Positions 1 through 64,000 of a DNA stretch of 64,000 nucleotides are shown one piece after another. Positions within the stretch are counted from its first letter, which is position 1. Each line of letters starts with the position of its first letter. The notes below the pieces were generated by a model. That model was not told where the DNA came from and did no database searches. It saw only the letters and a program-made list of their open reading frames with translations. Where the stretch lies: contig JALNZC010000018.1 of NCBI GenBank assembly GCA_023229525.1, positions 4,242-68,241 of the forward strand, in the 5' to 3' direction. This stretch comes from Bacteroidales bacterium. Lineage in GTDB: Bacteria; Bacteroidota; Bacteroidia; Bacteroidales; FEN-979. Made by a program: the position numbers and the translations under genes.

Positions 1-11
1 AAAAAGAAAAT

Positions 12-72
12 ATGATGGATGATGGATTATAATTCAATAATTGTAAATCTAAAATCGTAATTCGTAAATTCT
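12..72. repeat. short degenerate tandem units (gatggat x2; aatcgtaa/aattgtaa-like 8-mers) just 3' of the carrier-protein stop
   Basis: Read directly: tgatggatgatggat, then aattgtaaatctaaaatcgtaattcgtaaattc. Short and degenerate. Confidence 0.35.
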
Positions 73-669
73 TCAGGGTTTATCTTCTAATTTGATCATC
101 AACTGGTGGGCGGTCACGGTATCACCTTCCCGGACCAGTATTTCATGAACGATTTTTTCGCCGGTGGATTTGAATTCGCTTTGCATTTTCATGGCCTCCA
201 CCACGATCAATGTCTGGCCAGCAACCACTGTTTCTCCAATGGTAATGGGAATTTTGATTACTTTTCCGGGCATGGGAGAGGTAACATGGTTTGCTCCTTC
301 CGGTTCCTGCCCCTGGTTGCGGTTATTGATATACTTTGTTTCAGCGTCGATTATTTCAACATTGAATGTTTTTGCAAAGGTGTTGACAATATATTTCTTG
401 CTTGAATCTCCTTCGATGAGTTCGACATTATAAGAATGACCGTTAAAAAGGATGGAATAAACCCCATTTTCCACTTCCACGATATCGAGGTCGTATTTCC
501 GGTCATCCACTGCGATCAGCGCTTTATTACCGACCCGGTTGAGGAGCTCAATATTCGCTAAGCGGTGTTCGATGCTAACTTCATATGCCATAATATTATT
601 TATAACCGTAAATTCATTCTTTATTACTGTAAATTTTTCATAATCGTAAAACGTTCCGTTTTCTGCCAA
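73..669 (-). CDS. biotin carboxyl carrier protein (biotinyl domain) of a biotin-dependent acyl-CoA carboxylase
   Basis: 198-aa ORF. The C-terminal biotinyl domain carries the E-A-M-K-M biotinylation motif (LIVVEAMKMQSEF). It lies directly downstream of the biotin carboxylase gene and overlaps it by 32 nt. Start uncertain; an alternative Met is at 591. Confidence 0.85.
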   Translation of the reverse strand: MAENGTFYDYEKFTVIKNEFTVINNIMAYEVSIEHRLANIELLNRVGNKALIAVDDRKYDLDIVEVENGVYSILFNGHSYNVELIEGDSSKKYIVNTFAKTFNVEIIDAETKYINNRNQGQEPEGANHVTSPMPGKVIKIPITIGETVVAGQTLIVVEAMKMQSEFKSTGEKIVHEILVREGDTVTAHQLMIKLEDKP

Positions 670-2146
670 AATCTTTCCAGTTGTTACCTATATCTTCGGT
701 ATTTTTCGGAGGCCGGACCCGTGACAATTTGTCAAGATAGTCGATGAACGCTGCAATTATTGCCATATCTTCGCATTGTGTCCCACACAATTTCGAAGTG
801 AATAGCCGTTCGTGGTTATCTTCAATAAAATGTGTATTGTATTTCCCATCGATAAAGGCCGGAGTATCCATGATGCGTTCGAGAAATTTGATCGATGTGG
901 TAACTCCAGTAATCTTGTATTCATATAATGCCCGACGCATTCTGGCAATCGATTCTTTCCGGGTCTGACCCCACGTGATCAATTTACAGATCAAGGGGTC
1001 ATAATACATGGGTATTTCATATCCTTCATAAACATATCCGTCATAGCGCACTCCCAGACCAAGCGGTTCGGTTATGTGTTTGATGATACCTGGATTCGGC
1101 ATAAAGTTGTTATCGGGATCTTCGGCATAAATACGGCATTGTATGGCATGCCCGTGCTGATAAAGTTCGTCCTGTTTGAATGAAAGTGGGAGTCCGTTGG
1201 CAATGTTGATTTGTTCCTTCACAAGGTCGACACCGACGACGCGTTCGGTTACCGGATGTTCCACCTGCAAACGGGTATTCATTTCCAGGAAGTAATATTC
1301 AAGCTGATCACTGACAATGAATTCGATTGTTCCGGCTCCTTCATAATTTACCGCTTTGGCGGCAGCCACTGCTTTTTCACCCATCTCTCTGCGTAAATCC
1401 GGCGTCATGAGCGGGGACGGGGTCTCTTCGATCACCTTTTGATGCCTGCGTTGGATGGAACATTCGCGTTCGAACAGGTGAATAACATTTCCATGCTGGT
1501 CGGCGAGTATCTGGAATTCAATATGATGCGGTGACTCGATATATTTTTCAATATATACCGAATCGTCACCGAAGGCATTTAAGGCTTCCGAACGGGCCAT
1601 CCGTATCATAGGTATAAGATCATCCATGGATTTTATCAACCGCATCCCTTTGCCACCCCCTCCGGCAGAAGCCTTTATCATCACCGGGAATCCGATCTTG
1701 TTACAGATCATTTTGGCTTGTTCTTCATCGGTCAGTTTCTCAGTAGTTCCGGGTACGACCGGGACCCCTGACTTGATCATTGTTTTCCGGGCTGTGATCT
1801 TGTCCCCCATTGTGGTAATGGCATAAGCATCAGGTCCGATGAATTTTATGCCTTCCTGTTTGCATCGTTCCGAGAATGCTGCATTTTCCGAAAGGAAACC
1901 ATATCCCGGATGGATGGCATCAGCTCCTGCCTTTTTTGCGGCATCGATGATGGCCTCAATATTGAGATAACTGTCGCGTGAAGGTGCAGGTCCTATGTAA
2001 TAGGCTTCATCTGCATACCTGACATGCATGGCTTTCCGATCGGCATCAGAAAAAACGGCCACCGTGACCAATCGCAGTTCCCGGCAAGACCGCATGACCC
2101 TTAAGGCAATCTCACCACGATTAGCCACGAGTACTTTTTTGATCAT
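638..2146 (-). CDS. accC: biotin carboxylase (ATP-grasp subunit of acetyl/propionyl-CoA carboxylase)
   Basis: 502 aa. N-terminus MIKKVLVANRGEIALRVMRSCRE, glycine-rich loop KASAGGGGKGMR, EMNTRLQVEHPVTE block. Adjacent to the carrier protein. Confidence 0.95.
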   Translation of the reverse strand: MIKKVLVANRGEIALRVMRSCRELRLVTVAVFSDADRKAMHVRYADEAYYIGPAPSRDSYLNIEAIIDAAKKAGADAIHPGYGFLSENAAFSERCKQEGIKFIGPDAYAITTMGDKITARKTMIKSGVPVVPGTTEKLTDEEQAKMICNKIGFPVMIKASAGGGGKGMRLIKSMDDLIPMIRMARSEALNAFGDDSVYIEKYIESPHHIEFQILADQHGNVIHLFERECSIQRRHQKVIEETPSPLMTPDLRREMGEKAVAAAKAVNYEGAGTIEFIVSDQLEYYFLEMNTRLQVEHPVTERVVGVDLVKEQINIANGLPLSFKQDELYQHGHAIQCRIYAEDPDNNFMPNPGIIKHITEPLGLGVRYDGYVYEGYEIPMYYDPLICKLITWGQTRKESIARMRRALYEYKITGVTTSIKFLERIMDTPAFIDGKYNTHFIEDNHERLFTSKLCGTQCEDMAIIAAFIDYLDKLSRVRPPKNTEDIGNNWKDFGRKRNVLRL

Positions 2147-2321
2147 GTATTCAAACTATTTAATCAGAGTCAAAAAATCAAAACTATTAAAAAAATGAAT
2201 TCAAGAAGAGAATATATCTATCTATTTATAGATATTTAACATTTTGATTGATTTAAACAGCATTCCGGTTGCTTTTCGTTCCAAATTTTTCCGATCTTTG
2301 CTGCAAGATTTTCTGTACTTC

Positions 2322-3284
2322 ATGCCCTTACAAAAAACCCTTTTTCTCATTTTTTTACTCCTGATAACGGGGTCCTCCTGTCAGACCGACCTGTCAAAAA
2401 ATCATTCCTTATCCAGTCTCCCGATTCCCGGACAAAAAGAAAAAGCATTGGATAACAAACCTTTACTGGCGGCTCTCGAATCGCTTCGGAAAGACCCTTC
2501 CTTAAAAAACGGTTCATTGGGTTACCTGGTGGTAGATATCACTGCGAAAAATCCGGTTGTCGTTGCAGATTATCGTTCCAAATGGCCAATGATGCCTGCA
2601 TCAACCCTGAAAATTTTTGTAACCGGCGCCGCACTTGATATTCTCGGAAAAGAAATCATTCCTGAAGTCACCATCACCAACCTAATGAGTGTGAATTGGC
2701 GTTCATCAAAATTACTCCGGAAAATCGGGGGAAAGGTTTATAACACCGCCACTACCGTTGGAGGTGTTAAAGCTATTCTCGACTTCTGGGAAGAGCGGGG
2801 AGTTGATACCCATGGGATGTTTTTTTACGATGGTAATGGCTTGTCACGCAGGAACGCGATCTCCCCGAAGCAACTGGTTGACGCTCTATATGCCATCAGG
2901 ACCTCCCCCAGTTTTCACTATTTCTATGAATCACTTCCTCTTGCAGGCCTGACCGGCACTTTGCATAAGGCCATGAAAGGGACCGCAGCTGAAGGCCGCA
3001 TCCATGCAAAGACAGGCACCATTTCAAAGGTGAAAAGTTTCGCCGGATATATCTCAACCCTATCCGGACGGAGGCTGGTATTTTCCCTGCTTGTCAACGA
3101 TTTCGATTGCCGTCCGAAATTGATGAAGAAGAAACTCGAGGCCGTACTGATTAAAATGGCGGAGATTAAGAAGCAGGATGCAGGATGCAGGATACAGGAT
3201 AAAAGGTCGCTGCGCTCCCGATGCTGGATGCTGGATGATAAAAGAGGGATGATTTCAAAGGGTGGATGGTTGGCCGAGAATTAG
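2322..3284 (+). CDS. D-alanyl-D-alanine carboxypeptidase/endopeptidase (PBP4 / peptidase S13 family), lipoprotein-type signal
   Basis: S-x-x-K active-site motif (PASTLKIF) and KTG motif (HAKTGTISKV). I prefer the ATG at 2322 (MPLQKTLFLIFLLLITGSSC signal) over the TTG at 2244. The last ~35 codons read through heptamer array 3173-3238. Confidence 0.75.
   Translation: MPLQKTLFLIFLLLITGSSCQTDLSKNHSLSSLPIPGQKEKALDNKPLLAALESLRKDPSLKNGSLGYLVVDITAKNPVVVADYRSKWPMMPASTLKIFVTGAALDILGKEIIPEVTITNLMSVNWRSSKLLRKIGGKVYNTATTVGGVKAILDFWEERGVDTHGMFFYDGNGLSRRNAISPKQLVDALYAIRTSPSFHYFYESLPLAGLTGTLHKAMKGTAAEGRIHAKTGTISKVKSFAGYISTLSGRRLVFSLLVNDFDCRPKLMKKKLEAVLIKMAEIKKQDAGCRIQDKRSLRSRCWMLDDKRGMISKGGWLAEN
3173..3238 (+). 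repeat. family A heptamer array (gcaggat/gctggat) with a GGTCGCTGCGCTCCCGATG leader module, inside the 3' end of the PBP4-like ORF
   Basis: Read directly: gcaggatgcaggatgcaggatacaggat aaaaggtcgctgcgctcccgatgctggatgctggatga. Confidence 0.9.
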
Positions 3285-3295
3285 CAAGATCTTAA

Positions 3296-5116
3296 TCAGA
3301 CAAAAGACTGCAGCTCATATAATTTCCTGTAAATCCCGTTTCGTTCGAGTAGATCGTTGTGTGTCCCCCGTTCCATCAGGGTGCCATTCTGTATGACAAT
3401 GATTTCATCGGCAAACTGAATGGTCGACAACCGGTGGGCGATGACGATGGAAGTACGGTTACGCATGAGATTTTCGAGTGCCTGCTGGACCAGTCTTTCC
3501 GATTCCGTATCCAAAGCCGAGGTGGCTTCGTCGAGAATAAGAATGGGTGGATTTTTCAACACTGCACGGGCAATACTGAGACGCTGACGTTGTCCGCCCG
3601 ACAATTTGGTACCCCGGTCACCGATATTGGTTTTGTATCCCAGTGACATTCTTTCGATAAACTCATGTGCATTGGCAACTTTGGCAGCAGCAGTTACCTC
3701 TTCTTCGCTGATGTTCTCCATACCAAATGCAATGTTATTGAAAACGGTATCGTTGAACAGAATGGTTTCCTGTGAAACAATGCCCATTAATCCACGCAGA
3801 TCGCTTATTACCAGGTCGCGGATGTTAATTCCATCAATGCATATTTCCCCCTGCAGACAATCATAAAAACGCGGTAACAGATCTACCAGTGTGGATTTAC
3901 CACCGCCAGATGGTCCCACAAGTGCAATGGTGCGTCCCTTGTTGATCGTTAAATCGATATTTTTCAACACGGGTTCCTTTGCATAGGAAAAGCGAACATT
4001 CTTGTACTCTATCGACGAACGGAAATCTTTCTTGATTACGGCATCCTTCCTTTCTTCGATCACTTCCGGCTCGGCAAGCACTTGTTCAATACGCTCTACG
4101 GATGCAACCCCTTTCTTGATATTATAAAAAGCCTGGGTGATCGCCTTGGCCGGGGGCATCAATTGGGAGAATACGCCAAGGTAAACAAGGAATGTTGCGG
4201 CATCCAGGAAATTCCCTGGTGTAAATACCAGCTTTCCTCCGTACCAGAGGACGATGGTGACAACACAAGCACTCAGGAATTCACTCAGTGGAGATGCCAG
4301 ATCACGCTTTCGATATAGCCTGACCATCAAGCGGTTGTATTCGTGGTTGGTGTTACGGAAACGCCTATCGGCGAAATCAATGGCATTGAAAGCTTTGATT
4401 ATTCTTAATCCCGAAATCGTCTCTTCGATAATTGACAGTAGGAAACCCATCTTTTTCTGACCCTTGTCGGAAGTTCGTTTTAAACTTTTACCGATCCTTC
4501 CGATGATAAATCCGCTGACAGGTAAAAGTACAAGGACAAAAATAGTAAGCGACGGGCTGGTGATAAAAAGAAATACCAGGTAGACAAGCATCGTGATCGG
4601 ATCACGGAAGGCCATTTCCAATGAACTCATGATGGACCATTCCACCTCCTGCACATCAGTTGTCATTCGGGCAATAATATCGCCCTTACGCTTTTCGTTA
4701 AAATAGGATAATGGAAGTATCAGGATTTTCCGGTAAAGACTATTACGGAGATCTTTGACGACACCGTTCCTGACCACAGCAAGGAAATACATGGCCAGGT
4801 ACCGGAACAAATTCTTGAGAAAATAAAGGATTATGATGAGAATGCCAATATAAACAAGCATTCTCTCGTTGCCATACTTTTGAAGGAATTGACCTGTAAA
4901 ATAGTAGAAGTTATCTCGGACGGAATCAATAGTGAAAACAAGTGGCGGAGCAGACAATGGGATGTCAATCTGGTGAAAAAGCATCTGTAAGACCGGGATA
5001 AATAAGGTAAAAGATGCCAGGGAGAAGATGACCGCCAGAATGTTGAACAAAACATTCAATGCCGCATATGCCTTGTAGGGACCTGCAAAACGCAGTATCT
5101 TGAAAAAACTTTTCAC
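3296..5116 (-). CDS. ABC transporter, fused permease/ATPase (MsbA-like lipid/multidrug exporter)
   Basis: 606 aa. N-terminal 6-TM domain, Walker A GPSGGGKST, ABC signature LSGGQRQRLSIARA, Walker B ILILDEATSALD. Confidence 0.9.
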   Translation of the reverse strand: MKSFFKILRFAGPYKAYAALNVLFNILAVIFSLASFTLFIPVLQMLFHQIDIPLSAPPLVFTIDSVRDNFYYFTGQFLQKYGNERMLVYIGILIIILYFLKNLFRYLAMYFLAVVRNGVVKDLRNSLYRKILILPLSYFNEKRKGDIIARMTTDVQEVEWSIMSSLEMAFRDPITMLVYLVFLFITSPSLTIFVLVLLPVSGFIIGRIGKSLKRTSDKGQKKMGFLLSIIEETISGLRIIKAFNAIDFADRRFRNTNHEYNRLMVRLYRKRDLASPLSEFLSACVVTIVLWYGGKLVFTPGNFLDAATFLVYLGVFSQLMPPAKAITQAFYNIKKGVASVERIEQVLAEPEVIEERKDAVIKKDFRSSIEYKNVRFSYAKEPVLKNIDLTINKGRTIALVGPSGGGKSTLVDLLPRFYDCLQGEICIDGINIRDLVISDLRGLMGIVSQETILFNDTVFNNIAFGMENISEEEVTAAAKVANAHEFIERMSLGYKTNIGDRGTKLSGGQRQRLSIARAVLKNPPILILDEATSALDTESERLVQQALENLMRNRTSIVIAHRLSTIQFADEIIVIQNGTLMERGTHNDLLERNGIYRKLYELQSFV

Positions 5117-5179
5117 GGGTGCAAAGATAGAAGATTAAGGTTAAATAACTTCCGTTTTTGCCGGCCTGTTTTTATTTTT

Positions 5180-5187
5180 TACCTTTG
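5180..5187 (+). promoter_or_regulatory. candidate Bacteroidota -7 promoter box (TAnnTTTG) for rbfA
   Basis: tacctttg ends 4 nt before the rbfA ATG (5192), which would imply a near-leaderless transcript. This is a motif match only. Confidence 0.3.
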
Positions 5188-5191
5188 TGAA

Positions 5192-5533
5192 ATGGAATCC
5201 ACACGTCAGCAAAAAATTTCACGTCTTATCCAAAAGGAATTGGGCGTCATTTTTCAGCAGGAAGCCCGGAACCTGTTCGAAGGGGCACTGATCACAGTGA
5301 CCAAGGTACAGGTTACCAAAGATCTGGCCATCGCCAGGGCAAACCTTAGCCTTTTTGGTATCAAGGATAAAAATGCCCTGCTCGAAAAAATCCGGCATCA
5401 TACTCGGGAATTAAGGCATCATATGGTCCGGCAGATCCATGATCAGTTGCGGATCATGCCTGAGTTGCAGTTTTATCTCGACGATTCGCTGGATTATATT
5501 GACAATATTGATCACTTGCTGAAGGACGGATAG
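5192..5533 (+). CDS. rbfA: ribosome-binding factor A
   Basis: 113 aa with the typical RbfA N-terminus (RQQKISRLIQKELGVIF...VTKVQVTKDLAIARA). Confidence 0.9.
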   Translation: MESTRQQKISRLIQKELGVIFQQEARNLFEGALITVTKVQVTKDLAIARANLSLFGIKDKNALLEKIRHHTRELRHHMVRQIHDQLRIMPELQFYLDDSLDYIDNIDHLLKDG

Positions 5534-5672
5534 AGGTCGCTTCGCTCACGATGCTGGATGAATGGTCGCTTCGCTCCCGATACTGGATGCTGGATGCTGG
5601 ATGCTGGATGCTGGATAAAAAATATTTCCGTTGGAGTCCCGTCATTTGAATTTTGAGTATTAAATTTTGAGG
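5534..5672 (+). repeat. composite intercistronic element: family A heptamer array (ctggatg) with two GGTCGCTTCGCTC(A/C)CGAT leader modules, then a TTTGAATTTTGAG-type U-rich module abutting the next start codon
   Basis: Begins the nucleotide after the rbfA stop (5533). The array runs to ~5617. The module catttgaattttgagtattaaattttgagg (5643-5672) ends 7 nt before the ATG at 5680. Confidence 0.85.
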
Positions 5673-5679
5673 TTGCAAA

Positions 5680-6501
5680 ATGCAATACGACCCTATAAAA
5701 AAATCGCTGGGTGGCGTGTTTAACAAAACTCCATTACTGCGGATTTTGTTCTATAAACTGCTTGATCTCTTACTTTTGCGAGCCTGGTACGTCCGTCGGG
5801 AAATAAAACGATGGGCAAAGGATCTTTCTAGGCATGAGGGTCGCCGTTGTGCTATTCTCGATGCGGGTTCGGGCTTCGGCCAGTATACCTATTTCCTGAC
5901 AGGACTGAATCCGCTCTGGTTTGTGGATGCAGTGGATGTAAAGGAGGAACAGATCGCTGATTGCAATGATTTTTTCACCCGGATCAATCGTAACAATGTG
6001 CTCTTCGAAAAAGCGGACCTGACTTCTTTTATCAAACCTGACAAATTCGACTTGATCCTGTCGGTCGATGTCATGGAACACATTGCCGATGATGAAAAGG
6101 TATTCCGCAACTTCTATGATTCCCTCACCCAACAGGGTATGTTGCTGATATCCACCCCATCTGACCAGGGTGGGTCTGATGTACACGATCACGAGGATAG
6201 CTCTTCCTTTATCGATGAACATGTGCGTGACGGCTATAACATGTCAGACATACGAGGTAAGCTGGAAAGTGCGGGATTCACCAATACAGAAGCCTATTAC
6301 ACTTATGGAGCACCGGGGAAAACCGGATGGCGGCTTTCGATGAAATATCCTATTTTGATGTTGAATACTTCCAGGCTTTTTTTCATCCTTCTCCCTATTT
6401 ACTATATTATCGTATATCCCATCGCTTTTTTTTGTAATTGGCTGGATACCTGTTTTCATCACAAGTCGGGGACGGGGTTGATCGTGAAGGCTTGGAAATA
6501 A
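5680..6501 (+). CDS. class I SAM-dependent methyltransferase with a C-terminal hydrophobic segment
   Basis: 273 aa with SAM-binding motif I (ILDAGSGFGQY) and DLILSVDVMEHI. Confidence 0.8.
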   Translation: MQYDPIKKSLGGVFNKTPLLRILFYKLLDLLLLRAWYVRREIKRWAKDLSRHEGRRCAILDAGSGFGQYTYFLTGLNPLWFVDAVDVKEEQIADCNDFFTRINRNNVLFEKADLTSFIKPDKFDLILSVDVMEHIADDEKVFRNFYDSLTQQGMLLISTPSDQGGSDVHDHEDSSSFIDEHVRDGYNMSDIRGKLESAGFTNTEAYYTYGAPGKTGWRLSMKYPILMLNTSRLFFILLPIYYIIVYPIAFFCNWLDTCFHHKSGTGLIVKAWK

Positions 6502-6503
6502 AA

Positions 6504-6680
6504 ATGAGTGAATGAAGGAATGAAGGAATGAAGGAATGAAGGAATGAAGGAATGAAGGATTGAGTGAATGAGTGATTGAGTGATTGTGTGGGTGAATCAA
6601 TGAATGATTGACAAAGTATCAAACTGCAATAAACGTCTTTAACTTTTAACTTTTGACTTTTGATTTTTGACTTTTGAATT
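6504..6680 (+). repeat. composite intercistronic element: family C octamer array (gaatgaag) - ATGAATGA core - family D module (cttttgac/ttttgatt units)
   Basis: The gaatgaagg array starts 3 nt after the methyltransferase stop (6501). Core: gaatcaatgaatgattgac. The module ctttaacttttaacttttgacttttgatttttgacttttga runs into the TTG start of the next gene (6674). Confidence 0.9.
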
Positions 6681-7909
6681 TCCCTTTTTATATAGCCCGC
6701 AGGTACCTGGTTTCGAAGAAATCGCATAACATCATCAATATTATTTCTGCGATTTCAATTGTTGGCGTTGCCATCGGAGCCATGGCGCTCATCATTGTGC
6801 TTTCGGTGTTCAACGGGTTCGAAAAGCTGGTTGTTTCCCTTTTCAGTTCATTCAATCCCGATATGCAGGTCACGGTCAGGCATGGCAAAACCTTTGATAT
6901 CAATAAGATTCCCCTGGACCAGTTGCGAAAAATTCCTGGTATTGTTCATCTTACCGATGTGATCGAAGAGGATGCCCTGATCAAATACAAGGAGAAACAA
7001 ACCATTGTTACAATAAAAGGAGTTGGCCAGGAATTTATCCATATGAGCGGGATTGACACGATGATGGCGGAAGGAGATTTCAAACTTCAGGACAAGGACC
7101 AAAATTTTGCTGTACTGGGATACGGAATAGCCTCAACGATAGGCGCTAACCTTAAAGATTATCTGAATCCGCTGGTGGTATATGTTCCGCGTCGGGATGC
7201 TTCCTTGTCCGGAGGATTTGAAAATGCCTTCAGTTCAGATGTAATATTTCCGGCAGGTTTTTTTTCAATTCAACAGGATTATGACGTTAAATATGTTCTC
7301 CTCCCTTTACGGTTTGTGCAGAATCTGTTGGATTATGGAAACGAACGGACAGGCCTTGAAATGAGTCTGGCCAGGGGCTCGGATCAGCAAAAGATCCAGC
7401 GACAGATTGAAACCTTCATGGGTAATGAATTCCGGGTTCAAAACCGGTTTCAGCAACAGGAGATCCTCTATAAAATCATGAGATCGGAAAAACTCTATAT
7501 TTTCCTCATCCTTTCATTCATCCTGTTCATGGCGACGTTCAATGTGATCGGATCGCTTTCGATGCTAATTCTCGATAAGAGAAAAGATATCGCTTTACTG
7601 CGGAGCATGGGAGCAAGTCAACGCATTATCCGGTGGATTTTTTTTATCGAAGGAATACTTATCTCTTTAATCGGCGCTGTAGCCGGATTAGTATTGGGAG
7701 CCGCTGTCTGCTGGATACAGATCCGTTATGGGATTATCGCATTGGGATCCCCTGACAGCAGTTTTGTGGTGAGCGCCTATCCGGTTCATTTACAAATCGC
7801 TGACTTTGTCCTTGTATTCACAACTGTTCTATCGATCGGATTTCTTGCAGCCTGGTATCCCGTGTACAATATCCGTAAAATTCATCTCGGGCTTATTAAA
7901 CCGGATTAA
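6674..7909 (+). CDS. FtsX-like ABC transporter permease (LolC/E-type lipoprotein-releasing family)
   Basis: 411 aa. N-terminus FPFYIARRYLVSKKSHNIINIISAISIVGVAIG is typical of LolC/E. Large periplasmic loop followed by a C-terminal 3-TM FtsX domain. TTG start inferred. Confidence 0.85.
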   Translation: MNFPFYIARRYLVSKKSHNIINIISAISIVGVAIGAMALIIVLSVFNGFEKLVVSLFSSFNPDMQVTVRHGKTFDINKIPLDQLRKIPGIVHLTDVIEEDALIKYKEKQTIVTIKGVGQEFIHMSGIDTMMAEGDFKLQDKDQNFAVLGYGIASTIGANLKDYLNPLVVYVPRRDASLSGGFENAFSSDVIFPAGFFSIQQDYDVKYVLLPLRFVQNLLDYGNERTGLEMSLARGSDQQKIQRQIETFMGNEFRVQNRFQQQEILYKIMRSEKLYIFLILSFILFMATFNVIGSLSMLILDKRKDIALLRSMGASQRIIRWIFFIEGILISLIGAVAGLVLGAAVCWIQIRYGIIALGSPDSSFVVSAYPVHLQIADFVLVFTTVLSIGFLAAWYPVYNIRKIHLGLIKPD

Positions 7910-7947
7910 TTTCCACCTGGCTTGTGCACATTAATTTCTCCCGGTTT

Positions 7948-8937
7948 TTATGAAATGTAAACCTCCAGAAGTTTACAGGTTGAATCCGGTTCCAGGATCG
8001 TATTTTCAATAGTTGCCGGAAGAAGGATCGCTTCTCCGGGCTTTATTGACACAGGATCGTTGTCTGTCCGGATGATCGCTTTCCCTTCTATGCCAAGATA
8101 AATGACAAACGAATCCAGAATGGAATAGTCTTTTTCCATTTTCCGGTCAAAGGTCAGCAAGTCGGTTGTGAAATATGGACAATCAACCAAAGGGGATGAT
8201 TGATTCATGATCGGTCTGTAATGGGTACGGTATGAATCCGGAAAATTAAAATCAATGGCTTCGAGGGCAAGGTCGGTATGCAAATCCCTCGGATTTCCCT
8301 CACTATCGACCCGGTCCCAGTCGAAGATACGGTATGTTGTATCGGAAGTCTGTTGAATTTCTGCCAGCAGTATTCCGGGACCCAGAGCATGAACACGGCC
8401 TGCCGGAATAAAAAAGAGATCATCCCGTTTTACTTTTTCAACATTCAGAATCTCTTTCAACCTTTTTTGATGAAAAAAATCAAGGTATGTACTTGCATTC
8501 ATCTCCCGGTTGAAACCGGTGATCAGTTCGGCGCCGGATTCCGCCTCCAGGATATACCACATCTCCGTTTTCCCGCTACCGATTTTCCTGAGGGCTGCCA
8601 GTTTATCGTCAGGATGAACCTGAATAGAGAGATATGCATTGGCGTCAATAACCTTGATGAGCAGGGGAAATTCCGTTTGATGTTTTTCGAATACTTTTTC
8701 ACCCACAAGCTCATCCATATATATCTCCAGGATTTCGTTCAATTCATTGCCGGCAAGGAATCCATTGACAATTTCTGTCTGGCATCCGGAAACCCCGGAT
8801 AGCGCCCACAACTCGCCGCAATTGGGCAAGGGTGAAAAATCAAGACCCAGATGTGTCCTGATTTTTTGTCCTCCCCAGATTTTATCTTTATAAACAGGTT
8901 TGAATTTCAGCGGGTATAACATAATTTGAAAAATCAA
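7948..8937 (-). CDS. manA: class I mannose-6-phosphate isomerase
   Basis: 329 aa. N-terminal KPVYKDKIWGG, zinc-binding motif SIQVHPDD, and AGRVHALGPG. Confidence 0.85.
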   Translation of the reverse strand: MIFQIMLYPLKFKPVYKDKIWGGQKIRTHLGLDFSPLPNCGELWALSGVSGCQTEIVNGFLAGNELNEILEIYMDELVGEKVFEKHQTEFPLLIKVIDANAYLSIQVHPDDKLAALRKIGSGKTEMWYILEAESGAELITGFNREMNASTYLDFFHQKRLKEILNVEKVKRDDLFFIPAGRVHALGPGILLAEIQQTSDTTYRIFDWDRVDSEGNPRDLHTDLALEAIDFNFPDSYRTHYRPIMNQSSPLVDCPYFTTDLLTFDRKMEKDYSILDSFVIYLGIEGKAIIRTDNDPVSIKPGEAILLPATIENTILEPDSTCKLLEVYIS

Positions 8938-9000
8938 TAAAATTATTATGTAAATTTGAAAATTACATTATGTGCAAAAGTACTGAATTTCGTAAATTTT

Positions 9001-10152
9001 ATGGATTCCCTTCTTGACTTTCTCCCCGAACTGATCTCTTTGAGGAAAGAATTGCATTATAGTCCGGAAAATTCGGGATGTGAACATTTTACAGCTCAGA
9101 TATTACGCCAGTTCTGTTTACCGCTAAATCCGGCCAGGATCGTTGATAAATTAGGGAAAACCGGTCTCGCCCTTGTGTTTGAGAGTGGACAGCCAGGGAA
9201 AACACTGATGTTCCGTGCCGAAATGGACGCTCTGCCAATCGAAGAAGACATTGAAATATCCTATTCATCCCCAAACAAAGCGTTATCGCATATATGCGGT
9301 CATGATGGACACATGACCATTCTTTGTGGTCTGGCCTTTTTACTTCACCTGCATCCCATACAACATGGCCGGGTGATCCTGCTCTTTCAACCCGCGGAAG
9401 AGACAGGCAAAGGAGCCCGGATGATTCTTGATGACCTGAAATTCAAATCGTTACAACCGGATTACATTTTTGCCCTTCATAATATTCCGGGATATCCCCG
9501 TCATTCGATTTTAGTTAAAGAAGGTACCATTACCATGGCCTCAGAAGGAGTAATGATCTCGCTCAAAGGACATGCAGCCCACGCTGCTTATCCTGACCAG
9601 GGAATCAGTCCCCTCCCTGCCCTGATGGAGATAATGGAAAAACTTCCGCACCTGGTGACAAATAAGCGTATTTATAAAAATTTCGTCCAGTTGACGATAA
9701 CCTACTTAAAAACCGGTCGCTTCGGATTTGGTACCGTACCGGGGAATGCCGAACTGGCAGTGACCCTGCGTGCCGAACAAGGCCCGGAACTGGAACGGTT
9801 GCATCAGGAGATGAAGCGGATGGTAGCAAAAACTGCGAAACGCTTTTACCTGGAGGAGCAATTAAACTGGTTCCAACCCTTTTCTGTGACCGGGAACAAT
9901 CAATTTACTGTTAACGCCATCAGGAAGGTCGCCATCAGGTCTCAATTTCCCCTTATCGAATTGACCGAACCTTTCCGCTGGTCAGAGGATTTCGGGCAGT
10001 TTACCGACAGCTATCCGGGCGCCATGTTTGGACTGGGAGCCGGAGAAAACCATTCAGACCTGCATACCTGGTACTACGATTTCCCGGATGAAATTCTGGA
10101 AACCGGCATTAAGATGTTTTACGGGATTATCCAGGATTTGTCGAATAATTAA
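9001..10152 (+). CDS. M20-family amidohydrolase (aminoacylase/hippurate-hydrolase type)
   Basis: The CGHDGH metal-binding motif and the LFQPAEE block are typical of M20D amidohydrolases. I prefer the ATG at 9001 to the TTG at 8956. Confidence 0.85.
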   Translation: MDSLLDFLPELISLRKELHYSPENSGCEHFTAQILRQFCLPLNPARIVDKLGKTGLALVFESGQPGKTLMFRAEMDALPIEEDIEISYSSPNKALSHICGHDGHMTILCGLAFLLHLHPIQHGRVILLFQPAEETGKGARMILDDLKFKSLQPDYIFALHNIPGYPRHSILVKEGTITMASEGVMISLKGHAAHAAYPDQGISPLPALMEIMEKLPHLVTNKRIYKNFVQLTITYLKTGRFGFGTVPGNAELAVTLRAEQGPELERLHQEMKRMVAKTAKRFYLEEQLNWFQPFSVTGNNQFTVNAIRKVAIRSQFPLIELTEPFRWSEDFGQFTDSYPGAMFGLGAGENHSDLHTWYYDFPDEILETGIKMFYGIIQDLSNN

Positions 10153-10156
10153 AACA

Positions 10157-10774
10157 ATGATTAAAATAAAGATTAAAACACAGATTAAAACTTTATGTGT
10201 TTTTTGTGGCTCCAGTCTTGGAAACCAACAGGTTTTTACCGCAAAAGCCGGAGAATTGGCGGAAATTCTGTGTAATAAGAATATCACGTTGGTTTATGGC
10301 GGCGCCAATGTAGGGCTGATGCAGGTACTGGCCGATACAATGCTTGCATCTGGAGGAAAGGTTGTTGGCGTTATGCCTAAATCGCTTGTGGAGCGGGAAG
10401 TTGCTCACAAACAACTTACGGAAATGCACATCGTGGCAGATATGCAGGAACGGAAAGCGCTCATGGCCGATCTCTCGGATGCATTTATCGCCCTTCCGGG
10501 GGCCTATGGCACACTGGACGAACTTTTTGAGATCCTGACATGGAACCAGCTCGGAATCATAAAAAAACCCATCGGTCTGCTCAATATCGCGAATTTTTTT
10601 ACACCCTTGCTTGCTATGCTCGATAATGCCGTAAAGGAAAGATTTCTCCGGATCGAACACCGAAACATTCTTCAGGTAGCCGAGGATATTTATGAGCTGT
10701 TTGAGAAACTCGAATCCTTTCAGCCGGTCACCGCCGAAAAATGGATCGAACGACTTAAACAAGGAAAAATCTAA
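10157..10774 (+). CDS. LOG-family (TIGR00730) nucleotide phosphoribohydrolase
   Basis: LCVFCGSS, YGGANVGLM and PGAYGTLDELFE motifs. The ATG at 10157 is chosen because the upstream extension overlaps the M20 gene. Confidence 0.85.
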   Translation: MIKIKIKTQIKTLCVFCGSSLGNQQVFTAKAGELAEILCNKNITLVYGGANVGLMQVLADTMLASGGKVVGVMPKSLVEREVAHKQLTEMHIVADMQERKALMADLSDAFIALPGAYGTLDELFEILTWNQLGIIKKPIGLLNIANFFTPLLAMLDNAVKERFLRIEHRNILQVAEDIYELFEKLESFQPVTAEKWIERLKQGKI

Positions 10775-10903
10775 TTTGAAAATTTGAAAATTTGAAGATT
10801 TGGGGATTTGAGGATTTGAAGATTGAGGGATTTGAGAATGAATATTAGTTTTGATTTTTGAGTTGTGGTTTTGAACTTTGAATTTTGAGCTTTGAACTTT
10901 GAC
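10775..10903 (+). repeat. composite family D element: (gatttgaa/gatttgag) array - ATGAATAT core - TTTTGATTTTTGAGTTGTGGTTTTGAA module
   Basis: Begins the nucleotide after the LOG stop (10774) and ends 10 nt before the next ATG (10913). The right half is near-identical to 25612-25676. Confidence 0.9.
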
Positions 10904-10912
10904 TATACAAAG

Positions 10913-11470
10913 ATGTTGATTATTGGAATAACCGGGACGTTGGGAGCAGGAAAAGGAACTGTGGTTGAATATCTTGTCAGTGAAAAGGGTTTTCATCATT
11001 ATTCAGTCAGGGCATATCTTTTGGAATTCATACGGAAAAGCGGGATGCCGGAAAACCGGGACAGTATGTTCCGACTGGCCAATGAACTCCGCTCCCGGTA
11101 TGGGCCATCATATGTAACCGACCAGTTATATCTTCAGGCCCGAGCGGCTGAGCATCGTTGTATTATCGAAAGTATCCGTACTCCGGGCGAAGTCATATCG
11201 TTGCGGGAAAAGGGGAATTTCTGCCTTTTTGCCGTGGATGCCCTGCCTGAAACCCGCTACCGTCGCATTCAACTCCGGCAATCGGAAACAGATGGGATCT
11301 CCTATGAAACCTTTCTTGAAAACGAGCAGCGAGAAATGGGAACCACGGATCCCAATATTCAAAATATCACCGAATGTATACGACTGGCCGATTTTGTTTT
11401 TTATAATGATGAAGAAAAGGAGGACTTGTTCCGGGAAGTGGAAAAGGCCCTGCGGCAAATTAGTTTGTAA
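10913..11470 (+). CDS. P-loop nucleotide/nucleoside kinase-like protein (dephospho-CoA-kinase-like AAA family)
   Basis: The N-terminal Walker A motif GITGTLGAGKGT and the ~185-aa size fit the small NMP-kinase fold. The specific substrate cannot be called from sequence alone. Confidence 0.6.
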   Translation: MLIIGITGTLGAGKGTVVEYLVSEKGFHHYSVRAYLLEFIRKSGMPENRDSMFRLANELRSRYGPSYVTDQLYLQARAAEHRCIIESIRTPGEVISLREKGNFCLFAVDALPETRYRRIQLRQSETDGISYETFLENEQREMGTTDPNIQNITECIRLADFVFYNDEEKEDLFREVEKALRQISL

Positions 11471-11485
11471 TGGCCAGTTTGCGGA

Positions 11486-14044
11486 TCAATACGTCCTTAT
11501 CCGTTTTGATTTCAGAATATATATTCCCGATGCTGCAGAAGAAAGATCAAAGGTAAAATCCTTCTCTCCTTTTCCATAAATGCCAGCCATTCTTTTTCCG
11601 GCACAATCAAATACAGTGATTTCCCTGATTAGATTATCATTGCGGTCACCGGTTATCCTGAAAATTCCATGGGTGGGATTCGGGAAGATACGTATAGCAT
11701 CGGATATAGGTTCGTTAACTCCGACAATAGTCCCGTTTATCAGGATATCATCGATGCAAACACCAAATCCGAATTTGGCATTGCCTTCAAAGGCCAGCTG
11801 AAATTGGCTGGAAACGACCGGTAATTGTATGATCTTCTCAGTCCAGGCAGTAATCGATTGTGCGTAATTTTGTAATGAAATCCATGAATTTGCAGGATTG
11901 GTCCGGTAAAACACCGTAAGTTCATCCTGTCGCGTTCCCCAACGCTGCATGAACAGCCAGAACCTCAATTCAACATTGCTGTAGTTTGACAGATTTAAGA
12001 CCGGAAGGATAAGTTTATTTCTGTTGGGCGCTGTCGTTTCATCTTTCAGGACGGCATTGCGGATACCGGTATGCGCATCAGCCGGGAAACCGTACCCTAT
12101 GCCGGGTCCATTACCCTGGCAAAAGAGCCACGATAGGCCATTGTTTTCTTCGGTCCAGCAAACTGGCAGTTCGATATTGGTTTCAAAACCTTCGTTAAAG
12201 GGAAGGACTGTAATGGATTGGCAAAATGTAGAAGCATCAGAAGCGACACCAAATGAGTAAACGTCACCGGTAATCACGGACCAGGTCTTGTAATAATAGT
12301 GGGTATTCATTGCGAGGTCCATGTGGTTAAAAAGGGTGTCTGTGCCGGAATAGATGATGATTCCGCCCCCTGTAAGTGTATCACCCGGTAAATAAGGGGT
12401 TCCGTTAAGGGGGGTTCCGAAAATACCTGCTGTGTCATAAGCGATCACGATATGATCGACATCCGGATGGTTTAACCAGGTCAACCGTATCTGAGAGGTA
12501 CTCATGGGTGATGCGGTAAAATTACCGGGATCCTTGATGTGGGTTACGTTAACCGTAAATGAAATGGTGGTGTCGGCCGAGGTGACATTCATAAAAAACA
12601 ACCCTCCGGGAGAACCATCCTGAAGGAACGAGGTCGGGTCGGTGGTTTCGTTCATGGCGGTTCTTCCCGATCCTGACGAGTAGTTAGCGATATTGGGAGA
12701 ACCGTTGGTTGAAAGGGTACCTCCGGGTCTGTAAATGTAAACTTCATCGGGAGGGCCGTCAGCATTACCAACTTCGGTGGTATCGATCCGGTAAACAAGC
12801 AATCCGGAACCGGGAAGCGTACCTTCAAAAGTACCCTCTTTTTTCCGGTATTCCACGATAAAATATTGACTCTGTGTATAGGGTGAAGCGATCTTGTAAC
12901 AATTGTTCGAGGCTGAAGCCAGCGGATGCATGGAATAGGTACCTGAAGTGGTTATTTCAGGGATGGAATTAATCCAGGCGTGGTTCGTATATTTCCATTT
13001 CATGTATGCGCCCATATGCCCAATGCCGCTTTCCATCAGATCCCAAGGGCCGACGGGTGCAATCCCGTTATCGGTATAATGATACAGATCGGGTGCTCCG
13101 AGTGCATGAAACATTTCATGGCACAAAGTATTGACGGCGACCTGGGTTTCCGGTTGGAATGTATAATCGTATACCATTTTCCCGTTAATGTAAACATCAA
13201 AAGAAGTTAAGGCCCACCGGTGTGCCCAAAGCAATTCGGCCCACGCGCCGTTACCGCCGCGAATGACGAAGCAAACATTATCGACTTTCCCATCGTTATC
13301 GCCATCTAAATTCAGATCACCCGGTACCGGCGAATTGACATTGATCCATACCACCGCATCTCTCAGCAAGGTATGCTCCCGTAACTTTCGCTGGTTATCG
13401 TTACGGTATCCATCGGGATTGGTGACGGCATTGTATGGCTGAAAATAATTCCGGTTATGGGAATCCCTATAAGAAAGGTTGATTGTCAGATCACATGCAG
13501 GGTAATGGGTGCTGCTGATGGTAAATGTGTTATAAGATACATCCAAATAATAGGATTTCAGCGTAGTTCCGGAAGGCGGATTGAAGAGGTTATCGAAGGT
13601 CTGACGGGGAGTTGAAAATTCGGTATCGTCGTTAAAACGGATATAAACAACCAGGTTATTCATTGTCCCGGTATGGGGCGCCATGACTGACCGATCAACA
13701 TTTTCGGTATAAAAATCCCGGTGTCTGCGATATTCCTTCAAGGAGATTTTTGCCCATTTTGTCAACCCGGCACTAGTTGGATCAGCTTCACCAACCCGGT
13801 ATTTTGTCGGTTTTACGATATCGCCGGCGGTTTCACCATAGTAAAAATATCCGTCGTCGGCTTGAATGATGGTGTATCCGTTCTTATCGTGGAGCCAGTT
13901 AAAATATTCATCTCCCGAAACAAAACAGTCAATCAATACCCCGTTTGGTTGCGTTACCTGGTAAGGAAGATAACTGAAATAGGCGGCGCTGGCGTTGAAT
14001 ACATTGAGTACAAATATGACGAATAATAAGATTTTTATTTTCAT
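11486..14044 (-). CDS. secreted M6-family (immune inhibitor A-like) zinc metalloprotease with a T9SS C-terminal sorting domain
   Basis: 852 aa. Signal peptide, HExxH (LCHEMFHALGAPDLYH), a MAM/choice-of-anchor-J-like module (FNEGFE...CWTEEN), and a C-terminal IRIFPNPTHGIFRI...GIYILK sorting domain. Confidence 0.85.
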   Translation of the reverse strand: MKIKILLFVIFVLNVFNASAAYFSYLPYQVTQPNGVLIDCFVSGDEYFNWLHDKNGYTIIQADDGYFYYGETAGDIVKPTKYRVGEADPTSAGLTKWAKISLKEYRRHRDFYTENVDRSVMAPHTGTMNNLVVYIRFNDDTEFSTPRQTFDNLFNPPSGTTLKSYYLDVSYNTFTISSTHYPACDLTINLSYRDSHNRNYFQPYNAVTNPDGYRNDNQRKLREHTLLRDAVVWINVNSPVPGDLNLDGDNDGKVDNVCFVIRGGNGAWAELLWAHRWALTSFDVYINGKMVYDYTFQPETQVAVNTLCHEMFHALGAPDLYHYTDNGIAPVGPWDLMESGIGHMGAYMKWKYTNHAWINSIPEITTSGTYSMHPLASASNNCYKIASPYTQSQYFIVEYRKKEGTFEGTLPGSGLLVYRIDTTEVGNADGPPDEVYIYRPGGTLSTNGSPNIANYSSGSGRTAMNETTDPTSFLQDGSPGGLFFMNVTSADTTISFTVNVTHIKDPGNFTASPMSTSQIRLTWLNHPDVDHIVIAYDTAGIFGTPLNGTPYLPGDTLTGGGIIIYSGTDTLFNHMDLAMNTHYYYKTWSVITGDVYSFGVASDASTFCQSITVLPFNEGFETNIELPVCWTEENNGLSWLFCQGNGPGIGYGFPADAHTGIRNAVLKDETTAPNRNKLILPVLNLSNYSNVELRFWLFMQRWGTRQDELTVFYRTNPANSWISLQNYAQSITAWTEKIIQLPVVSSQFQLAFEGNAKFGFGVCIDDILINGTIVGVNEPISDAIRIFPNPTHGIFRITGDRNDNLIREITVFDCAGKRMAGIYGKGEKDFTFDLSSAASGIYILKSKRIRTY

Positions 14045-14102
14045 CGGTTCTGGTGGGAATTAATTTAATCAAGACAAAAATAGTATTTTCTTTTCAAAGA
14101 TG

Positions 14103-14110
14103 TACATTTG
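14103..14110 (+). promoter_or_regulatory. candidate -7 promoter box (TAnnTTTG)
   Basis: tacatttg lies 31 nt upstream of the dCMP deaminase ATG. Motif match only. Confidence 0.35.
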
Positions 14111-14140
14111 TTCTATTAATTAACTGTTAATCTGAAGGCA

Positions 14141-14632
14141 ATGGAAAATGGCAAAAATAAGCGGCCATCGTGGGATGAATATTTTATGGAGATAGCCGGT
14201 ACCGTATCTAAGCGGGCGACATGTGACCGGGGACGTAGCGGATGTGTCATTGCCCGTGACAAACAAATACTGGTAACAGGTTATGTTGGTTCGCCACGTG
14301 GTTTACCTCATTGTGACGATGTGGGTCACCTGATGAAAAAAGTGTTGCACGAAGATGACCACATCACCCAGCATTGCATGCGAACAGTGCATGCCGAACA
14401 GAATGCCATTTGCCAGGCAGCCCGTTTGGGCATTTCCCTCGAAGGTGCAACCCTTTATTGCAGGATGACTCCATGCCGGACCTGCGCCATGCTGATCATC
14501 AATTGTGGTATCGTACGTGTGGTATGCGAAAGGAAATATCACGATGGGACAGAATCGGAAGTGATGTTTCTCCAGGCAGGGATTTCCCTGGAATATGTTA
14601 ATGATGAAATCCAGGAGTACGAACGACAGTAA
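14141..14632 (+). CDS. deoxycytidylate (dCMP) deaminase
   Basis: 163 aa with cytidine/deoxycytidylate deaminase zinc motifs HAEQNA and PCRTCA. Confidence 0.9.
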   Translation: MENGKNKRPSWDEYFMEIAGTVSKRATCDRGRSGCVIARDKQILVTGYVGSPRGLPHCDDVGHLMKKVLHEDDHITQHCMRTVHAEQNAICQAARLGISLEGATLYCRMTPCRTCAMLIINCGIVRVVCERKYHDGTESEVMFLQAGISLEYVNDEIQEYERQ

Positions 14633-14649
14633 AACAGAGGTAAAAATGA

Positions 14650-15774
14650 TCAGTAAATTGCGACCATCCTGGTTCCATCGGATTTTACAAATCCGCGGAA
14701 CATAGCATTGGTATTGAATGGCATCGCAATATTTCCCATCCTGTCCAAAGCAATCAGACCACCATTTGCTTTTTGCTCCTTCAGTTTTTCCAAGATCAGA
14801 TATCCGGCAGCATTTTCCAGGGTCATACCGCGGTATTCCATAAGCGCTGACAGATCATAGGCTACAACATTCCTGATGAAGAATTCGCCATGGCCGGTTG
14901 CAGAAACTGCGCATGTTTTGTTTGAGGCATAGGTACCTGCACCGATGATGGGTGAATCCCCGATACGTCCTGCCATCTTGTTTCCCATCCCTCCGGTAGA
15001 AGTGGCAGCAGCTAAATTTCCTTGCTGATCCAACGCAACTGCGCCAACCGTACCATGCTTTTGTTCCTCTTTCCGGTCCGATGTACGAGGACCCAATTGG
15101 GAATGATCTTTGATTTTGTCCTTTTTCCACTGATCCAACCGTTCGGGTGTGATAAAATACGACGGATCGACAATTTCAAGCCCCTGCTCCTTGGCAAACC
15201 TTTCTGCACCCGAACCAATTAACATGACATGAGGGGTTTTCATCATCACCAGACGGGCAGCGGATACCGGGTTTTTAATGGTGGTTACCCCTCCTACAGC
15301 GCCTGCCAGCCCGGTTTTTCCATCCATGATGGAGGCATCCAGCTCGGCTTTCCCATCGGAATCCAGCACTGCGCCTTTTCCAGCATTGAACAAAGGACAA
15401 TCCTCCATGAAGCGGATTACAGCTTCAACGGCATCCATGCTGCTGCCGCCTTTCGACAGTATAGCGGAACCGAGCGTCAATGCTTCATTCAACTTTTTCA
15501 GATACGCTTCTTCCTTTTCTCCGGACATAGTCCCTTTTACGGGTCCCCCGGCTCCACCATGAATTACCAACGCCCAATTCCGTTCTCCGGATTCCTGATG
15601 CCGGAGGCCGGAAACTGAATCGGGATTCTGTGCCCTGAGCGAATAACTAATTATAAAGAATGAAAAGATCAGTGGCGCTAGAAAGGAGAAGGGAGATAGC
15701 AGACAGGAGATGGGAGACGAAAAAGTGAATATCGGAAAGAGATGATGTTTCTTCAAACCCGTTTGATTTTTCAT
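14650..15774 (-). CDS. isoaspartyl peptidase / L-asparaginase (Ntn hydrolase, asparaginase 2 family)
   Basis: HGGAG, the autoprocessing site HGTVGAVALD, and GAGTYA. I chose the start at 15774 (MKNQ...) because the longer ORF start lies inside dispersed repeat R1. The signal-peptide region overlaps ggagatggg-type units (15681-15725). Confidence 0.85.
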   Translation of the reverse strand: MKNQTGLKKHHLFPIFTFSSPISCLLSPFSFLAPLIFSFFIISYSLRAQNPDSVSGLRHQESGERNWALVIHGGAGGPVKGTMSGEKEEAYLKKLNEALTLGSAILSKGGSSMDAVEAVIRFMEDCPLFNAGKGAVLDSDGKAELDASIMDGKTGLAGAVGGVTTIKNPVSAARLVMMKTPHVMLIGSGAERFAKEQGLEIVDPSYFITPERLDQWKKDKIKDHSQLGPRTSDRKEEQKHGTVGAVALDQQGNLAAATSTGGMGNKMAGRIGDSPIIGAGTYASNKTCAVSATGHGEFFIRNVVAYDLSALMEYRGMTLENAAGYLILEKLKEQKANGGLIALDRMGNIAMPFNTNAMFRGFVKSDGTRMVAIY

Positions 15775-15797
15775 TGGATTTTGATTTTGAATTAATG

Positions 15798-15916
15798 TAT
15801 GAACCCCAGGCTTTGGACCCAAATTCCACCCAGAGTGCTGGGGAATTTATCCTGAGCGCCTTAACCCCTGCACCCTTTCTCCTTAAGGAGGGGCCGGGAA
15901 CATGAGGTGTTTAAAG
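15798..15916 (+). repeat. dispersed ~120-nt MITE/REP-like element, copy R1
   Basis: tatgaaccccagg...ggggaatttatcctga...aacccctgcaccctttctccttaaggagg...gaggtgtttaaag. It aligns by eye to the copies at 22216, 31781 and 37203. Confidence 0.8.
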
Positions 15917-16693
15917 AATACCCTTCAACATTGACGTAAAATTAACCAATCCACTGACCTGCAAAATGGTCAGGATGACTGAAAGAACGATGACCGCACG
16001 TATAAACCCGGCTCCTTTCTTCACGGCAAGATAAGATGCGATAAGCGCACCGCAGATACTTCCGGCCGAGAGGATCAATCCATAAAGATAGTTCACTTTC
16101 CCATCGATGAGGAAAACCAGGAGGGCAAAAATGGCGTAAAAGAAAACGATCAGGTTTTTTACGGCATTGGCTTTTACAAGATCGTATCCGACGCCCAACA
16201 CCAGCGACATAAGCAGGAAATATCCAACCCCGACCTGAATAAACCCGCCATAAAAACCGACAGCAAAGAAAATCAGCAATTGCCACCATTTGAGTGGCCC
16301 CGACAGCATCTTATGATTTTCTTTCAACCATTTATCGGGTTTATAGAAAAGAAAAAAGAGCATGATCACCATGGCGACCGACATGGCAATTTCTATTACT
16401 TTTGTTTCGACATCCACAGCCAGATACGCACCAAGGACAGCCCCAATGGTCGCAGGAATACCCAGCCAGACCGGCCGCATATTATCGAACATCTTCTGAC
16501 GGGTGAAACTGCTAACCGACGAAAGGGTCTGAAAGAAAATACTGATCCGGTTGGTTCCGTTCGCAATATTGGCAGGCAATCCGAGGATCAGCAATAACGA
16601 AAGACTGATCACCGAACCACCTCCCGATAAGGTATTGATGAATCCAACAAAAATGCCGGCTATAACGATGACGATGATTTCAGTGAGCGACAT
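15911..16693 (-). CDS. TauE/SafE-family anion (sulfite) exporter
   Basis: 260 aa, ~8 TM, with the glycine-rich TM pattern typical of the family (SGGGSVISL...). Confidence 0.75.
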   Translation of the reverse strand: MSLTEIIVIVIAGIFVGFINTLSGGGSVISLSLLLILGLPANIANGTNRISIFFQTLSSVSSFTRQKMFDNMRPVWLGIPATIGAVLGAYLAVDVETKVIEIAMSVAMVIMLFFLFYKPDKWLKENHKMLSGPLKWWQLLIFFAVGFYGGFIQVGVGYFLLMSLVLGVGYDLVKANAVKNLIVFFYAIFALLVFLIDGKVNYLYGLILSAGSICGALIASYLAVKKGAGFIRAVIVLSVILTILQVSGLVNFTSMLKGIL

Positions 16694-16777
16694 GGGAAAA
16701 AAAGTTATAAGTCAAAATAATTCAAAAGTCAAAAATGAGCCTATTCCGAAAAGGTTTAATTTGAAGAATCAAAGTTT

Positions 16778-18805
16778 TTATTCGTCCCTCGTCCTTCGTC
16801 CTTCGTCCCTCGTCTTTCGTCCCTCGTCCTTCGTCCCTCGTCCCTCGTCCTTCGTCATTTTTATCCGGCTATGACGCCTGCTGTATCCGAAATAAATAAT
16901 CAGACCAACAGAAAGCCAGATGAGAAAACGCAACCAGTTGGTCACACCGAGATGGGCCATGAGGTAAAAGTTGGTCAGCAGTCCGAGAACAGGGATCAGG
17001 GAAAGTTGTTTCCAAATACCCACAAATGTTAGGATGATTGCTGAAAGGATAAAGATCAGGATGGGGAATTCCTGGCTGATTAAAGTGGTAATTCCAGATT
17101 TTGGATACTGGATACTGGATGCTGGATGCTGGATGCTGGATACTGGATGCTGGATGAATGAGGGGATGAACTTTTCAAGCTCCGGTGGTCGCCAGGAAAA
17201 GAGCAGAACAAAAATTCCGATCCAGATCAGGGGAAGAAAATAGCGGCTGTTGAGGTACGGGATATTGAAACCCTTTTCCGTAGGAAATTTTTCATTTTTT
17301 CTCCCGTTACCATCGAGTACAAGTACTCCACCAGAAACGAGGATGAATGCAAAAAGGGTCCCGATACTTGTTAAATCGGTAACTTCTGTAAGATTCATGA
17401 AAAGGGATGGAATTGCAACCAATATCCCTGCGATGATCGTAGAAAACCAGGGGGTTTTGTACCGCGAATGAATCTTTGAAAACGACTTTGGGAGTAAACC
17501 GTCGCGACTCATACTCATCCATATCCGGGGTTGTCCCACCTGAAAAACCAGCAGGACACTGGCCATGGCAACCACAGCGCTGAGGGCGATCACGCCGGAA
17601 AGTTTTGTGAGATGAAGTTTTTGAAAGGCATATGCCAGTGGATCTCCTACGCCCAACTCGCTGTAATGAAGCATTCCCGTTAAAACAAGACTGATCGTGA
17701 TGTACAGAACAGTAGTGATGACCAGCGCCAGGATGATTGCCCTGGGAAGGTCGCGGCGGGGATTACGGCATTCTTCGGCAGTCGTGGAAATGGCATCAAA
17801 ACCGATATAGGCAAAAAACACGCCTGACACCCCTTTTAACACGCCCGACAGGCCATTGGGCGCAAAAGGATGCCAGTTCCCGGGGTCAATATAAAATGAA
17901 CCTACCACAATGATGAGCAATAAAATCCCGATCTTCAGCAATACCATGGTGTTACTGGCCACTTTGGTTTCATAAATTCCAATGTATACCAGTGCGGAAA
18001 TGAATACCACGATGGAAAATGCAGGGATATCGGCAATGATGCGGATTCCCGCAATCACGGGTGCGTTTTGCCATGCCCTGAATGATTCCTGTAGCGCATC
18101 GGAGAGACTTCCCATGGGTATCCCTTTGGCGAGCTCATTCACAACGGTATGATAACCCCGTGAGGCTGACAGGTAATCCACACTTAGATATTCCGGAATG
18201 TGAAGTCCGGTTCCGTTGACGAATCCGGTAAAGTAATCCGACCATGAAATGGCAACGGCAATATTGCCAATGGCATATTCCATGATCAAATCCCAGCCGA
18301 TGATCCAGGCAATCAACTCACCGAAACTCGCATATGCATATGTGTAGGCACTTCCGCTGATAGGTATGACGGAGGCGAACCGGGCATAGCATAAGGCCGA
18401 AAACCCGCAGGCCATCGCTGTAAAGAGAAAAAGAAGAGAAACTGCCGGACCACCACTGGCAGCGGCATTTCCGATGGTACTGAAGATTCCCGCACCAATG
18501 ACCGCTGCTATACCCAATCCCGTCAGGTCATAAACGGTCAGGTTTTTTTTAAGCTCCGTTCCATCTCCTTCCCGGCTGTGGGCGTCCTGCAAAATACGGG
18601 CGATCGATTTTTTACGGAAGAGGTGGAAATTTACCACGCCGGAAATTTTTGATAAAGGTAAAATATTTCCGTTCAAATCCGGATCAATCCCATAGATGTT
18701 CATACTGATTTTGATTAGCTTTGCCCGTAAATTCTCATTTCCTTTCTGGTGAGATATCAATCTTGCCGGGTTCATATGCTTGCAAATAAGTTTTGGGTAT
18801 TCCAA
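16778..18805 (-). CDS. APC-superfamily amino-acid permease (cationic amino-acid transporter type with a C-terminal 2-TM extension)
   Basis: GIGAAVIGAGIFSTIG, FAYIGFDAISTTAEE, and the C-terminal module NWLRFLIWLSVGLIIYFGYSRRHS. It contains heptamer array 17101-17157 in a loop and ends in array 16781-16856. Start uncertain; alternative Mets are at 18775 and 18703. Confidence 0.85.
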   Translation of the reverse strand: MEYPKLICKHMNPARLISHQKGNENLRAKLIKISMNIYGIDPDLNGNILPLSKISGVVNFHLFRKKSIARILQDAHSREGDGTELKKNLTVYDLTGLGIAAVIGAGIFSTIGNAAASGGPAVSLLFLFTAMACGFSALCYARFASVIPISGSAYTYAYASFGELIAWIIGWDLIMEYAIGNIAVAISWSDYFTGFVNGTGLHIPEYLSVDYLSASRGYHTVVNELAKGIPMGSLSDALQESFRAWQNAPVIAGIRIIADIPAFSIVVFISALVYIGIYETKVASNTMVLLKIGILLLIIVVGSFYIDPGNWHPFAPNGLSGVLKGVSGVFFAYIGFDAISTTAEECRNPRRDLPRAIILALVITTVLYITISLVLTGMLHYSELGVGDPLAYAFQKLHLTKLSGVIALSAVVAMASVLLVFQVGQPRIWMSMSRDGLLPKSFSKIHSRYKTPWFSTIIAGILVAIPSLFMNLTEVTDLTSIGTLFAFILVSGGVLVLDGNGRKNEKFPTEKGFNIPYLNSRYFLPLIWIGIFVLLFSWRPPELEKFIPSFIQHPVSSIQHPASSIQYPKSGITTLISQEFPILIFILSAIILTFVGIWKQLSLIPVLGLLTNFYLMAHLGVTNWLRFLIWLSVGLIIYFGYSRRHSRIKMTKDEGRGTKDEGRKTRDEGRRTRDE
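16781..16856 (-). repeat. family B heptamer array (gacgaag/gacgagg, ~11 units) forming the last ~25 codons of the permease ORF
   Basis: The plus strand reads ttcgtccctcgtccttcgtcc... It translates as KDEGRGTKDEGRKTRDEGRRTRDE followed by the stop. Confidence 0.9.
17101..17157 (+). repeat. family A heptamer array (8 units of ctggatg/ctggata) embedded antisense in the permease CDS
   Basis: ttggata ctggata ctggatg x3 ctggata ctggatg x2. It is translated from the minus strand as SFIQHPVSSIQHPASSIQYP. Confidence 0.9.
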
Positions 18806-18861
18806 GACTGAAAATACGATGCAGACATTTGACCGGTTTGTAAATAAATAACTTTTATCTT

Positions 18862-19479
18862 ATGAAAATTACAGTTTTTGGTGCCAGCGGTCGAACCGGT
18901 ATATTGATCGTTTACCAAGCCCTCAACCAGGGTCATCAGGTCAATGCATTTGCCCGTCAACCATCGAAAGTCACAATACAACATAAAAATCTTACAATCG
19001 TCAGCGGTGATGTACTGGACTCTGTAAAAGTCAAAGAAGCAGTTGACGGTCAGGATGCAGTACTATGTGCATTGGGTGTTGACACAAACAAACCTGTTAC
19101 TGTACTTTCAGACGGAACAAGGATCATTCTCAAAGCCATGGAAGAATCCGGAGTCAGGCGTTTCATCTGCATGTCGTCAGCAGGGATACTGGGTAATGAT
19201 GCCGGTTTCTGGTTTGGAAAAGTTATTATGCCCTTGTTCCTTCGGCATGTTTTTGCGGATAAAATTCGTCAGGTAAAGATCATTCAGGAAAGCAAAGCCG
19301 ATTGGGTTATTCTCCGGCCCGTTAAACTTACCGATTCACCGAAAACCAACAGTTATAAGATATTACCCGGGATACCGACTTCCCGTACCGTTCCACGTGC
19401 CGATGTGGCCGATTTTATGCTAAAACTGGTTACCGATACCTGCTATGACCGTACCATGCCGGCCGTGTCGAGTTATTGA
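18862..19479 (+). CDS. NAD(P)H-binding short-chain oxidoreductase (flavin reductase/NmrA-like)
   Basis: 205 aa with the N-terminal Rossmann motif KITVFGASGRTG. Confidence 0.8.
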   Translation: MKITVFGASGRTGILIVYQALNQGHQVNAFARQPSKVTIQHKNLTIVSGDVLDSVKVKEAVDGQDAVLCALGVDTNKPVTVLSDGTRIILKAMEESGVRRFICMSSAGILGNDAGFWFGKVIMPLFLRHVFADKIRQVKIIQESKADWVILRPVKLTDSPKTNSYKILPGIPTSRTVPRADVADFMLKLVTDTCYDRTMPAVSSY

Positions 19480-19487
19480 TAAATAGC

Positions 19488-19570
19488 AGAGGGAGGGACG
19501 AGGGACGAAGGACGTGGGACGTGGGACGTGGGACGAAGGACGAGGGACGAGGGACGAAGGACGAGGGACG
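19488..19570 (+). repeat. family B heptamer array (ggacgag/ggacgaa/ggacgtg)
   Basis: agagggagggacgagggacgaaggacgtgggacgtgggacgtgggacgaaggacgagggacgagggacgaaggacgagggacg. Starts 9 nt after the stop at 19479, in a convergent gap. Confidence 0.9.
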
Positions 19571-19630
19571 AAAAAAATGACAAATGATCGGGATTGGTTA
19601 TGATGGTGTGTAGCAGAGAATTTTTTGCGG

Positions 19631-21544
19631 TCAGAAAACGGATTTAGTGGAATGGAGTTCCAAGAGAGCATTGATGATTCCCTCCGTATCAAACCCGCAT
19701 TCATGGCGGAGTTCGGCAAGCGAACCCTGCTCTATGAAGCTATCTGGAATTCCGAGACGTCTTACCTGTGCATGATAACCGTGATCAGCCATAAATTCCA
19801 GGATGGCTGAACCCATTCCACCCATCACTGAGCCATCTTCAACTGTAACAATCTTTGAAAATTTCCTGAAGATACCATGAAGCAGTTCTTCATCCAGGGG
19901 TTTCAGGAAACGCAGGTCATAATGAGCCACGGAGATATCTTTTTTTTCGAGTTCGGTACAGGCAGCCACGGCATCATTGCCCACATGGCCAAGGGTAATT
20001 ACAGCCAGATCATTCCCTTCGCGGATCATCCGCGATTTACCGATTACAATTTCTTTAAGCGGCGTTTTCCATTTGGCCAACACACCACGGCCTTTTGGGT
20101 AACGTATGGCGATAGGCCCCATTCCGTCGAGTTGCGCTGTATACATCATGTCGCGCAACTCCTCTTCGTTCATTGGTGAGGCAATAACAATATTTGGAAT
20201 GCAGCGCAGGTAAGCCAGATCGAAAGCGCCATGATGGGTAGCGCCATCTTCGCCAACCAATCCTCCACGGTCGAGACAAAATACCACATGCAACTTTTGT
20301 AATGCCACATCGTGAATGATCTGGTCGTATGCCCGTTGCATAAAAGTCGAATAGATGTTACAAAAAGGGATATATCCGGAGGTAGCGAGACCGGCGCTGA
20401 AGGTGACGGCATGCTGTTCGGCGATACCAACATCAAACGTCCGCTCGGGCATCTTTTTCATCATCAGGTTCAGTGAACAGCCGGTCGACATAGCCGGGGT
20501 AACCCCTACAATTTTTGGATTCTTCTCTGCCAGCTCAATGATCGTACGGCCAAATACAGTCTGATACTTAGGCGCCTGGCCAAGGCATTTATCTTCTTTT
20601 ATCGTTCCCGTTTCTTTATCAAAAACACCTGGGGCATGATATATGGTCTGATCTTTTTCGGCTTTTTCAAATCCCTTGCCCTTGATCGTATGGACATGTA
20701 AGAGTTTGGGGCCTTTGATCTGTTTCATGTCACTGAGCAGTTTTACAAGGCGGATCACGTCATTGCCATCCACCGGGCCGAAATACCTGAAATTAAAGGC
20801 TTCGAAAAGGTTCCCGCTTTTGAGGAGGGTAGTTTTTAAGGCATTCCCCAATTGCTTGACGATGGCACGTGAGTTTTTACCATATCGGGTGCCGCCACCC
20901 ATGAGAAACCATATCTTGTCACGGACTTTATTATAGGTTTTGGAAGTAACAATATCCGCGAGATAATCCTTGATGGCTCCGACATTTTTATCAATGGCGA
21001 TCTGGTTATCGTTGAGGATTACCATCAGGTTGGCATTGGAAACGCCGGCATTGTTCAGGGCCTCCATGGCCATTCCTCCGGTCATGGCGCCATCGCCGAT
21101 AATGGCAACATGGTGACGTTCCTTCTGATTGTCAAGTTTTGCGGCAACGCCCATTCCCAGCGCGGCTGAAACCGAGGTGGAGGAGTGACCAACCCCAAAT
21201 GCATCATATTCGCTTTCCGACATCTTCGGGAACCCGCTGATCCCTTTATAAGTGCGTATGGTCCCGAACTGTTCCTTTCGTCCGGTGAGGATTTTGTGAG
21301 CATAAGCCTGATGACCTACATCCCAGATGATCTTATCGAAAGGTGCATCATACACATAGTGTAATGCAACTGCCAGTTCCACTGCACCCAGACTGGCGCC
21401 CAGATGGCCCGGGTTCACCGCCATCACTTCGATGATAAAACTCCGGATCTCTTCACATAGTTGTGGAAGGTCATCGAGACTAAGTTTCTTCAAGTCAGAA
21501 GGGAAGTTTACAGACGATAAAAGCGGTCCTGTTGATGGAGTCAT
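19631..21544 (-). CDS. dxs: 1-deoxy-D-xylulose-5-phosphate synthase
   Basis: 637 aa. GHLGASLGAVELAVALHYV, the TPP-binding motif GDGAMTGGMAMEALN, and transketolase-like central and C-terminal domains. Confidence 0.97.
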   Translation of the reverse strand: MTPSTGPLLSSVNFPSDLKKLSLDDLPQLCEEIRSFIIEVMAVNPGHLGASLGAVELAVALHYVYDAPFDKIIWDVGHQAYAHKILTGRKEQFGTIRTYKGISGFPKMSESEYDAFGVGHSSTSVSAALGMGVAAKLDNQKERHHVAIIGDGAMTGGMAMEALNNAGVSNANLMVILNDNQIAIDKNVGAIKDYLADIVTSKTYNKVRDKIWFLMGGGTRYGKNSRAIVKQLGNALKTTLLKSGNLFEAFNFRYFGPVDGNDVIRLVKLLSDMKQIKGPKLLHVHTIKGKGFEKAEKDQTIYHAPGVFDKETGTIKEDKCLGQAPKYQTVFGRTIIELAEKNPKIVGVTPAMSTGCSLNLMMKKMPERTFDVGIAEQHAVTFSAGLATSGYIPFCNIYSTFMQRAYDQIIHDVALQKLHVVFCLDRGGLVGEDGATHHGAFDLAYLRCIPNIVIASPMNEEELRDMMYTAQLDGMGPIAIRYPKGRGVLAKWKTPLKEIVIGKSRMIREGNDLAVITLGHVGNDAVAACTELEKKDISVAHYDLRFLKPLDEELLHGIFRKFSKIVTVEDGSVMGGMGSAILEFMADHGYHAQVRRLGIPDSFIEQGSLAELRHECGFDTEGIINALLELHSTKSVF

Positions 21545-21597
21545 TATCCGGTTTTTAATCAGCCGGCAAAGGTAAGAAGAATCGAGTGATAAATGAC

Positions 21598-21743
21598 AAG
21601 TGAGGGAATGAAGGATTGAAGGAAAGAAGGATTGATTTATTGAATACCTGATGGGCGAGGGACGAAGGACGAAGGACGAGGGACGAAGGACGAAGGACGA
21701 AGGATGAAAGCATAAAATGGATGCCGGATGCTGGATACTGGAT
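21598..21743 (+). repeat. junction of three array families: C (gaatgaagg, 21598-21636), B (ggacgaa, 21654-21708), A (ctggatg, 21716-21743)
   Basis: Read directly. Lies between the dxs start and the DUF59 gene stop. A further ggagata-type unit block follows at 21766-21790. Confidence 0.9.
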
Positions 21744-21792
21744 AATACCAGGGGTTCTTGTAAATATCACCTATCACCTATCTCCCATCCCT

Positions 21793-22125
21793 TTAGAGCA
21801 GTCCCAGGTCTAACAGCGCCGCTTCCGAAATCCTGTCTCTGTCCCAGGGTGGTTCGAAGGTCAGTTCAACCTTAACGTTTCCGATGTCCTCTACTGTTTT
21901 TACCGCATCCTGCACCTGGCCCGGAATATCTTCAGCTACCGGGCAGTTGGGCGTGGTGAGGGTCATCAAAATATAGACATCGTTTGTCTGGTCATTGATC
22001 TGCAGGTTGTAAATAAGACCAAGATCGTAAATATTGACCGGGATTTCGGGATCGAATACCGTCTTCAAGGCTTCGATCACCTTATTTTCGAGGGGGGTAT
22101 GATAAATTTTTTTCTGGGGTTCCAT
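21793..22125 (-). CDS. DUF59/MIP18-family Fe-S cluster assembly protein (SufT-like)
   Basis: 110 aa with ALKTVFDPEIPVNIYDLGLIY and the conserved TTPNCP cysteine motif. Confidence 0.8.
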   Translation of the reverse strand: MEPQKKIYHTPLENKVIEALKTVFDPEIPVNIYDLGLIYNLQINDQTNDVYILMTLTTPNCPVAEDIPGQVQDAVKTVEDIGNVKVELTFEPPWDRDRISEAALLDLGLL

Positions 22126-22215
22126 AATGGAATATTTTGTGCAAAGTTACGGATGTTTTAACCTTTTAATCGCTTGGAGGAACGATAGGCTAAATCAGCT
22201 TTTTTTTTCAACGAA

Positions 22216-22346
22216 TCAATTGGTATGAACCCCAGGGCAAACACTGGACCCGCATTCCGCCCCAATGGGCGGGGAATTTACCCTGAAAACCTCAACCCCT
22301 GCACCCCTTCTCCTTGAGGAGAAGGCCGGGAGATGAGGTGATTAAA
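22216..22346 (+). repeat. dispersed MITE/REP-like element, copy R2
   Basis: caattggtatgaaccccagg...ggggaatttaccctga...aacccctgcaccccttctccttgaggagaaggccgggagatgaggtgattaaac. It includes an 8-bp stem, ccttctcc/ggagaagg. Confidence 0.8.
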
Positions 22347-22452
22347 CAAATTACACAGTAACAGGGACACCCTTTCTATAGCCCCTAATCCAAATTATGA
22401 GAAGACAGTAAAATAATTATCAACAAAATTTGGTTTTTATTATAAACTTGTT

Positions 22453-22460
22453 TATATTTG
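22453..22460 (+). promoter_or_regulatory. candidate -7 promoter box (TAnnTTTG)
   Basis: tatatttg lies 25 nt upstream of the ATG at 22485. Motif match only. Confidence 0.4.
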
Positions 22461-22484
22461 CAACTCATTTATAAATATAAAATC

Positions 22485-23153
22485 ATGGAAACACAATTTT
22501 CGCAAAAAGAAAGTCTTGACCTGATCAATCAGATGATCAGTTCGGCAAAGAACAACCTTCATAAAGGAATGAGCAATATTTTTCTTCTCTGGGGGTACCT
22601 TGTTGCCATCATCAGCTTGCTTATTTTCATCCTTTTACTCACTCTGCCCGGCGACACCCGGTATTTTTCCTATTGGCTCTGGATCTTTATGGCGGCGGGC
22701 GCCCCGATTCACTGGAAACTGGTCAGTAAAATCGACCAGCAACAACTGGTGAAAACTTACATCGACAAAATTATGGGATTTGTCTGGATCGCTTTTTCGG
22801 TCTCCATCATTGCGGTTGTTGCCGGGATGCTTCTCTCAACCATCCTTGTTTTACCCGTTTTTACTGATGTTGATCCATCCCACGAATTCCTCCGGTGGAT
22901 TCAATGGACCTTTATAACGCCTTTTATGCTTTGTCTGTATGGTTTTGCCCTTTTTGTCTCTGGGAAAGCGTATCAGTTCAAACCACTGGTTATCGGAGGA
23001 ATTGTTTGCTGGATCGCAACTGCATTTCTGATCATAGCGTTTCATCATCCTTATCTTCTGATGATCCAACAGATCGTCCTTTTCATTTGTGCTGTTGCTG
23101 GATTTGTCATTCCGGGTCATCTCCTCAAACAAAAAGAAAACTCCCATGTATAA
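22485..23153 (+). CDS. integral membrane protein of unknown function (about 5 TM)
   Basis: Hydrophobic segments throughout. ATG at 22485. An 8-nt overlap (ATGTATAA) with the downstream regulator suggests translational coupling. Confidence 0.6.
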   Translation: METQFSQKESLDLINQMISSAKNNLHKGMSNIFLLWGYLVAIISLLIFILLLTLPGDTRYFSYWLWIFMAAGAPIHWKLVSKIDQQQLVKTYIDKIMGFVWIAFSVSIIAVVAGMLLSTILVLPVFTDVDPSHEFLRWIQWTFITPFMLCLYGFALFVSGKAYQFKPLVIGGIVCWIATAFLIIAFHHPYLLMIQQIVLFICAVAGFVIPGHLLKQKENSHV

Positions 23154-23439
23154 CGATCTTGATCCGTTGCTGCATTCCCAATTACGCTTGGCAATTATGT
23201 CAATCCTGATAGGTATCGAAGAGGCTGATTTCGTCTTCATACGCGAAAAAACGGGAGCCTCAGCAGGAAATTTGAGCGTTCAACTTGACAAATTGATGGA
23301 GGCAGGTTATCTTGAGATAAGAAAATCGTTTAAGGGCAAATTCCCCCGGACAACCTGTAAAATAACTCCGCAGGGAATAGATGCTTTTGAAAACTATGTC
23401 AGGGCGTTACAGGAATATATCAAACCCGGTCAACTCTGA
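23146..23439 (+). CDS. winged-helix transcriptional regulator (ArsR/MarR-like small wHTH)
   Basis: 97 aa. LRLAIMSIL...FIREKTGASAGNLSVQLDKLMEAGYLEIRK matches the HTH-plus-wing pattern. Confidence 0.7.
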   Translation: MYNDLDPLLHSQLRLAIMSILIGIEEADFVFIREKTGASAGNLSVQLDKLMEAGYLEIRKSFKGKFPRTTCKITPQGIDAFENYVRALQEYIKPGQL

Positions 23440-23441
23440 AA

Positions 23442-23873
23442 TCAGCTTTTTCCGGACAATTTTGTCTTAAATGCCAGGGCATACAGCTTCATTTGCTTCA
23501 TCATATTGCTGAGGCCATTACTACGTGTAGGCGAAAGGTGTTCCTTCAACCCGATCTGATCGATGAATTCCAGTTTGGCATTCAGTATATCATCGGGCGT
23601 GTGGTTTGAAAGCACGCGGAGCAGCAGGTTGACAATTCCATTCGTGATGATAGCGTCGCTATCGGCGGTAAAAACAATCTTTCCTTCAACGAGGACAGCA
23701 TGCAACCATACTTTTGACTGGCAACCCGTGATCAGGTAGGGATCAGTTTTATATTGCGAATCAATTTTGGGTAATGATTTCCCCATCTCCACGAGTATAT
23801 TGTACTTGTCGAGCCAGTCATCAAATGCGGAAAACTCACTGACAATCTGTTCTTCAGTTTCTGTAATTGTCAT
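23442..23873 (-). CDS. sufE: SufE-family sulfur acceptor protein
   Basis: 143 aa with the conserved active-site block ITGCQSKVWL. Confidence 0.85.
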   Translation of the reverse strand: MTITETEEQIVSEFSAFDDWLDKYNILVEMGKSLPKIDSQYKTDPYLITGCQSKVWLHAVLVEGKIVFTADSDAIITNGIVNLLLRVLSNHTPDDILNAKLEFIDQIGLKEHLSPTRSNGLSNMMKQMKLYALAFKTKLSGKS

Positions 23874-23909
23874 TCAGTCAAATATTAGTTTCTAGCCTTT
23901 CCCTGATTT

Positions 23910-24248
23910 TCAGTTCAAGTGTTTTAGATTCTGCAGGGCTTCGGGCATAAATTTATGTACTCCGGCCACGATTTGGCAACCATCCAGTTCAGGACATTCC
24001 CCGCAGGTTACATATCCTTTGGTATCTGCACATTTGCGTATTTCACATTGCAAACAATGAGAGAATTTCACCCCTTCAACACGACAACCGGTACAGTTAA
24101 TCGTCTCCGGGGTAATATCCGGAGCATTATACATTTTTTGCCACTTTTCCGCAGTGGCTTTCCGCAGGTCATCATCATTCTGTATTGTAGCATTCCGGGC
24201 ATCGCAAACCGAACAATCCAATCCGCAACAGGCAATTAGTTTTTCCAT
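23910..24248 (-). CDS. cysteine-rich DUF3795-like protein
   Basis: 112 aa. The N-terminal IACCGLDCSVCDA plus three further Cys pairs resemble the DUF3795 pattern as I recall it. Confidence 0.65.
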   Translation of the reverse strand: MEKLIACCGLDCSVCDARNATIQNDDDLRKATAEKWQKMYNAPDITPETINCTGCRVEGVKFSHCLQCEIRKCADTKGYVTCGECPELDGCQIVAGVHKFMPEALQNLKHLN

Positions 24249-24314
24249 ATCACATCTTTTTTAATTATACGTAAAATTTCAACATCATTTTATTTATGAT
24301 TTAGTATTCTGGCT

Positions 24315-25535
24315 TTATTCCAGCATTTTCTTTGCCTTTACAATTGCCGAAACCAATAAATCGATCTCTTGAAGGGTATTATAAAAAGCGAACGAAGCCC
24401 GCACAGTGCCGGGAATCTTCAAATAATTCATGAGGGGCATTGCACAGTGGTGACCGGTTCTGACAGCGATACCCATCTTGTCAATGATGGTCCCGACATC
24501 ATATGGATGGATATCGCCGATGAGGAAAGAGATCAGGCTGGTTTTGTGCACTGCCGTACCATAAATTTTCATACCATCAAGGTTTGCAAGCTTTCCGGAG
24601 GCATATTTAAGCAGGTTCTCCTCATACATTGCAATATTTTCCATTCCCAGCTCTTTCAGATAATGAACGGCGGCACGAAGCCCTGCAACGCCTTCCACAT
24701 TAGGGGTTCCGGCCTCAAACTTAAACGGCAACTCATTAAACGTGGTATGATCGACATATACCTCTTTGATCATCTCTCCGCCCAGCTGATAGGGGGGCAA
24801 TTCCTCCAAATACTTCTCCTTCCCGTAAAGCACGCCAATTCCCATGGGAGCATACATTTTATGTCCTGAAAAACAATAAAAATCACAATCAAGATCCTGC
24901 ATATCCACCTGCAAATGTGAAACCCCCTGCGCACCATCGATCAAAACCGGAATATTATTCCGGTGCGCAACAGCGATGATCTCCTTCACCGGATTAATAG
25001 TTCCCAAAACATTCGATACATGTGTCAGAACAATGAGACGGGTCTTTTCATTGATCATCCCGTATAATTCATCCAGATCCAGTTCCCCCCGTTCATTGAT
25101 TCCCGCAACCCTGAATCCGGCGCCATGTTCCAGACACATCTGTTGCCATGGAACAAAGCTTGAATGGTGCTCCATGATGGTGGAGATCACTTCGTCACCG
25201 GGTTTTATGTACCGTTTTCCAAATGATGATGCTACCAGGTTAAGCGATTCCGTGGCGCCTTTGGTAAAGATAATCTCATGTGTACTCCGTGCATTGATGA
25301 ATTCGCGGATCTCCTTTCGCGCCTCTTCATATGCTTCCGTCGCCTTCATACTCAGGTAATGCACTCCGCGGTGGATATTGCAATTGTCATGTTCATAATA
25401 ATGACGGATGGCATCAATAACCTGTACCGGCTTTTGTGTGGAAGCGGCATTGTCGAAGTACACCAGCGGACGATTGTAAATCTGCTGATGCAGGATAGGA
25501 AACTCGGATCTTATTTTATCGATGGGAAAAAACAC
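24315..25535 (-). CDS. sufS: cysteine desulfurase, SufS type
   Basis: 406 aa with the PLP lysine in FSGHKMYAPMGIG and the catalytic Cys in RTGHHCAMPL. Confidence 0.95.
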   Translation of the reverse strand: MFFPIDKIRSEFPILHQQIYNRPLVYFDNAASTQKPVQVIDAIRHYYEHDNCNIHRGVHYLSMKATEAYEEARKEIREFINARSTHEIIFTKGATESLNLVASSFGKRYIKPGDEVISTIMEHHSSFVPWQQMCLEHGAGFRVAGINERGELDLDELYGMINEKTRLIVLTHVSNVLGTINPVKEIIAVAHRNNIPVLIDGAQGVSHLQVDMQDLDCDFYCFSGHKMYAPMGIGVLYGKEKYLEELPPYQLGGEMIKEVYVDHTTFNELPFKFEAGTPNVEGVAGLRAAVHYLKELGMENIAMYEENLLKYASGKLANLDGMKIYGTAVHKTSLISFLIGDIHPYDVGTIIDKMGIAVRTGHHCAMPLMNYLKIPGTVRASFAFYNTLQEIDLLVSAIVKAKKMLE

Positions 25536-25552
25536 TTGGATTTACGAGTTTT

Positions 25553-25676
25553 AGATTGAAAAAAGATTTGAAAATTTGAAGATGTGAAAATTTGAAAATG
25601 TGAAGATTTGAAAATGAATATATAATTTTGATTTTTGAGTTGTAGTTTTGAATTTTGAATTTTGAATTTTGAGTTT
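25553..25676 (+). repeat. composite family D element (gatttgaa/gatgtgaa array - ATGAATAT core - TTTTGATTTTTGAGTTGTAGTTTTGAA module), antisense to the suf genes
   Basis: Fills the sufD-sufS spacer. The right half is near-identical to 10838-10903. Confidence 0.9.
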
Positions 25677-25693
25677 TTATCCCCTATTTCCTA

Positions 25694-27103
25694 TCATATT
25701 TTCGACATGTCGATTTTGAATTCCACCGGTTGTTCGGGAGTACTGCAGTGAAGTACACATTGTTCGCAGATCTGGAGCTCGCCCTGGAGACGTTTTTTGA
25801 CCATATCCTCTATCCGCTGGCGCAACTGGGGAATGGCGATCTTCCCAACGATCTCATTGGCAAAGGCAAACATCAGCAACATGCGGGCACTCTCTTCGCC
25901 GATACCGCGCTGGCGAAGATAAAATAATGCTTCTGAGTCGAGCTGGCCGGTTGTGGAACCGTGAGAACATTTAACGTCGTCGTTATAGATCTCGAGGAAT
26001 GGTTTTGAATTGACCCGTGCCGTATCAGTAAGTAAAATATTTTTATTGGTCTGGCGTGCGTCGGTCCCGGTGGAATTCCTGCGGACCAGCACATGCCCGT
26101 TGAACACCCCGTGTGCATTTTCATCCAGAATTCCTTTGAAGATTTCATTGCTTGTGCAATCCGGAGAAGCATGATCCACAAACACATGATTATCGATATG
26201 CTGCCGGCGATCCATCAGGTAAAGTCCGTAGATATCGGCATTCCCGTGAGTTCCATTGAACAATACCCGGATGTTGTTGCGAAGCAGTCCACCGTTGAGC
26301 GACAGGTAGTGTGATTCAAGATTGGCAGCGGCTTCCAATTGAAAATAGACGGTGCTGATCAGGGTGCTGTTGTTGTTCAGGTTTTGCAGTTTATAGTGAT
26401 CCAAAAAAGCGTTTTCACCCAGGAATATCTCGGTGACAATGTTCGAAAAGCTGGCCTGCTGGTTGTAGGAGTCGTCGCAATGCACAAGTGACAGACTGGC
26501 ATTGTCCCCGATCACGATGAGGTTTCGTGACTGCAGGAAGAGGTTTTCATAGTGATGGATCACGTTGATCAGTTGTACCGGTTTTGTACTTTTCACCCCC
26601 GCCGGCACATAGATAAAAATCCCGTCCTGTGCAAAGGCCGTATTCATCGCTGTGAATACTTCGGCCGTATCTCCGGTGGCCCGGCTGTAATACTTATCAA
26701 CCAGGGCCGGATATTTCTTTTTCGCTTCAGCCAGGCTACCCATGATGATCCCGTTGCCAAGCTCCATCAGGGGTACCTCTTTCGACACATACCATCCGTT
26801 CAACTGTCCGATGATGGCGGTATCGAGATGGGGAATATTACATCGGAATACCTTTTGAACATCTTCTTCCGGAAGGGGATGAAGGTAATAATCATATCCG
26901 CGTTCAAGGCTATCCTTCAGATCTGTATGACGCCAGGCTTCCATCTTTGTGTCGGGAAATCCAAGTTTTCCGAATAAGATGAATGCTTTATCACGTATCT
27001 CAGAAAGTAAGGCGGTATCGTTCGATGCCAAAACCTGACGGTTGGATTCGAATAAATGTACCATCCGTTCGAGAGTAATACTTTGTTGAACTGTTGTTTC
27101 CAT
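25694..27103 (-). CDS. sufD: Fe-S cluster assembly protein SufD
   Basis: SufB/D-family beta-helix C-terminal region (NKNILLTD...AKVNSKPFLEIYNDDVKCSHG). I chose the start at 27103 (METTVQQ) because the longer ORF overlaps sufC. Confidence 0.9.
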   Translation of the reverse strand: METTVQQSITLERMVHLFESNRQVLASNDTALLSEIRDKAFILFGKLGFPDTKMEAWRHTDLKDSLERGYDYYLHPLPEEDVQKVFRCNIPHLDTAIIGQLNGWYVSKEVPLMELGNGIIMGSLAEAKKKYPALVDKYYSRATGDTAEVFTAMNTAFAQDGIFIYVPAGVKSTKPVQLINVIHHYENLFLQSRNLIVIGDNASLSLVHCDDSYNQQASFSNIVTEIFLGENAFLDHYKLQNLNNNSTLISTVYFQLEAAANLESHYLSLNGGLLRNNIRVLFNGTHGNADIYGLYLMDRRQHIDNHVFVDHASPDCTSNEIFKGILDENAHGVFNGHVLVRRNSTGTDARQTNKNILLTDTARVNSKPFLEIYNDDVKCSHGSTTGQLDSEALFYLRQRGIGEESARMLLMFAFANEIVGKIAIPQLRQRIEDMVKKRLQGELQICEQCVLHCSTPEQPVEFKIDMSKI

Positions 27104-27116
27104 CTCGAACGGTTTT

Positions 27117-27872
27117 CTATTCCACCTGTTCTTTTTTGATCCAGTCATAACCCCTTTCTTCCAGTTCCAATGCCAGTTCTTTGCCGCCCGACTTGACAAT
27201 TTTTCCTTCAAAAAGGACATGTACATAATCGGGGATGATATAATCGAGCAATCGCTGGTAGTGCGTGATCACCACAAAGGCGTTGTCGGGGCGACGCAAC
27301 TTGTTTACACCGTTAGCCACAATACGCAGGGCATCAATATCAAGACCGGAATCGGTTTCATCGAGGATCGCCAGCATAGGTTCAAGCATAGCCATCTGGA
27401 AGATCTCGTTCTTTTTCTTTTCACCACCCGAAAAACCTTCGTTGACAGAACGGTTGGTAAGGTTGGAAGTGATCTCCACCAGCTTTTTCTTTTCTTCCAT
27501 CATCTTGATGAATTCGCTGGCTGAAAGGGCATCCAGCCCTTTGTATTTACGGATCTCATTTACTGCCGTACGCATGAAATTGGTGATGCTTACCCCAGGT
27601 ATTTCCACGGGATACTGGAAGCCGAGAAATATCCCTTCACGAGCCCGTTCTTCTACCGATAATTTCTGAAGATTTTTTCCTTTGTACAGAATTTCACCGG
27701 ATGTCATTTCAAATACTTCACGGCCGGCAATCACCGATGCAAGGGTACTTTTTCCGGTGCCATTCGGTCCCATAATAGCGTGTACCTCACCCCTGTTCAC
27801 TTCGAGATTAACCCCATTCAGGATTTCTTTTCCCTGAACAGAGGCATGCAGGTTTTTAATGCTTAACAACAT
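27117..27872 (-). CDS. sufC: Fe-S cluster assembly ATPase SufC
   Basis: 251 aa with Walker A GPNGTGKST, signature FSGGEKKK, and Walker B AILDETDSGLD. Confidence 0.97.
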   Translation of the reverse strand: MLLSIKNLHASVQGKEILNGVNLEVNRGEVHAIMGPNGTGKSTLASVIAGREVFEMTSGEILYKGKNLQKLSVEERAREGIFLGFQYPVEIPGVSITNFMRTAVNEIRKYKGLDALSASEFIKMMEEKKKLVEITSNLTNRSVNEGFSGGEKKKNEIFQMAMLEPMLAILDETDSGLDIDALRIVANGVNKLRRPDNAFVVITHYQRLLDYIIPDYVHVLFEGKIVKSGGKELALELEERGYDWIKKEQVE

Positions 27873-27874
27873 GA

Positions 27875-28142
27875 TCTGCTAATTAACAAATTCAAAACTC
27901 AAAAGTCAAAAGTCAAAACTAAAGTTCAAAACTCAAAAGTAAAAAATTTGCTTAAATCGGACTATCCACCACCAAAGGAGGTGGCTTTTCGCCCGATTTA
28001 TGGCTTCGCCACCGCAAATTCTTTTTAAAAAACCGGCAAAGCCAAACATACATTACCACCGTCAAAGACGGTGGGTTTTAAAGTCGTACTAAAATTCATC
28101 TTCAAATTTCCAAATTTCCAAATTTTCAAATCTCCAAATCAT
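27875..28142 (-). repeat. family D composite element interrupted by a ~150-nt unique insert that carries two hairpins
   Basis: On the minus strand: a gatttgga/gatttgaa array (28142-28095), a gATGAATTTT core, the insert (28094-27946), then a ttttgagttttgaac/ttttgac module (27945-27875) ending 3 nt before the sufC ATG. Hairpins: ccaccgtc-aaa-gacggtgg and ccacc...ggtgg. Confidence 0.85.
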
Positions 28143-28145
28143 TAA

Positions 28146-29594
28146 TCATCCCACGCTTCCCTCCAGACTGATCGACAGTAGCTTCTGTGCTTCCACCGCA
28201 AATTCCATGGGTAGTTGCTTAAGCACTTCTTTGGCATAACCGTTAACGATAAGGCCGATGGCGCTTTCCATGTCAATTCCACGCTGCTGGCAGTAAAAAA
28301 GCTGGTCCTCGCTAATCTTTGAGGTAGTCGCTTCATGTTCCACAATCGACGATTTATTTTCTACCTGGATGTAAGGGAAGGTATGTGCCCCGCACTGGGA
28401 ACCAAGAAGCAAAGAGTCGCACTGACTGTAATTCCGTGAATTAACGGCATTTTTCGTGATCCTTACAAGTCCGCGGTATGAATTGTTACCCTTTCCGGCA
28501 GAAATCCCTTTTGAGATGATGGTACTGCGTGTATTTTTGCCCAGATGCTGCATCTTGGTACCGGTATCGGCCTGTTGGTGGTTATTTGTAACAGCGACGG
28601 AATAGAACTCTCCCACCGAATTATCGCCCAGCAAAATACAACTGGGATATTTCCAGGTGATGGCAGATCCTGTTTCTACCTGTGTCCAACTGATCTTTGC
28701 ATTGCTTCCTTTACAGATACCGCGTTTGGTAACAAAATTATAGATACCGCCCTTACCGTTTTTATCCCCCGGATACCAGTTTTGCACCGTGGAATATTTT
28801 ACCTCCGCATCCTTCATGGCCACGATCTCAACGATGGCGGCATGAAGCTGGTTTTCGTCACGCTGAGGCGCTGTACACCCCTCCATATAACTTACGTAAG
28901 ACCCTTCCTCAGCCACAATGAGTGTACGTTCAAACTGACCGGTATTGGCGGCATTGATCCGAAAATAGGTGGACAGTTCCACCGGGCACCGTACCCCTTT
29001 GGGAATATAACAAAAAGAACCGTCGCTGAAAACGGCTGAATTCAGAGAGGCGAAAAAATTATCAGTGTATGGGACTACGGAACCCATGTATTGTTTCACC
29101 AGATTTGGATGCTTCAGTACCGCTTCACTGAAAGAACAAAAGATAATGCCGTATTTGGAAAGGGTTTCCGTAAAGGTAGTCTTTACTGAAACGCTGTCGA
29201 TAACAGCATCTACCGCTACTCCTGATAATTTCTTCTGCTCCTCCAGCGAAATTCCAAGTTTATTGAAAGTAGCCAATAAATCAGGATCGACCTGGTCGAG
29301 GTTTTCCAGTTGATGTTTTTTCTTTGGGGCTGCATAATAAATGATGTCCTGAAAATTGATCGGATCTATATGTAAATGGGCCCATTTGGGTTGTGTCATG
29401 GTGAGCCAGTGACGAAACGCTTTCAGGCGGAACTCCAATAAAAATTCGGGTTCCTGTTTTTTAGCAGAAATGAACCGGATGGTGTCTTCGGTGAGTCCGC
29501 GAGGGGCGAATTCTGTGTCAATGTCCGTGACGAAACCATACTTATAATCCCCCTGGGTAAATTCGCCGATTATTTTATTTGAATCGGATTCCAT
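28146..29594 (-). CDS. sufB: Fe-S cluster assembly scaffold SufB
   Basis: 482 aa. Highly conserved SufB blocks ([17 protein letters not shown]-like [24 protein letters not shown]). Confidence 0.97.
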
Positions 29595-29730
29595 TGTTAT
29601 TGAAATTTAGAACAAATCTTAGTATTTTTTAACTCCAGGCGAACTGTTTGATAAATCCAGATACAAAGTTACGATAATTTAGGTATTTGAATGCCTGATT
29701 AAAAAAATATTGAAATAAGGAATGGAATCG

Positions 29731-30321
29731 TTAGTAAAGTTTATAGGATACCAGTTCTGTCGTTTCTGCTATTTTCGAGGTTCCGGTGCCAGGTGCATAT
29801 ACGGTATGTTTAACCAACCCGTAACCCGGGGCGAGATATTCTTCACATTCATATCCCTGCTTGTAATGAACCATATGATAGTGATAGCAATTAAAGATTC
29901 CGGCTGGGACTTTAACAGTTTCATTGACAGACACTATTGTCACGTAGGAACTGTCGGCTGTCAAATACTGGTCATTAACGGTTGATGGATATTTCCAGAA
30001 AAGGTCACTTTTCATGACAGATGGCGATTTCCCTTCAAATATATACCACCAGCCCCGGGCAGTATTTCTGCAAACCGTACGTATAACAGTGTCGTAGGTA
30101 AGTATAAACCACTGTTCCTGGTTAATGAGGGTGTCTTTTAACACATCATTGACGTGAATAGTATGAGTGGAATCAGCAATGGTCGTTTGAAAAGTCCAGT
30201 GATTACCCACATTAAGGGGAAAAATCTGAGTCTGAAAAGGGGTTGGGCTATACTCTTTCCTGCACGAAATCAGCAGAAGAAGAAAAAAAATGACAAAAAG
30301 TGCATTGGTTATTTGTTTCAT
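29731..30321 (-). CDS. hypothetical lipoprotein
   Basis: 196 aa. Lipoprotein signal FFLLLLISC followed by RKE. No recognisable domain. Confidence 0.55.
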   Translation of the reverse strand: MKQITNALFVIFFLLLLISCRKEYSPTPFQTQIFPLNVGNHWTFQTTIADSTHTIHVNDVLKDTLINQEQWFILTYDTVIRTVCRNTARGWWYIFEGKSPSVMKSDLFWKYPSTVNDQYLTADSSYVTIVSVNETVKVPAGIFNCYHYHMVHYKQGYECEEYLAPGYGLVKHTVYAPGTGTSKIAETTELVSYKLY

Positions 30322-30377
30322 ATATTATTGTTGTTAGAAGCAGGTTGTTTCAATTGTTCGACACCTATTTTATCTTT

Positions 30378-31747
30378 CTATTTCGAATGCTTATATATCC
30401 ATTTGGCGCCTTCTAAAAAAGCTTTGGGAGCAACAGTCACATGAATGGTTCCCCTGTCGGGGTTAAGTTCAACAGGACCATATTCCACATAATCAATGTT
30501 TGTCAGTAGGAGATCCGAAAACCTTTTCCTGGCAACAAGAAAATTACCAAAAGGAACACAATCATCATTATTACAATGCCAGAGCAACATTTTTGATTTC
30601 GGAGCCCAGTTCACATAGGCATTGTTCTCATATACTATCTGGTAAGCTTTACTGCTGAAATTCTTAAGGGAGTCATAAAAGGAATCGGTAAATACCTTTT
30701 TTAAAATCTTGTCGGAAGGCATTTTACCGTTTACAACTGTTTCATCATAAAATCCGGTGGTGTATTTTGGAATATCTGTTTTATAGGGTTCTTTTAGCAT
30801 TGCTTCATATGAAAATGCATTTGGATAAATGGTGTTATACCCTACCAACATCATCGGTAAAAAGTAAGGAACCGGAAAGGGTTTGTCCGCCAGCATAACA
30901 TCCAGCATGGTGCCGGATAGATCATAAGGCCCATCCATACAAACAACGCCCGACAGGTTTACATTTCTTGCCTCGAGTTCCCTGGCGGCTGCCATGGTTA
31001 CATATCCACCTTCCGAAAATCCATAAAGGAAAGTTTCCCATTCCATTTTACATAAGCATTTTGATCGCAACCCAGGGAATTCTGTGCCGCCTCCACCATA
31101 TCGGCAGTAGCATTGGCCAGCCTTTCCCTGATGACATAGGGATGATTTTCTCCAATGTCGTCCCCCATTCCCTGATAATCGGGCATAATAATGATCCAAT
31201 TGTAGTAGCATGCCATAACATCGGCAATGACCATTTCCGGGAAATCTTTCCAATCACTCCATTTGGCACTTTTCCATTTGGATGGCGCCAGTTTTTTAAG
31301 TATTTGTGTGCCATGATTTACAGAGATAATAGGAGCATTCACCCTGCCAAAAGGGGGCAAATTCCATGGATAAATAAGGAGACCGGTCAGTTGGATTTTA
31401 TTTCCATTGTTATCTGTGGAAGTGTATTTTACTACTTCATGGGCTATCGGTTTGAGTTCCAGGGCGCCGGGTAATTGGGTTATCGTTTCCCTGTAAAAAT
31501 CATTATAATCGAAATAGGTAGAATCATCCGGAAGCAGTTGTAACTGGTCAAGGACATCCTGTGCATTCCGTTCAGTGTGGTCAACAACCTCAAATCCACC
31601 TCCTGTTAACGGGGAACATTCCGGCCCGGGATTATTTTTTTTCCTGCAGGAAGTGATCAGAATAAACACAACGAGGAATAGGAAAAATCCTGTTGCGGTT
31701 TTTATAAGATCACGGTTCGGTCTAGAAATCAATGTTTGTTTTTTCAT
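30378..31747 (-). pseudogene. alpha/beta-hydrolase (lipase-like) lipoprotein gene split by a frameshift near 31025-31060
   Basis: ORF 30998-31747 carries the lipoprotein signal and N-terminal half. ORF 30378-31253, in another frame, carries the GFSEGG nucleophile elbow plus downstream Asp/His candidates (NNDDCVP, GTIHV). The frames overlap and switch around NAYVK / ETFLYGFSEGG. Confidence 0.6.
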
Positions 31748-31780
31748 ATTGTCCTTCCATTCTTATCATTTGGTATAAAT

Positions 31781-31886
31781 CAATTGGCATGAACCCCAGG
31801 CCCTGGACCCGAATTCCTCCTTCTTCTTTCGTCCTTCGTCTTTCGTCCTTCGTCCTTCTTAAGGTCCGGGGATGAGATGATTAAAT
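31781..31886 (+). repeat. dispersed element copy R3, a hybrid whose central part is replaced by family B heptamers in minus orientation
   Basis: The left end (caattggcatgaaccccaggccctggacccgaattcc) and right end (ggtccggggatgagatgattaaat) match R1/R2. The middle reads cttctttcgtccttcgtctttcgtccttcgtccttctt. Confidence 0.8.
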
Positions 31887-31917
31887 TTTGATCATGATAG
31901 TAAGACAATAAAAGAAG

Positions 31918-32610
31918 TTATTTGGTTGCATCAATTTGTTCATTATTCCGTTTGCTGATAAATTTACCTATCAGCAAACCGATGATTGTAACAACATACA
32001 ATTGACCCGATATACTGATGAAGGTTGCAAGTGAACGGGTGTATGGTTTCAACGGTACAATATCACCATAACCCACAGTGGCAAGTGTTACGAATCCGAA
32101 ATATAAGGGGACACTTATTGAAGGAGTTGCAGGCTGTAGCCCGTTATTTTCTTTCAGGGTCACATTAAAAGCGTCCGGATCAGCCTGCATGATCGCTGCA
32201 ATCAGTACCGAAAAGATCAGACCCAACAGCAAGTATCCGGATATTGATTCGAGAATTACCCGTGCATTGACAATCCTGGCTGATGCCATCTGCCTGATCA
32301 GGATGAATACTACGACCATGAAAAACAAGACATTGATGACACGGGAAGCTTCGGTAAGGAAGTTCAGTTCGAGAATTTCCGAGATCCACTGCAGCACGAA
32401 GGCTGCTGTTGCTAAGCCCAGAATAGACCATTTCCGCCGTTCCATTGACATGATGCCCGAAATAAAGATCAGGCTGAAACCACTTTTAAGCAATGAATTT
32501 CCAATAGCAGCCGGAAATACCGGAATCACAAAAGCACAAAGAAAAACAGCAACCACCAGAATGGAACTCCAAAGGGTTTTTGATTGGTAAAAGGGTTCTT
32601 TCATTTCCAA
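31918..32610 (-). CDS. potassium channel protein (2TM/ion_trans_2 pore domain preceded by extra TMs)
   Basis: K+ selectivity filter TVGYGD within FVTLATVGYGDIVP. Confidence 0.8.
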   Translation of the reverse strand: MEMKEPFYQSKTLWSSILVVAVFLCAFVIPVFPAAIGNSLLKSGFSLIFISGIMSMERRKWSILGLATAAFVLQWISEILELNFLTEASRVINVLFFMVVVFILIRQMASARIVNARVILESISGYLLLGLIFSVLIAAIMQADPDAFNVTLKENNGLQPATPSISVPLYFGFVTLATVGYGDIVPLKPYTRSLATFISISGQLYVVTIIGLLIGKFISKRNNEQIDATK

Positions 32611-32654
32611 AGTATTGCAGGATAAAAGTAGAAAAAAAAACAGCCGGAACTTAT

Positions 32655-32662
32655 TATCTTTG
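32655..32662 (+). promoter_or_regulatory. candidate -7 promoter box (TAnnTTTG)
   Basis: tatctttg lies 29 nt upstream of the thiL ATG (32691). Motif match only. Confidence 0.4.
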
Positions 32663-32690
32663 CCATAAATTCGGCAACCTGACCCAGGAA

Positions 32691-33755
32691 ATGTTTGAAA
32701 AAAAAGAGAATAAACCTACCGGGAAATCACCAAAACTCACGACCCTGGCGGAGCTTGGTGAGTTCGGCCTGATCGACCGGCTGACCCGCCAAGTGAAATT
32801 ATATCATCCCGAAACACTGAAAGGTATTGGCGATGATGCGGCAGTCATTGACGCCGGAGATCATGTTATCCTACTCTCTACCGATCTTCTGGTCGAGGGT
32901 ATCCATTTCGATCTCACCTATATGCCTTTCAAACATCTCGGCTACAAAGCCGCTGTGGTGAACATCTCCGATATTGCCGCCATGAACGGTATCCCAAAAC
33001 AGATGACAGTTTCCATTGCCGTTTCGAGCCGCTTTTCAGTCGAAGCGCTCGACGAACTCTATGCCGGGATTTTGCTTGCCTGCGAAACATATAAAGTTGA
33101 CCTGGTCGGTGGCGATACAAGTTCAGTTGCCAAAGGGCTGACGATTTCGGTTACCATTACCGGGACCGCACAAAAAGATGAGGTCATTTACCGCAACGGA
33201 GCCAGACCTGGCGACCTGCTTTGCGTTACCGGCGACCTGGGCTCAGCTTACATGGGTCTTCTTGTCCTTGAACGGGAAAAAAAAGTTTTCCAGGTCAACC
33301 CCGGTATGCAACCGGAACTGACCGGTTACGATTACCAAATCGGACGCCAGCTCAAACCCGAAGCCCGAACTGACATCCGGAACCTTTTACAGGGGCTGGG
33401 ATTAAAGCCAACATCCATGATCGACATATCCGATGGACTGGCATCCGAAATTCTACATCTCTGTGAGCAATCGCAGGTTGGCTGTAAACTGTTCGAGGAA
33501 AAAATCCCCATTGATTCCCATACCCGTGAACTGGCTGTTGAATACAAGATCATCCCCAGTGTGACAGCACTGAGCGGAGGGGATGACTATGAGCTGCTCT
33601 TCACCATTCAACAAGCCGATTATGAAAAGGTCAAAGAGGTTGCCGGTATCACCGTGATCGGTCATATAACAGATAAATCCACCGGAAAATGGATGATCAC
33701 TCCCGACGACAAACAGGTGGAACTCACCGCGCAGGGTTGGGACGGGATGAAATGA
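32691..33755 (+). CDS. thiL: thiamine-monophosphate kinase
   Basis: ELGEFGLIDRL, GIGDDAAVID, and the AIR-synthase-like fold blocks DLVGGDTS and SGGDDYELLFT. ATG at 32691. Confidence 0.9.
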   Translation: MFEKKENKPTGKSPKLTTLAELGEFGLIDRLTRQVKLYHPETLKGIGDDAAVIDAGDHVILLSTDLLVEGIHFDLTYMPFKHLGYKAAVVNISDIAAMNGIPKQMTVSIAVSSRFSVEALDELYAGILLACETYKVDLVGGDTSSVAKGLTISVTITGTAQKDEVIYRNGARPGDLLCVTGDLGSAYMGLLVLEREKKVFQVNPGMQPELTGYDYQIGRQLKPEARTDIRNLLQGLGLKPTSMIDISDGLASEILHLCEQSQVGCKLFEEKIPIDSHTRELAVEYKIIPSVTALSGGDDYELLFTIQQADYEKVKEVAGITVIGHITDKSTGKWMITPDDKQVELTAQGWDGMK

Positions 33756-33768
33756 AGGACGAGGGACG

Positions 33769-34788
33769 CTATTTCCCAATTTTCTTTAAAGCCTTTTCGA
33801 CGTTAGCCAGCATTTCATCCGTAAAATCGAGATGGGTGACAAAGCGGACGGACTGTGGTCCCAAGGGCAGGGCATGAATGTCGTGATCCTTCAACTTTCC
33901 GAGGAAATCCTTTTCCGTAATCTTGTTTGTCAGGTTGAAAATCACGATATTGGTCTCAACCGGGAGTACATTTTCAATATACGGGAGGGATGAAAGCAGT
34001 TTCCCAAGACAACGGGCACGATCATTATCCTGCTTCAATCGTTGAATATTATGGTCAAGCGCATAAATACCTGCCGCTGCAAGATAGCCAGCCTGGCGCA
34101 TGGCACCTCCAAAAGCTTTACGCACCCTGCGGGCCCGTTTAACGAAAGCTTTGCTGCCGAGAAGCAGTGAGCCGATGGGCGCCCCCAGCCCTTTCGAGAG
34201 ACAGATGGAAACTGAATCGAACAATTTCGCATACTCTTTTGGGCTTTCACCTGTTTCAACCAGGACGTTGAACAGCCGGGCACCGTCGAGGTGACACTTC
34301 AGTTGATGATTGTTGCAGACCCTGGCTATCTCAACCAGAGACTGGTATTCATAACAGGAACCACCTCCTTTATTCATGGAGTTTTCCACTTCTACAAGCG
34401 AAGTTACCGGACGGTGGATATCGTCGGGATTGATATGGCTTTCAATATCAGCGGCCTTGATCAGGCCACGGTCTCCTTCGAGGAGGCAGACCGAAACCCC
34501 TGAATTGCGCATGATGGCGCCACCTTCGTAATAGTAGATGTGTGCATATTTGTGGCAGATCACTTCATCGCCAGGCCGGGTATGAATATTAATGGCCACC
34601 TGGTTTGTCATGGTGCCGGATGGGCAAAACAGAGCGGCCTCTTTCCCAAGCATGCCGGCTGCTTTTTCTTCCAGTGCATTCACCGTGGGATCATCCCCGA
34701 AAACATCATCGCCCACTTGAGCCGAAAACATGGCTTCGAGCATCTCTTTCGATGGACGGGTCACCGTATCGCTTCGTAAATCAATCAT
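33769..34788 (-). CDS. ltaE: low-specificity L-threonine aldolase
   Basis: 339 aa. N-terminus [12 protein letters not shown]...[15 protein letters not shown], and the PLP-lysine region [11 protein letters not shown]. Confidence 0.9.
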
Positions 34789-34818
34789 CGGATTAAAGAA
34801 TTATTATTTCACATCCAT

Positions 34819-35730
34819 TCAGTTCACCGAGGCAAAATTGCGCCGGATCCCTTTCAGGTATTCTGCTTTCGGGTAACCCATGATCAGGAAAAGTCCTTCC
34901 CGGCTTTTAAAACGAATCCCGTGTTTTTCTCTGAATTTCCTTGCTGTTTTACCGCTTTGAATGAACGGGTGAACTGCGCCTAACATACATGTTCCCAACC
35001 CCAGTGATTCCGCAGCAATCATGGCATAAGTGGCTGCAATGATCGGGTCGCCGGGATCGCAATAGGGAGAACCATAGAAATACAAAGCCACCGGAGCATC
35101 ATAATTCACAACGTTTTCTCCTTTCTTCATGGATGTAATATATTTGTTGAGCAGAGGTTTCAGGAAATTCCGAAACAGTTCATCGGTCTCTTTCCCCCAA
35201 AAAGGTTTCATCAAGGTGAGAAACCAGGAAGAAGAGAACCATTTGATTGTTTCAAGGAATTGGCAGAAATCTACCGCAAAGGCACGAACTTTTTCTTTTG
35301 AATCCAGAACCATTACATTGACATCGGATGGCGGCAGACCCATCGGGGCTGTTTGTGCGGCTTTCAGTACCTTATCCAACAGGTTATGCTCGACCGGTAT
35401 ATTTTTAAACTTCCGGATGCTGCGACGACGCTGGAGCAGGTTCATTAACGACTCGAATGAAGCAGCGGTTTCCCTGGCAGGTAATGGGAATAGATCGTCG
35501 TGTGAAAGAAACCGCCCATGCACTTCGATGGCATCTTCGGGGCATACAGCCATGCACTGGCCGCAGGCAATACATCCGAACACACCGTTACCTGAAGAGC
35601 GGGCTTTCCCTTCATGGAGTTCCAGGTCCAGGTCGCTGCAAACACTCACACATTTACCGCATCCATTGCACCTTTCATAATCCACTGTGATATTGCCGGG
35701 TTCTTTGGCCCGGGAAGTCGGAATGGCCAT
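34819..35730 (-). CDS. nitroreductase-family protein with N-terminal 2x[4Fe-4S] ferredoxin motifs
   Basis: CNGCGKCVSVC and CIACGQCMAVCP, then a nitroreductase-like block (RRSIRKF). Confidence 0.8.
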   Translation of the reverse strand: MAIPTSRAKEPGNITVDYERCNGCGKCVSVCSDLDLELHEGKARSSGNGVFGCIACGQCMAVCPEDAIEVHGRFLSHDDLFPLPARETAASFESLMNLLQRRRSIRKFKNIPVEHNLLDKVLKAAQTAPMGLPPSDVNVMVLDSKEKVRAFAVDFCQFLETIKWFSSSWFLTLMKPFWGKETDELFRNFLKPLLNKYITSMKKGENVVNYDAPVALYFYGSPYCDPGDPIIAATYAMIAAESLGLGTCMLGAVHPFIQSGKTARKFREKHGIRFKSREGLFLIMGYPKAEYLKGIRRNFASVN

Positions 35731-35762
35731 AAAATTAAGTTTAATGAATAGTGATTTTGGTT

Positions 35763-35770
35763 TAATTTTG
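35763..35770 (+). promoter_or_regulatory. candidate -7 promoter box (TAnnTTTG) for the beta-lactamase gene
   Basis: taattttg lies 35 nt upstream of the ATG at 35805. Motif match only. Confidence 0.4.
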
Positions 35771-35804
35771 CTTTTCCTTGTAAAAATAAGTAGAAAACGT
35801 AGAA

Positions 35805-36614
35805 ATGAAACAACCTGTGATCTTTTTTTTTCTGGTCATTTCCATGCTTCAGGTGTGTGCTCAGCCAGACAAGACGATTCATGAACTCCCTGAATTGAAA
35901 GCAGTTTTTGAGAAATATAGGATGAGTGGAACCATCATCATCCTTGACCGTGGGAAAAATGAATTGGTTGGATATAAACCGGCGCTCTGGGATAGCAGTT
36001 ATCTTCCGGCATCTACTTTTAAAATTGTCAATACCTTGATCGGCCTCGAAACCGGAGTAATCGATACTGCCTATGTGTTTAAGTGGGATGGTCGCAAACG
36101 TCGAATTTCCGATTGGGATAAAGACCTGACTTTGACGGAGGCCTTCCGGGTGTCCTGTGTGCCATGTTATCAGGAACTGGCACGGAAGATCGGGGTTGAC
36201 CGGATGACCCGTTATCTCCGTGAACTGAATTATGGCCATATGGATGTTCATCCTGAAAATATAGATCTTTTCTGGCTCGAGGGCAATTCCCGGATAACAC
36301 CACGACAGCAGGTGGATTTCTTGAACAAATTATATGATGAAAAATTGCCGCTTTCGTTATCCGTGATGAAATCCGTTAAGGCGATCATGATTAATGAAAA
36401 AACACCGGAATATTCCCTGAGTGGTAAAACCGGCTGGGCCATTCGCAACAACAATAATTATGGCTGGTTTGTAGGTTATTTCGAATCGGCAGGCAAGGTT
36501 TATTTTGTCGCCACACTCATCGAACCGAACGATCAGCAACAGGTTTCCGATTTTGCATTGGCCCGGAAAACAATCACCATGGATGTATTCCGTATACTCG
36601 GATGGATCCGCTGA
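35805..36614 (+). CDS. class D (OXA-type) beta-lactamase
   Basis: 269 aa. Signal peptide, S-T-F-K at residues 70-73 (nt 36012-36023), S-x-V (SCV), YGH in the YGN position, K-T-G (SGKTGWA), and WFVGY. Confidence 0.85.
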   Translation: MKQPVIFFFLVISMLQVCAQPDKTIHELPELKAVFEKYRMSGTIIILDRGKNELVGYKPALWDSSYLPASTFKIVNTLIGLETGVIDTAYVFKWDGRKRRISDWDKDLTLTEAFRVSCVPCYQELARKIGVDRMTRYLRELNYGHMDVHPENIDLFWLEGNSRITPRQQVDFLNKLYDEKLPLSLSVMKSVKAIMINEKTPEYSLSGKTGWAIRNNNNYGWFVGYFESAGKVYFVATLIEPNDQQQVSDFALARKTITMDVFRILGWIR

Positions 36615-36656
36615 TCAAAGTGAATTAAATCGTGACTTTTGGTAATTGACCAGGCT

Positions 36657-37202
36657 ATGGAAAGAATGGGAAGATATGTAGCATTTTTACGTGGGATCAA
36701 TGTCGGCGGGAAGAATCTGATCCTCATGCCCGAGATGCGGGCATTGTTCGGTTCATCAGGATTATCGCATGTGGAAACCTTTATTCAGAGCGGGAATGTA
36801 AAGTTCACCTGGGATGGCACCGACCTTCAGTTGTTGAAGATAAAACTGGAGCGACGGCTCGAAATCCTGCTTGGTCAGCGGGTTGCGGTGATAATGCGGA
36901 GTTTGGAAGAATTGCAGGATGCCGTACGAAACGATCCATTCATGTCGGTGTCGACAAACCTACCGGTGAAGTATTATGTTTGTTTCCTCGAAAAAATACC
37001 GGAGCATCTGCCGGAACTTCCCCTGCGTAATGAAAAGGAAGGTCTGGAGGTGATCATGATCCGTGGTGCAAACGTTTACATTGTAAGCCATGAAGTAAAG
37101 GGAAGATATGGGTTCCCGAACAACTTCATCGAAAAAGAGCTTGGTTTGTTATCCACCGCCAGGAACTGGAACACGGTTCAGAAAATTACAGGGATTCACT
37201 GA
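36657..37202 (+). CDS. DUF1697 domain protein
   Basis: The N-terminal YVAFLRGINVGGKN is the hallmark I associate with DUF1697. Confidence 0.75.
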   Translation: MERMGRYVAFLRGINVGGKNLILMPEMRALFGSSGLSHVETFIQSGNVKFTWDGTDLQLLKIKLERRLEILLGQRVAVIMRSLEELQDAVRNDPFMSVSTNLPVKYYVCFLEKIPEHLPELPLRNEKEGLEVIMIRGANVYIVSHEVKGRYGFPNNFIEKELGLLSTARNWNTVQKITGIH

Positions 37203-37341
37203 TACCCCAGGCCGGTGAATAAATGCTCAAAACAACAAGGCAAGCACTCGATCCGGATTCTGCACTATAGGTGCAGGGAATTTATCCGAAGAACTCAACC
37301 CCAACCTCAAGGAGAAGGGGTGAAAGGATGAGTTGGTTAAC
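37203..37341 (+). repeat. dispersed element copy R4 (diverged)
   Basis: ccccaggcc...gcagggaatttatccgaagaactcaaccccaacctcaaggagaaggggtgaaaggatgagttggttaac. It starts the nucleotide after the DUF1697 stop. Confidence 0.7.
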
Positions 37342-37546
37342 ATTTATGGTTCTGATCCCGGTTAATCTCCTGAAAAACTCTGGAAATTAGCGCCTTCAAC
37401 TCTTCAATATCCCCGAGAATCAAACCATTTCCCGTCTTTTCAAATTCCTTTTCTTTAATCTGTCGGGCTTCGATGAGCGAATAATATAATAACGCGGCTT
37501 CGGTTTCGTTGACTTCCAACCTGATCAATTTCTGCGTCATAGCCAC
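37337..37546 (-). CDS. hypothetical small protein (69 aa)
   Basis: Only an ORF with plausible helical composition. Its 3' end lies within repeat R4. No motif recognised. Confidence 0.3.
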   Translation of the reverse strand: MAMTQKLIRLEVNETEAALLYYSLIEARQIKEKEFEKTGNGLILGDIEELKALISRVFQEINRDQNHKC

Positions 37547-37859
37547 TGAAATTTATCGATCCAAAATTATAAAAAATACTCTATTTTGTTACGACCCGTA
37601 TATGCAGTTTCTCTTCCGTTTGTTATACAGTAAAATTCATTTATTTATCTTTCCTCTGGTAAATTTGGTGAATTTTTATGTGGTGCGTGTTTGAATCGGG
37701 ATTATTATGTAAGTTTGTATTACACAGGGACGGAACGGTTTAGAAATGAACCTTTCTGATCACGTGGGTATTATTGCTTTTGAAAGAAAAATACTTCGTT
37801 TATTTCAAGATGCGGTTTAAGTGAGCAAACATAGGTAAATAACCAGCTACAACTGACCC

Positions 37860-38279
37860 ATGTACATTTCAAAAAAAGAGATTCAGGTATCTTATGCCGA
37901 CACGGATATGATGGGAATAATCTACCACGCCAATTATTTAAAATGGTTCGAACTGGGGAGAACACAACTTATCGAGGATGTTGGATACAGTTACGCAGAG
38001 ATGGAGAAATCAGGATATTGTGCTCCAGTTTTGAAAATTGAAATCACCTACAAGAAACCAATCCGCTATGGTGAACGTGTTATGGTAGAAACCTGGATCG
38101 AAGAAAACCACGGATTAAAAACCACGTATGGTTACCATGTGGTTAATGGAGAAGGCGATCTCTGTGCATTCGGAACAACCCGGCATGCTGTGGTGAGAAA
38201 AGATAATTTCAAACCCGTTCAATTCATGAAGTATTTTCCCGGTTGGTTTCAGAAATATGAAGAAATTAAGAAAAAATGA
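37860..38279 (+). CDS. acyl-CoA thioesterase, 4HBT/YbgC (hotdog) family
   Basis: 139 aa with VSYADTDMMGIIYHANYLKWFE, including the catalytic Asp context. Confidence 0.85.
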   Translation: MYISKKEIQVSYADTDMMGIIYHANYLKWFELGRTQLIEDVGYSYAEMEKSGYCAPVLKIEITYKKPIRYGERVMVETWIEENHGLKTTYGYHVVNGEGDLCAFGTTRHAVVRKDNFKPVQFMKYFPGWFQKYEEIKKK

Positions 38280-38305
38280 CTGATGCATAACCGAAAAACT
38301 TTATC

Positions 38306-39058
38306 ATGCAAAACGAATACCCTCAGACATTCGCCCGATTCTATGATTTGATTTATCATCAGGTAAGAAATAATGTTGACCATGACTTTTTTATTGACGA
38401 GATCACCCGGACTAAAGGCAAAGTTCTGGAGATCGGGGTCGGTACCGGACGGTTTTTTACTGAGGCCCTGAATCGGGGAGCGGATATTTATGGTTTGGAT
38501 ATCAGTCCATTCATGATACAGGTTTTATTAAGCAAGCTTTCTCCGGTTCATCAACCGCGGATCACTTTACAAAACATCGTCGACTTCCACTATGATTTTC
38601 AGTTCGACCTGATAGTGGCGCCTTTCCGGGTTTTTATGCATATACTTGATAAAGCATCACAAATCAAAGCGCTGAATAATGTTTTCAGACACTTGAACAC
38701 GGGAGGAAAATTCATCATTGACCTTTTTATCCCCGATTTAAAACAATTGATCCAGGGATTGGATCATCAAACTGATTTTGAAGGGGAATACGAAGCCGGA
38801 AAGAAAGTGAGACGGATCGTATCGACCAGACCCGATCTGATCAAACAGCTGATCAACGTCACGTTTCGGATCGAATGGGATGAAGCCAATACCGTTCGGT
38901 GCGAAGATTGGGAAATTCCAATGCGGTTTTTCTTCCGTTATGAACTGGAACATCTTATCGAACGGTCGGATTTTAAAGATTACCGGATCATGGGTGATTA
39001 TTCAGGGAACGAATTGAATGAGAAGTCTAAAGAATTCATTGTGATCTGTAAGAGATAA
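38306..39058 (+). CDS. class I SAM-dependent methyltransferase
   Basis: 250 aa with motif I VLEIGVGTGRF. Confidence 0.8.
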   Translation: MQNEYPQTFARFYDLIYHQVRNNVDHDFFIDEITRTKGKVLEIGVGTGRFFTEALNRGADIYGLDISPFMIQVLLSKLSPVHQPRITLQNIVDFHYDFQFDLIVAPFRVFMHILDKASQIKALNNVFRHLNTGGKFIIDLFIPDLKQLIQGLDHQTDFEGEYEAGKKVRRIVSTRPDLIKQLINVTFRIEWDEANTVRCEDWEIPMRFFFRYELEHLIERSDFKDYRIMGDYSGNELNEKSKEFIVICKR

Positions 39059-39068
39059 TTTCAATGTG

Positions 39069-40250
39069 ATGGACATTGATAATACCAAAAAAAGACGTTT
39101 GAAAATCCTCATGGTGATCGATTGTTATGATGATAGCAAGAATGGGGCTACAATTTCGACCCGGCGATTCACTGACCTGCTACGCGCCGATTATGATGTT
39201 TCGATCCTGACTACCGGCGAGGCAGCACCCGGAAAGATCCTTCTGCCCAGGTTTTATGCACCGGGCGTGAAGCGCATCATGAAAAAAATGCAGGCTCCTT
39301 TAGCGGTTCCTTCACGACGGGTATTAAGGAAAGCCATGAAGGATACCGACATCGTACATATCCAATTCCCATTCCTTCTTGGTATTGAATCCGTGCGGAT
39401 GGCCCGGAAACTGAAGATTCCTGTTGTCGCCACCTTTCATATACAGGCGGAACACCTGGCCATGAACGCCGGTATCCATTCATCAGCATTTATCCGTTAT
39501 TGCTATAAGATCTGGATGAAGACCATTTACAACCGGGCCAATATGGTTATCTGTCCGAGCCGGTTTGCCGAGGATGAACTGAAGCGCTACGGGTTGAAAT
39601 CACCAACAACCATCATATCCAATGGAATTTTACCAGTATTTCACCCGGTTACGGTTGACCGGCCGGAAACCATGAAAGGTAAATTCATCATACTTTCAGT
39701 GGGAAGACTGGCGCCGGAAAAACGTCACGATATCATCATCAGAGCTATAAAGGAGTCAAAATACCGAGACCGTATCAGCCTGTTCCTCATCGGCGATGGC
39801 CCGGTAAAAGAGAAACTTCAACACCTCGGAGCGGAACTTCCCATTCCTCCCATTTTCCTTTTCTTAACCCCCGATGAACTGGTATATTATTACAACCTGG
39901 CCGACTTGTATGTCCATGCTGCAACCATCGAAGTGGAATGCATGACGGTACTGGAAGCCATGGGTTGCGGGCTTCCCGTACTAATCGCCAAGAGTACAAA
40001 AAGCGCTACCGGACAATTTGCACTGGATGACCGGTTCCTTTATACCAGCGATGACATTGCCGCATTGACTGCCCGGATCGATTACTGGATAGAACATCCG
40101 GACGAACTCCAAAATTCAAAAAGTCTATACCTTCAAAAATCTACACATTACCGAATTGAACAGTCTCTGGAAAAGATGTCATCCCTTTACCTTAACCTGA
40201 CCCGTCAAAATAAGGACCAGTCTCGGGTCACACCGTCAACCCGGGAATGA
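39069..40250 (+). CDS. glycosyltransferase family 4 (GT-B fold)
   Basis: An N-terminal GT4 domain and a C-terminal E-x7-E region (EVECMTVLEAMGCGLPVL). Confidence 0.85.
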   Translation: MDIDNTKKRRLKILMVIDCYDDSKNGATISTRRFTDLLRADYDVSILTTGEAAPGKILLPRFYAPGVKRIMKKMQAPLAVPSRRVLRKAMKDTDIVHIQFPFLLGIESVRMARKLKIPVVATFHIQAEHLAMNAGIHSSAFIRYCYKIWMKTIYNRANMVICPSRFAEDELKRYGLKSPTTIISNGILPVFHPVTVDRPETMKGKFIILSVGRLAPEKRHDIIIRAIKESKYRDRISLFLIGDGPVKEKLQHLGAELPIPPIFLFLTPDELVYYYNLADLYVHAATIEVECMTVLEAMGCGLPVLIAKSTKSATGQFALDDRFLYTSDDIAALTARIDYWIEHPDELQNSKSLYLQKSTHYRIEQSLEKMSSLYLNLTRQNKDQSRVTPSTRE

Positions 40251-40339
40251 TACCAATACTTTCCAAACATTCCGGAGATTTTTCATCGAGTTTTTGGCCT
40301 CGTTCATCACAATATTTGCGAGCAACGGGATTTCATCTC

Positions 40340-40347
40340 TAAATTTG
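40340..40347 (+). promoter_or_regulatory. candidate -7 promoter box (TAnnTTTG)
   Basis: taaatttg lies 36 nt upstream of the ATG at 40383. Motif match only. Confidence 0.35.
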
Positions 40348-40382
40348 ATCTTAATTTATTAACAAATCAACTATATCATCCC

Positions 40383-42452
40383 ATGAAAAAGTTTTCCTTA
40401 GTCCTGATGTGTTGTCTGCCTATGGCCGGATTTACCCAACAACGTTTCTATCCACCCATTACACCGAAAATACCGGTGGTGGATACATTACACGGTATGC
40501 TACTCACCGATAATTACCGGTGGCTCGAAGATAAGACCGATCCAGCTGTGATCGCATGGACCAAAACACAGCATGAAAGCGCCGTGGCTTACATGAAAGC
40601 CACTCAAAAAGAGCATCCCGGACTGCGTAATGAAATCACTGCTTACATCGACATGGACTACGAAGGTCCACTTGACAAACAGGGTAAACGTGTCTTTCAG
40701 AATATCCGCAAAAAAGGTGACAAACAAATCTCCCTATATACCATCATCGATGGAAAGAAAATCCTGATCTGGGATCCGGTGAAACTCGACACCACCGGGA
40801 AAACCTCGACTAGCGGGGTCAATTATACCTACGACGGGGAACGGGCAGCCGTGAGCGTGCAAAAGAGCGGGGCCGAGATCTCCACCACATACATCATCGA
40901 GACCCAGACAGGAAAAATCCTTTACCCGCCCCTTGAAAATACCTTCGGTTACCAATGGACCAAAGATCAGCAACACGCTTACTTCACCCTCCGCAGCCAG
41001 GACGATGTCAATACCCAGCGACCGCTTAAAACATATTACTGGAAGGTGGGTGATACCTTGTCCAATTCACGGTTCATCGGTACTACCGATGACGCCAAAA
41101 ATTCCTGGTTCATCTACGATAATCGTTACAGCGATGTTACTTTTTCAGGACGGGGGGATTTTAATTCGAACAATTGTTACATCCGGTCAACCGGTTCGAT
41201 GGAAGAGGGAAAACTGATCTATGAAAGCAAGAAATTCCAGGCCTATCCGTTTGCAATCGGCAACAAACTTTATATCCTAACCAACGATAATGCACCCCGT
41301 TACCGGTTCATGGTTGCCGATAAGGATAAACCCGAATACAAGGACTGGAAGGAACTGGTCCCGGAAGGAGAAACCGTTTTGCAGAACGTAGAAGTGCTGA
41401 AAGACGGGCGTCTGATCGTACAAGACAAGAAAGATATTCAGAGCCGATTGACGCTATATGATTCGAGTGGAAAAATGATTGGGCCGATTGAACTGCCGGA
41501 GATTGGCAATGTGAGCGGCTTCAATTTCGATCGTGAAGAAGATTCGGTGTACATCTATATGTCGACCTTTACTTCACCCGGAAAGATGTTCGTCGCTTCT
41601 CCCCGTGATTTTAAATGGAGACTCTATTATTACCGGGAACTTCCGATAGATATGTCGAACATCACCGGGGAAATCAGATTTTATTATTCCAAAGACAGTA
41701 CCCGGATTCCTGTGATCATTGTTCACCGGAAAGACATGAAACTGGATGGAAACAACCCGGTATTACTGACGGCATATGGTGGATTCAACATCGGGATTAC
41801 ACCGTCATATTATGGCAGTTATGCCGCATTCATCAACCGGGGCGGGGTGGTCGTGGAGCCTGGCATCCGTGGAGGCGACGAATATGGAGAAAAATGGCAC
41901 GAAGCCGGAATGCTCCTGAACAAGCAGAACTGTTTCGACGATTTCAATACCTGTGCCGAATGGCTTATCCGTGAAAAATATACTACCCCGTCCAGGCTGG
42001 CTGCTGAAGGCGGAAGTAACGGCGGTTTGCTAATGGGCGCCGCTGCCACCCAGCGTCCCGACTTGTACAAGGCGATCCTTTGTGCCGTTCCGCTCATCGA
42101 TATGGTACGCTTCCACAAATTCCTGATCGCCCGTTACTGGATCCCTGAATATGGTTCCAGTGAAAATGAAAAGGATTTCAGAAACCTGTTGAGATACTCA
42201 CCCTATCACAATATCCGGATGGGAATAAACACACCAACCATGCTGATCCGTACAGGGGCCAACGACAGTCGTGTGGATCCCCTCCATGCCAAAAAATTTG
42301 CAGCAGCATTACAAAATAATCCCGGACAGATCAAACCGATACTTTTATTCATCGATTATAACGTTGGTCATGGTTCCGGTCAGGAAACCAAACAACGTAT
42401 TGATAATACAGTGGTCAATTACGAATTTGTGATGAACCAGTTGGGAATGTAG
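40383..42452 (+). CDS. prolyl oligopeptidase (S9A family serine peptidase), secreted/periplasmic
   Basis: 689 aa. N-terminal YRWLED, catalytic Ser in GGSNGGLL, Asp in GANDSRVDP, and His in VGHGSG. Confidence 0.92.
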   Translation: MKKFSLVLMCCLPMAGFTQQRFYPPITPKIPVVDTLHGMLLTDNYRWLEDKTDPAVIAWTKTQHESAVAYMKATQKEHPGLRNEITAYIDMDYEGPLDKQGKRVFQNIRKKGDKQISLYTIIDGKKILIWDPVKLDTTGKTSTSGVNYTYDGERAAVSVQKSGAEISTTYIIETQTGKILYPPLENTFGYQWTKDQQHAYFTLRSQDDVNTQRPLKTYYWKVGDTLSNSRFIGTTDDAKNSWFIYDNRYSDVTFSGRGDFNSNNCYIRSTGSMEEGKLIYESKKFQAYPFAIGNKLYILTNDNAPRYRFMVADKDKPEYKDWKELVPEGETVLQNVEVLKDGRLIVQDKKDIQSRLTLYDSSGKMIGPIELPEIGNVSGFNFDREEDSVYIYMSTFTSPGKMFVASPRDFKWRLYYYRELPIDMSNITGEIRFYYSKDSTRIPVIIVHRKDMKLDGNNPVLLTAYGGFNIGITPSYYGSYAAFINRGGVVVEPGIRGGDEYGEKWHEAGMLLNKQNCFDDFNTCAEWLIREKYTTPSRLAAEGGSNGGLLMGAAATQRPDLYKAILCAVPLIDMVRFHKFLIARYWIPEYGSSENEKDFRNLLRYSPYHNIRMGINTPTMLIRTGANDSRVDPLHAKKFAAALQNNPGQIKPILLFIDYNVGHGSGQETKQRIDNTVVNYEFVMNQLGM

Positions 42453-42620
42453 GCTCGCTACGCTCGCGATGAGCTCGCTTTGCTCGCTGATGCTGGATGC
42501 AGGATGCAGGATACAAGATGCAGGATACAAGATGCAGGATGCAAGATGCAGGATACAAGATGCAGGATGCAGGATACAAGATGCAGGATACAAGATACAA
42601 GATTCTGGATACTGAATACT
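42453..42620 (+). repeat. family A heptamer array (gcaggat / acaagat variants, ~17 units) preceded by a GCTCGCTACGCTCGCGATG-type leader module
   Basis: Begins the nucleotide after the peptidase stop (42452). The acaagat variant unit is shared only with the inverted array at 45328-45434. Confidence 0.9.
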
Positions 42621-42660
42621 CCCCTCTCCTTAAGGAGAGGGGTCAGGGGGTGAGGTGCCA
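42621..42660 (+). repeat. partial dispersed-element copy R5 with a perfect 22-nt palindrome
   Basis: cccctctccttaaggagagggg (42621-42642) followed by tcagggggtgaggtgcc. This corresponds to the right end of R1/R2. Confidence 0.7.
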
Positions 42661-42735
42661 GAATTATCCTGGATGATTTTTCAATCGAAAATTCCAAATT
42701 GTTTGTAACTTTACAGTTGCTAAAATCAATTTGTC

Positions 42736-42840
42736 ATGGGAAAAGAAAAAACAGTTAAAAAAGAGAATAAAAAGGAGCCAACCAAGAGCTTAAAGGAAAA
42801 ACGCGCAGCAAAAAAAGAAAAGAAAGCGGCAAAAAGATAA
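42736..42840 (+). CDS. possible 34-aa lysine-rich small protein
   Basis: Hand-translated: MGKEKTVKKENKKEPTKSLKEKRAAKKEKKAAKR, then stop. It is below the ORF-track cutoff, and the A-rich sequence could be open by chance. Confidence 0.3.
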   Translation: MGKEKTVKKENKKEPTKSLKEKRAAKKEKKAAKR

Positions 42841-42851
42841 GGATTCCGGCG

Positions 42852-45056
42852 CTACAGCAGGATCAATCCATTTTCACGCAAGGTCTGCATTGACCTTTCT
42901 TTCATGAAGCGTTCAAAATCACCCGGAACATGCCGGGCAAATTCTTGCTTTAAGTTTTCATAGGTGAAGGTTTTTCTGTTTCTGACCCCCAACAAAGGGA
43001 GTTGGTCGTTTAACCATTCTCCCTGGGCTTCAGAAAGTGATATTTTCACCTCCCTCTTCCGGTTTTGGACGATGAGTATCGCCGAAGGAAATACTTTTCC
43101 TTTTTTCTTCCGTTTATAATATTTTACAGAACACGATCCACCTAACCAGATCACACGGGTTGAAGGATTGATGTTTTTCATCTCTTCTGCTTCAGGCAGA
43201 TTTCCGATAAAATCTGGTGCAACGGTAGTGTGCGGCACGTGAAAATCGAACCATTCCTGCAACGGAAAGTCAAAGCAAATGCCGTGCATATAGTTGAACA
43301 ATGCCTTCCGTAGCCCATCCCCGAAAAATTCATGATCATATCCGTCCGGGTCGGTATGTCGCAGATCGTTGTTGGCGAAAGGTGCGGTTTCACGGGTTTC
43401 ACGGATAACTCCGAATTGTTCCGGGTTCATTCCAACTTGGCTGTGAGTTGTCAACGCGAATAGATGCCAGTACCCCGACTGTATAAAACCGTGCATAAAC
43501 AATTGCCTCACAAACTCAAGTGAATCCATGGTTTCCTGGGCTGTCTGAGTCGGGAACCCATACATCAGGTAAGCATGGACCAGTATCCCGGCCCGGGCGA
43601 AATTATGGGTTACCTGCGCAGCCTGTGACACACTCACTCCTTTGTCGATAAGCTTCAGAATACGGTTGGAAGCAACTTCCAGTCCTCCCGAAACCGCGAT
43701 GCAACCGGAAGTCTTCAGCAAAAGACAAAGGTCGCGTGTGAAGTTTTTTTCAAACCGGATGTTGGTCCACCAGCAGACATTCAGGTTCCGCTGTAAAATC
43801 TCCAGCGCCAGTTCGCGCAGAAGAGCCGGAGGAGCCGCTTCATCCACGAAATGAAAGCCGTTCTGCCCGGTCTGTGCCATAATCGCCTCCATCCTGTCAC
43901 AGATTTGCCCGGGTTTGTTTGGAACATACCGGTTGATATAATCGAGGGTGGTATCACAGAAAGTACATTTGGCCCAATAACAGCCATGGGCAAGCTGAAG
44001 TCTGTTCCAACGACCGTCGCTCCAGAGACGGTGCATCGGATTGGTCATTTCAATTACCGGGAGGTAGCGGTCCAATTGCAGATCGCTGTAGTCGGGCGTT
44101 CCGGCCTCACCGGGCAGGCAATCGGGCATGGTGGAACCGTCATGGAAAACCACTCCGCTCTTCTCCTTTGAAAAAGTCCGCTTCAGTTTCTGCCGGGTTC
44201 GTTTCCCTGCAAGGTGTTCCAGAAGATTCAACAAGGGGACTTCTCCATCATCCAAAATGATGAAATCGACCATATCGAATATACGGGGATCGGTGAGCGA
44301 CCGGAGTTCGGTGCTAGCATAACCGCCACCCAGAACCACCGAAACTTCCGGGAAATGATTTTTGATCCACTGTCCGCATTTGAGCGCACAATAAAGGTTT
44401 CCGGGAAAAGGTACGGTGAGCGCCACCAATCCTGGCCGGTATCGTTCCATCTTCTCCTGCAATAATTCCAGCAATATGTTATCGATAAAACCGTCAGGGT
44501 TGTGAAGTTTGGTTTCCATTTCATCGAAGGTAGCCGGAGAACGTGCCAGCCGTTCGGCATAGCGGCTGAAACCAAATTCCGGGTCGATTACCCTCGTGAT
44601 CAGGTCGGAAATATCTTCCAGGTAAAGCGTTGCCAGGTGCCGGGCCTTATCGCGGATTCCCAATTCGCCGAAAGCAACATCCATATCTGCGGTTTGAGCG
44701 AAACGCGATGCTTCCGGGAGCCATTCCCTTCCGCAGATCAGATGAGCTATGGAGGTATCTTTGTCGTGCAGGAATGCAATCACACTTCCGATCGTGGAGA
44801 TATATTCCCGTTGCAAGGAAACAATACGTCTGAAATTATCAGTTAATCCGGGGTTTTCCCGATCAATCCCGGCAAACAAACGGATCAGTCCTTTCGCGGA
44901 AAAAATTGTCAGTATTACTTCAAGGCCCAGGTCAACCTGGTGTGAAACGATGCCTTGGGTATTCAGGTATCCTTTCAGAAAGGCTGTGGCCGGATAAGGG
45001 GTGTTGAGTTGGGTAAATGGCGGGGTGATGAAAAGTACCTGCCGGGAATTAATCAT
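42852..45056 (-). CDS. B12-binding-domain radical SAM protein (734 aa)
   Basis: N-terminal cobalamin-binding-like region (VVLGGGYAS), a radical SAM cysteine cluster in LAHGCYWAKCTFCD, and a long C-terminal extension. Confidence 0.8.
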   Translation of the reverse strand: MINSRQVLFITPPFTQLNTPYPATAFLKGYLNTQGIVSHQVDLGLEVILTIFSAKGLIRLFAGIDRENPGLTDNFRRIVSLQREYISTIGSVIAFLHDKDTSIAHLICGREWLPEASRFAQTADMDVAFGELGIRDKARHLATLYLEDISDLITRVIDPEFGFSRYAERLARSPATFDEMETKLHNPDGFIDNILLELLQEKMERYRPGLVALTVPFPGNLYCALKCGQWIKNHFPEVSVVLGGGYASTELRSLTDPRIFDMVDFIILDDGEVPLLNLLEHLAGKRTRQKLKRTFSKEKSGVVFHDGSTMPDCLPGEAGTPDYSDLQLDRYLPVIEMTNPMHRLWSDGRWNRLQLAHGCYWAKCTFCDTTLDYINRYVPNKPGQICDRMEAIMAQTGQNGFHFVDEAAPPALLRELALEILQRNLNVCWWTNIRFEKNFTRDLCLLLKTSGCIAVSGGLEVASNRILKLIDKGVSVSQAAQVTHNFARAGILVHAYLMYGFPTQTAQETMDSLEFVRQLFMHGFIQSGYWHLFALTTHSQVGMNPEQFGVIRETRETAPFANNDLRHTDPDGYDHEFFGDGLRKALFNYMHGICFDFPLQEWFDFHVPHTTVAPDFIGNLPEAEEMKNINPSTRVIWLGGSCSVKYYKRKKKGKVFPSAILIVQNRKREVKISLSEAQGEWLNDQLPLLGVRNRKTFTYENLKQEFARHVPGDFERFMKERSMQTLRENGLILL

Positions 45057-45221
45057 CGTTCAGGTTATTTTATTTTCAAACTTACATAATAATCACGATT
45101 CATACACGCACCGCATAAAAATCCATCAGTTTTATAGAGGAAAGATACACGAACTCCTGGAATTAGATAGGAGATGGGAGATAGGAGTTAAACTTTCGCA
45201 ATTGCGGGTCGGGTGTCGGTT

Positions 45222-45305
45222 AAAGATCACATCGCGGCTGCGTCTCGAGCCGCACAGCCATACCGCACAACCGAAGCTCTCGCCAAGGCCGCTTATGTGA
45301 TCTTT
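45222..45305. other. GC-rich 84-nt element closed by an 11-bp inverted repeat (aaagatcacat / atgtgatcttt); candidate structured RNA or repeat relic
   Basis: The arms are at 45222-45232 and 45295-45305. There is an inner hairpin gcggct-gcgtctcg-agccgc and a nearby 10-nt palindrome cgcaattgcg (45197-45206). Confidence 0.4.
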
Positions 45306-45327
45306 CAACCTCCGTAAAATATTTTAT

Positions 45328-45434
45328 TCTGCATCCTGCATCTTATATCCTGTATCCTGCATCTTGTATCCTGTATCCTGCATCCCGCATCCTGCATCCC
45401 GCATCCTGCATCCCGCATCCTGCTTCCTGCATCA
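45328..45434 (-). repeat. family A heptamer array in inverted orientation (plus strand reads atcctgc/atcttgt/atcccgc units)
   Basis: ctgcatcctgcatcttatatcctgtatcctgcatcttgtatcctgtatcctgcatcccgcatcctgcatcccgc... Lies in the divergent spacer between the radical SAM gene and pdxB. Confidence 0.9.
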
Positions 45435-45463
45435 CAGATCATACGTTTTTCCAAAAATTCAAC

Positions 45464-45471
45464 TACATTTG
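45464..45471 (+). promoter_or_regulatory. candidate -7 promoter box (TAnnTTTG) for pdxB
   Basis: tacatttg lies 30 nt upstream of the ATG at 45501. Motif match only. Confidence 0.4.
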
Positions 45472-45500
45472 TTCATTGATCGTGTTTTCTGAGGCTCCTT

Positions 45501-46634
45501 ATGTTTCCTCGTATTATTGCCGATGATAAAATTCCATTTCTGAAAGGCGTTCTGGAACCCTTTGCCGAAATCCATTATCTGCCGGCAACTGCCATAACCC
45601 ATGCCGTTTTATCTGCTGCCGACGCTTTACTTATCCGCACACGGACGATTTGCAATGAAATGCTTCTTCGGGATACGCCCGTACAATTCATCGGTACAGC
45701 TACCATTGGGTTTGATCATATCGACACCAATTACTGCGATTCCCGGAAGATCCGTTGGGTCAACGCTCCCGGATGCAATGCCTCTTCCGTTCAGCAATAT
45801 ATTGCTTCGGCTTTGTTCACTCTGGCAAAGCGCGAAGGATTCCACCTGAGAGATAAAACGCTCGGCATTATCGGGGTTGGACATGTGGGATCAAAAGTGG
45901 AAAAATTGGCTCACAACCTGGGAATGCAGGTATTGTTAAATGATCCGCCACTGGAACGGCAGAAAGGACCGGAAAAATTTGTAACGCTTTCAACCCTGCT
46001 TAGGGAATCAGATATCGTTACTTTGCATGTTCCCCTCAACGTCCATGATCCGGATAAAACTTACCATCTGATCGGACCGGAATCGATTGGGAAAATGAAA
46101 GCCCGGTCATGGCTGATCAATTCTTCCCGAGGAGAAGTGGTTGATCAGGAAGCGCTATCTGTGGCGCTGCAGGAGAAGAAACTGGCCGGCGCTGTGCTGG
46201 ATGTCTGGGAAAATGAACCGCAAGTGAGTTCCGGTCTGATATCGCAAATCTCTATTGCGACACCCCATATTGCAGGATATTCTGCCGACGGAAAAGCCAA
46301 CGGAACTGCAATGGTGGTTCAGGCATTGGCTCATCACTTCGACCTGCCTTTAAAAAACTGGTTTCCCTTGAATATACCTGTGCCACCGGAACCGCTTATC
46401 CTGATCGATGGAAATGGAAAAACCACGGAAGAAATTGCAGCAGAAGCGGTTCTGAAAACATACGACATTCTGAAGGATGATACCCGTTTCCGGATTAATC
46501 CGGCCGGATTTGAACAGCAGCGCTGGGCTTACCCCTTAAGAAGGGAATTCCCGGCATACCAGGTAAAAGTGTCAAATGGCCATGCTGAGGCAGTTGAAAT
46601 TCTCAGAAATCTTGGATTTCAGGTGATGCTGTGA
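45501..46634 (+). CDS. pdxB: 4-phosphoerythronate dehydrogenase
   Basis: 377 aa. N-terminus IIADDKIPFLKGVLEPF, NAD-binding GIIGVGHVGSKV, D-2-hydroxyacid dehydrogenase core, and a PdxB-type C-terminal extension. Confidence 0.85.
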   Translation: MFPRIIADDKIPFLKGVLEPFAEIHYLPATAITHAVLSAADALLIRTRTICNEMLLRDTPVQFIGTATIGFDHIDTNYCDSRKIRWVNAPGCNASSVQQYIASALFTLAKREGFHLRDKTLGIIGVGHVGSKVEKLAHNLGMQVLLNDPPLERQKGPEKFVTLSTLLRESDIVTLHVPLNVHDPDKTYHLIGPESIGKMKARSWLINSSRGEVVDQEALSVALQEKKLAGAVLDVWENEPQVSSGLISQISIATPHIAGYSADGKANGTAMVVQALAHHFDLPLKNWFPLNIPVPPEPLILIDGNGKTTEEIAAEAVLKTYDILKDDTRFRINPAGFEQQRWAYPLRREFPAYQVKVSNGHAEAVEILRNLGFQVML

Positions 46635-46703
46635 GATGGTGAGATGGTGAGATGGTGAGGTGGTGAAATGGTGAAATGGTGAGATGGTGAAATGGTGAAA
46701 TGG
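46631..46703 (+). repeat. family E octamer array (gagatggt/gaaatggt, ~9 units)
   Basis: The pdxB TGA stop (46632-46634) is itself part of the first unit (gtgagatggtgagatgg...). Confidence 0.9.
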
Positions 46704-46815
46704 AATATTTTTTTTTCGCAGGAGAAAAGGATTTTCTGTGAATCTTTTATATCTTTAGAAACCATTTGAAAATGATCCGATTATCTTCCGGAACCATCAC
46801 CTAAAAATAAATACT

Positions 46816-47817
46816 ATGAAAAAGTTAGTTTTACTTTCAGCACTGATGCTTGTCAGCATTCTTTGTTTTTTATCCACCACGGTTAATGCCAAAATCTGGA
46901 GGGTAAACAACCGCACCGGTATGGCAGCCGATTTCATTACCGCTCAGTCCGCGCACAATGGGGCGACTGCTGGTGATACGTTATATTTCGAACCTTCCGC
47001 AGTATTATACGGGGACCTGACCTGTACCAAAAAACTGATCCTTGTCGGACCCGGTTATTTCCTGTGCGAAAATCCCGAAACCCAGGCACTCACAACTTCT
47101 GCATCGTTGGGATCAGTGATTTTTACCAGTTCCGGGGGGCCTGCCAGTGAAAATTCAAAGATCATGGGATTGGATCTCGTATCCGTAACCATTGAGGTTT
47201 CAAACATTGTGGTTGAGCGGAATTTGATCCATAACGATGTAGTCGTTAATGCAGGCGTTGTAAGCAACATTCTTGTCTGCCAGAATTATATCGGCGGTTC
47301 GGTATTTACCCAAGCCACCACAGCGCCACCTTGTACCGTAAACAATTTTATGGTTAAAAATAATATGATCACTTACCTTTATTCTTTCCCGGAAAGTTAT
47401 TTTACCATCGAAAATAATATTATATGGAATGGTTTTATTAACGTTCAGAATGCAACTATCCAGAACAACATCCTGATCTATGGGACATTCTATCCCAATA
47501 ATAACTCATACAGCTATAATATCGCCACTGATAATGCATTCGGAAATCAGAACGGCAACCAGGAATTTATTGACCCGGATAACATGTTTAATTGTTACTC
47601 AAGTTGTCTGGAATTTTCATCCGATGGAAGGTGGATGTTAAAACCGGGCTCGCCTGCTATCGGAACCGGTGCAGGGGGAACCGACTGCGGTATTTTCGGC
47701 GGGGCCAACCCTTATGTTCTTTCGGGCTTACCAGCTATTCCGGCTATTTACTATTTTTCACATTCCAACACCAACAGCCAGATCAACGTCAATCTGAAAG
47801 TAAAGTCCCATAATTAA
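46816..47817 (+). CDS. secreted hypothetical protein, probably beta-helix-like
   Basis: 333 aa. Signal peptide MKKLVLLSALMLVSILCFLSTTVNA, N/I/V-rich repetitive strands, no T9SS C-terminal domain. It sits 32 nt upstream of the next gene. Confidence 0.55.
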   Translation: MKKLVLLSALMLVSILCFLSTTVNAKIWRVNNRTGMAADFITAQSAHNGATAGDTLYFEPSAVLYGDLTCTKKLILVGPGYFLCENPETQALTTSASLGSVIFTSSGGPASENSKIMGLDLVSVTIEVSNIVVERNLIHNDVVVNAGVVSNILVCQNYIGGSVFTQATTAPPCTVNNFMVKNNMITYLYSFPESYFTIENNIIWNGFINVQNATIQNNILIYGTFYPNNNSYSYNIATDNAFGNQNGNQEFIDPDNMFNCYSSCLEFSSDGRWMLKPGSPAIGTGAGGTDCGIFGGANPYVLSGLPAIPAIYYFSHSNTNSQINVNLKVKSHN

Positions 47818-47849
47818 CCGTTCGTTTTGAACCTGTAAAACCTAAAATT

Positions 47850-49190
47850 ATGGAAACTTTTACTCAAGATTGTCTGAAAAAACCAGGTCCCGGTATTTTC
47901 AAACGTGTTCTCTTTGCCACCGTGATGTGCTTGTTCCTCAGTCTGACAGGATTATCCCAGAACATAACGAAGGTGGAGTATTTCATAGATACCGATCCTG
48001 GCCAGGGATTGGCGGTCAACGTGCCTGTTACTCCTGCCCCCGACATCAGTGACCTGAATTTTACCATCAACATTGGCTCCTTGTCTGTTGGATTTCACAA
48101 CCTGTTCATCCGTTCAAAGGATGCCAACAGTATATGGAGTATGAATTATATACGTTCGTTTTATAAAGAATTCATGAATGACCCCCTGCCGAATATCACG
48201 AAAATGGAATTCTTTTTTGATACCGACCCTGGATTTGGCCATGCAACAAATATCCCCGTCACTCCCGGAACCAACCTGATAAACCTCTCTTTTATCATCG
48301 ATATTTCCCAAGCTGGGGCAGGATTTCATAACCTGTTTATAAGGGGTAAGGATGGATACGGCAAATGGGGAATGATCGCCATCCGGCCGTTTTATAAAGA
48401 GCCATCCGGCGCTGTCTTGCCCAATATCACCCGGGTGGAATATTTTATCGGTACAGATCCCGGAATGGGTAAGGGAACAAGTGTCTCTTTTACCCCGGGG
48501 ACAAACCTCACCAACCTGGCATTCCCTGTTGAATCCAGCGGTTTGCCCGATGGAACCTATAACTTATTTGTCAGGTCGAAAGATGCCATTGGCAAGTGGG
48601 GCCTCACAAATGCAGATACCATCAATATAAATAATCATGTGACATTACCCGATACGGCAAAGCTTCTGAATGTTACTGTTCCCAACGGTATCCCCGAATG
48701 TTATGATGCCACCCATACCATTATTCTGGGAGGTAACGGAACTACTTTTGTCATCCAGTATGGCGGTGATGCCACACTGATAGCCGGTTATAATATTCTC
48801 TTCAGACCGGGCGCCAGGATTTATCCCGGAGGTTATCTCCATGGTTATATAACGACCAACAGTCAATATTGCAACATGGTTCAAAACTCAATGGTCACAG
48901 CATTAAATGACCAGACGGATAAAGTGACAGGAATACAAACTGATGATCTCTTTTCAGTCTATCCTAATCCCACTCCGGGAAAATTCAGGCTGGAGCTGAA
49001 CGCAAAAGTCATCACTTCAAAAACCTTCTTGCGGATTTATGATATGATGGGAGCAACGATCCTGAAAGAAGAGTTGACAGGTATTCCCGAAAAGGAATAT
49101 TCAATGGAAAACAGACCGGCTGGAGTATATATGATCAGTATAATGTCCGGGGACAAAATCCAGATTGCAAAGATCATCAGGGTGCAATGA
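47850..49190 (+). CDS. T9SS-sorted surface protein with three ~75-aa tandem domains
   Basis: Three repeats (aa 38-112, 115-190, 192-262) share NITKVEYFIDTDPG...GFHNLFIRSKD...W. A 58-aa Cys-to-Cys module follows (aa 284-341), then the C-terminal sorting domain (FSVYPNPTPGKFRL...GVYMISI). Confidence 0.75.
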   Translation: METFTQDCLKKPGPGIFKRVLFATVMCLFLSLTGLSQNITKVEYFIDTDPGQGLAVNVPVTPAPDISDLNFTINIGSLSVGFHNLFIRSKDANSIWSMNYIRSFYKEFMNDPLPNITKMEFFFDTDPGFGHATNIPVTPGTNLINLSFIIDISQAGAGFHNLFIRGKDGYGKWGMIAIRPFYKEPSGAVLPNITRVEYFIGTDPGMGKGTSVSFTPGTNLTNLAFPVESSGLPDGTYNLFVRSKDAIGKWGLTNADTININNHVTLPDTAKLLNVTVPNGIPECYDATHTIILGGNGTTFVIQYGGDATLIAGYNILFRPGARIYPGGYLHGYITTNSQYCNMVQNSMVTALNDQTDKVTGIQTDDLFSVYPNPTPGKFRLELNAKVITSKTFLRIYDMMGATILKEELTGIPEKEYSMENRPAGVYMISIMSGDKIQIAKIIRVQ

Positions 49191-49220
49191 TCCGAACCAG
49201 GATTTTATTTTTATCGTCGT

Positions 49221-51500
49221 TTAATTCCGGATGATCCTGATGGTCATCGACCGGTCGTTCGACAAGAGATGGATGAAATAAATGCCGGATGGCAGTCCTG
49301 TCAGCGTATATTGGCGATGTGTTATACCCCTTAGCAGATCTTCAGTTATAATTTTTCCAGTCATATTGTAAATCGTTACAATGACCGGAACATCCTTGTC
49401 TATAGGATCTAATTCCAGAGTGAAGTTATCCTCCGTGGGATTTGGGTATACCCTGATCGTAAGTTTGTTTGCCGCTTCAGGGATCAACTCCGCTTCTTTG
49501 GTAAAAGTATTGACCATGGACGGACTTTTGTCCCCACAATAATCGGCGGTAGTGGTTATCCGGGCCGACAAATGCCCTCCCTGTTGAACTACCGATCCAT
49601 CAAGGAAAAGGATATTTTCTCCGGCGATCAGGATAGCATCGCCTCCATCCTCCACAATGAAACCTGTTCCGTTACCTGCTGCAATTATGGTTTGCGTGGC
49701 ATTGAAACATTTGACTTCTCCCACAGCCAAAGTGTCGGTAATTGTCAGTTGAGCAGGAATTGAATCAGTAACGATGATGTTGAAATCCGGTGAAGGAACG
49801 CCATTTCCACATTGATTGATCCCCTTGACCCGGATGATACCGGATTGGGACGAAGAAGAAAAACTGACCTGAATGCTGTTCGTGCTGTCACCGGAGTTGA
49901 TGGTCGCTCCCACCGGAAGTTCCCAGATATAATAAATGGTGTTTCCGATGACAGACACATTGTACGATACACCGGATTGACCGCGGATGACCGTATCAGG
50001 ACCCGAAATCGTGCCGGCAGCATCCGGAAACATGATTTCGGTAATAACGGCGCTGTTATTCATAGTTACCAAACCATAAGGGCCGACGGCTTCAACGGTA
50101 TACGTTCCTGCTGGGCAATTCAGCCAATGAATGGCAATACCGGTACCCGGGACTGCATCGCCAACATTTCCGCCATCCTTTTTCAATTGGTAGGAAACGC
50201 CGGTTTGAGAACCACCCAGGGTGACCGTCAATCCCGGTTCTCCCATGCAATACGTTCCGGTTCCCGTTACATCATAGGAAACCGGGGTTGTGGCAATACT
50301 GGCTTGTGGAACAGATCCTGTGATCTTGAAATTGATCAAAATCCCTGTGTTGGTATAGGGAAATATCTTGAAATAATAGTTTGTGTTGGTTGTTAATCCA
50401 GAAAAGGTAAACCATTGTGTCCCTGCTGCTATGTTTTTATCCAAGTTTCCGTCAGACACGGGTATTCCGTCTACGGGGGTGATGATGGCAGCAAAACCGG
50501 TCGTACTTCCGCGGATCAGGTACCCGTCGGGGATGACTACTCCGGTGGCATCTGTCCAGGTAAGTGTCAGGGCGCTCCATGATGGGGATCCGGTAGTGAC
50601 GGAGAAGGCAGCAGGATAATTGGTCGGCTCACCTTTTACGGTCTCAGGCGCCCACACGGCGACGGCATATTCCGGGTGATCGATATAAGGATTCCGGTTA
50701 TTCTGAATGGCATAAACGGCGTTGTTCCGGGCGATTTCCTTGGCCGATACCGGGTCCGCTGCACTCCAGGCCAGCAGCATGTTGACATACCAGGTTTTAA
50801 AGGCAGGGTAAGCATTTCCGCTAAGAATTGCAGCCGCATTCGGGTCGTTTGATGGCCATCCGGCAATCAGGTTTTCATAGCGGGTAGCCATGTATAAATA
50901 GTTACGGGCAAAATCACCTTTGAAATCATCTCGCGGTTCAAATACAGTTCCGGTATATCCTTGCCAGCTGCAAGGCCCTACCTTACTCCCGTTCAGGGAA
51001 GTCCAGGTGGGTGATGAAACCGTTCCGAAGGGATAATTGCTGCGGTTCCCGTTCACATATCCATCGGTTGGACAGAGGTGAAACAGGTCGGTATACATAG
51101 GTGAAACCGTTCCCCCAAACCAGCTCTTGGGCCAGGAATGCTCCCGGTTGTAACAATCGCCTTCACCGCCGTAATTTCCGCACTGATCGGCAACGAAAGT
51201 GAATTCGTAAGGCGGGGTACCGTTTGGAATATCGGAATACATATCCCATACTTTGCCGTCTGACTTTTTATCAGTGGTCTGAAATGCGGTCCAGAGATAA
51301 TCGTACGATTTCGCCGTATGGCCCTTGATGATGTTATATAATGCTGTTTTGAGGGTTGCCCCGGTCTTTCCTGCAGCGGTGTTATAATATCCGGATGGTT
51401 GGGTGAGTCCTGCAGTTGAAAACCAGGCCAGGAAAAGTATACAAAAAAAGCCGCTGAAAAGAGGCTTGATGGGTTGAAAGAAACGTGCAGATTTAGTCAA
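49221..51500 (-). CDS. extracellular endonuclease I-family nuclease with Fn3-like and Ig/PKD-like domains and a T9SS sorting domain
   Basis: 759 aa. Endonuclease-I-type blocks YNREHSWPKSWFGG, MYTDLFHLCPTD, VFEPRDDFKGDFAR, NRNPYIDHPE. Cys-to-Cys module at aa 598-655, and C-terminal IRVYPNPTEDNFTL...GIYFIHL. The only available start is TTG at 51500. Confidence 0.85.
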   Translation of the reverse strand: MTKSARFFQPIKPLFSGFFCILFLAWFSTAGLTQPSGYYNTAAGKTGATLKTALYNIIKGHTAKSYDYLWTAFQTTDKKSDGKVWDMYSDIPNGTPPYEFTFVADQCGNYGGEGDCYNREHSWPKSWFGGTVSPMYTDLFHLCPTDGYVNGNRSNYPFGTVSSPTWTSLNGSKVGPCSWQGYTGTVFEPRDDFKGDFARNYLYMATRYENLIAGWPSNDPNAAAILSGNAYPAFKTWYVNMLLAWSAADPVSAKEIARNNAVYAIQNNRNPYIDHPEYAVAVWAPETVKGEPTNYPAAFSVTTGSPSWSALTLTWTDATGVVIPDGYLIRGSTTGFAAIITPVDGIPVSDGNLDKNIAAGTQWFTFSGLTTNTNYYFKIFPYTNTGILINFKITGSVPQASIATTPVSYDVTGTGTYCMGEPGLTVTLGGSQTGVSYQLKKDGGNVGDAVPGTGIAIHWLNCPAGTYTVEAVGPYGLVTMNNSAVITEIMFPDAAGTISGPDTVIRGQSGVSYNVSVIGNTIYYIWELPVGATINSGDSTNSIQVSFSSSSQSGIIRVKGINQCGNGVPSPDFNIIVTDSIPAQLTITDTLAVGEVKCFNATQTIIAAGNGTGFIVEDGGDAILIAGENILFLDGSVVQQGGHLSARITTTADYCGDKSPSMVNTFTKEAELIPEAANKLTIRVYPNPTEDNFTLELDPIDKDVPVIVTIYNMTGKIITEDLLRGITHRQYTLTGLPSGIYFIHLLSNDRSMTIRIIRN

Positions 51501-51537
51501 CAGATGTGATCATTAATAATCGGGCAAAGATAAGAAA

Positions 51538-51708
51538 AGATGGTGAGATGGCGAAATGGTGAGATGGTGAGATGGTGAGATGGTGAGATGGTGAGCTCGT
51601 GAGCTCGTGAGTTGGTGAACTGGTGAGCTACCGAGTTTGCGTGTTAAAAAAACTTTTAACTCGCCAGTTCACCAGTTCACCATTTCGCCATCTCAAAATC
51701 TCGCCAAC
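51538..51708. repeat. family E octamer array followed by an inverted partial array, forming a long imperfect hairpin
   Basis: Forward units run 51538-51630 (gagatggt, gagctcgt, gaactggt variants). The inverted units (ccagttcaccagttcaccatttcgccatctc) run 51661-51708. Hand pairing: 51601-51637 with 51658-51694, including 17 contiguous pairs, and loop 51638-51657. Confidence 0.85.
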
Positions 51709-54700
51709 TTAGTTTTTTTGGATTTTGCAGGTAGTTGAGGTGGTGCCGGTATTAACATGGATGATATACATTCCTGTGGGTTGATTTTCCAGTGAAAACT
51801 GATGGATTGCTTTACCGTTGAACAATTGTTGCAGGATTGTTTTGCCGGTCATATTGTAAATTGTAAGCTGGATTTCGGATTGAAATTCCTGATGGCTGGT
51901 AATCAGGTTACAGATACCGGAGGTGGGATTGGGATAGACTTTTATGACGGGTTCGTTTGATAAAATCGAAGGATCCGATAAAACCGGTTTGTTATTCAAA
52001 GGATTTGATACTACAGGCGAAAGGGGATTACTGCAGAAGTTTCCCGATTCCGTGATATAACCATGAAAATATCCTCCTGAATTCACAAGGACTCCGGGAA
52101 GTAATGAAATTATATTTCCGGCGATCATTGTGACGAAACCACCACTGTCCACCACAAAGAGGTTGCCATTCCCTGCCACCATCAGGTTCTGTGTGGCATC
52201 ATAACAGGTGTTCTCCCCGTTTATGACGTTAATATTCGCTAGCTCCTGATTTTGGGGCGGCGTGTCGCTTTTTAATCCCGTGAACGATCCGAAGCCCGTG
52301 ATCCCTCCGGTAAAAAGCTGGTGGGCCGTTGTATTGGTCAAACCATAGGTTACCCAGGGTTCCGGGCTGACCCGCGTACCAGAGATCAGGTATTCCGAGC
52401 CGGTTACATCAACCGGAACATAATGAAAGGTGGCATTGCAGTTGAATCCTGAAATTCCTGTCCCGGATATCGTCCAATAACGGTTAAGATAATTGCCTGT
52501 GATGCCCGGATCGGGATATTTTTCATTGATCACAGATACTCCGGCAAAGTTTCCCGGAGCAAAAGTACCCTGGGTAAAATTCAGTGTCACGGGTGAATAT
52601 TCCGCGTTTCCGGTGGTATCTCCTACCGGGAAAATAAAACTCCCGGTAAAGCCGGGTGGAAATTCCTTTAAAAGCTGCTCCGAACCGGAAATGACAACCA
52701 TTGCATCGGCTGATGGTGCTCCATCGATGGTGGCAACCGGCCCCATGAAAAAACTATTTCCGTTGAGTTGTATTCTTCCGTGGATCAATGACAGTGTTCC
52801 TTCCACCCGGGTATTCCCGGTAAACGAAACACCGGATTCACTATTTACTGTGAGATGATGAAAAGTATTTTGCCCGGAGATATGCTGGCGGATAATCCCG
52901 TTAAGGTCGATTGTTCCTGTACCAAAGGAAACTTGTGTACTGTTTTCGTTGATCAGATCTTTGCTCACGATCACCGTTCCGATATTATTGAATGTCCCAC
53001 CGTTCCTGATGGTCAGACATTCCGGCCCGTCCATGGTAGCAGTTCCTGAAACCGTAAGAATACTTCCGGTATCCACAGTGAAAACGCTACCTGCCCTAAT
53101 ATCAAGCGCCGGCAGATAAATGTTATAATTCCCGCTATTGAAAGAAGTGCCGGTCACACCATTCCCAAGGATCACTTTCGAACCTGTCCCCGGTACCGAC
53201 CAGTTGTTTCCGAGGGTAGCCGTCGACCGGTTCTGAATCGTAAAAACCTGGTTGATAAAGTTAAATGCTGCCGGGTTTGTGCCTGATCCATCGGCCGACG
53301 CGCCCCAGTTTAACAGGTTATCCAGGTTGCCGGTTGGTTTTGAAAAATAGTTAAATCCATGATACCCTAGCCTTTCCGGCGTTCCGGTGGCAGCAGTATC
53401 CACAGCAATATTGGTGAGTTGGATCCAATCGCTCATGGCCCATACAGTGGATCCCGAGGAAATGTTGTTCCTTCTGTACAACGACATATCTGCGATGTTG
53501 TACGAGGTAGTAAGGTTGTCTATCACTTCTCCGACCACATCTGTCCTGGCATCCCATGCAATTGGGGCAACCGTACTTGGAGAAGTGGATAAAAAGATAG
53601 CATCATAAGCCCCGTTAAAGGTGAGGTTTCCGTTTGTATAGTCCGCTACTGCATAGACCGGAATTACAGCCGATGTATTCCTGGCCAGCCGTGAACTCCC
53701 GCTTGTAAAGATGCCCGTGTTCAACAAAGCACACAGGTTGGGGTTGGTGATGGTTACATCTTTAGGGCCAGATCCGGCGATTTGTAACAGGTAAACCGGA
53801 TGTGCGGCCAGGTCGACATCGGGTCCCAAGTTGGTGATCTCGATCCACTTGTTGTAACTTGTTCCTTCATAATACTGGGAAATGATGATATCGCCCGATC
53901 CAGTGCCTGATGAGGTTGTCGCGCTGGTTGTTGGTACAGTTCCATCGGTTTTATAGGCTATTGCTGATCCTGAATTGGTGTAGGAAAATATTTTGAAATA
54001 ATAAGTAGTTGACGAAGATAGTCCGGTGAGGATGCAGGACTGGACTCCGGCTGCCACATTCAGGTTCAATCCTCCGTCGCTCACGGGAGTCCCGTTCACC
54101 GGGAATTCAATGGCATCGAAACCGGTGGCGCTTCCACGGATAAGGTATCCATCGGGAAGAATGGCGCCGGTGGCATCGGTCCAGGTAAGGGTAACGGCGC
54201 TGTAAGCAGGAGGACCGGCAACGGAAGAAAAAGATGTGGCATGGTTGGTCGGTTCGGGTTTGATGGGCGCCGACGACCAGATTGCGGCTACATATTCGGG
54301 ATGGTCGATAAAGGGGTTGCGGTTATGCTGGATGTTATAGATCACGTTGTTGCGGTCGATCTCCTTTTGCGAAACCGGATCGGCCTGGTGCCACTGGATC
54401 ATCATCGCCAGCGCCCAAGGGTTAAGCTGTGAACCGGTTACCATATGGCTTCCCGGCCAGCCGGTATCTTCGGTATAATAACGCACCGACATATAAAAAT
54501 AACTCCGGGCGATATCGCCCTTGTATTCATCGCGGGGTTCAAAAACCGTCCCGGTATATCCCGGTGCAATGCAGGGCCCGAGTTTGCTTCCGTTCAACGA
54601 TGTCCAGTCGGGTGTACCGACAACTCCGAAAGGATTGTCGCTATGACGGTTATTCACATATTGATCCACAGGATAGATGTGAAACAGGTCGGTATACATG

Positions 54701-55116
54701 GGCATGACCGTTCCGCCGAACCAGCTTTTCGGGAAGGAGTGTTCGCGGCTGTAACAGTCGCCTTCATGAGAGGCATTACCACACTGGTCTGTGATAAAAG
54801 TATAGATATAGGGTGGATTTCCGTTGGGTGTTCCATTTGGGATATCGGAATAGATATCCCATACGGTGCCATTGGGTTTGTCGTCGGTCGTCTGGAAGGC
54901 CGTCCAGATATAATCGTAACTCTTCGCGGTGTGGTTTTTAATGATGTCGTGCAACGCCTGTTGCAAGGGTGTTCTTGTAAGGCCGATGGCTGAAGTGTAG
55001 TATCCGGGAGGGATCTGGGCAATTCCTGCCTGAAACCCAACAAGAAGTAAAAAGGATAATACCAGGGTACGATACAATCTGCGACTCAGACCTGGTTTTT
55101 TATTGTATGTATACAA
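51709..55116 (-). CDS. extracellular endonuclease I-family nuclease with Fn3-like, lamin-tail (LTD)-like and beta-helix-like regions and a T9SS sorting domain
   Basis: 1135 aa, paralogous to 49221-51500 over aa ~35-395 (YSREHSFPKSWFGG, VFEPRDEYKGDIAR, NRNPFIDHPE). LTD-like GDIIISQYYEGTSYNKWIEITNLG. Cys-to-Cys module at aa 971-1028, and C-terminal IKVYPNPTSGICNL...GMYIIHV. Confidence 0.85.
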   Translation of the reverse strand: MYTYNKKPGLSRRLYRTLVLSFLLLVGFQAGIAQIPPGYYTSAIGLTRTPLQQALHDIIKNHTAKSYDYIWTAFQTTDDKPNGTVWDIYSDIPNGTPNGNPPYIYTFITDQCGNASHEGDCYSREHSFPKSWFGGTVMPMYTDLFHIYPVDQYVNNRHSDNPFGVVGTPDWTSLNGSKLGPCIAPGYTGTVFEPRDEYKGDIARSYFYMSVRYYTEDTGWPGSHMVTGSQLNPWALAMMIQWHQADPVSQKEIDRNNVIYNIQHNRNPFIDHPEYVAAIWSSAPIKPEPTNHATSFSSVAGPPAYSAVTLTWTDATGAILPDGYLIRGSATGFDAIEFPVNGTPVSDGGLNLNVAAGVQSCILTGLSSSTTYYFKIFSYTNSGSAIAYKTDGTVPTTSATTSSGTGSGDIIISQYYEGTSYNKWIEITNLGPDVDLAAHPVYLLQIAGSGPKDVTITNPNLCALLNTGIFTSGSSRLARNTSAVIPVYAVADYTNGNLTFNGAYDAIFLSTSPSTVAPIAWDARTDVVGEVIDNLTTSYNIADMSLYRRNNISSGSTVWAMSDWIQLTNIAVDTAATGTPERLGYHGFNYFSKPTGNLDNLLNWGASADGSGTNPAAFNFINQVFTIQNRSTATLGNNWSVPGTGSKVILGNGVTGTSFNSGNYNIYLPALDIRAGSVFTVDTGSILTVSGTATMDGPECLTIRNGGTFNNIGTVIVSKDLINENSTQVSFGTGTIDLNGIIRQHISGQNTFHHLTVNSESGVSFTGNTRVEGTLSLIHGRIQLNGNSFFMGPVATIDGAPSADAMVVISGSEQLLKEFPPGFTGSFIFPVGDTTGNAEYSPVTLNFTQGTFAPGNFAGVSVINEKYPDPGITGNYLNRYWTISGTGISGFNCNATFHYVPVDVTGSEYLISGTRVSPEPWVTYGLTNTTAHQLFTGGITGFGSFTGLKSDTPPQNQELANINVINGENTCYDATQNLMVAGNGNLFVVDSGGFVTMIAGNIISLLPGVLVNSGGYFHGYITESGNFCSNPLSPVVSNPLNNKPVLSDPSILSNEPVIKVYPNPTSGICNLITSHQEFQSEIQLTIYNMTGKTILQQLFNGKAIHQFSLENQPTGMYIIHVNTGTTSTTCKIQKN

Positions 55117-55176
55117 GGGTTATCTTATTACGCCACTGAATGCCAGGGCGGGCAAAGATACAAAAAAAGTGAACGA

Positions 55177-55217
55177 GTCACGGGTTGCGGGTTGCGAGTT
55201 ACGGGTTATGGGTTGCA
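55177..55217 (+). repeat. family H heptamer/octamer units (cgggttg / gggttac / gggttat)
   Basis: gtcacgggttgcgggttgcgagttacgggttatgggttgcag. A related caagttgcaagttgcgggtg occurs at 63649-63670. Confidence 0.7.
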
Positions 55218-55228
55218 GTAATATTATT

Positions 55229-55483
55229 TCACTCCTCAATCTCGTCGTTTTCCGCTTCCTCTTTCTTCTTCCTGCTTTTGTAGAGTTTCCGTCCGCCATA
55301 TCCTGCTCCAAGAGCAAGGAGGATGCCCAGCCCGCCATCGATAGGGGCTCCGGCGGGCGCTTGGTTGGTGGTTTCTCCGTGGTGTGAGGGTGGATCGGGC
55401 GGATTGGCTTTGATTGGTTTGGAAACTAAGATCGCACATACGATCAGGGATACAAGTGCCAGGAATTTAATAATATTTTTCAT
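55229..55483 (-). CDS. 84-aa secreted protein with a C-terminal tripartite (motif-TM-basic) sorting-signal-like tail
   Basis: Signal peptide MKNIIKFLALVSLIVCAILV, a Pro-rich 28-aa middle, then PIDGG-LGILLALGAGYGG-RKLYKSRKKK and an acidic end EEAENDEIEE. Confidence 0.55.
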   Translation of the reverse strand: MKNIIKFLALVSLIVCAILVSKPIKANPPDPPSHHGETTNQAPAGAPIDGGLGILLALGAGYGGRKLYKSRKKKEEAENDEIEE

Positions 55484-55520
55484 ATTTTTTTGATTTTTAT
55501 GTTGTTACTCTCGCTGTTTC

Positions 55521-58500
55521 TTACCGGATGAATATTTTACCTGAATATGCTTTCTGATCGGTGATCACCTTCACCAGGTAATACCCCGTGGTAGCATGGA
55601 GGTTGATCTTCGTCAGGGCGCCTTCACTGAGCTTCGTCTGCATCATCTGCTGTCCCATGAGGTTATAGACCAACACTTCACCTTTAAGGAAAACGCCTGT
55701 ATTGTTGGAGATGTAAAGGGTGTTGTTCGATGAGTAAATCCTGAAAGGGCTATTGCCATCAATTTCATTAACTCCATTGGGAGCGCCAAAATGGACATTG
55801 AAGCGTTTCGGATTATCTCCTTCCGATGAGTTGAAAGTATAAACCGGGTTTTTTCTTAAATCCTGCGTTATGTTAGTTTTGGTATCCTCCAGTGAAATTG
55901 CTACATCATTCGGAAAATTGTCCAGTTTTGTTACCACGATCGAATAATTGTTTGATGCTCCTTTAATAAATTCGAGGGGGACTACCCGGCTGGTCGTCAA
56001 TGCCGGGAAGGTATTGAGCGACAGCTGGGTATTATCGGTCAGATATGAACACATCTGGGGTACAACCGAAGCGCCCGGTAAGAACGGAGAATCGTATTGC
56101 GGATCAAATCCTTCGGTGGCATGGTCGTTAAAACGGATAATATTTTCCTGGTAAGTCGTGTTTTCAGCGCTTTGTGCGGTAAGCATCAACAATGCATCGC
56201 CGGTACTTTTATACCAGGTTGAACTGTGCGTTTTGGCTGAAGCAGGAATGGTGAGGGAGTTGGTACCGCTGCTGACCTGCATAAAGAAGGCATTCATGGC
56301 CGGAATAACGCCGCCATCGCTGATATCGGAATAAGAACGGCCGCCATTTAACACTTTTCCGGAGGCAGTGCTTACATATCCTAAATCAGACATTCCGGCG
56401 CTATTCCATGTAATTCCGCATGGGAAAGGATTTGGGATGAGGTGCCAGCCGATACCTTGAAGAGGGGTATAGGATACATTTGCGATTGTATTGTTTGCAT
56501 TAGTAAGTGCTCCTGTGAAATATTTGGTTGCTGTTGTCTGATAAGAGCACATATATCCACGGTCGATACCGAAATCAAAATTTCCGGCAATCCAGTTTAT
56601 CCATAAGTTCTGGCTTTCATCAAACCAATAGAGATCGTCAGAACCGGAAGTCGGTTCAAATGTCGATCCCAACACGGTAAAGCTGCTCACCGGGCAGGCC
56701 AGCAAGTGCCAACCAGTGTTGTCGCCGGTGTAACCGGTAACATAACGTTCAACTGTGGCATTCACACCGCCGGTATTGTGGATCAATGAACCGGTGCCGG
56801 TGACATCGGATTTTACAACCATTCCGGAGTTTCCGGCGGAGTTGGTAAATGTCCCACCTAAAGTTAAGGCTTTCCCGGCATCAATGGTTAAACTTGCACC
56901 GGTATTGATAGTTAAATCGTTGCAAACTGCCGGTGTGCCTGAAGCTGAAGTTACATGAGGCTGATTTGCAGCCCTGGAATTAACAACTACATTATCCGAC
57001 CCTATTGGTATTGATCCATTATCCCAGTTAGATGAAGTAGCCCAATCGGTCGAAGAACCTCCCAGCCATCTCCCGGCTTCCGAACCTTCAAAAGCGCCAA
57101 CATCAGGAGGATTGGAACGTGTAGCCCCTTCATAATCAGTGGTAATGCCCGGGATATTGGTTCCGATCAGGTAACTACCGGTTGTGGGTTTTAAGTTGGT
57201 GGCAGAAGTAAAATTTGGATTGGTGCTGTAAGAGTTGGCGTCCTGAGAAGTTGCGGTTTTCCATGCGGCTAAATCAGCCTGTGCAGAACCAAGATATCCA
57301 ATATACTCGGTTACATCTGATTGATTTGTAAAATAATAATCGTTATAATTTATATTTGTATATGTAGTATTCGCAGAACCGGAATAGATTACATAAATTT
57401 CATTAGCCATTGTTGAACCCGAATATGCGCCCATCGAGTTTTGCAGTGCATTATTTCTTATATCCAAACTTGTAATACCAGACGTGACACCGATACAAGT
57501 ACTCATTCCGTCATACGATGCACTTTGTCCGAGTGTATTTCCAAATAAATAAATGGAGTTGTAGTATATTTTACAGTTACCACCCGAAGCAATATATATA
57601 CCTTGAGGGCTATATCCAATACCGGTTGCATCACCATCTCCTTTTATATTATATATTATATTATTCGATATATCAGTTTCGGTTGTTGCATCAGAAACAT
57701 AATAAATTCCGAAGCATCCATATCCACTTGTGCCTGTATAATAAAAGTCGTGTATGGAGTTTCTGCGAATTTTTGTGTTAATAGAAGATGTTGAAATATA
57801 AATACCTGCCTGGGAATAATTGCTGTTTCCGGTAACATCGCCATAAATTTCATTGCCCTCGATCAGTGAATTATCAGCCAGGGTAGTGGTTATTGCACGG
57901 TATTTCGAATATACCTTACAATTTTTAATGGTATTATCGTTTGCAGTATTACTTAATGCAATGGCACTGTTCAATGTTCCGGTATTACTGTTTGAGAGTG
58001 TCAGGTATTGACCGCTTCCGCCGTAATTACCATCAATGGTAACCCGGTCGGCACCGTTTAGACGGATTAAGCCACCTGCATAACTTCCGGATATTGTTTT
58101 GTTTACCGCTTCACTTGGCTGGATGGTCAGCGTGTAATTGCCTGCGCCGGATTCGGCCCATTGATTCAAAGCATTGGCACCATCTTCAGTTAAGTCACTG
58201 ATGATGGTCACCGTTAAATTACTTCCCAAACCAAAGGCATTGATATCAGCAAACAATCCGGTTACACCGGTAAGTGAAGTATAGTCAGCTCCGGTATTAC
58301 CCACTGTTTTGGCGCCAGTTAATGCAGCTTTGATTGTGCGGTTTTCTGGAGGAGCCTGAACTGTTGGAGTATAAGGATTTCCTCCAACAGTTATCGAATT
58401 GCATTCTCCGTCAACCACATTATCTATAGTGGCTCCTGAAGCAATATCATAAGTCAGCCAGAAATAATTTGTACCTGAAGACAACGTATAGGGTAAATTT

Positions 58501-61500
58501 GTTCCGCTATTAACAGTAAACGGACCGGAAGGTGCGGTTACTGTTGAACCGATCTGTGAAGTAGCTGCAAAAACACTGCTTGTTCCTGTTGTCCATAGTT
58601 TTGCATTAGAAATATCACCGGGAGCAGTTGATCCGTTCGTATTAAATGTAAATGAAGTAACGGTTAATGGATTCGCTGAATTGGCAGTAACAATCTGAAC
58701 CCCAATTATTTCCTGATTGGCTGAACCTGTAAGTACAAATGCCGTATTGGTTTGGGTGGTCGTACTTGAAGTATAAACCATATCCGGCGCTTCGTTTATA
58801 ATAACATCGTCAAGCCAAACGTCGGCATTACCATAACCTGCAGTAATTTTAAATGATAATTTGAAATTAGAAATTTTATAAGAGACCGGAATAGGTAATG
58901 TAACAGAAGTCCAGCTGGTATTGGACCCTGTGTAAGAATATGAAGCCAATTCTGTCCATACAGATCCATCATAACCCATAACTTTTAATGATCCGTTCCA
59001 TGAAGTATAAGGATAGGCGTATGAGAAAATAGCCTGAGGAAAATTTGAAGTTGATAAATCTATTGTTGGGGATTGCAATTCATCCACCTGTCCGGCAGTT
59101 GCATTATAATCGTTATAATGAGCTACATAATTTCCGCTTACCGGACCTGCAGGTTTGTTGGTGCCGCTTACACTTCCGGGAGCGCTCCATGTGCCGGCAG
59201 AATAAGTAGCCTGATCCCACACTTTATCTGTTGATCCAACACCGTTTACATTTGTCCAACCGGCAGGAGAAGGAGGTGTGCCACTCCATGTTCCATCAAA
59301 GTTCTCTAAAAAATATGCACAGGATATTGTTCCCGAAACAGCCTGCGTCAATGACCCGCCATCAGCCTGGATTTTAAACGTTTCCACCTTATTGTATTGT
59401 AAATCCGTCCATGTATTTGTACCGGTTGCTAAGGATTGTGTTAATCCTGCAATAGAAGATAAAGTCCCTGTTCCGGTATTTCTGGCAATTGTTACCGAAG
59501 CTGTATTATCTATATCAACATTTCCATTGGCATCCGTTGCATTAACGGTTGCGCTGAAGTTGGAATTGATCAATACACTCGCCGGTACACCACTGAAAAC
59601 CAATTTGGTAGCAGTAACGGTAATAGTATGTTCATTTGATGTAACAACGGCGCCGAAATCAGCGGCAAATAATGAGCCAGAGCCATCAGCAGTAAAACCA
59701 TGACCCGTGGCAGGTATTGTAAACTGAAGTTTCTTATTATCCTCTATGCCTGAGGTTTTCAGATAAACCGACATTGTTATCGATGTACTGCTTGCATCAG
59801 GAACATTCAGGTTACCCGCAGTAACAGGTATGTCAATATACGATGTAGTGATAGTCGGTGTTCCTATCGTTATATCACTTGAGCCATCATTAAGTTTTAA
59901 TCCGGCAATATTAGCTGTCCAACTGGCCCCATTGGCCGGATTGGCATTCTGGATGCGGATATTGGTTACTATTGTTGGCAAGCCGTCGCCAGAACCCATA
60001 TCGGTAATTTTAAAACGGAATACTTCCACGACAGCGCCTATTGTAGTAACGGTAGAAGCGATGGTTGTCCCGCTTATTTGCGTTGTTGGCGCTTCCGCTA
60101 TTGAGGTTTGGTCGTTTAACACGAATTCGTCAGCGCCGATATCGGGTGGTGTGCCACGGATAGCGCCGTCAATGTCTGTTGTAATATCCAGTGCATCTCC
60201 ATTGGCTGTTGAAATGGTAACTCCGGCGCCATTCAAATCGGAACTTGTGGAATGCAAATCGGTAGCAGATGCAAACTGAGGGTTTGCTGATTTTGAATTT
60301 GCATCCTGAGACGTAGCTGTTCGCCAATCTGAAAGCGCTGCACGGTCGGCAGTATAATAACCAACAAATCCGTTTCCGGTATTGGGAATATAATAATCGT
60401 TATAGTCTGTCGTATTTATTGTTCCCGATGATCCTTGTCTCATTATGCCGTAATGTTTTGGTGTACCGGTTTGGGTAGCGGTAACATTGGCAAATACATT
60501 ATCTCTAAACCTCATTGTATTTGCTGTACCGCCCGTGCTTATGATACACGCGCTGTTAATAAAGGTACTCCCTTCAATTCTGATGCTGTTATAGTACACG
60601 TTGGAAGTTCCGGAAGTAACACCCATTGCGATTCCTGTTGCCTGAATAACGCTGGAAGGTACACTCGTGGTTGCTGTTGTTTGTCCAGTTGTAATTCCAA
60701 AAATAAAATTATTATATACATTTACAGTTGAACTTGCCGCAACATCAAGCCTCATACCCGATGCAAGATAGTTTGCTGTTGAAGACGATGTACTGGAACC
60801 AGTTACAGGTCCAATTTTATTGTTATAAATTGCAGATGTTCCATAAGAGTTTTCAAGAAAAATACCTGCAAATTTATTGCTTGATGAAGTGCATGTTATA
60901 TTTCTTACAGTGGTGTTAAATATCTTAACCCCACTTTGATAAGTTACCCTGATACCATAAACAGAAGAAGATCCATTACCTATATCATTGGCAGAGGAAG
61001 ACCCAATGGTTGTGGTTCCACTTCCCGTTATTCCAACTTCACACCCTGCATCATAATACGTTGAAGAAGAGGCCCTTAAGTAAATCCCCGCATAAACATT
61101 TTCAATCGTAATGTTGTAATACTTATTGTTGTTATTATTTCCTGTGGATTGGTTAGTGGGTGTTGTGGCTGTATATTGATAAATCCCAACCGAAGAGGTA
61201 TTTGACCTGTTTAGCGTTATTTTGCTATTTTTAATTGTATTATTCTGTGCCCCGTTGGTTGCAGTAAGATTGTAGAGGTAATATCCATATTCAACAGCCG
61301 AACTTGTGGCAATTGTAATATCAATTCCATCGAATGTAATGTAATCGCCACCGGCAATTTTAATTCCTGCATCGGTTGTTCCGGTACCTCCTGTTGGTTT
61401 AATTACAGGGTTTGCACCTGAACCGGATTTTTGGAAAACAACCGGATTGCCCAAGGTACCGGTTGCAGTTATTGCAGGACAGTCTTCCGTTGAAACAAAA

Positions 61501-62276
61501 TCAGCATCCACATTAAAAGTTATACCGCCCGTCCCTACTCCGGCGTCGTTCAGTGCATTGATTGCAGCCGTAAATGTGGCATAGTCTCCACCGGATGATT
61601 TAATGGTCTTTATACCAGTGAGCGGAACAGGGGTCTCATCCACAACAAATTTATCAAGCCAGATATCGTAGCTTCCATATGTAGCAGTCACTTCAATTCC
61701 AAAACGTGCATTGGAAACTTTATATGTCTCTGAAATAGAAATAGCTATTTTAGTCCAGGCTACCCCTGGTTTTGTAATTGTCTGAATATCACTCCATGTA
61801 GAACCTCCATCATTTGAACCCCGGAGTTTTAATGTAAGTGAACTGGATGCATTTAATGCAAGATAAAATGTTACTCTTGGATTTGTTGAAGAAGACAGAT
61901 CAATATCTCCGGTTGTCAACTGGTCTTTCTGCGTAGCCTTGGCGTTATAATCATCATACCACGCAACAGAACTTCCGTCATATGCTCCCGTTGGCGTTGT
62001 AGGCGTTCCATGTCCTGCAGGGGACCATGCACTCCCAGACCAGGTGTTTTTAACCCAGTATATCGGATCAGTTCCGGAAGTTCCCCCTGTTGCAGTGGTG
62101 TGAATAATTGACCATCCTGAAGGAGCCGCCGGAGTGCCACTCCAAGCACCTTCAAAACTTTCACTGAGATATGTTTGCCCCGATGATCTTTGGGCAAAGA
62201 GAATTGCCATGAACAGCAGAAATCCGATAAGTAAATTTGACTTTCTCATAATATTAAATTTAGGTTGTTTTTTCAA
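55521..62276 (-). CDS. giant (2251 aa) T9SS-sorted surface protein with two tandem [MAM/choice-of-anchor-J-like + parallel beta-helix] halves
   Basis: Signal peptide. SFEGAWSGTPAAPSGWS (aa ~40) and FLENFDGTWSGTPPSPAGWT (aa ~950). PbH1-like repeats (NNTIKNSKI, NDNTIKNCKV, IRRNSIHD). Duplicated ATSQDANS(K/Y)S(A/T)NP blocks. C-terminal sorting domain (LVYNLMGQQM...GYYLVKVITD). Confidence 0.85.
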   Translation of the reverse strand: MKKQPKFNIMRKSNLLIGFLLFMAILFAQRSSGQTYLSESFEGAWSGTPAAPSGWSIIHTTATGGTSGTDPIYWVKNTWSGSAWSPAGHGTPTTPTGAYDGSSVAWYDDYNAKATQKDQLTTGDIDLSSSTNPRVTFYLALNASSSLTLKLRGSNDGGSTWSDIQTITKPGVAWTKIAISISETYKVSNARFGIEVTATYGSYDIWLDKFVVDETPVPLTGIKTIKSSGGDYATFTAAINALNDAGVGTGGITFNVDADFVSTEDCPAITATGTLGNPVVFQKSGSGANPVIKPTGGTGTTDAGIKIAGGDYITFDGIDITIATSSAVEYGYYLYNLTATNGAQNNTIKNSKITLNRSNTSSVGIYQYTATTPTNQSTGNNNNNKYYNITIENVYAGIYLRASSSTYYDAGCEVGITGSGTTTIGSSSANDIGNGSSSVYGIRVTYQSGVKIFNTTVRNITCTSSSNKFAGIFLENSYGTSAIYNNKIGPVTGSSTSSSTANYLASGMRLDVAASSTVNVYNNFIFGITTGQTTATTSVPSSVIQATGIAMGVTSGTSNVYYNSIRIEGSTFINSACIISTGGTANTMRFRDNVFANVTATQTGTPKHYGIMRQGSSGTINTTDYNDYYIPNTGNGFVGYYTADRAALSDWRTATSQDANSKSANPQFASATDLHSTSSDLNGAGVTISTANGDALDITTDIDGAIRGTPPDIGADEFVLNDQTSIAEAPTTQISGTTIASTVTTIGAVVEVFRFKITDMGSGDGLPTIVTNIRIQNANPANGASWTANIAGLKLNDGSSDITIGTPTITTSYIDIPVTAGNLNVPDASSTSITMSVYLKTSGIEDNKKLQFTIPATGHGFTADGSGSLFAADFGAVVTSNEHTITVTATKLVFSGVPASVLINSNFSATVNATDANGNVDIDNTASVTIARNTGTGTLSSIAGLTQSLATGTNTWTDLQYNKVETFKIQADGGSLTQAVSGTISCAYFLENFDGTWSGTPPSPAGWTNVNGVGSTDKVWDQATYSAGTWSAPGSVSGTNKPAGPVSGNYVAHYNDYNATAGQVDELQSPTIDLSTSNFPQAIFSYAYPYTSWNGSLKVMGYDGSVWTELASYSYTGSNTSWTSVTLPIPVSYKISNFKLSFKITAGYGNADVWLDDVIINEAPDMVYTSSTTTQTNTAFVLTGSANQEIIGVQIVTANSANPLTVTSFTFNTNGSTAPGDISNAKLWTTGTSSVFAATSQIGSTVTAPSGPFTVNSGTNLPYTLSSGTNYFWLTYDIASGATIDNVVDGECNSITVGGNPYTPTVQAPPENRTIKAALTGAKTVGNTGADYTSLTGVTGLFADINAFGLGSNLTVTIISDLTEDGANALNQWAESGAGNYTLTIQPSEAVNKTISGSYAGGLIRLNGADRVTIDGNYGGSGQYLTLSNSNTGTLNSAIALSNTANDNTIKNCKVYSKYRAITTTLADNSLIEGNEIYGDVTGNSNYSQAGIYISTSSINTKIRRNSIHDFYYTGTSGYGCFGIYYVSDATTETDISNNIIYNIKGDGDATGIGYSPQGIYIASGGNCKIYYNSIYLFGNTLGQSASYDGMSTCIGVTSGITSLDIRNNALQNSMGAYSGSTMANEIYVIYSGSANTTYTNINYNDYYFTNQSDVTEYIGYLGSAQADLAAWKTATSQDANSYSTNPNFTSATNLKPTTGSYLIGTNIPGITTDYEGATRSNPPDVGAFEGSEAGRWLGGSSTDWATSSNWDNGSIPIGSDNVVVNSRAANQPHVTSASGTPAVCNDLTINTGASLTIDAGKALTLGGTFTNSAGNSGMVVKSDVTGTGSLIHNTGGVNATVERYVTGYTGDNTGWHLLACPVSSFTVLGSTFEPTSGSDDLYWFDESQNLWINWIAGNFDFGIDRGYMCSYQTTATKYFTGALTNANNTIANVSYTPLQGIGWHLIPNPFPCGITWNSAGMSDLGYVSTASGKVLNGGRSYSDISDGGVIPAMNAFFMQVSSGTNSLTIPASAKTHSSTWYKSTGDALLMLTAQSAENTTYQENIIRFNDHATEGFDPQYDSPFLPGASVVPQMCSYLTDNTQLSLNTFPALTTSRVVPLEFIKGASNNYSIVVTKLDNFPNDVAISLEDTKTNITQDLRKNPVYTFNSSEGDNPKRFNVHFGAPNGVNEIDGNSPFRIYSSNNTLYISNNTGVFLKGEVLVYNLMGQQMMQTKLSEGALTKINLHATTGYYLVKVITDQKAYSGKIFIR

Positions 62277-62420
62277 TAAAAAGCATTCACAGCCGTCGCC
62301 TCAACAGCACGATTATAATATATTAATAGCTGGATATAAGGAATAATAGTTATTTCAATGTAATGCAACAGATAAATAAGTAACAATAATAAATGTATAG
62401 CCTATTGTTGCCAAATTTAT

Positions 62421-62448
62421 CTGGTACGGATTCGTGAATCCGTACCAG
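62421..62448. promoter_or_regulatory. perfect 13-bp inverted repeat (ctggtacggattc-gt-gaatccgtaccag); candidate operator or hairpin
   Basis: Read directly. Lies in the 192-nt divergent spacer, 20 nt upstream of the AraC-type gene ATG (62469) and 145 nt from the giant gene start. Confidence 0.5.
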
Positions 62449-62468
62449 AGATTTATTATCTTTACCAT

Positions 62469-63647
62469 ATGGAACTATTCATTAAAATTCTCTACGTGCT
62501 TCCAATCTATCAATCGGCGATTCTTGCTATTTTATTATTTACTTCCGGCAGTCGTGAAAGTTGCTGTTCGAAGCTGATCATGGGTGCATTTCTTTCCACC
62601 ACCGGTATCTATTTTTCCTTCAATTTGTTGTACAGCTTAAGTAGTTTTGATTTGCTGAAGAAACTCTATTTTCTGATCCTTCCCATTATCCTGGCCTTTA
62701 TACCCTTATTTTATCTCTACCTGGAATCCATTACCACTCCGGGTTTTCATTTCCGGAAGAAGCAGTTATGGCATTTTTTACCTGCAGCCATTTTTTTTAT
62801 TTTAATGAGTCCCTATTTCTTTGCCACGGAACATGAAAAATATTTGTATATCAACCATGATTTCATACGACCGGGCATGAGTCCGGTCATACTATACCTT
62901 CTTATTGTTTACATTAGTGGAACTTACCTTGTGTCCAACCTGCAACTCGGATATTACGTATACAGGTCCCTACAACTTTTTCACCGGCACAAGATCTATA
63001 TTGTCAACCGTTTCTCTTATACCGAAAACATTCACCTTGACTGGATCAAGTCGTTGATATTTTGCTTTGTCGTTTTTTTTCTGATCAATGAATTGCTTTA
63101 TATCACTGGTATAAAGCAACATCTTTTTTCAGGGATTTTTTATAATGTATCCATGCTGGGGGTTATTCTTTTCGCCGGGTATCATGGGATGGAGCAAAAG
63201 AACCTTGAGAAGGAAGAGAAGGAAGAAACAGAAATACAAGCGGAGATATCTGCAGAAGTTCCGGAAAAGATCAAATATTCAGGTTCATCTCTTACGGTTG
63301 CACAGAAAAAGGCGCTTATCGCGAAGCTTGAGTTACTGATCCTGGATGAGAAAATCTATACTAACAAAGAACTGAGCATTGAAGATGTCGCTCAACGCCT
63401 GGAGACCAATTCAAAATATATTTCACAGATACTGAATGAGCATTACCAGAAAAATTTCTTTACTTATATTAATACTTACCGCGTTGAAGAAGCACAGCGT
63501 TTATTGTCGTCCGACAAAACCCGGAAATACTCCATTCTCGGCATTGCGCAGATGGCCGGGTTTACTTCCAAATCATCGTTTTATGAAGCATTTAAAAATA
63601 TTACAGGAACAACGCCCAATGAGTTCAGGAAGAAATTAAAGTGCTAA
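62469..63647 (+). CDS. AraC-family transcriptional regulator with an N-terminal multi-TM sensor-like domain
   Basis: 392 aa. About 6-7 TM segments (aa 1-235), an acidic linker, and a C-terminal AraC HTH (SIEDVAQRL...YINTYRVEEAQRLL...IAQMAGFTSKSSFYEAFKNITGTTPNEFR). Confidence 0.85.
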   Translation: MELFIKILYVLPIYQSAILAILLFTSGSRESCCSKLIMGAFLSTTGIYFSFNLLYSLSSFDLLKKLYFLILPIILAFIPLFYLYLESITTPGFHFRKKQLWHFLPAAIFFILMSPYFFATEHEKYLYINHDFIRPGMSPVILYLLIVYISGTYLVSNLQLGYYVYRSLQLFHRHKIYIVNRFSYTENIHLDWIKSLIFCFVVFFLINELLYITGIKQHLFSGIFYNVSMLGVILFAGYHGMEQKNLEKEEKEETEIQAEISAEVPEKIKYSGSSLTVAQKKALIAKLELLILDEKIYTNKELSIEDVAQRLETNSKYISQILNEHYQKNFFTYINTYRVEEAQRLLSSDKTRKYSILGIAQMAGFTSKSSFYEAFKNITGTTPNEFRKKLKC

Positions 63648-63648
63648 T

Positions 63649-64000
63649 GCGCAAGTTGCAAGTTGCGGGTGAGATGGCGAGATGGTGAGATGGTGAGATG
63701 GTGAAATGGTGAGATGGTGAGATGGTGAAATGGTGAGATGGTGAGATGGTGAAATGGTGAAATGGTGAAATGGTGAGATGGTGAGATCGTGAGAATAGTG
63801 AGATGGTGAGATGGTGAGATGGTGAAATGGTGAGATGGTGAAATGGTGAAATGGTGAGATGGTGAGATGGTGAGATGGTGAGATGGTGAGATGGTGAAAT
63901 GGTGAGATGGTGAGATGGTGAGATGGTGAAATGGTGAGATCGTGAGAATAGTGAGATGGTGATAAGGTAAACTGGCGAATTGACGAACTGGCGAAATTAT
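63649..64000 (+). repeat. family H units followed by the longest family E octamer array (about 40 units; truncated by the window end)
   Basis: gcgcaagttgcaagttgcgggtg, then gagatggt/gaaatggt units from 63671. The variant doublet gagatcgt-gagaatagt occurs at 63783 and 63936. Degenerate gaactggc/gaattgac units lie at the end. Confidence 0.9.

Follow-up and report, generated by a model that had tools for sequence, protein, structure and literature searches.

Seven- and eight-nucleotide tandem arrays behind stop codons in an uncultured Prolixibacteraceae genome and its relatives

Heptameric repeats that lie near the stop codon of the ORF on their 5' side, or overlap it, were described in Xanthomonas and Nostoc by Rehm et al. 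2015 (PMC4692102). They are scarce between divergent genes and keep their loci across related species while their length and sequence vary, and transcript starts and ends coincide with G4-capable repeats more frequently than with controls (PMC4692102). Multi-family heptamer arrays, Bacteroidetes included, were reported by MacGregor 2015, who suggested S1, Csp or CsrA binding for TAACTGA repeats (PMC4679880). Two further reports indicate that initiation in Bacteroidia relies on mRNA structure and upstream nucleotides, not on Shine-Dalgarno pairing (PMC6847099, PMC7797042).

The window, i.e. the whole 64-kb stretch of DNA analysed here, derives from a MAG of an uncultured member of the Prolixibacteraceae (Bacteroidota). 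TRF returned 68 rows, which were merged into 34 arrays with a period of 7 or 8 or multiples thereof, totalling 1902 bp and agreeing with the hand count of about 20 loci and about 2 kb in the first-pass annotation. In 30 dinucleotide shuffles of the window the mean was 3.2 arrays covering 62 bp, and the maximum was 7 arrays. All repeat families named previously were found by TRF: family A (CTGGATG/GCAGGAT) at 3173, 5579, 17102, 21718, 42489 and 45329; B (GGACGAA/GAGGGAC) at 16782, 19493, 21656 and 31814; C (GAATGAAG) at 6503 and 21601; D (GATTTGAA with TTTTGAC/TTTTGAA) at 6638, 10774/10849, 25566/25624 and 27888/28098; E (GGTGAGAT/GGTGAAAT) at 46631, 51538 and 63668 (36.6 copies); G (AGATAGG) at 45165; H (CGGGTTG) at 55174; and a weak AATCGTAA type at the window start. 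The unit of the weak type forms true arrays in relatives (ATTTACG in L011 and L028), and AAATCGT arrays of this unit occur in 5 metagenome loci. The earlier description of a multi-family microsatellite set distinct from CRISPR, REP and BIME is supported, but the statement that arrays fill most of the larger spacers was generous. By our own gene map, arrays were present in 13 of the 23 gaps of at least 100 nt (small genes lie in three of the 23), and they covered 26-86% of the array-bearing spacers and 22% of all long-spacer bases in the window. The loci are as follows.

12-72, no strand assigned: weak ATGATGG x2.3 and AATCGTAA-type repeats at the window edge (TRF).
3173-3237, + strand: A-family GCAGGAT x4, leader TCGCTGCGCTCCCGATG and GATGCTG x2.6, in the S13 peptidase ORF 2244-3284 (TRF).
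5534-5616, + strand: leader (about 29 nt, x2), then GATGCTG x5.4, directly 3' of the rbfA stop (5531-5533).
6503-6590, + strand: C-family GAATGAAG x7.8 shading into GATTGAGT, 1 nt past the methyltransferase stop; sense-strand purine fraction 0.77.
6638-6690, + strand: T-rich heptamer array TTTGACT x6.3, 5' of an FtsX-like permease gene.
10774-10902, + strand: composite D element (ATTTGAAG x6.4, non-repeat core, TTTTGAA x7.9), beginning at the LOG stop and occupying 86% of the spacer between LOG and an AAA-kinase gene.
16782-16856, - strand: B-family GGGACGA x10.7, in-frame C-terminal tail (KDEGRGTKDEGR...) of an amino-acid permease.
17102-17156, - strand: A-family array, GCATCCA x7.9 on the sense strand, in-frame loop of the permease (SSIQHPASSIQ...).
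19488-19571, + strand: B-family GAGGGAC x11.3, 9-13 nt past the oxidoreductase stop in a convergent spacer; the G3N4 spacing has G-quadruplex potential.
21601-21782, - strand: four arrays from an Fe-S assembly gene to dxs (TRF), with the sense-strand order stop, GGTGATA, GTATCCA, TCCTTCG x7.6, TTCCTTCA x4.4, dxs start, passing from purine-rich to pyrimidine-rich.
25566-25677, - strand: second copy of the composite D element, in the sufD/sufS spacer of the suf operon, inverted with respect to the genes.
27888-28140, - strand: sufB-sufC spacer arrays (TRF), with the sense-strand order stop, GAAATTTG/TTGGAGAT x5 (28098-28140), hairpin-rich middle, TGACTTT x8.4 (27888-27945), followed by 15 nt up to the sufC ATG.
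31814-31858, - strand: B-family array, GGACGAA on the sense strand, x6.4, within a copy of a REP-like dispersed element.
42453-42612, + strand: leader (20 nt, x2), then A-family GATGCAG/GATACAA x15, from the first base past the S9 peptidase stop, in a convergent spacer.
45165-45433, no strand assigned: G-type AGATAGG x3.3 (45165-45187) and A-family CTGCATC x15 (45329-45433), 5' of pdxB; the sole divergent spacer with arrays in the window.
46631-46703, + strand: E-family GTGAGATG x9.1, the TGA of the first unit being the pdxB TGA (46632-46634), as previously noted.
51538-51690, - strand: E-family array pair between two flanking Endonuclease_1 genes (TRF); sense-strand order over 51538-51700: stop, about 6 purine-rich units (51664-51700), loop, inverted CACCATCT x11 (51538-51637). 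The pair makes a long imperfect hairpin.
55174-55216, - strand: H-family CGGGTTG x5-6, 5' of the start of the 51709-55116 gene.
63649-63995, + strand: GCAAGTT x2.3, E-family GGTGAGAT x36.6 (63668-63962) and AACTGGCG x3.2, 3' of the AraC stop (63645-63647); the repeat region continues to the window end.

Pfam confirmed the genes next to which arrays had been reported (rbfA, methyltransferase, LOG, NAD-binding oxidoreductase, S9 peptidase, pdxB-like dehydrogenase and AraC). The stop/array positions given for them were reproduced by TRF at 6501/6503, 10774/10774, 19479/19488-19493, 42452/42453 and 63647/63651. At rbfA, repetitive sequence does begin immediately, at 5535, with the doubled leader of about 29 nt, but the heptamer run itself starts only at 5579.

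Thirty-five relatives (638 kb) and 120 independent GGTGARAT loci from metagenomes, the latter without taxonomic assignment, were compared with the window. Period 7/8 arrays numbered 162 in the 638 kb of Prolixibacteraceae-like loci, as against 42 in 722 kb of distant Bacteroidales loci, and periods 7 and 8 predominated among the arrays of the relatives. With genes called by our own crude ORF caller, 140 of the relatives' arrays were intergenic and 26 genic, coding sequence making up 85% of the total. Of the spacers of at least 60 nt, 61 of 137 tandem, 12 of 36 convergent and 9 of 69 divergent ones contained arrays (Fisher p = 1e-5), the divergent class thus being array-poor in comparison with the remaining spacers (73/173). 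Many data points of the comparison are orthologous and therefore not independent. In 28 of 73 co-directional spacers no more than 3 nt separated the upstream stop from the first array, whereas random placement gave 16.2 and at most 25 in 2000 trials. Proximity to the start showed no such excess in the relatives' tandem spacers (15, equal to the null). In the metagenome loci a long ORF ended at the 5' edge of the array in 48/110 cases on the purine strand and in 9/108 on the other (p = 1.5e-7), with junctions of the form TAA-ATGGTGAAATGG or ...AAATGG-TGA-AATGG. The comparison of array-to-stop distances with a null, proposed in the first-pass annotation, revealed an excess, and the association with stops is above chance in the relatives as well as in the metagenomes. 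The label "stop-anchored" is nevertheless too narrow, as it leaves out the T-rich class adjacent to starts and the arrays within coding sequence.

The orientation of the arrays follows the genes. In the relatives, stop-proximal arrays were purine-rich on the sense strand in 50 of 55 cases (A.37, G.30, C.10, T.22), and in 27 of 31 when the suf operon was left out; together with the metagenome counts (48 versus 9), these values bear out the earlier observation that the purine-rich strand is the sense strand of the upstream gene. Start-proximal arrays were pyrimidine-rich in 19 of 23 cases (T.50), and the further into the spacer an array lay, the lower was its purine fraction (Spearman rho -0.44, p = 4e-6). 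In the metagenome loci a pyrimidine-rich partner was located downstream 23 times and upstream 3 times. Within one window the bias goes with the direction of the genes on either strand, and it is therefore not a replication-strand effect. In convergent spacers orientation tracked the adjacent gene equally strongly (14/14), which means that the filter acting there cannot be polarity on a downstream cistron. TGA was found in 23 sense-strand units (10.3 expected), and TTTG and TTGA were enriched in start-proximal units. Predicted folding was -0.05 to -0.11 kcal/mol per nt for arrays, -0.19 for coding segments and -0.205 for array-free spacers; the low value of the arrays is due to composition alone, z relative to each array's own shuffles being about 0.

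The sufB-sufC spacer allows a comparison at one orthologous position. Its median length is 31 nt in distant relatives and 108 nt in the clade, and the short form is the ancestral state. Arrays occupy this spacer in most of the clade's 34 species, starting at or containing the sufB stop, yet the units are wholly different between species (TGATGTGC, AGCGAAA, CAATTGA, CGCGTGA, GATTTGAA). In L003, the closest relative, the spacer measures 27 nt and holds only a marginal A/T-rich repeat of 3 copies, with no array comparable to these, so that arrays are dispensable there. Near-identical loci differed in copy number: where the flanks were 100% identical, 12 units stood against 13, and at a flank identity of 96-99% the counts were 6, 7, 9 or 10. 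The search for unit-number polymorphism that had been suggested earlier was thus positive, on assembled contigs. Identical units were common to different species in 37 pairs (5.7 expected) and were shared within loci in 20 pairs (0.9 expected). Composite copies have non-repeat parts in common, and unit families were retained between species whose SufD proteins are merely 65-80% identical.

Some arrays lie inside genes. Those at 3173-3237 add 38 aa to the C-terminus of the S13 peptidase, an extension that starts exactly at the stop of the L011 orthologue, and orthologues of the amino-acid permease end where the 16782-16856 array starts. The permease loop array (17102-17156) has a shorter form at the equivalent site in the L032 and L007 orthologues, CATCCAG being kept in L032. 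From these comparisons we infer that stop-free units (A, B) extend the reading frame and have given two window proteins repeat-encoded tails or loops.

Taking these observations together, the arrays are probably slippage-driven microsatellites, tolerated only at the dispensable site behind the stop codon and shaped by selection at the transcript level. Copy-number differences between near-identical loci suggest, indirectly, that they grow and shrink by replication slippage. In a compact genome the sole dispensable stretch of a spacer may be that right after the stop codon, 5' of the next gene's initiation region and clear of promoters; arrays would therefore persist there, often include the stop and be scarce between divergent genes. 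Canonical Bacteroidetes promoter matches were found only in spacers without arrays. Most stop-proximal units contain TGA, TAA or TAG, and with a period not divisible by 3 a stop-bearing unit gives a stop in every frame, so that slippage would be unable to alter the protein. Arrays within operons such as sufBCDS are presumably transcribed. Selection on the RNA would account for the polarity (purine-rich, C-poor and G>C after stops, T-rich heptamers before starts) as well as for the weak predicted folding throughout. Least securely, the reuse of units within and between genomes would be explained if arrays underwent ectopic gene conversion or if composite elements were copied. A dedicated function is probably not required. 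Slippage and tolerance leave unexplained, however, why one unit (GGTGARAT) follows dozens of unrelated genes and why orientation tracks the gene in convergent spacers. The retention of unit families across species could reflect a constraint on unit sequence, and the presence of sufB-sufC arrays in most of the clade could reflect selection for arrays.

These last points would fit functional mRNA cis-elements, a reading that we regard as rather unlikely. The arrays could be single-stranded 3' UTR or intercistronic platforms that a candidate RNA-binding protein of the S1, Csp, KH or RRM type would read with a 7-8-nt register, as in MacGregor's S1, Csp or CsrA proposal for TAACTGA repeats (PMC4679880), or else unstructured, Rho-invisible insulators setting translation of the next cistron in a phylum not using Shine-Dalgarno pairing, for which the reports cited above on Bacteroidia initiation via mRNA structure and upstream nucleotides speak (PMC6847099, PMC7797042). 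The strictly transcription-linked polarity, the passage from purine-rich post-stop to T- or pyrimidine-rich pre-start arrays (metagenome partners 23 downstream, 3 upstream), the very low predicted structure, TTTG and TTGA near starts, the conservation and reuse of unit families and the persistence of sufB-sufC arrays across most of the clade speak for such a role. Low folding is, however, a by-product of composition, copy number is unstable, and units differ wholly at one orthologous position, where L003 with its 27-nt spacer manages without a comparable array; the composite copy at 25566-25677 is inverted relative to its genes, and at least eight unrelated units in one genome would call for several binders or one unspecific binder. 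Copying of small non-autonomous composite elements (leader-array or array-core-array) by a templated or recombinational route that prefers the site 3' of a stop, slippage altering length only, is unlikely. Leader TCGCTnnGCTCnCGATG occurs 4 times (0.04 expected), each time with A-family units immediately 3' of it and a present or ancestral stop before it, at three different genes; composite D is present twice with a common non-repeat core of about 40 nt, GGTGARAT follows the stops of dozens of unrelated genes, and units are reused within genomes (20 pairs versus 0.9). Ectopic gene conversion between independently arisen arrays could look alike, though, and neither terminal inverted repeats nor target-site duplications were seen, nor any accompanying transposase or reverse transcriptase; the leader was absent from all 212 other loci and the E family from 2.9 million viral contigs.

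Many arrays lie in operons that need read-through (sufB-sufC, sufD-sufS), and most have neither a complementary partner nor a GC-rich stem with a U-tract, lone arrays being predicted nearly unstructured. It is therefore improbable that the arrays are transcript-end signals in which purine-rich and downstream complementary pyrimidine-rich arrays pair and terminate transcription or shield 3' ends, even though the 51538-51700 hairpin, array and inverted-array pairs in L023, L024, L032 and L056, the folding of E arrays with their downstream 150 nt (z < -2 in 30/100, z < -3 in 19/100) and the excess of transcript starts and stops at G4-capable repeats (Rehm et al., PMC4692102) are in its favour. 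Phase variation at contingency loci, with genes toggled by unit-number change, is very improbable: unit number is polymorphic and a one-unit slip in the in-frame permease CATCCAG array would shift the frame, but nearly all arrays follow stops of housekeeping genes (rbfA, suf, dxs, pdxB, LOG) and not promoters or 5' coding regions of surface genes, spacers with promoters have no arrays, and this explanation was likewise rejected for Xanthomonas and Nostoc (PMC4692102). An origin of the arrays as artefacts of short-read metagenome assembly is unlikely, indeed scarcely credible. The window does derive from a MAG, a Logan contig ends within the pdxB arrays, and it is uncertain how many copies long arrays such as 63668-63962 really have; against this, an independent JGI contig and a Logan contig match the pdxB arrays with 100% identity, arrays of this class recur in over 30 independent MAGs, chromosome-level assemblies among them, and in 120 metagenome contigs, and orthologues keep in-frame coding arrays.

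The novelty implied by the first-pass annotation has to be given up. The anatomy has already been published for heptamers (PMC4692102) and related repeats (PMC4679880), and the arrays are therefore not a new system. In lying behind stops and being rare in divergent spacers, the arrays match the Xanthomonas and Nostoc heptamers, and they are long simple-sequence repeats of the class that comprises the cyanobacterial STRRs and these heptamers.

The short tandem arrays that the first-pass annotation had described in the window proved to be real. Tandem Repeats Finder (TRF) returned 68 rows, which were reduced to 34 arrays with a period of 7 or 8 nt or multiples of these (1902 bp in total, with copy numbers up to 36), whereas 30 dinucleotide-preserving shuffles of the window yielded on average 3.2 arrays and 62 bp (maximum 7 arrays). 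All eight repeat families of that annotation were found by TRF at the places where it had put them, and the positions it had assigned to stop codons and array starts were right within a few bases. Its naming of the genes beside the arrays was confirmed by Pfam:

5192-5533, rbfA
5680-6501, methyltransferase
10028-10774, LOG
18862-19479, NAD-binding oxidoreductase
40383-42452, S9 peptidase
45501-46634, pdxB-type dehydrogenase
62469-63647, AraC regulator

At rbfA, where an array had been placed directly behind the stop, the repeats do follow the stop codon at once, but they open with a leader of approximately 29 nt, present twice, and the heptamers come only from 5579. The statement that arrays fill most of the larger spacers was too strong: they occur in 13 of the 23 gaps of at least 100 nt in our own gene map (3 of the 23 actually contain small genes), and they cover 26-86% of the array-bearing spacers and 22% of all long-spacer bases. 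Small coding features recognized in the window were the following:

23089-23439, + strand, small gene missing from our gene map
23910-24248, - strand, small gene missing from our gene map
42736-42840, + strand, lysine-rich 34-codon ORF (MGKEKTVKKENKKEPTKSLKEKRAAKKEKKAAKR), flanked by the convergent S9 peptidase and radical-SAM genes

The gene at 23089-23439, which from its sequence looked like a winged-helix regulator, shares about 65 nt with the end of the ORF at 22458-23153, read in a different frame; a frameshift or a split gene may lie behind this.

The arrays are a property of a Prolixibacteraceae-like lineage rather than of a single assembly. Two independent contigs, one from a JGI metagenome (7.4 kb) and one from Logan (1.3 kb), code for exactly the same PdxB protein and match the window at 100% identity, arrays included; the Logan contig ends within the arrays. 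A scan with SufD, restricted to one genome per species, returned 80 loci. The best matches (65-84% identity) were in MAGs labelled Prolixibacteraceae, Draconibacterium or Bacteroidales, with two chromosome-level assemblies among them, and the remaining ones were in distant Bacteroidales (42-55% identity). Arrays with period 7 or 8 numbered 162 in 638 kb of the close, Prolixibacteraceae-like set versus 42 in 722 kb of the distant set, which corresponds to 2.5 and 0.6 arrays per 10 kb, respectively; in the clade, period 7 (108 arrays) and period 8 (54 arrays) dominate. It is the identity of independent contigs together with this difference in number that assigns the arrays to the lineage. A literature search on Prolixibacteraceae and tandem repeats found nothing relevant.

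Location relative to genes was determined on 35 close sequences with our own codon-bias ORF caller, which is crude, but stop codons are unambiguous. In these sequences, 85% of which are coding, 140 arrays were intergenic, 9 straddled a gene end and 26 were genic; orthologous spacers are among the data points, hence these and the following counts are not independent. Among spacers of at least 60 nt, arrays were present in 61 of 137 between co-directional genes, in 12 of 36 between convergent and in only 9 of 69 between divergent genes, the last being significantly poorer than tandem and convergent spacers taken together (73/173; Fisher p = 1e-5). In co-directional spacers the distance from the stop codon to the first array had a median of 7 nt and was at most 3 nt in 28 of 73 cases; when the array block was slid randomly inside its spacer (2000 trials), 16.2 such cases were obtained (maximum 25). 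The gap on the start side had a median of 19 nt, and the corresponding count, 15, equalled the null. Nearly all of the convergent spacers with arrays (n=13) have an array within about 15 nt of one of their two stops. Anchoring at stop codons, as claimed in the first-pass annotation, is thus real and above chance, but it is partial. A second class of arrays adjoins start codons.

The two classes differ in composition. Arrays within 10 nt of a stop (stop-proximal) were purine-rich on the sense strand of the gene in 50 of 55 cases, with a sense composition of A.37, G.30, C.10 and T.22 and with G exceeding C in 47 of 54. Arrays adjoining the next start contained T at.50, were pyrimidine-rich in 19 of 23 cases, and were almost all of period 7. 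The purine bias was seen outside the suf operon (27/31), outside the window (22/26) and in convergent spacers (14/14), and the purine fraction drops along the spacer (Spearman rho -0.44, p = 4e-6). One spacer of the window displays the full gradient:

21545-21792, - strand, stop codon, GGTGATA, GTATCCA, TCCTTCG, TTCCTTCA, dxs start

Within the window, + genes are followed by arrays that are purine-rich on the + strand, and - genes by arrays that are purine-rich on the - strand. Because the purine-rich strand changes with the gene strand inside one window, the bias tracks transcription, not replication.

The same arrangement can be followed across species in the suf operon, whose long spacers in the window contain arrays:

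24315-29594, - strand, sufBCDS operon with a 273-nt sufB-sufC and a 158-nt sufD-sufS spacer

In distant Bacteroidales the sufB-sufC spacer is short (median 31 nt, about 20-30 nt), and it is 27 nt long in the closest relative (L003), whereas in 34 close species the median is 108 nt and the maximum 299 nt. In most close species the arrays of this spacer start at the sufB stop or contain it, with junctions such as TAA-TGTGCTGATGTGC, TGA-TGTGGTAATGTGG, TAA-GTGATAAGTGATAAG and TAG-AATTAAGAATTAGG. The unit varies by species, and T-rich heptamers (TTTTGAA, TTTTGAC, TTTTGCA or TTTTCAA) usually stand before the sufC ATG. The arrays thus keep their position while their sequence changes between species, and their presence in this spacer places them within an operon that needs read-through. 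In the window, three GC-rich hairpins lie between the two arrays of the 273-nt spacer.

A scan of metagenomes for four units of the E-family octamer, (GGTGARAT)x4, found at least 120 loci, on contigs of unassigned taxonomy. The loci listed contained 125 E arrays and many other heptamer arrays. A reading frame of at least 110 codons ending between -12 and +24 nt from the 5' edge of the array was found, among the matches listed, for 48 of 110 evaluable arrays on the purine strand versus 9 of 108 on the opposite strand (p = 1.5e-7). Together with the close set, these values bear out the earlier reading that the purine-rich strand is usually the sense strand of the upstream gene. Junctions of the type TAA-ATGGTGAAATGG were seen among the matches listed, and in 13 cases among them the array enters the last codons and provides the TGA itself (...AAATGG-TGA-AATGG), like in pdxB of the window. 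Pyrimidine-rich partner arrays of the listed E arrays were downstream in 23 cases and upstream in 3. Arrays of GGTGAAAT contain ATG-bearing mini-frames (MVKW*). Unit-number polymorphism was also detected: where metagenome loci had homologous flanks on both sides, each diverged pair differed in the number of units (6, 7, 9 or 10 at 96-99% identity), and one pair with 100%-identical flanks had 12 and 13 units, these differences being read from assembled contigs, not from reads. Such variation is as expected if the arrays change by slippage.

Arrays interact with reading frames in two ways. On the sense strand TGA occurs in 23 units versus 10.3 expected from shuffled units and, as the period is 7 or 8, three consecutive units with one stop triplet each are enough to close every frame. 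In contrast, neither strand of family A (CTGGATG) or family B (GGACGAA) contains a stop, so the frame continues wherever their arrays occupy the position of the stop. Two genes of the window are extended in this way:

2244-3284, + strand, S13 D-Ala-D-Ala carboxypeptidase ORF with a 38-aa C-terminal tail from A-family repeats (arrays 3173-3237)
16778-18805, - strand, amino-acid permease with two in-frame arrays (17102-17156 and 16782-16856)

The tail of the S13 peptidase begins exactly at the stop position of its orthologue in a related locus (L011), and the C-terminus of the permease (KDEGRGTKDEGR...) is encoded by GGACGAG repeats starting at the stop position of its orthologues. The other permease array, made of CATCCAG units, is inserted in frame in a loop; two relatives, L032 (SufD 65% identical) and L007, have a shorter form at the same site, and the insert is absent from the permease orthologues of L003 and L023. 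Gain or loss of a single unit by slippage would put the rest of the permease out of frame, and the gene could in this way be switched on and off. Phase-variation contingency loci were otherwise rejected as an explanation, the arrays following stops of housekeeping genes and promoter-type spacers being without arrays; the permease loop is a possible exception.

Several known kinds of element were compared with the arrays. Rfam at gathering thresholds gave no match anywhere in the window, and ARAGORN found no tRNA or tmRNA in it. The perfect Bacteroidetes promoter consensus TTTG-N19-21-TAnnTTTG has three matches in the window, all in array-free spacers by start codons:

5157-5187, + strand, upstream of rbfA
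22429-22460, + strand, upstream of the gene at 22485
40315-40347, + strand, upstream of the S9 peptidase

This distribution rules out the T-rich arrays as canonical promoters. The first-pass annotation was correct in setting the arrays apart from CRISPR (24-48-nt repeats, unique spacers of similar length, cas genes), since the 7-8-nt units are contiguous and a scan of 30 proteins detected no cas domain, and also from REP and BIME (dispersed 20-40-nt imperfect palindromes, often alternating in orientation), single arrays being non-palindromic and weakly folding. The window also contains a REP-like dispersed repeat of about 90-140 nt, unrelated to the arrays, in five copies:

15823-15910, + strand
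22226-22345, + strand
31790-31885, + strand, middle replaced by a TTCGTCC array
37203-37340, + strand
42627-42660, + strand

It has a palindromic CTCCTT(A/G)AGGAG core and the end GATGAGGTG(A/T)TTAAA, and gave no Rfam match at the gathering threshold.

Predicted folding energies were -0.05 to -0.11 kcal/mol per nt for arrays, -0.19 for coding segments and -0.205 for array-free spacers. The weak folding of the arrays follows from their skewed composition, as they equal their own mononucleotide shuffles (z ~0), which speaks against a selected lack of structure. A hairpin or intrinsic terminator (a GC-rich stem-loop with a U-tract behind it) is improbable as a general explanation, because most arrays have no inverted partner: among the matches listed, approximately 30% of E arrays (30/100) pair with downstream sequence at z < -2, and many arrays lie within operons. 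An example of such pairing in the window separates two tandem paralogues:

49221-51500, - strand, Endonuclease_1 with a type IX secretion C-terminal sorting domain
51538-51700, paired E arrays forming a hairpin
51709-55116, - strand, Endonuclease_1 with a type IX secretion C-terminal sorting domain
55521-62276, - strand, 2251-aa ORF, next after the paralogues

Repeat units are reused well beyond chance. Identical units occurred in 20 pairs inside one locus (0.9 expected) and in 37 pairs between species (5.7 expected, shuffle maximum 12); since single-linkage clustering of units at one mismatch merged most heptamers, families were defined otherwise. The leader TCGCTnnGCTCnCGATG directly precedes A-family heptamers at three genes (four occurrences versus 0.04 expected; 3207, 5537, 5566 and 42455, all on the + strand), in each case shortly behind a stop that is either present now or ancestral. 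This leader is genome-specific and was not found in 212 other fetched loci. A composite of the form [ATTTGAAG]n-core-[TTTTGAA]n was found in two copies with a common non-repeat core, one of them inverted relative to the genes; the terminal inverted repeats (TIR) and target-site duplications (TSD) of a MITE-like mobile element were not seen, and the nearest empty sites are too distant to define the ends. Taking into account unit reuse, leader and composite copies, local slippage does not suffice, and the units would need either ectopic gene conversion or the duplication of composite elements, not told apart here, in order to spread. Carriage by phages was considered and rejected. The E octamer, as (GGTGARAT)x4, was absent from 2.9 million viral contigs. 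GGATGCW arrays of 4-15 units were present in ten viral contigs (IMG/VR, L203-L212), mostly with 52-68% GC and apparently from unrelated lineages; these matches are uninformative, as they show that GGATGCW arises in unrelated high-GC lineages.

The probable explanation, in our view, is that the arrays are slippage-driven microsatellites, which would persist only in the dispensable position directly after stop codons, would be filtered there by selection acting on both reading frame and transcript, and would be homogenised into genome-wide families. The unit-number differences between nearly identical contigs are consistent with the slippage part of this scheme, and the reuse of units with its last step. 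The main alternative is a genuine function of the arrays at the RNA level, which we consider unlikely. A more specific form, to which we give little credence, posits a limited library of 7-8-nt units copied to positions just behind stop codons in the orientation of transcription; in the mRNA these units would either be recognized by a factor whose footprint spans 7-8 nt or serve to exclude Rho. The orientation itself is observed, the purine-rich strand switching with the gene strand. Avoidance of Rho does not suffice as the sole source of the strand bias, which is equally strong in convergent spacers (14/14), where protection of a downstream cistron is not required. If an RNA-level role did apply, the arrays would be modular intercistronic or 3'-UTR elements in a phylum without Shine-Dalgarno-based coupling, and the purine-rich arrays after stops and the T-rich arrays before starts would be their two functional halves.

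The clade offers a dense and tractable case, with many families, an orientation tied to the upstream gene and a two-part layout; some arrays provide the stop codon and others lengthen proteins, and there are cultured relatives such as Draconibacterium. In practical terms, the arrays break short-read assemblies and give rise to spurious ORFs on the stop-free strand and to repeat-encoded tails on annotated proteins, and they could serve in strain typing.

Repeats of the heptamer class have been known in cyanobacteria since 1990. The classic multi-family case is reportedly the cyanobacterial STRR heptamers of Mazel et al. 1990. STRR comprise several heptamer families per genome, tandemly arranged at dispersed non-coding loci inside or next to operons; they are common to related genera and have no established function. 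The window arrays resemble them in having multiple heptamer families that are tandem, dispersed, non-coding and operon-associated. They differ in the units: those of STRR1-3 (CCCCAGT, TTGGTCA, CAACAGT) matched none of the TRF consensus units of the window, and octamers are not part of STRR. Judged by their units, the window arrays would be an analogue of STRR, not STRR families proper. To our knowledge, stop anchoring and purine-to-pyrimidine polarity do not belong to the description of STRR. Simple sequence contingency loci of host-adapted pathogens have units mostly of 1-5 nt, few of 7 nt, and belong to surface or virulence genes, where they occupy the 5' coding region or the promoter. With these the window arrays have in common short tandem units whose number changes by slippage; they differ by following stops of housekeeping genes. 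The term STRR occurs in passages of PMC2670836 and PMC4046671.

The first-pass annotation had implied a system not described before; the same anatomy has been published, however, for Xanthomonas and Nostoc (PMC4692102) and for related heptamers (PMC4679880). In Xanthomonas, where they have been known since 2015 (GGGAATC), and in Nostoc/Anabaena (GGGGA(C/T)T), heptamers are approximately 90% intergenic, have a mean distance of 28 nt to the 5' ORF versus 160 nt to the next, and are found mostly between co-directional genes, being under-represented between divergent ones (Rehm et al. 2015, PMC4692102). Their loci are kept in related species while length and sequence vary, most are transcribed and some form inverted pairs; no function was found, and as the genes with arrays had no common function, phase variation was judged unlikely (PMC4692102). 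The window arrays are likewise intergenic, close to the upstream ORF, scarce between divergent genes and stable in locus with varying length. In Xanthomonas and Nostoc, however, one G-rich quadruplex unit dominates in each genome, preferably in four copies, whereas the window has at least eight unrelated 7- or 8-nt units, with copy numbers up to 36, a T-rich start-adjacent class and a clear purine bias; in Xanthomonas both strands are used about equally. By sequence inspection, families A, C, D and E lack G3 tracts, and thus the four or more G3+ tracts of a quadruplex; in the window such tracts occur only in GAGGGAC (19488-19571) and CGGGTTG/GGGTTGC (55174-55216).

TAACTGA and other heptamer arrays have been described in Beggiatoaceae, cyanobacteria and five Bacteroidetes (MacGregor 2015, PMC4679880). 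The TAACTGA unit contains forward stop codons, is intergenic and has an orientation tied to the neighbouring gene, and RNA-level roles via S1, Csp and CsrA were proposed for it; Gramella forsetii and Aequorivita have long mixed-heptamer arrays, and close relatives have shorter, repeat-free spacers (PMC4679880). The window arrays are similar in being intergenic heptamers with stop-containing units and gene-linked orientation. TAACTGA sets, however, mostly consist of 2-6 copies a few nt upstream of starts, whereas the main class in the window begins at the stop of the upstream gene, and the window contains no TAACTGA array. The LSSR survey of Mrazek et al. 2007, so far as it is summarized in the relevant passages of PMC4679880, found a sporadic, lineage-specific excess of repeats with 5-11-nt units, heptanucleotides being commonest, with non-multiples of three kept out of coding sequence and polymerase slippage as the proposed origin. 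Within those passages Prolixibacteraceae are not among the highlighted genomes, and neither stop anchoring nor transcription-linked polarity is described (PMC4679880).

With the LSSR/STRR class the window arrays share head-to-tail units of 5-11 nt (34 arrays versus 3.2 in shuffles), a mainly non-coding location (140/9/26), a sporadic, lineage-specific distribution (2.5 versus 0.6 per 10 kb), reuse of several families (20 pairs versus 0.9; 37 versus 5.7; the E octamer in at least 120 loci) and, on assembled contigs, unit-number instability. Scarcity between divergent genes and location nearer to, or overlapping, the upstream stop (median 7 versus 19 nt; 28/73 versus 16) they have in common with the Xanthomonas/Nostoc heptamers. 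In all structural properties tested they belong with the heptamer microsatellites, departing from these only in the absence of quadruplex-type and STRR units. What appears to be new here is the lineage, the mixture of heptamers and octamers in at least eight families, and the layout in which purine-rich arrays behind the stop are followed by T-rich arrays before the next start.

Follow-up and report, generated by a model that had tools for sequence, protein, structure and literature searches.

The spacer between a LOG-family gene and a P-loop kinase-like gene in this genome is one of three copies, found in the 64-kb window (the whole stretch of DNA analysed here), of a dispersed cassette of about 125-140 nt made of two arrays. 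It is best interpreted as long simple-sequence repeats (LSSR) assembled into a dispersed cassette, recent and lineage-specific, and not a conserved device; we put the probability of this reading at about 0.6. The spacer, its parts and its two flanking genes are as follows:

10157-10774, + strand: LOG-family gene (Pfam Lysine_decarbox)
10775-10912, + strand: c1 spacer, 138 nt between the LOG and kinase genes
10774-10839, + strand: c1 left array, about eight units of 8 nt, GATTTGAR, in the forms AATTTGAA / GATTTGAG / GATTTGGG
10838-10848, + strand: c1 AT-rich core ATGAATATTAG, between the two arrays
10849-10902, + strand: c1 right array, about eight units of 7 nt, TTTTGAN (TTTTGAT, TTTTGAG, TTGTGGT, TTTGAAC ...)
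10903-10912, + strand: unique 10 nt, ctatacaaag, between the right array and the kinase ATG (10913)
10913-11470, + strand: P-loop kinase-like gene (Pfam AAA_18)

The left array, resolved by TRF at period 8 with 6.4 copies and at period 24 with 2.4 copies, has its first base inside the LOG stop codon (TAA 10772-10774), contains no C and carries a TGA in each unit. The right array is 54% T and has period 7 with 7.9 copies (TRF). Both are built on the pentamer TTTGA, on the same strand and at regular spacing, and the composition of the + strand (A36 C3 G33 T56) leaves only 3 C in 128 nt. With the frames read directly, the ATG of the core opens a mini-ORF of seven codons (MNISFDF*, 10838-10861), and the ORFs opened by the core in the other two copies have three codons each. 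These copies, c2 and c3, lie in the suf operon:

24315-25535, - strand: sufS
25536-25693, + strand: c2, full homologous copy (left array 25566-25615, core ATGAAT 25614-25619, right array 25624-25677)
25694-27103, - strand: sufD
27873-28145, - strand: c3, copy between sufB and sufC, in sense orientation (left array 28098-28140, right array 27888-27945)
27946-28095, - strand: insert in c3, unique, 150 nt, GC-richer, with three hairpins (fold z -5.0)

Identity between c1 and c2 reaches 82% over 122 nt (E 9e-24); from the core into the beginning of the right array they agree at about 44 of 48 positions, which bears out the near-identity of 10838-10903 and 25612-25676 reported in the initial annotation. 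The copies also share two irregularities, the core and the unit TTGTRGT, so the earlier view of a defined element, as opposed to random slippage, holds as well. In c3 the core is GATGAATTTTAGT, and the insert parts the left array and core from the right array, which ends 15 nt upstream of the sufC ATG (27872); nhmmer therefore sees this copy as two matches, 28145-28088 and 27958-27871. One hairpin of the insert (28045-28033) is terminator-like, with a T-run after it, and the insert has no second copy within the 64-kb window. The HMM scan proposed earlier, run as an nhmmer model of c1-c3, finds only these three copies in the window, where the 18-mer TTTTGATTTTTGAGTTGT has 12 matches at up to three mismatches against 0.18 expected. 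Relative to their flanking genes c1 and c3 are in sense orientation and c2 is inverted, antisense to sufD and sufS as had been noticed from the letters; because c2 is on the + strand and these genes are on the - strand, the suf mRNA has the G-free complement of c2. All three copies are in same-strand junctions, in agreement with the placement first proposed, although n=3 and 55% of the window's junctions are same-strand to begin with.

The same layout had been claimed for five junctions. Three of these are the homologous copies c1, c2 and c3, whereas the remaining two only resemble them:

6502-6673, + strand: spacer from the methyltransferase gene to the ftsX-like gene, (GAATGAAG)n, ATGAATGATTGAC, 30 unique nt, (CTTTTGA)n
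5534-5679, + strand: spacer from rbfA to the methyltransferase gene, a 29-nt unit twice, (GATGCTG) 5.4 times, three interrupted TTTTGA units

The first has a layout like that of the cassette, and its right array, (CTTTTGA)n, is related and continues into the TTG start of the ftsX-like gene at 6674, but its left unit, GAATGAAG, is different and the nhmmer model of c1-c3 does not detect it. The second was rejected as a family member, with unrelated left arrays, no central ATGAAT and no match to the model; its TTTTGA units end about 8 nt upstream of the methyltransferase ATG.

If the cassette were a conserved device, it should be found at the same junctions in related genomes. Only two further assemblies, both of the same strain (JGI 3300037067 and Logan SRR18595301), contain proteins identical to those of the window, and c1 and c2 are identical base for base in the three assemblies (two datasets, perhaps one population), with no copy-number variation; the short-read contigs of those two assemblies break inside the cassettes. 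Among other genomes, the nearest come from uncultured Bacteroidales, with identities of 77-85% for SufD (85% for the best relative), 89-91% for SufB and 74-75% for the kinase. The comparison, which set the 64-kb window against about 150 kb from relatives, covered seven related Bacteroidales loci and gave the following spacer lengths:

LOG to kinase: relatives -1 (overlap TAATG), 30 and 36 nt; window 138 nt
rbfA to methyltransferase: relatives 58 nt; window 146 nt
methyltransferase to ftsX: relatives 52 nt; window 172 nt
sufB to sufC: relatives 30, 33, 69, 101, 135 and about 160 nt; window 273 nt
sufD to sufS: relatives 33, 36 and 76 nt; window 158 nt

The longer spacers of the relatives hold other repeats: (CAATAGT)n at locus L122, (GCGATAG)n and (TGCATTC)n at L123, GC-rich hairpin repeats at L191, and (GCAAACAAT)x6 with (TTTTTAA)x3, adjoining sufC, at L190. 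Applied to about 130 kb from relatives (L121-L127), the family model built on c1-c3 gives no match, and arrays account for 24.6 bases per kb of the window as against 0-8.8 per kb in the relatives. This, together with the absence of the cassette from the orthologous junctions, points to a recent gain. The word 'conserved' used in the initial annotation is thus right within this genome and fails outside it: with relatives' junctions that are short or filled with different arrays, and with one of the three copies inverted, the element does not behave as a conserved intercistronic device, nor is it one for translation, since close relatives do without it at the same junctions. Filling spacers with arrays is a tendency of the clade as a whole, most of all in the suf operon.

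The only relative of the module outside this strain is a right array situated just before sufC at locus L115, whose SufB is 89% identical, and it came from a scan of a genome collection with the 18-mer TTTTGATTTTTGAGTTGT. That scan returned more than 118 matches from all phyla, most of them due to chance; 77 of 118 are inside ORFs and, of the 41 intergenic ones, from bacteria at large, 22 are directed at a start and 17 are not. A metagenome scan with the core and right module, ATGAATATN{2,5}TTTTGATTTTTGA, gave 60 matches, all attributable to chance, in a collection without the window's own copies; neither scan added a copy of the cassette.

Arrays of this type are not limited to the cassette. 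On a gene map called from ORFs and codon usage (48 ORFs, 30 of them checked against Pfam), the window contains 23 separate arrays, with periods of 7 and 8 observed in a TRF search for periods of 5-9 nt. Twenty of the 23 are non-coding, against 11% of the window (binomial p ~1e-16), and arrays cover 1406 of 7134 non-coding bases, i.e., 20%. About six unit families recur: GATGCWG at six loci, TTTTGAN at five to seven, GGACGAR at four, GATTTGAR and GGTGAGAT at three each (the latter with 36 copies at 63668-63962) and GAATGAAG at two. With so few recurring families, and mostly in non-coding DNA, c1 is one instance of a genome-wide class.

This class has a polarity of its own. Of the arrays next to a stop codon, about 16 have a purine-rich sense strand and four a pyrimidine-rich one. 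In the window and the relatives together, the purine-rich array comes first in 12 of the 13 spacers with at least two arrays, with one flat and none reversed (10 of 11 if c1-c3 are counted as a single case). The layout described for the LOG-kinase junction, a purine-rich array followed by a U-rich module, is therefore real, and spacers of this clade, whose 3' array is pyrimidine-rich, show it in general. Being identical on both strands, the rule also covers the inverted copy c2, and pairing between the arrays does not account for it. Its presence across the clade is the main reason why the neutral reading is not rated higher than stated above. A strand rule by which arrays would be C-poor on the mRNA (an anti-Rho idea) was also considered and turned out to be a tendency only, c2, 21601-21744 and 55181-55216 being exceptions.

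The closest known counterpart of these arrays is the LSSR class with units of 5-11 nt surveyed by Mrazek et al. 2007, as far as it is summarised in PMC4679880. As described in that summary, LSSRs are head-to-tail arrays of 7-8-nt units far longer than chance would produce, mainly non-coding, sporadic and lineage-specific, dominated by heptamers and presumed to grow by slippage. The cassette agrees with this: all three copies consist of head-to-tail units within the 5-11-nt range (TRF), the repeats are longer and commoner than chance (12 matches against 0.18 expected, and 23 arrays in 64 kb), and, with unit lengths that are not multiples of three, they are concentrated in non-coding DNA (20/23, p 1e-16). 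What sets the window apart from the summarised LSSRs is a handful of unit families that come back at many loci, a cassette that unites two arrays and is itself copied (three copies, 82% identity), and arrays that make up 20% of the non-coding DNA.

Heptamer repeats with the unit TAACTGA are known from marine Beggiatoaceae, Cyanobacteria and five Bacteroidetes (MacGregor 2015, PMC4679880). Like other LSSR arrays they are intergenic, often just before starts, and missing from close relatives with shorter spacers (PMC4679880). They are mostly in forward orientation within a few nucleotides of the start, with stops in all forward frames and occasional reverse copies, and close relatives have shorter spacers free of repeats (PMC4679880). 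Among the three cassette copies, two are sense copies that end 10 and 15 nt short of the start codon, and the third is inverted. The differences are that the unit is another one and that many unit families and a two-array cassette occur here, with no consistent composition next to the start in the clade. The TAACTGA dimer TAACTGATAACTGA has no match at up to two mismatches in the 64-kb window.

The cyanobacterial STRRs, short tandemly repeated repetitive heptamers, were reportedly described by Mazel et al. in 1990. They too form a small set of heptamer families whose tandem arrays are dispersed through the intergenic DNA of one lineage, but in a different phylum (the proteins neighbouring the cassettes are named Bacteroidales or Bacteroidota by their sources), and in the window 8-nt units are as common as 7-nt ones. 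Units of STRRs include CCCCAGT, TTGGTCA and CAACAGT, none of which appears in the TRF list of the window. Cyanobacterial STRRs are named as such in PMC2670836. REP, REPIN and MITE elements (PMC8049555) resemble the cassette in being short, non-coding and multi-copy, in sitting in spacers in either orientation and in breaking short-read assemblies. Identity with MITEs or REPINs was nevertheless rejected, c1 and c2 having neither a palindrome nor terminal inverted repeats and the body of the element being tandem arrays. Pfam, on 30 of the window's 48 called ORFs, finds no transposase or RAYT, and a candidate target-site duplication (TTAAT) flanks c3 only, with no clear one otherwise.

How such a cassette might arise and persist can be outlined. 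Its arrays would grow by replication slippage, and recombination or template switching would probably carry copies of a small repertoire of units and cassettes to further spacers; the copies have no terminal inverted repeats and no transposase signature. They would persist because they do little harm, given that they have stops in all sense frames, do not fold, and are read by Bacteroidia ribosomes that need no Shine-Dalgarno sequence. As a by-product, the insertion probably split an ancestrally coupled LOG/kinase pair (overlapping by TAATG, or 30-36 nt apart) into cistrons 138 nt apart. Translation of the kinase would then start independently, on the unique A-rich 10 nt that follow an unstructured U-rich leader, and its transcription may be aided by a box in the cassette that resembles a -7 promoter element:

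10846-10853, + strand: -7-like box TAGTTTTG, matching TAnnTTTG, 59 nt upstream of the kinase ATG

Bacteroidetes sigma-A promoters consist of TTTG at -33 and TAnnTTTG at -7 (PMC6847099), and in this genome TAnnTTTG, by its pattern of occurrence, clearly looks like a working signal. Of its 65 sites in the window, 29 are in non-coding DNA (11% of the total), and 27 of these 29 are oriented towards a gene start, in most cases at 16-75 nt; the only non-coding exceptions are the two boxes of c2, which point into the 3' end of sufD. The sequence TA-N-TTTTG is kept at the boundary of core and right array in all three copies. In c1 the arrangement is TTG-N20-TAGTTTTG, with ATTG at the -33 position and G at the first n; c2 has TGTG at the same N20 spacing, and c3 has two boxes, TACTTTTG at 61 nt and TAGTTTTG at 41 nt upstream of sufC. 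Given its distance to the kinase start, the c1 box may have an incidental role as promoter or leader. (A scan for sigma-70 promoters, irrelevant to this phylum, gave counts equal to those of shuffles.)

It could be argued from this that the cassette as such is a portable promoter with its leader, in which the -7 box is combined with a TTG/TTTG supplied at -33 by the left array and with an unstructured U-rich 5' leader, so that on insertion the downstream cistron would acquire a transcription start of its own and be uncoupled from the upstream gene. The retention of the box in all copies, its distance from the start in both sense copies (59 nt for the kinase, 61 and 41 nt for sufC), the orientation of the non-coding sites in general, and the sequence TAGTTTTGATTTTTTGA, which lies in a divergent promoter region 32 nt before the biotin carboxylase gene, are all in line with such a role, and promoters reused as mobile units are on record (PMC3575422). 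Compared with those, however, the promoter here is a predicted one and one copy points the wrong way: the boxes of c2, aimed at the 3' end of sufD, would make antisense RNA. Moreover, the match at -33 is weak at the right spacing (ATTG in c1, TGTG in c2), and the G of TAG is disfavoured, the mapped promoters of F. johnsoniae having the consensus TAHHTTTG and almost never G at the third position (PMC6847099). The related module at L115 lacks a canonical box, and the relatives express the same genes without the cassette. Hence a portable promoter, predicted as it is from motif matches, is unlikely to be what the cassette is for, although it deserves some weight.

A role in translation was among the proposals of the initial annotation, and it can be specified as a translation-initiation platform, in which the U-rich TTTTGA array would act as a standby site or be bound by a protein of the bS1 or cold-shock type. 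The end of the array is 0-15 nt from the start at four same-strand junctions; the earlier count, four of five within 0-10 nt, comes down to three with distances of -8, about 8, 10 and 15. The array RNA is unstructured, as had been suspected of the leader: c1, c2 and the look-alikes fold weakly or worse than shuffles. This fits initiation in Bacteroidia, which dispense with Shine-Dalgarno pairing and where structure in the initiation region tunes translation (PMC6847099). T-rich arrays adjoin the sufC start in the window, at L115 and at L190, and a similar translational role was put forward, by way of a suggestion, for the TAACTGA repeats (PMC4679880). At least three TTTGA within 70 nt upstream of the start are found in sense for six genes and in antisense for one, but this 6:1 count, though suggestive, is not significant. 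The positive determinants of initiation in Bacteroidia, on the other hand, are not U-tracts but adenines at -3, -6, -12 and -13 together with low structure, U at -3 being negative (PMC6847099), and the A-3 and A-6 of the kinase start come from the unique 10 nt of c1 and not from the array. The rule that start-adjacent arrays are U-rich is not upheld in the clade, where eight are T-rich, six A-rich and one C-rich. The array is absent from the orthologous junctions of relatives, and the inversion of c2 leaves no TTTTGA before sufS. All this makes a translation platform improbable.

Equally improbable, in our opinion, is a broader interpretation, according to which two-array spacers would be lineage-wide mobile modules that, in either orientation, rebuild operon junctions and set the relative expression of the cistrons they uncouple. 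If so, the C-poor purine tract would be the part belonging after the stop, and the unstructured pyrimidine tract with its -7 box the part belonging before the start; the purine-first rule (12/13, none reversed) would then be the signature of a design.

The regular recurrence of one pentamer raises a further alternative, i.e., that the TTTGA sites, about 16 per cassette at 7-8-nt spacing, form a binding array for a DNA- or RNA-binding protein acting on the nucleoid or on expression in either orientation. Both arrays use this pentamer on the same strand, the purine-first rule on both strands hints at a constraint independent of the direction of transcription, and proteins of the CspB type can bind heptamer repeats, one per unit (PMC4679880). 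Yet the neighbours are housekeeping genes with no candidate protein among them, many unit families of unrelated sequence behave alike, and the cassette is not conserved in relatives; a protein-binding array is thus a very doubtful explanation.

The cassette has no stable secondary structure. For c1 and c2 the + strand RNA can adopt long A-U/G-U hairpins (-23.5 and -24.8 kcal/mol) that hardly surpass dinucleotide shuffles (z of -1.1 and -2.3), and the - strand does not fold. For the look-alikes at 6502-6673 and 5534-5679 z is +0.6 and +2.2, and these and the relatives' two-array spacers fold worse than shuffles (z +0.1 to +2.2). Except for one 10-nt pair of the kind expected by chance, c1 and c2 contain no Watson-Crick inverted repeat; they have no intrinsic terminator either, the only ones being in the c3 insert, in numbers not above those of shuffles. 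A known RNA family was rejected, with no match to Rfam 15 at gathering score in the whole window. The idea that A-U and G-U pairs join the purine-rich left array to the U-rich right array, in a structure with a processing, stabilising or terminating role, can draw on the self-complementarity of UUUGAA with wobble pairs, on the strand difference in folding, on the outer stem formed by the arrays of c3, on left-arm differences that are mostly A/G changes compatible with pairing to U, and on one genuine array hairpin, the sole one, at 51501-51708 (z -9.9). It is very unlikely here and is rejected as a general explanation, for the z values are weak or positive, periods of 8 and 7 nt are unable to stay in register, c2 if transcribed within its operon would be the non-folding strand, and there is neither a GC-rich stem nor a U-tail nor a match in Rfam.

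Taken as a dispersed repeat cassette, the element has some implications. For annotation, spacers of this sort should not be mistaken for conserved regulatory RNAs, and their arrays also break short-read assemblies and extend or interrupt ORFs. This clade of uncultured Bacteroidales joins the few lineages, such as heterocystous cyanobacteria and large sulfur bacteria, in which 7-8-nt arrays fill much of the non-coding DNA, and among its closely related genomes the same operon junctions can be compared with arrays and without them, the suf junctions having been colonised repeatedly and with different units each time. The cistrons split in this way are a natural experiment on how ribosomes working without Shine-Dalgarno pairing face long untranslated spacers. 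The purine-first polarity is a simple rule that can be tested in the clade. As a side observation, the order in these spacers is unlike that of pure junk in the purine-first arrangement (12/13).

Spacers with at least two arrays of head-to-tail 7-8-nt repeats show a marked order, the purine-rich array lying 5′ of the pyrimidine-rich one in 12 of 13, on either strand, and the reverse order occurring in none. Of the arrays adjoining stop codons, about 16 are purine-rich on the sense strand, as against 4 pyrimidine-rich ones. Both counts cover the window together with nine loci from related Bacteroidales (L115, L121-L126, L190 and L191).

Some arrays lie within, or at the ends of, coding sequences:
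16778-18703, minus strand: amino-acid permease ORF, heptamer arrays at 17102-17156 and 16782-16856
2322-3284: S13-peptidase/PBP ORF, its 3′ end formed by arrays (GCAGGAT) and (GATGCTG) at 3173-3237

The permease coding sequence is entered or extended by heptamer arrays with its reading frame intact: (GCATCCA) x7.9 is located between the domains AA_permease_2 and AA_permease_C, (GGGACGA) x10.7 encodes the last ~25 residues, and the product measures 641 aa, as opposed to 567-590 aa for orthologues in relatives. The S13-peptidase/PBP ORF, whose Pfam match stops at residue 262 of 320, upstream of the 3′-end arrays, is probably a further case of extension by arrays.

Two other arrays stand out, the first by pairing and the second by size:
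51501-51708: array hairpin flanked by two minus-strand genes, made of units of the (GGTGAGAT) type and of exactly complementary ones
63668-63962: largest array of the window, (GGTGAGAT) x36.6, 295 nt

The hairpin, the sole truly pairing array pair in the window, is strong (-74.9 kcal/mol, z -9.9), and a -7 box, the Bacteroidetes promoter element TAnnTTTG (TATCTTTG), comes after it, 24 nt upstream of the next start. The largest array is just 3′ of a plus-strand gene (62580-63647), and the window ends 38 nt beyond it. Two further -7 boxes lie much closer to genes:
5180-5187: -7 box (TACCTTTG)
5122-5129: -7 box (TATCTTTG)

Since these are just 4-5 nt upstream of the called starts of rbfA and a divergent ABC transporter, either the mRNAs of these genes are leaderless or their true starts are further downstream.

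Besides the two-array cassette, a second dispersed repeat family of ~120 nt, containing a GC-rich hairpin, is present:
15790-15910, 22223-22340, 31789-31880, 37203-37336 and 42620-42660: copies in the window
2619-2687 and 3441-3500 of L191: related pieces

Its consensus reads tgaaccccagg..ggacccRaattcc..ggggaatttaYcctga..aacccctgcaccc..ctccttaaggag..ggccggg..atgaggtg, and the hairpin family has no match in Rfam. One copy carries a (TTCGTCC)n array in place of its interior, and another consists of the 3′ part only, preceded by (GATGCAG)n repeats. In L191, pieces of related hairpins occupy the sufB-sufC and sufC-sufD spacers.

The suf cluster itself is repeatedly rearranged in this Bacteroidales clade. 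Between sufD and sufS, two relatives (L190, at 4955-6781, and the DLU34Gl1 record) have a MutS2-like gene (MutS_V), instead of which L191 holds an opposite-strand M16 peptidase; sufS and sufE of the window are separated by a DUF3795 gene (23910-24248). The cassette copy c3 is split, and each ATGAAT core opens a tiny ORF:
27946-28095: 150-nt unique insert in c3, between sufB and sufC
10838-10861, 25614-25625, 28097-28086 (minus strand) and 6600-6611: tiny ORFs of the core

Three GC-rich hairpins (ccaccgtctttgacggtgg, ccacctcctttggtggtgg) lie within the insert, together with one terminator-like stem that leads into a T-run; no further copies of the insert were found in the window or the fetched loci. 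The tiny ORFs (MNISFDF*, MNI*, MNF*, MND*) probably arise incidentally from the repeats, which are rich in TGA and TAA.

Arrays of (TTTTGAN)n closely resembling the right module of the cassette were also seen in spacers of candidate-phyla-radiation genomes (Patescibacteria MAGs L047, L084, L092, L009 and L064), some having a genuinely complementary array as partner (AAAACTCAAAAC ... GTTTTGAG). As these loci were picked by scanning with an 18-mer from that module, the likeness may be convergence.

Follow-up and report, generated by a model that had tools for sequence, protein, structure and literature searches.

Introduction

Among the closest described relatives of the system examined here are PEP-CTERM/exosortase A (EpsH), archaeosortase A/PGF-CTERM and rhombosortase/GlyGly-CTERM, which share with it a motif-helix-basic sorting signal read by a polytopic Cys/Arg/His enzyme, and an association with EPS loci. 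The PEP-CTERM, PGF-CTERM and GlyGly-CTERM signals are carried by many, mostly large proteins, whereas the protein described below is almost the signal alone. For archaeosortase A (ArtA) and rhombosortase, cleavage together with attachment to a lipid-type moiety has been established experimentally (PMC7468200). A related form of attachment is known from the T9SS, where VimA (a TIGR03019-type FemAB protein) and VimE (a deacetylase) build the aminoacyl linking sugar to which PorU anchors cargo (PMC7468200, Veith et al.). PorU and the exosortase systems are alike in being transpeptidase-type sorting that needs an amine acceptor, and the same authors raised the speculative idea that acceptors of a similar kind serve exosortases (PMC7468200).

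The exosortase and T9SS pathways have so far been treated as separate. To our knowledge, no exosortase product has been chemically defined in bacteria, and the surface retention of T9SS cargo outside Porphyromonas and Tannerella is largely open. In Flavobacterium, PorP/SprF-like genes lie downstream of genes for T9SS cargo with type B C-terminal domains. The locus described here is similar in that a small dedicated gene directly follows a particular T9SS cargo gene, but the cargo is of type A and the downstream gene encodes an exosortase-type mini-protein rather than a PorP-like outer-membrane protein. We describe this gene, its family and its genomic partners, and propose that these mini-proteins, as probable exosortase substrates, link two bacterial protein-sorting systems.

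Results

Architecture of the mini-protein gene and its surroundings

The window, i.e., the whole 64,000-nucleotide stretch of DNA that was analysed (C30:4242-68241), belongs to a genome of 4.18 Mb in 95 contigs. The features relevant to this study all lie on the minus strand and are listed in the order of transcription.

55521 to 62276, minus strand: gene for a 2251-residue cargo protein with a signal peptide, BNR_assoc_N and MAM-like regions, a pre-CTD module and a T9SS type A domain (Pfam, TIGR04183)
55770 to 57008, minus strand: module of ~395 residues, predicted all-beta, directly before the T9SS sorting domain (HMM from this genome's copies)
55527 to 55721, minus strand: T9SS type A C-terminal sorting domain, residues 2186-2250 of the giant protein (TIGR04183)
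55484 to 55520, minus strand: cargo-mini-protein spacer of 37 nt, between the cargo stop and the mini-protein start
55229 to 55483, minus strand: PID-CTERM mini-protein gene, 84 residues (open reading frame with its stop codon at 55229-55231; NF046080 match)
55406 to 55483, minus strand: predicted Sec/SPase I signal peptide, residues 1-26, MKNIIKFLALVSLIVCAILVSKPIKA (sequence and alignment A2)
55346 to 55405, minus strand: Pro-rich segment, residues 27-46, NPPDPPSHHGETTNQAPAGA (Pro31 invariant in alignment A2)
55331 to 55345, minus strand: PIDGG signature motif, residues 47-51 (inside the NF046080 match, residues 47-69)
55292 to 55330, minus strand: Gly/Ala/Leu transmembrane helix, residues 52-64, LGILLALGAGYGG (within the NF046080 match)
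55232 to 55291, minus strand: predicted cytoplasmic tail, RKLYKSRKKK (residues 65-74) then EEAENDEIEE (residues 75-84) (alignment A2)
51709 to 55116, minus strand: downstream gene, whose Endonuclease I product carries a T9SS C-terminal domain (Pfam)

The translated open reading frame runs, in order, MKNIIKFLALVSLIVCAILVSKPIKA, NPPDPPSHHGETTNQAPAGA, PIDGG, LGILLALGAGYGG, RKLYKSRKKK and EEAENDEIEE. This translation is identical to the one in the preliminary description, which had already recognized the layout of signal peptide, Pro-rich segment, PIDGG motif, helix, basic cluster and acidic extension; the Pro-rich segment, there given as 28 residues, is in fact 20 residues long. The same description had placed the gene 37 nt past the stop of the giant gene, between this surface-protein gene and a nuclease gene. 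Both statements hold, with the gap occupying positions 55484-55520, the T9SS cargo gene lying upstream and the Endonuclease I gene downstream. No promoter-like or terminator-like site was found in the spacer (55484-55520, minus strand), and the cargo and mini-protein genes are probably co-transcribed.

The signal peptide ends in IKA, and signal peptidase is predicted to cut after Ala26. All homologs in alignment A2 begin with MKK and a hydrophobic stretch, and have an A-x-A/Q end right before the start of the Pro-rich segment. We also considered a lipoprotein reading of the signal peptide (L-I-V-C) and rejected it: the Cys is present only in paralog copies a and d, and since Cys16 is not conserved among the paralogs, a lipobox is unlikely. 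In alignment A2 the motif has two invariant residues, Pro47 and Gly51, and Ile48 is conserved at 90% or above; the level of 90% or above is also reached by Leu55, Tyr62 and Gly63 in the helix and by Lys66 and Lys72 in the basic cluster. The motif Asp is replaced by Gly in several genomes (PIGGG, PIGSG). The acidic extension after the basic cluster, ten residues long here, is variable yet common among homologs. The Pro-rich segment varies in length and composition, from ~10-14 residues in copies adjacent to exosortase genes to 20-40 residues in copies adjacent to cargo genes. By analogy with described systems, this segment (residues 27-46) would be the sole part left after signal-peptide removal and exosortase cleavage.

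The sorting signal defines a family of mini-proteins

The preliminary description had read the tail of the protein as an exosortase-type C-terminal sorting signal. A search with models of C-terminal sorting domains bears this out by finding a named domain: the NCBIfam model NF046080 (PID-CTERM) matches residues 47-69 above cut-off (38.5 bits, cut-off 26, E = 7e-10), and scored 39.9 bits for the same gene in a six-frame search of the genome. No other NCBIfam sorting-domain model matched, including PEP-CTERM, and relaxing the threshold to E <= 10 added only PFE_CTERM at 13.1 bits (cut-off 24). As judged from the sequence and alignment A2, the tripartite signal of motif, transmembrane helix and basic cluster is present near the C-terminus behind a signal peptide. 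In this the protein agrees with PID-CTERM (NF046080/PF28310), i.e., a P-I-D motif, a hydrophobic helix and a basic cluster at the C-terminus of a protein with a signal peptide.

A search of the genome for further proteins ending in PIDGG, helix and basic cluster, a check that the preliminary description had suggested, recovered ten PID-CTERM matches in all, every one in an open frame of 84-103 residues. The ten copies share a common plan: an MKK-signal, (A)(D/N/Q)NPPPPP..G.G..NQAPAGA, PIDGGLGILL.(L/M)GA.YGG and a basic tail. In one of them (C90:97153), which lies beside an IS-like ORF, the C-terminus has been lost. Pairwise dN/dS values among the ten paralogs range from 0.13 to 0.43, so they are under purifying selection as proteins.

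Beyond this genome, a length-restricted search returned 144 homologs, all of 69-103 residues. In a collection of 5.8 billion proteins the relatives are annotated with a precomputed Pfam family, PF28310, and a search without a length filter returned 908 relatives (50%-identity clusters, E <= 1e-3) among 1.84 billion cluster representatives. The best 150 of these 908 are 62-107 residues long except for three (146, 155 and 241 residues), two of which are apparent doubled mini-proteins. PID-CTERM matches in 201 genomes of the order and 401 genomes of the phylum all lie in open frames of ~30-170 residues. We looked for PID-CTERM as the tail of large proteins and found no case in these 602 genomes or among the best 150 of the 908 relatives. 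The rare longer matches are doubled mini-proteins or long stop-to-stop frames.

The name PID-CTERM suggests a tail on cargo, whereas in the genomes searched the tail occurs on mini-proteins only. Because it was never found on a conventional cargo domain in these genomes, the PID-CTERM family is best described as a family of mini-proteins. The 84-residue protein is a typical member of this family and not a degenerate cargo protein. A literature search found no publication on PID-CTERM or, in the relevant sense, on XrtX, and no experimental work on a PID-CTERM protein or an enzyme of the XrtX family; as far as this search showed, the family is database-curated but unpublished.

The genome encodes a single XrtX-like exosortase

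An exosortase-family enzyme was to be expected if the tail is a sorting signal of this type, and the genome holds exactly one exosortase/archaeosortase-family gene, located outside the window (C64:187373-187999, 208 residues). The enzyme scores 65-68 bits against TIGR04178 (cut-off 23), and its Cys112, Arg153 and His172 are invariant across 39 aligned related enzymes. The best specific model is XrtX (NF046081), but its score of 94.8 bits stays below the cut-off of 170; this cut-off is reached by no genome of the order, in which the maximum is 135.7 bits. XrtF, the enzyme that the preliminary description had brought into consideration, does not fit: TIGR04128 gives 50.6-50.7 bits against a cut-off of 90, and the enzyme belongs to a separate clade.

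This clade (hereafter own-type; motif SCSG.KQ ... PGPWKHKLW.IP ... SHD) is distinct in the tree from three other groups. One is bona fide XrtX, another is a second XrtX-like clade found in the order (RGCLGRN ... NHH), and the third comprises two f150 sequences, which we take to be XrtF-like. Neither this genome nor any of nine other members of the order that were tested has the XrtX-associated protein NF046082; among the genomes tested, only G351 and G529 have matches. Identity with bona fide XrtX was rejected on the score of 94.8 bits (below 170) and the separate clade. The enzyme is an XrtX-like exosortase in a clade of its own, and we found no model dedicated to that clade.

The exosortase gene is neighboured by a FemAB/VimA-like gene, a polysaccharide deacetylase gene, a sugar transferase gene and a 589-residue ORF. 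No family matched the 589-residue ORF, which we presume from its N-terminal sequence to encode a Wzi-like outer-membrane protein. The FemAB/VimA-like protein is TIGR03019-like, the match being weak (40 bits, cut-off 260). The neighbour cluster is conserved in G117. A FemAB-like neighbour is not a general feature of such loci: among 16 examined it occurs only in this genome, in G117 and, ~4 kb off, in G191.

The locus resembles the system by which PorU attaches T9SS cargo to the Wbp/Vim linking sugar of A-LPS (PMC7468200) in that VimA-like and deacetylase genes flank the exosortase; this likeness is one of gene neighbourhood, and the FemAB-like match is weak (40 bits against 260). The XrtX system (NF046081) is similar in that it supplies the best model for this enzyme and in that bona fide XrtX genomes carry mini-proteins too. 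It is dissimilar in that the enzyme studied here sits in an EPS/Vim-like locus, unlinked to mini-protein genes and with no NF046082.

Mini-proteins co-occur with exosortases and can adjoin them

Across the 201 genomes of the order, a PID-CTERM match occurs in 53 and an XrtX-like gene in 91. The two are found together in 50 genomes, mini-proteins alone in three, the enzyme alone in 41 and neither in 107 (Fisher p = 2e-18). An XrtX-like gene is thus present in 50 of 53 mini-protein-bearing genomes, compared to 41 of 148 mini-protein-free ones. We refined the search with a full-length profile HMM of the mini-proteins built from alignment A2. It recovered mini-proteins in eight of 11 genomes that have an own-type exosortase and lack an NF046080 match, and in none of 12 exosortase-free genomes; in the remaining three own-type-exosortase genomes it found no mini-protein. 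Many of the newly recovered mini-proteins are PIGGG or PIGSG variants.

Physical linkage was also observed. A mini-protein gene lies directly upstream of a second-clade exosortase gene in 11 genomes. The mini-proteins encoded at these sites are the shortest of all, as only ~10-14 residues (QPPPPP.P..I) separate the predicted signal-peptide cut from PIDGG. Both G083 and G054 have, in this order and on one strand, a module-bearing cargo gene, a mini-protein gene and an own-type exosortase gene. Bona fide XrtX (at least 170 bits) is present in 63 of the 401 phylum genomes, mostly of another class that also holds PID-CTERM mini-proteins, and mini-protein genes sometimes adjoin the enzyme gene there. 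The exosortase gene of the present genome is unlinked to all ten mini-protein genes. No exosortase was detected in G122, a 99% complete genome of the same family with three mini-proteins, or in the fragmentary genomes G084 and G157, in which mini-proteins are present.

Mini-protein genes follow one family of T9SS cargo

The sorting domain of the 2251-residue protein is a borderline match to TIGR04183 (23.2 bits, cut-off 23) and falls below the cut-off of PF18962 (17.1 bits, cut-off 27). The paralogous and orthologous partner cargo proteins have higher sorting-domain scores.

We analysed the neighbourhoods of 111 above-cut-off mini-protein genes from 44 genomes of the order. Seventy-two of them, from 28 genomes, immediately follow an ORF on the same strand whose product has a T9SS C-terminal domain (T9SS-CTD), with a median gap of ~40 nt, as counted with a local T9SS-CTD classifier trained on the same set. 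The other genes comprise 11 that precede an exosortase gene, 18 with neither neighbour and ten with too little upstream sequence. In an independent check with Pfam PF18962, the sorting domain was confirmed for 67 of 85 upstream C-termini.

The upstream genes encode one specific kind of cargo. A profile HMM of the ~395-residue module, built solely from this genome's copies, matched 63 of 63 T9SS-type upstream ORFs of other genomes (E 1e-26 to 1e-150) and none of 13 non-T9SS upstream ORFs. This genome has 17 module-bearing ORFs, compared with a background of no fewer than 150 T9SS-CTD ORFs. Nine of the 17 are followed by a mini-protein gene, and one more reaches a contig end; conversely, nine of the ten mini-protein genes lie behind a module-bearing ORF. 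The association extends to further classes of the phylum in which bona fide XrtX occurs; in a sample of 30 loci from these, 19 mini-protein genes follow a module-matching ORF. The placement of the mini-protein genes behind one cargo family is near-obligate, and the position directly behind the cargo gene is a conserved hallmark of the mini-protein family and not incidental.

The reverse dependence is looser. Eight of the 17 module-bearing cargo genes of this genome have no mini-protein gene, and a strict co-distribution was rejected after the module was found in four of 12 genomes free of mini-proteins and exosortases. Since the cargo often occurs without a mini-protein and the module is present in mini-protein-free genomes, the mini-protein is not generally required for this cargo family.

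The module itself matched no Pfam or NCBIfam family. An AF2 model of it is all-beta (pLDDT 79.5, pTM 0.65), and a PDB fold search with this model returned no significant neighbour (best E = 0.1, TM < 0.15). The N-terminal parts of module-bearing proteins are diverse and include FN3, PKD, beta-helix, LRR, MAM, subtilase, amylase and choice-of-anchor J/Q domains. Beneath these variable heads, the module gives the impression of a constant base.

Discussion

A proposed role for the mini-protein

We consider it likely that the mini-protein is an exosortase-processed peptide that acts together with the adhesin-like T9SS cargo encoded upstream. The processing steps are modelled on archaeosortase A and rhombosortase. 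Sec would export the mini-protein and signal peptidase I would cut off residues 1-26, leaving a single-pass inner-membrane protein with its 20-residue Pro-rich N-terminus in the periplasm and its basic tail in the cytoplasm. The XrtX-like enzyme encoded on C64, with Cys112, Arg153 and His172, would recognize the PIDGG-helix-basic signal, cut at or near PIDGG and transfer the ~20-residue peptide by its new C-terminus to an amine-bearing acceptor. A glycolipid acceptor is a guess, if a reasonable one, because VimA-like and deacetylase gene types flank this exosortase. The processed peptide would then cooperate with the cargo encoded 37 nt upstream, most likely as a surface tether or as a docking partner of the cargo's ~395-residue module, which is the role we favour.

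With ~20 residues to be processed, PID-CTERM mini-proteins would be a minimal exosortase substrate and should suit mass-spectrometric tracking. Throughout the phylum, their genes are physically linked to those of a single T9SS surface-protein family. If this coupling is functional, an exosortase of the inner membrane and the T9SS/PorU machinery of the outer membrane would act on the same surface structures. The present genome adds a dispersed, ten-copy version of the mini-protein system, a distinct exosortase clade for which no dedicated model was found, and an EPS/Vim-like exosortase neighbourhood that points to candidate acceptors.

A bolder form of the proposal, which we regard as improbable, makes the mini-protein an encoded bridge or anchor peptide for the neighbouring T9SS cargo and exosortases a part of T9SS cargo anchoring. 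Here the exosortase would fix the peptide's C-terminus to one of two acceptors, a lipid or an aminoacyl-sugar glycolipid that the neighbouring VimA/VimE-like enzymes would produce. The cargo would be held either non-covalently, through its ~395-residue pre-CTD module, or covalently, with PorU using the free N-terminal amine of the peptide as acceptor. In many homologs Gln is the first residue after the predicted signal-peptide cut, and N-terminal Gln in Bacteroidota is typically cyclised, which blocks the amine. The covalent version is weakened by this predicted N-terminal Gln and by the many module-bearing cargo proteins without a mini-protein.

Alternative explanations

The proposed processing by an exosortase has to be weighed against a role for the intact protein. 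The mini-protein could stay in the inner membrane as an uncleaved single-pass protein whose Pro-rich periplasmic end binds or escorts the upstream cargo, for instance at its conserved module, before T9SS export. In favour of this, G122 retains three mini-proteins at 99% completeness with no exosortase detected; the motif Asp is not invariant, the mini-proteins of this genome are linked to cargo genes and not to the exosortase, and the mature peptide would be too short for a conventional sorted protein. The distribution across genomes speaks against this explanation, given the co-occurrence with exosortases (Fisher p = 2e-18), the absence of mini-proteins from all 12 exosortase-free controls and the adjacency of mini-protein and exosortase genes in at least 13 genomes. 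Moreover, conservation within the protein peaks in precisely the motif-helix-basic signal that exosortase/archaeosortase substrates typically carry. On balance we think an uncleaved partner unlikely.

Cooperation with the cargo, the other half of our proposal, would be unnecessary if the mini-protein were an exosortase-processed surface or EPS peptide functionally unrelated to it, with adjacency arising from co-duplication or shared regulation. Such independence would account for the many module-bearing cargo genes without a mini-protein gene and for the module in some mini-protein-free genomes, and the cargo-mini-protein pairs of this genome are indeed partly recent duplicates. It sits poorly with a pairing that involves one particular cargo family and recurs in 28 genomes from many GTDB families of the order, as well as in further classes of the phylum. 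It also sits poorly with the tight gap (median 40 nt) and the string of cargo, mini-protein and exosortase genes in two genomes. An independent peptide therefore seems rather improbable to us.

The weak XrtF match of the genome's exosortase (50.7 bits) would be consistent with the tail being the sorting signal of the Bacteroidota exosortase F. This match is below the 90-bit cut-off, and the highest-scoring model is XrtX (94.8 bits); the two f150 sequences taken as XrtF-like form a clade apart from the own-type enzymes, and most f150 genomes with an f150-type enzyme have no PID-CTERM match. An XrtF substrate is thus highly improbable.

That the 84-residue frame is a chance ORF or a mis-called gene, as its small size and low-complexity middle part might suggest, is hardly credible and is refuted by the conservation of the gene, to which the HMM match (E = 7e-10), the 908 related clusters, the dN/dS values of 0.13-0.43 and the conserved synteny all attest.

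Sorting signals and the shared cargo module

The T9SS secretome of this genome is very large for 4.2 Mb, and the type A sorting domain is present in at least 150 ORFs of the whole genome, a count that is a lower bound (211 candidates). The 2251-aa giant protein encoded beside the PID-CTERM mini-protein gene carries a conserved region ahead of this domain:

55770-57008, (-) strand, conserved all-beta module of ~395 aa ahead of the T9SS sorting domain

Neither Pfam nor NCBIfam has a family that matches this module, and its fold has no match in the PDB. Cargo proteins whose N-terminal domains differ greatly have it in common, with 17 copies in the window's own genome and up to 33 in relatives.

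Variation among the mini-proteins

Since PIGGG, PIGSG or PIGNG stands in place of PIDGG in several genomes (loci L160, L164, L165, L168, L173, L179, L180 and others), the Asp residue that gives the family its name is not essential. Mini-proteins with such variants are under-detected by the NCBIfam model NF046080, scoring 26-28 bits or below.

In the window's own genome, but outside the window, one copy within the region C90:97153-98344 has its C-terminus replaced after PIDRGLGILFVLGAAYGGYKI; an IS-like ORF of 322 aa, encoded on the other strand, overlaps its end, and an insertion is therefore probable. The mini-protein at G151:C42:102-317, in a comparison genome, forms one open frame of 1665 aa together with the next gene, and P0205 (155 aa) and P0213 (146 aa), both from the database, each contain a tandem pair of mini units. 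Such forms may be products of read-through or fusion.

Directly past the stop codon of the window's mini-protein gene, at 55177-55217, lies a run of GGGTTGC/GGGTTAT-like heptamers (cacgggttgcgggttgcgagttacgggttatgggttgcag).

Exosortase context

The XrtX-like exosortase gene of this genome is housed outside the window, in an EPS-type locus:

C64:184279-193751, in order: 589-aa ORF, Fic-domain ORF, exosortase, FemAB/VimA-like gene, toxin-antitoxin-like pair, polysaccharide deacetylase, sugar transferase

The 589-aa ORF was matched by no family; by eye, we take it to be Wzi-like. A homolog of this ORF adjoins the exosortase in three comparison genomes (G095, G041 and G117), and the Fic-domain ORF that separates the two in the window's genome looks inserted. 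No exosortase-family gene was detectable in G122, a 99% complete genome from the GTDB family to which the window's genome also belongs; G122 encodes four module-bearing ORFs and three mini-proteins, two of them with PIDSG or PIDNG.
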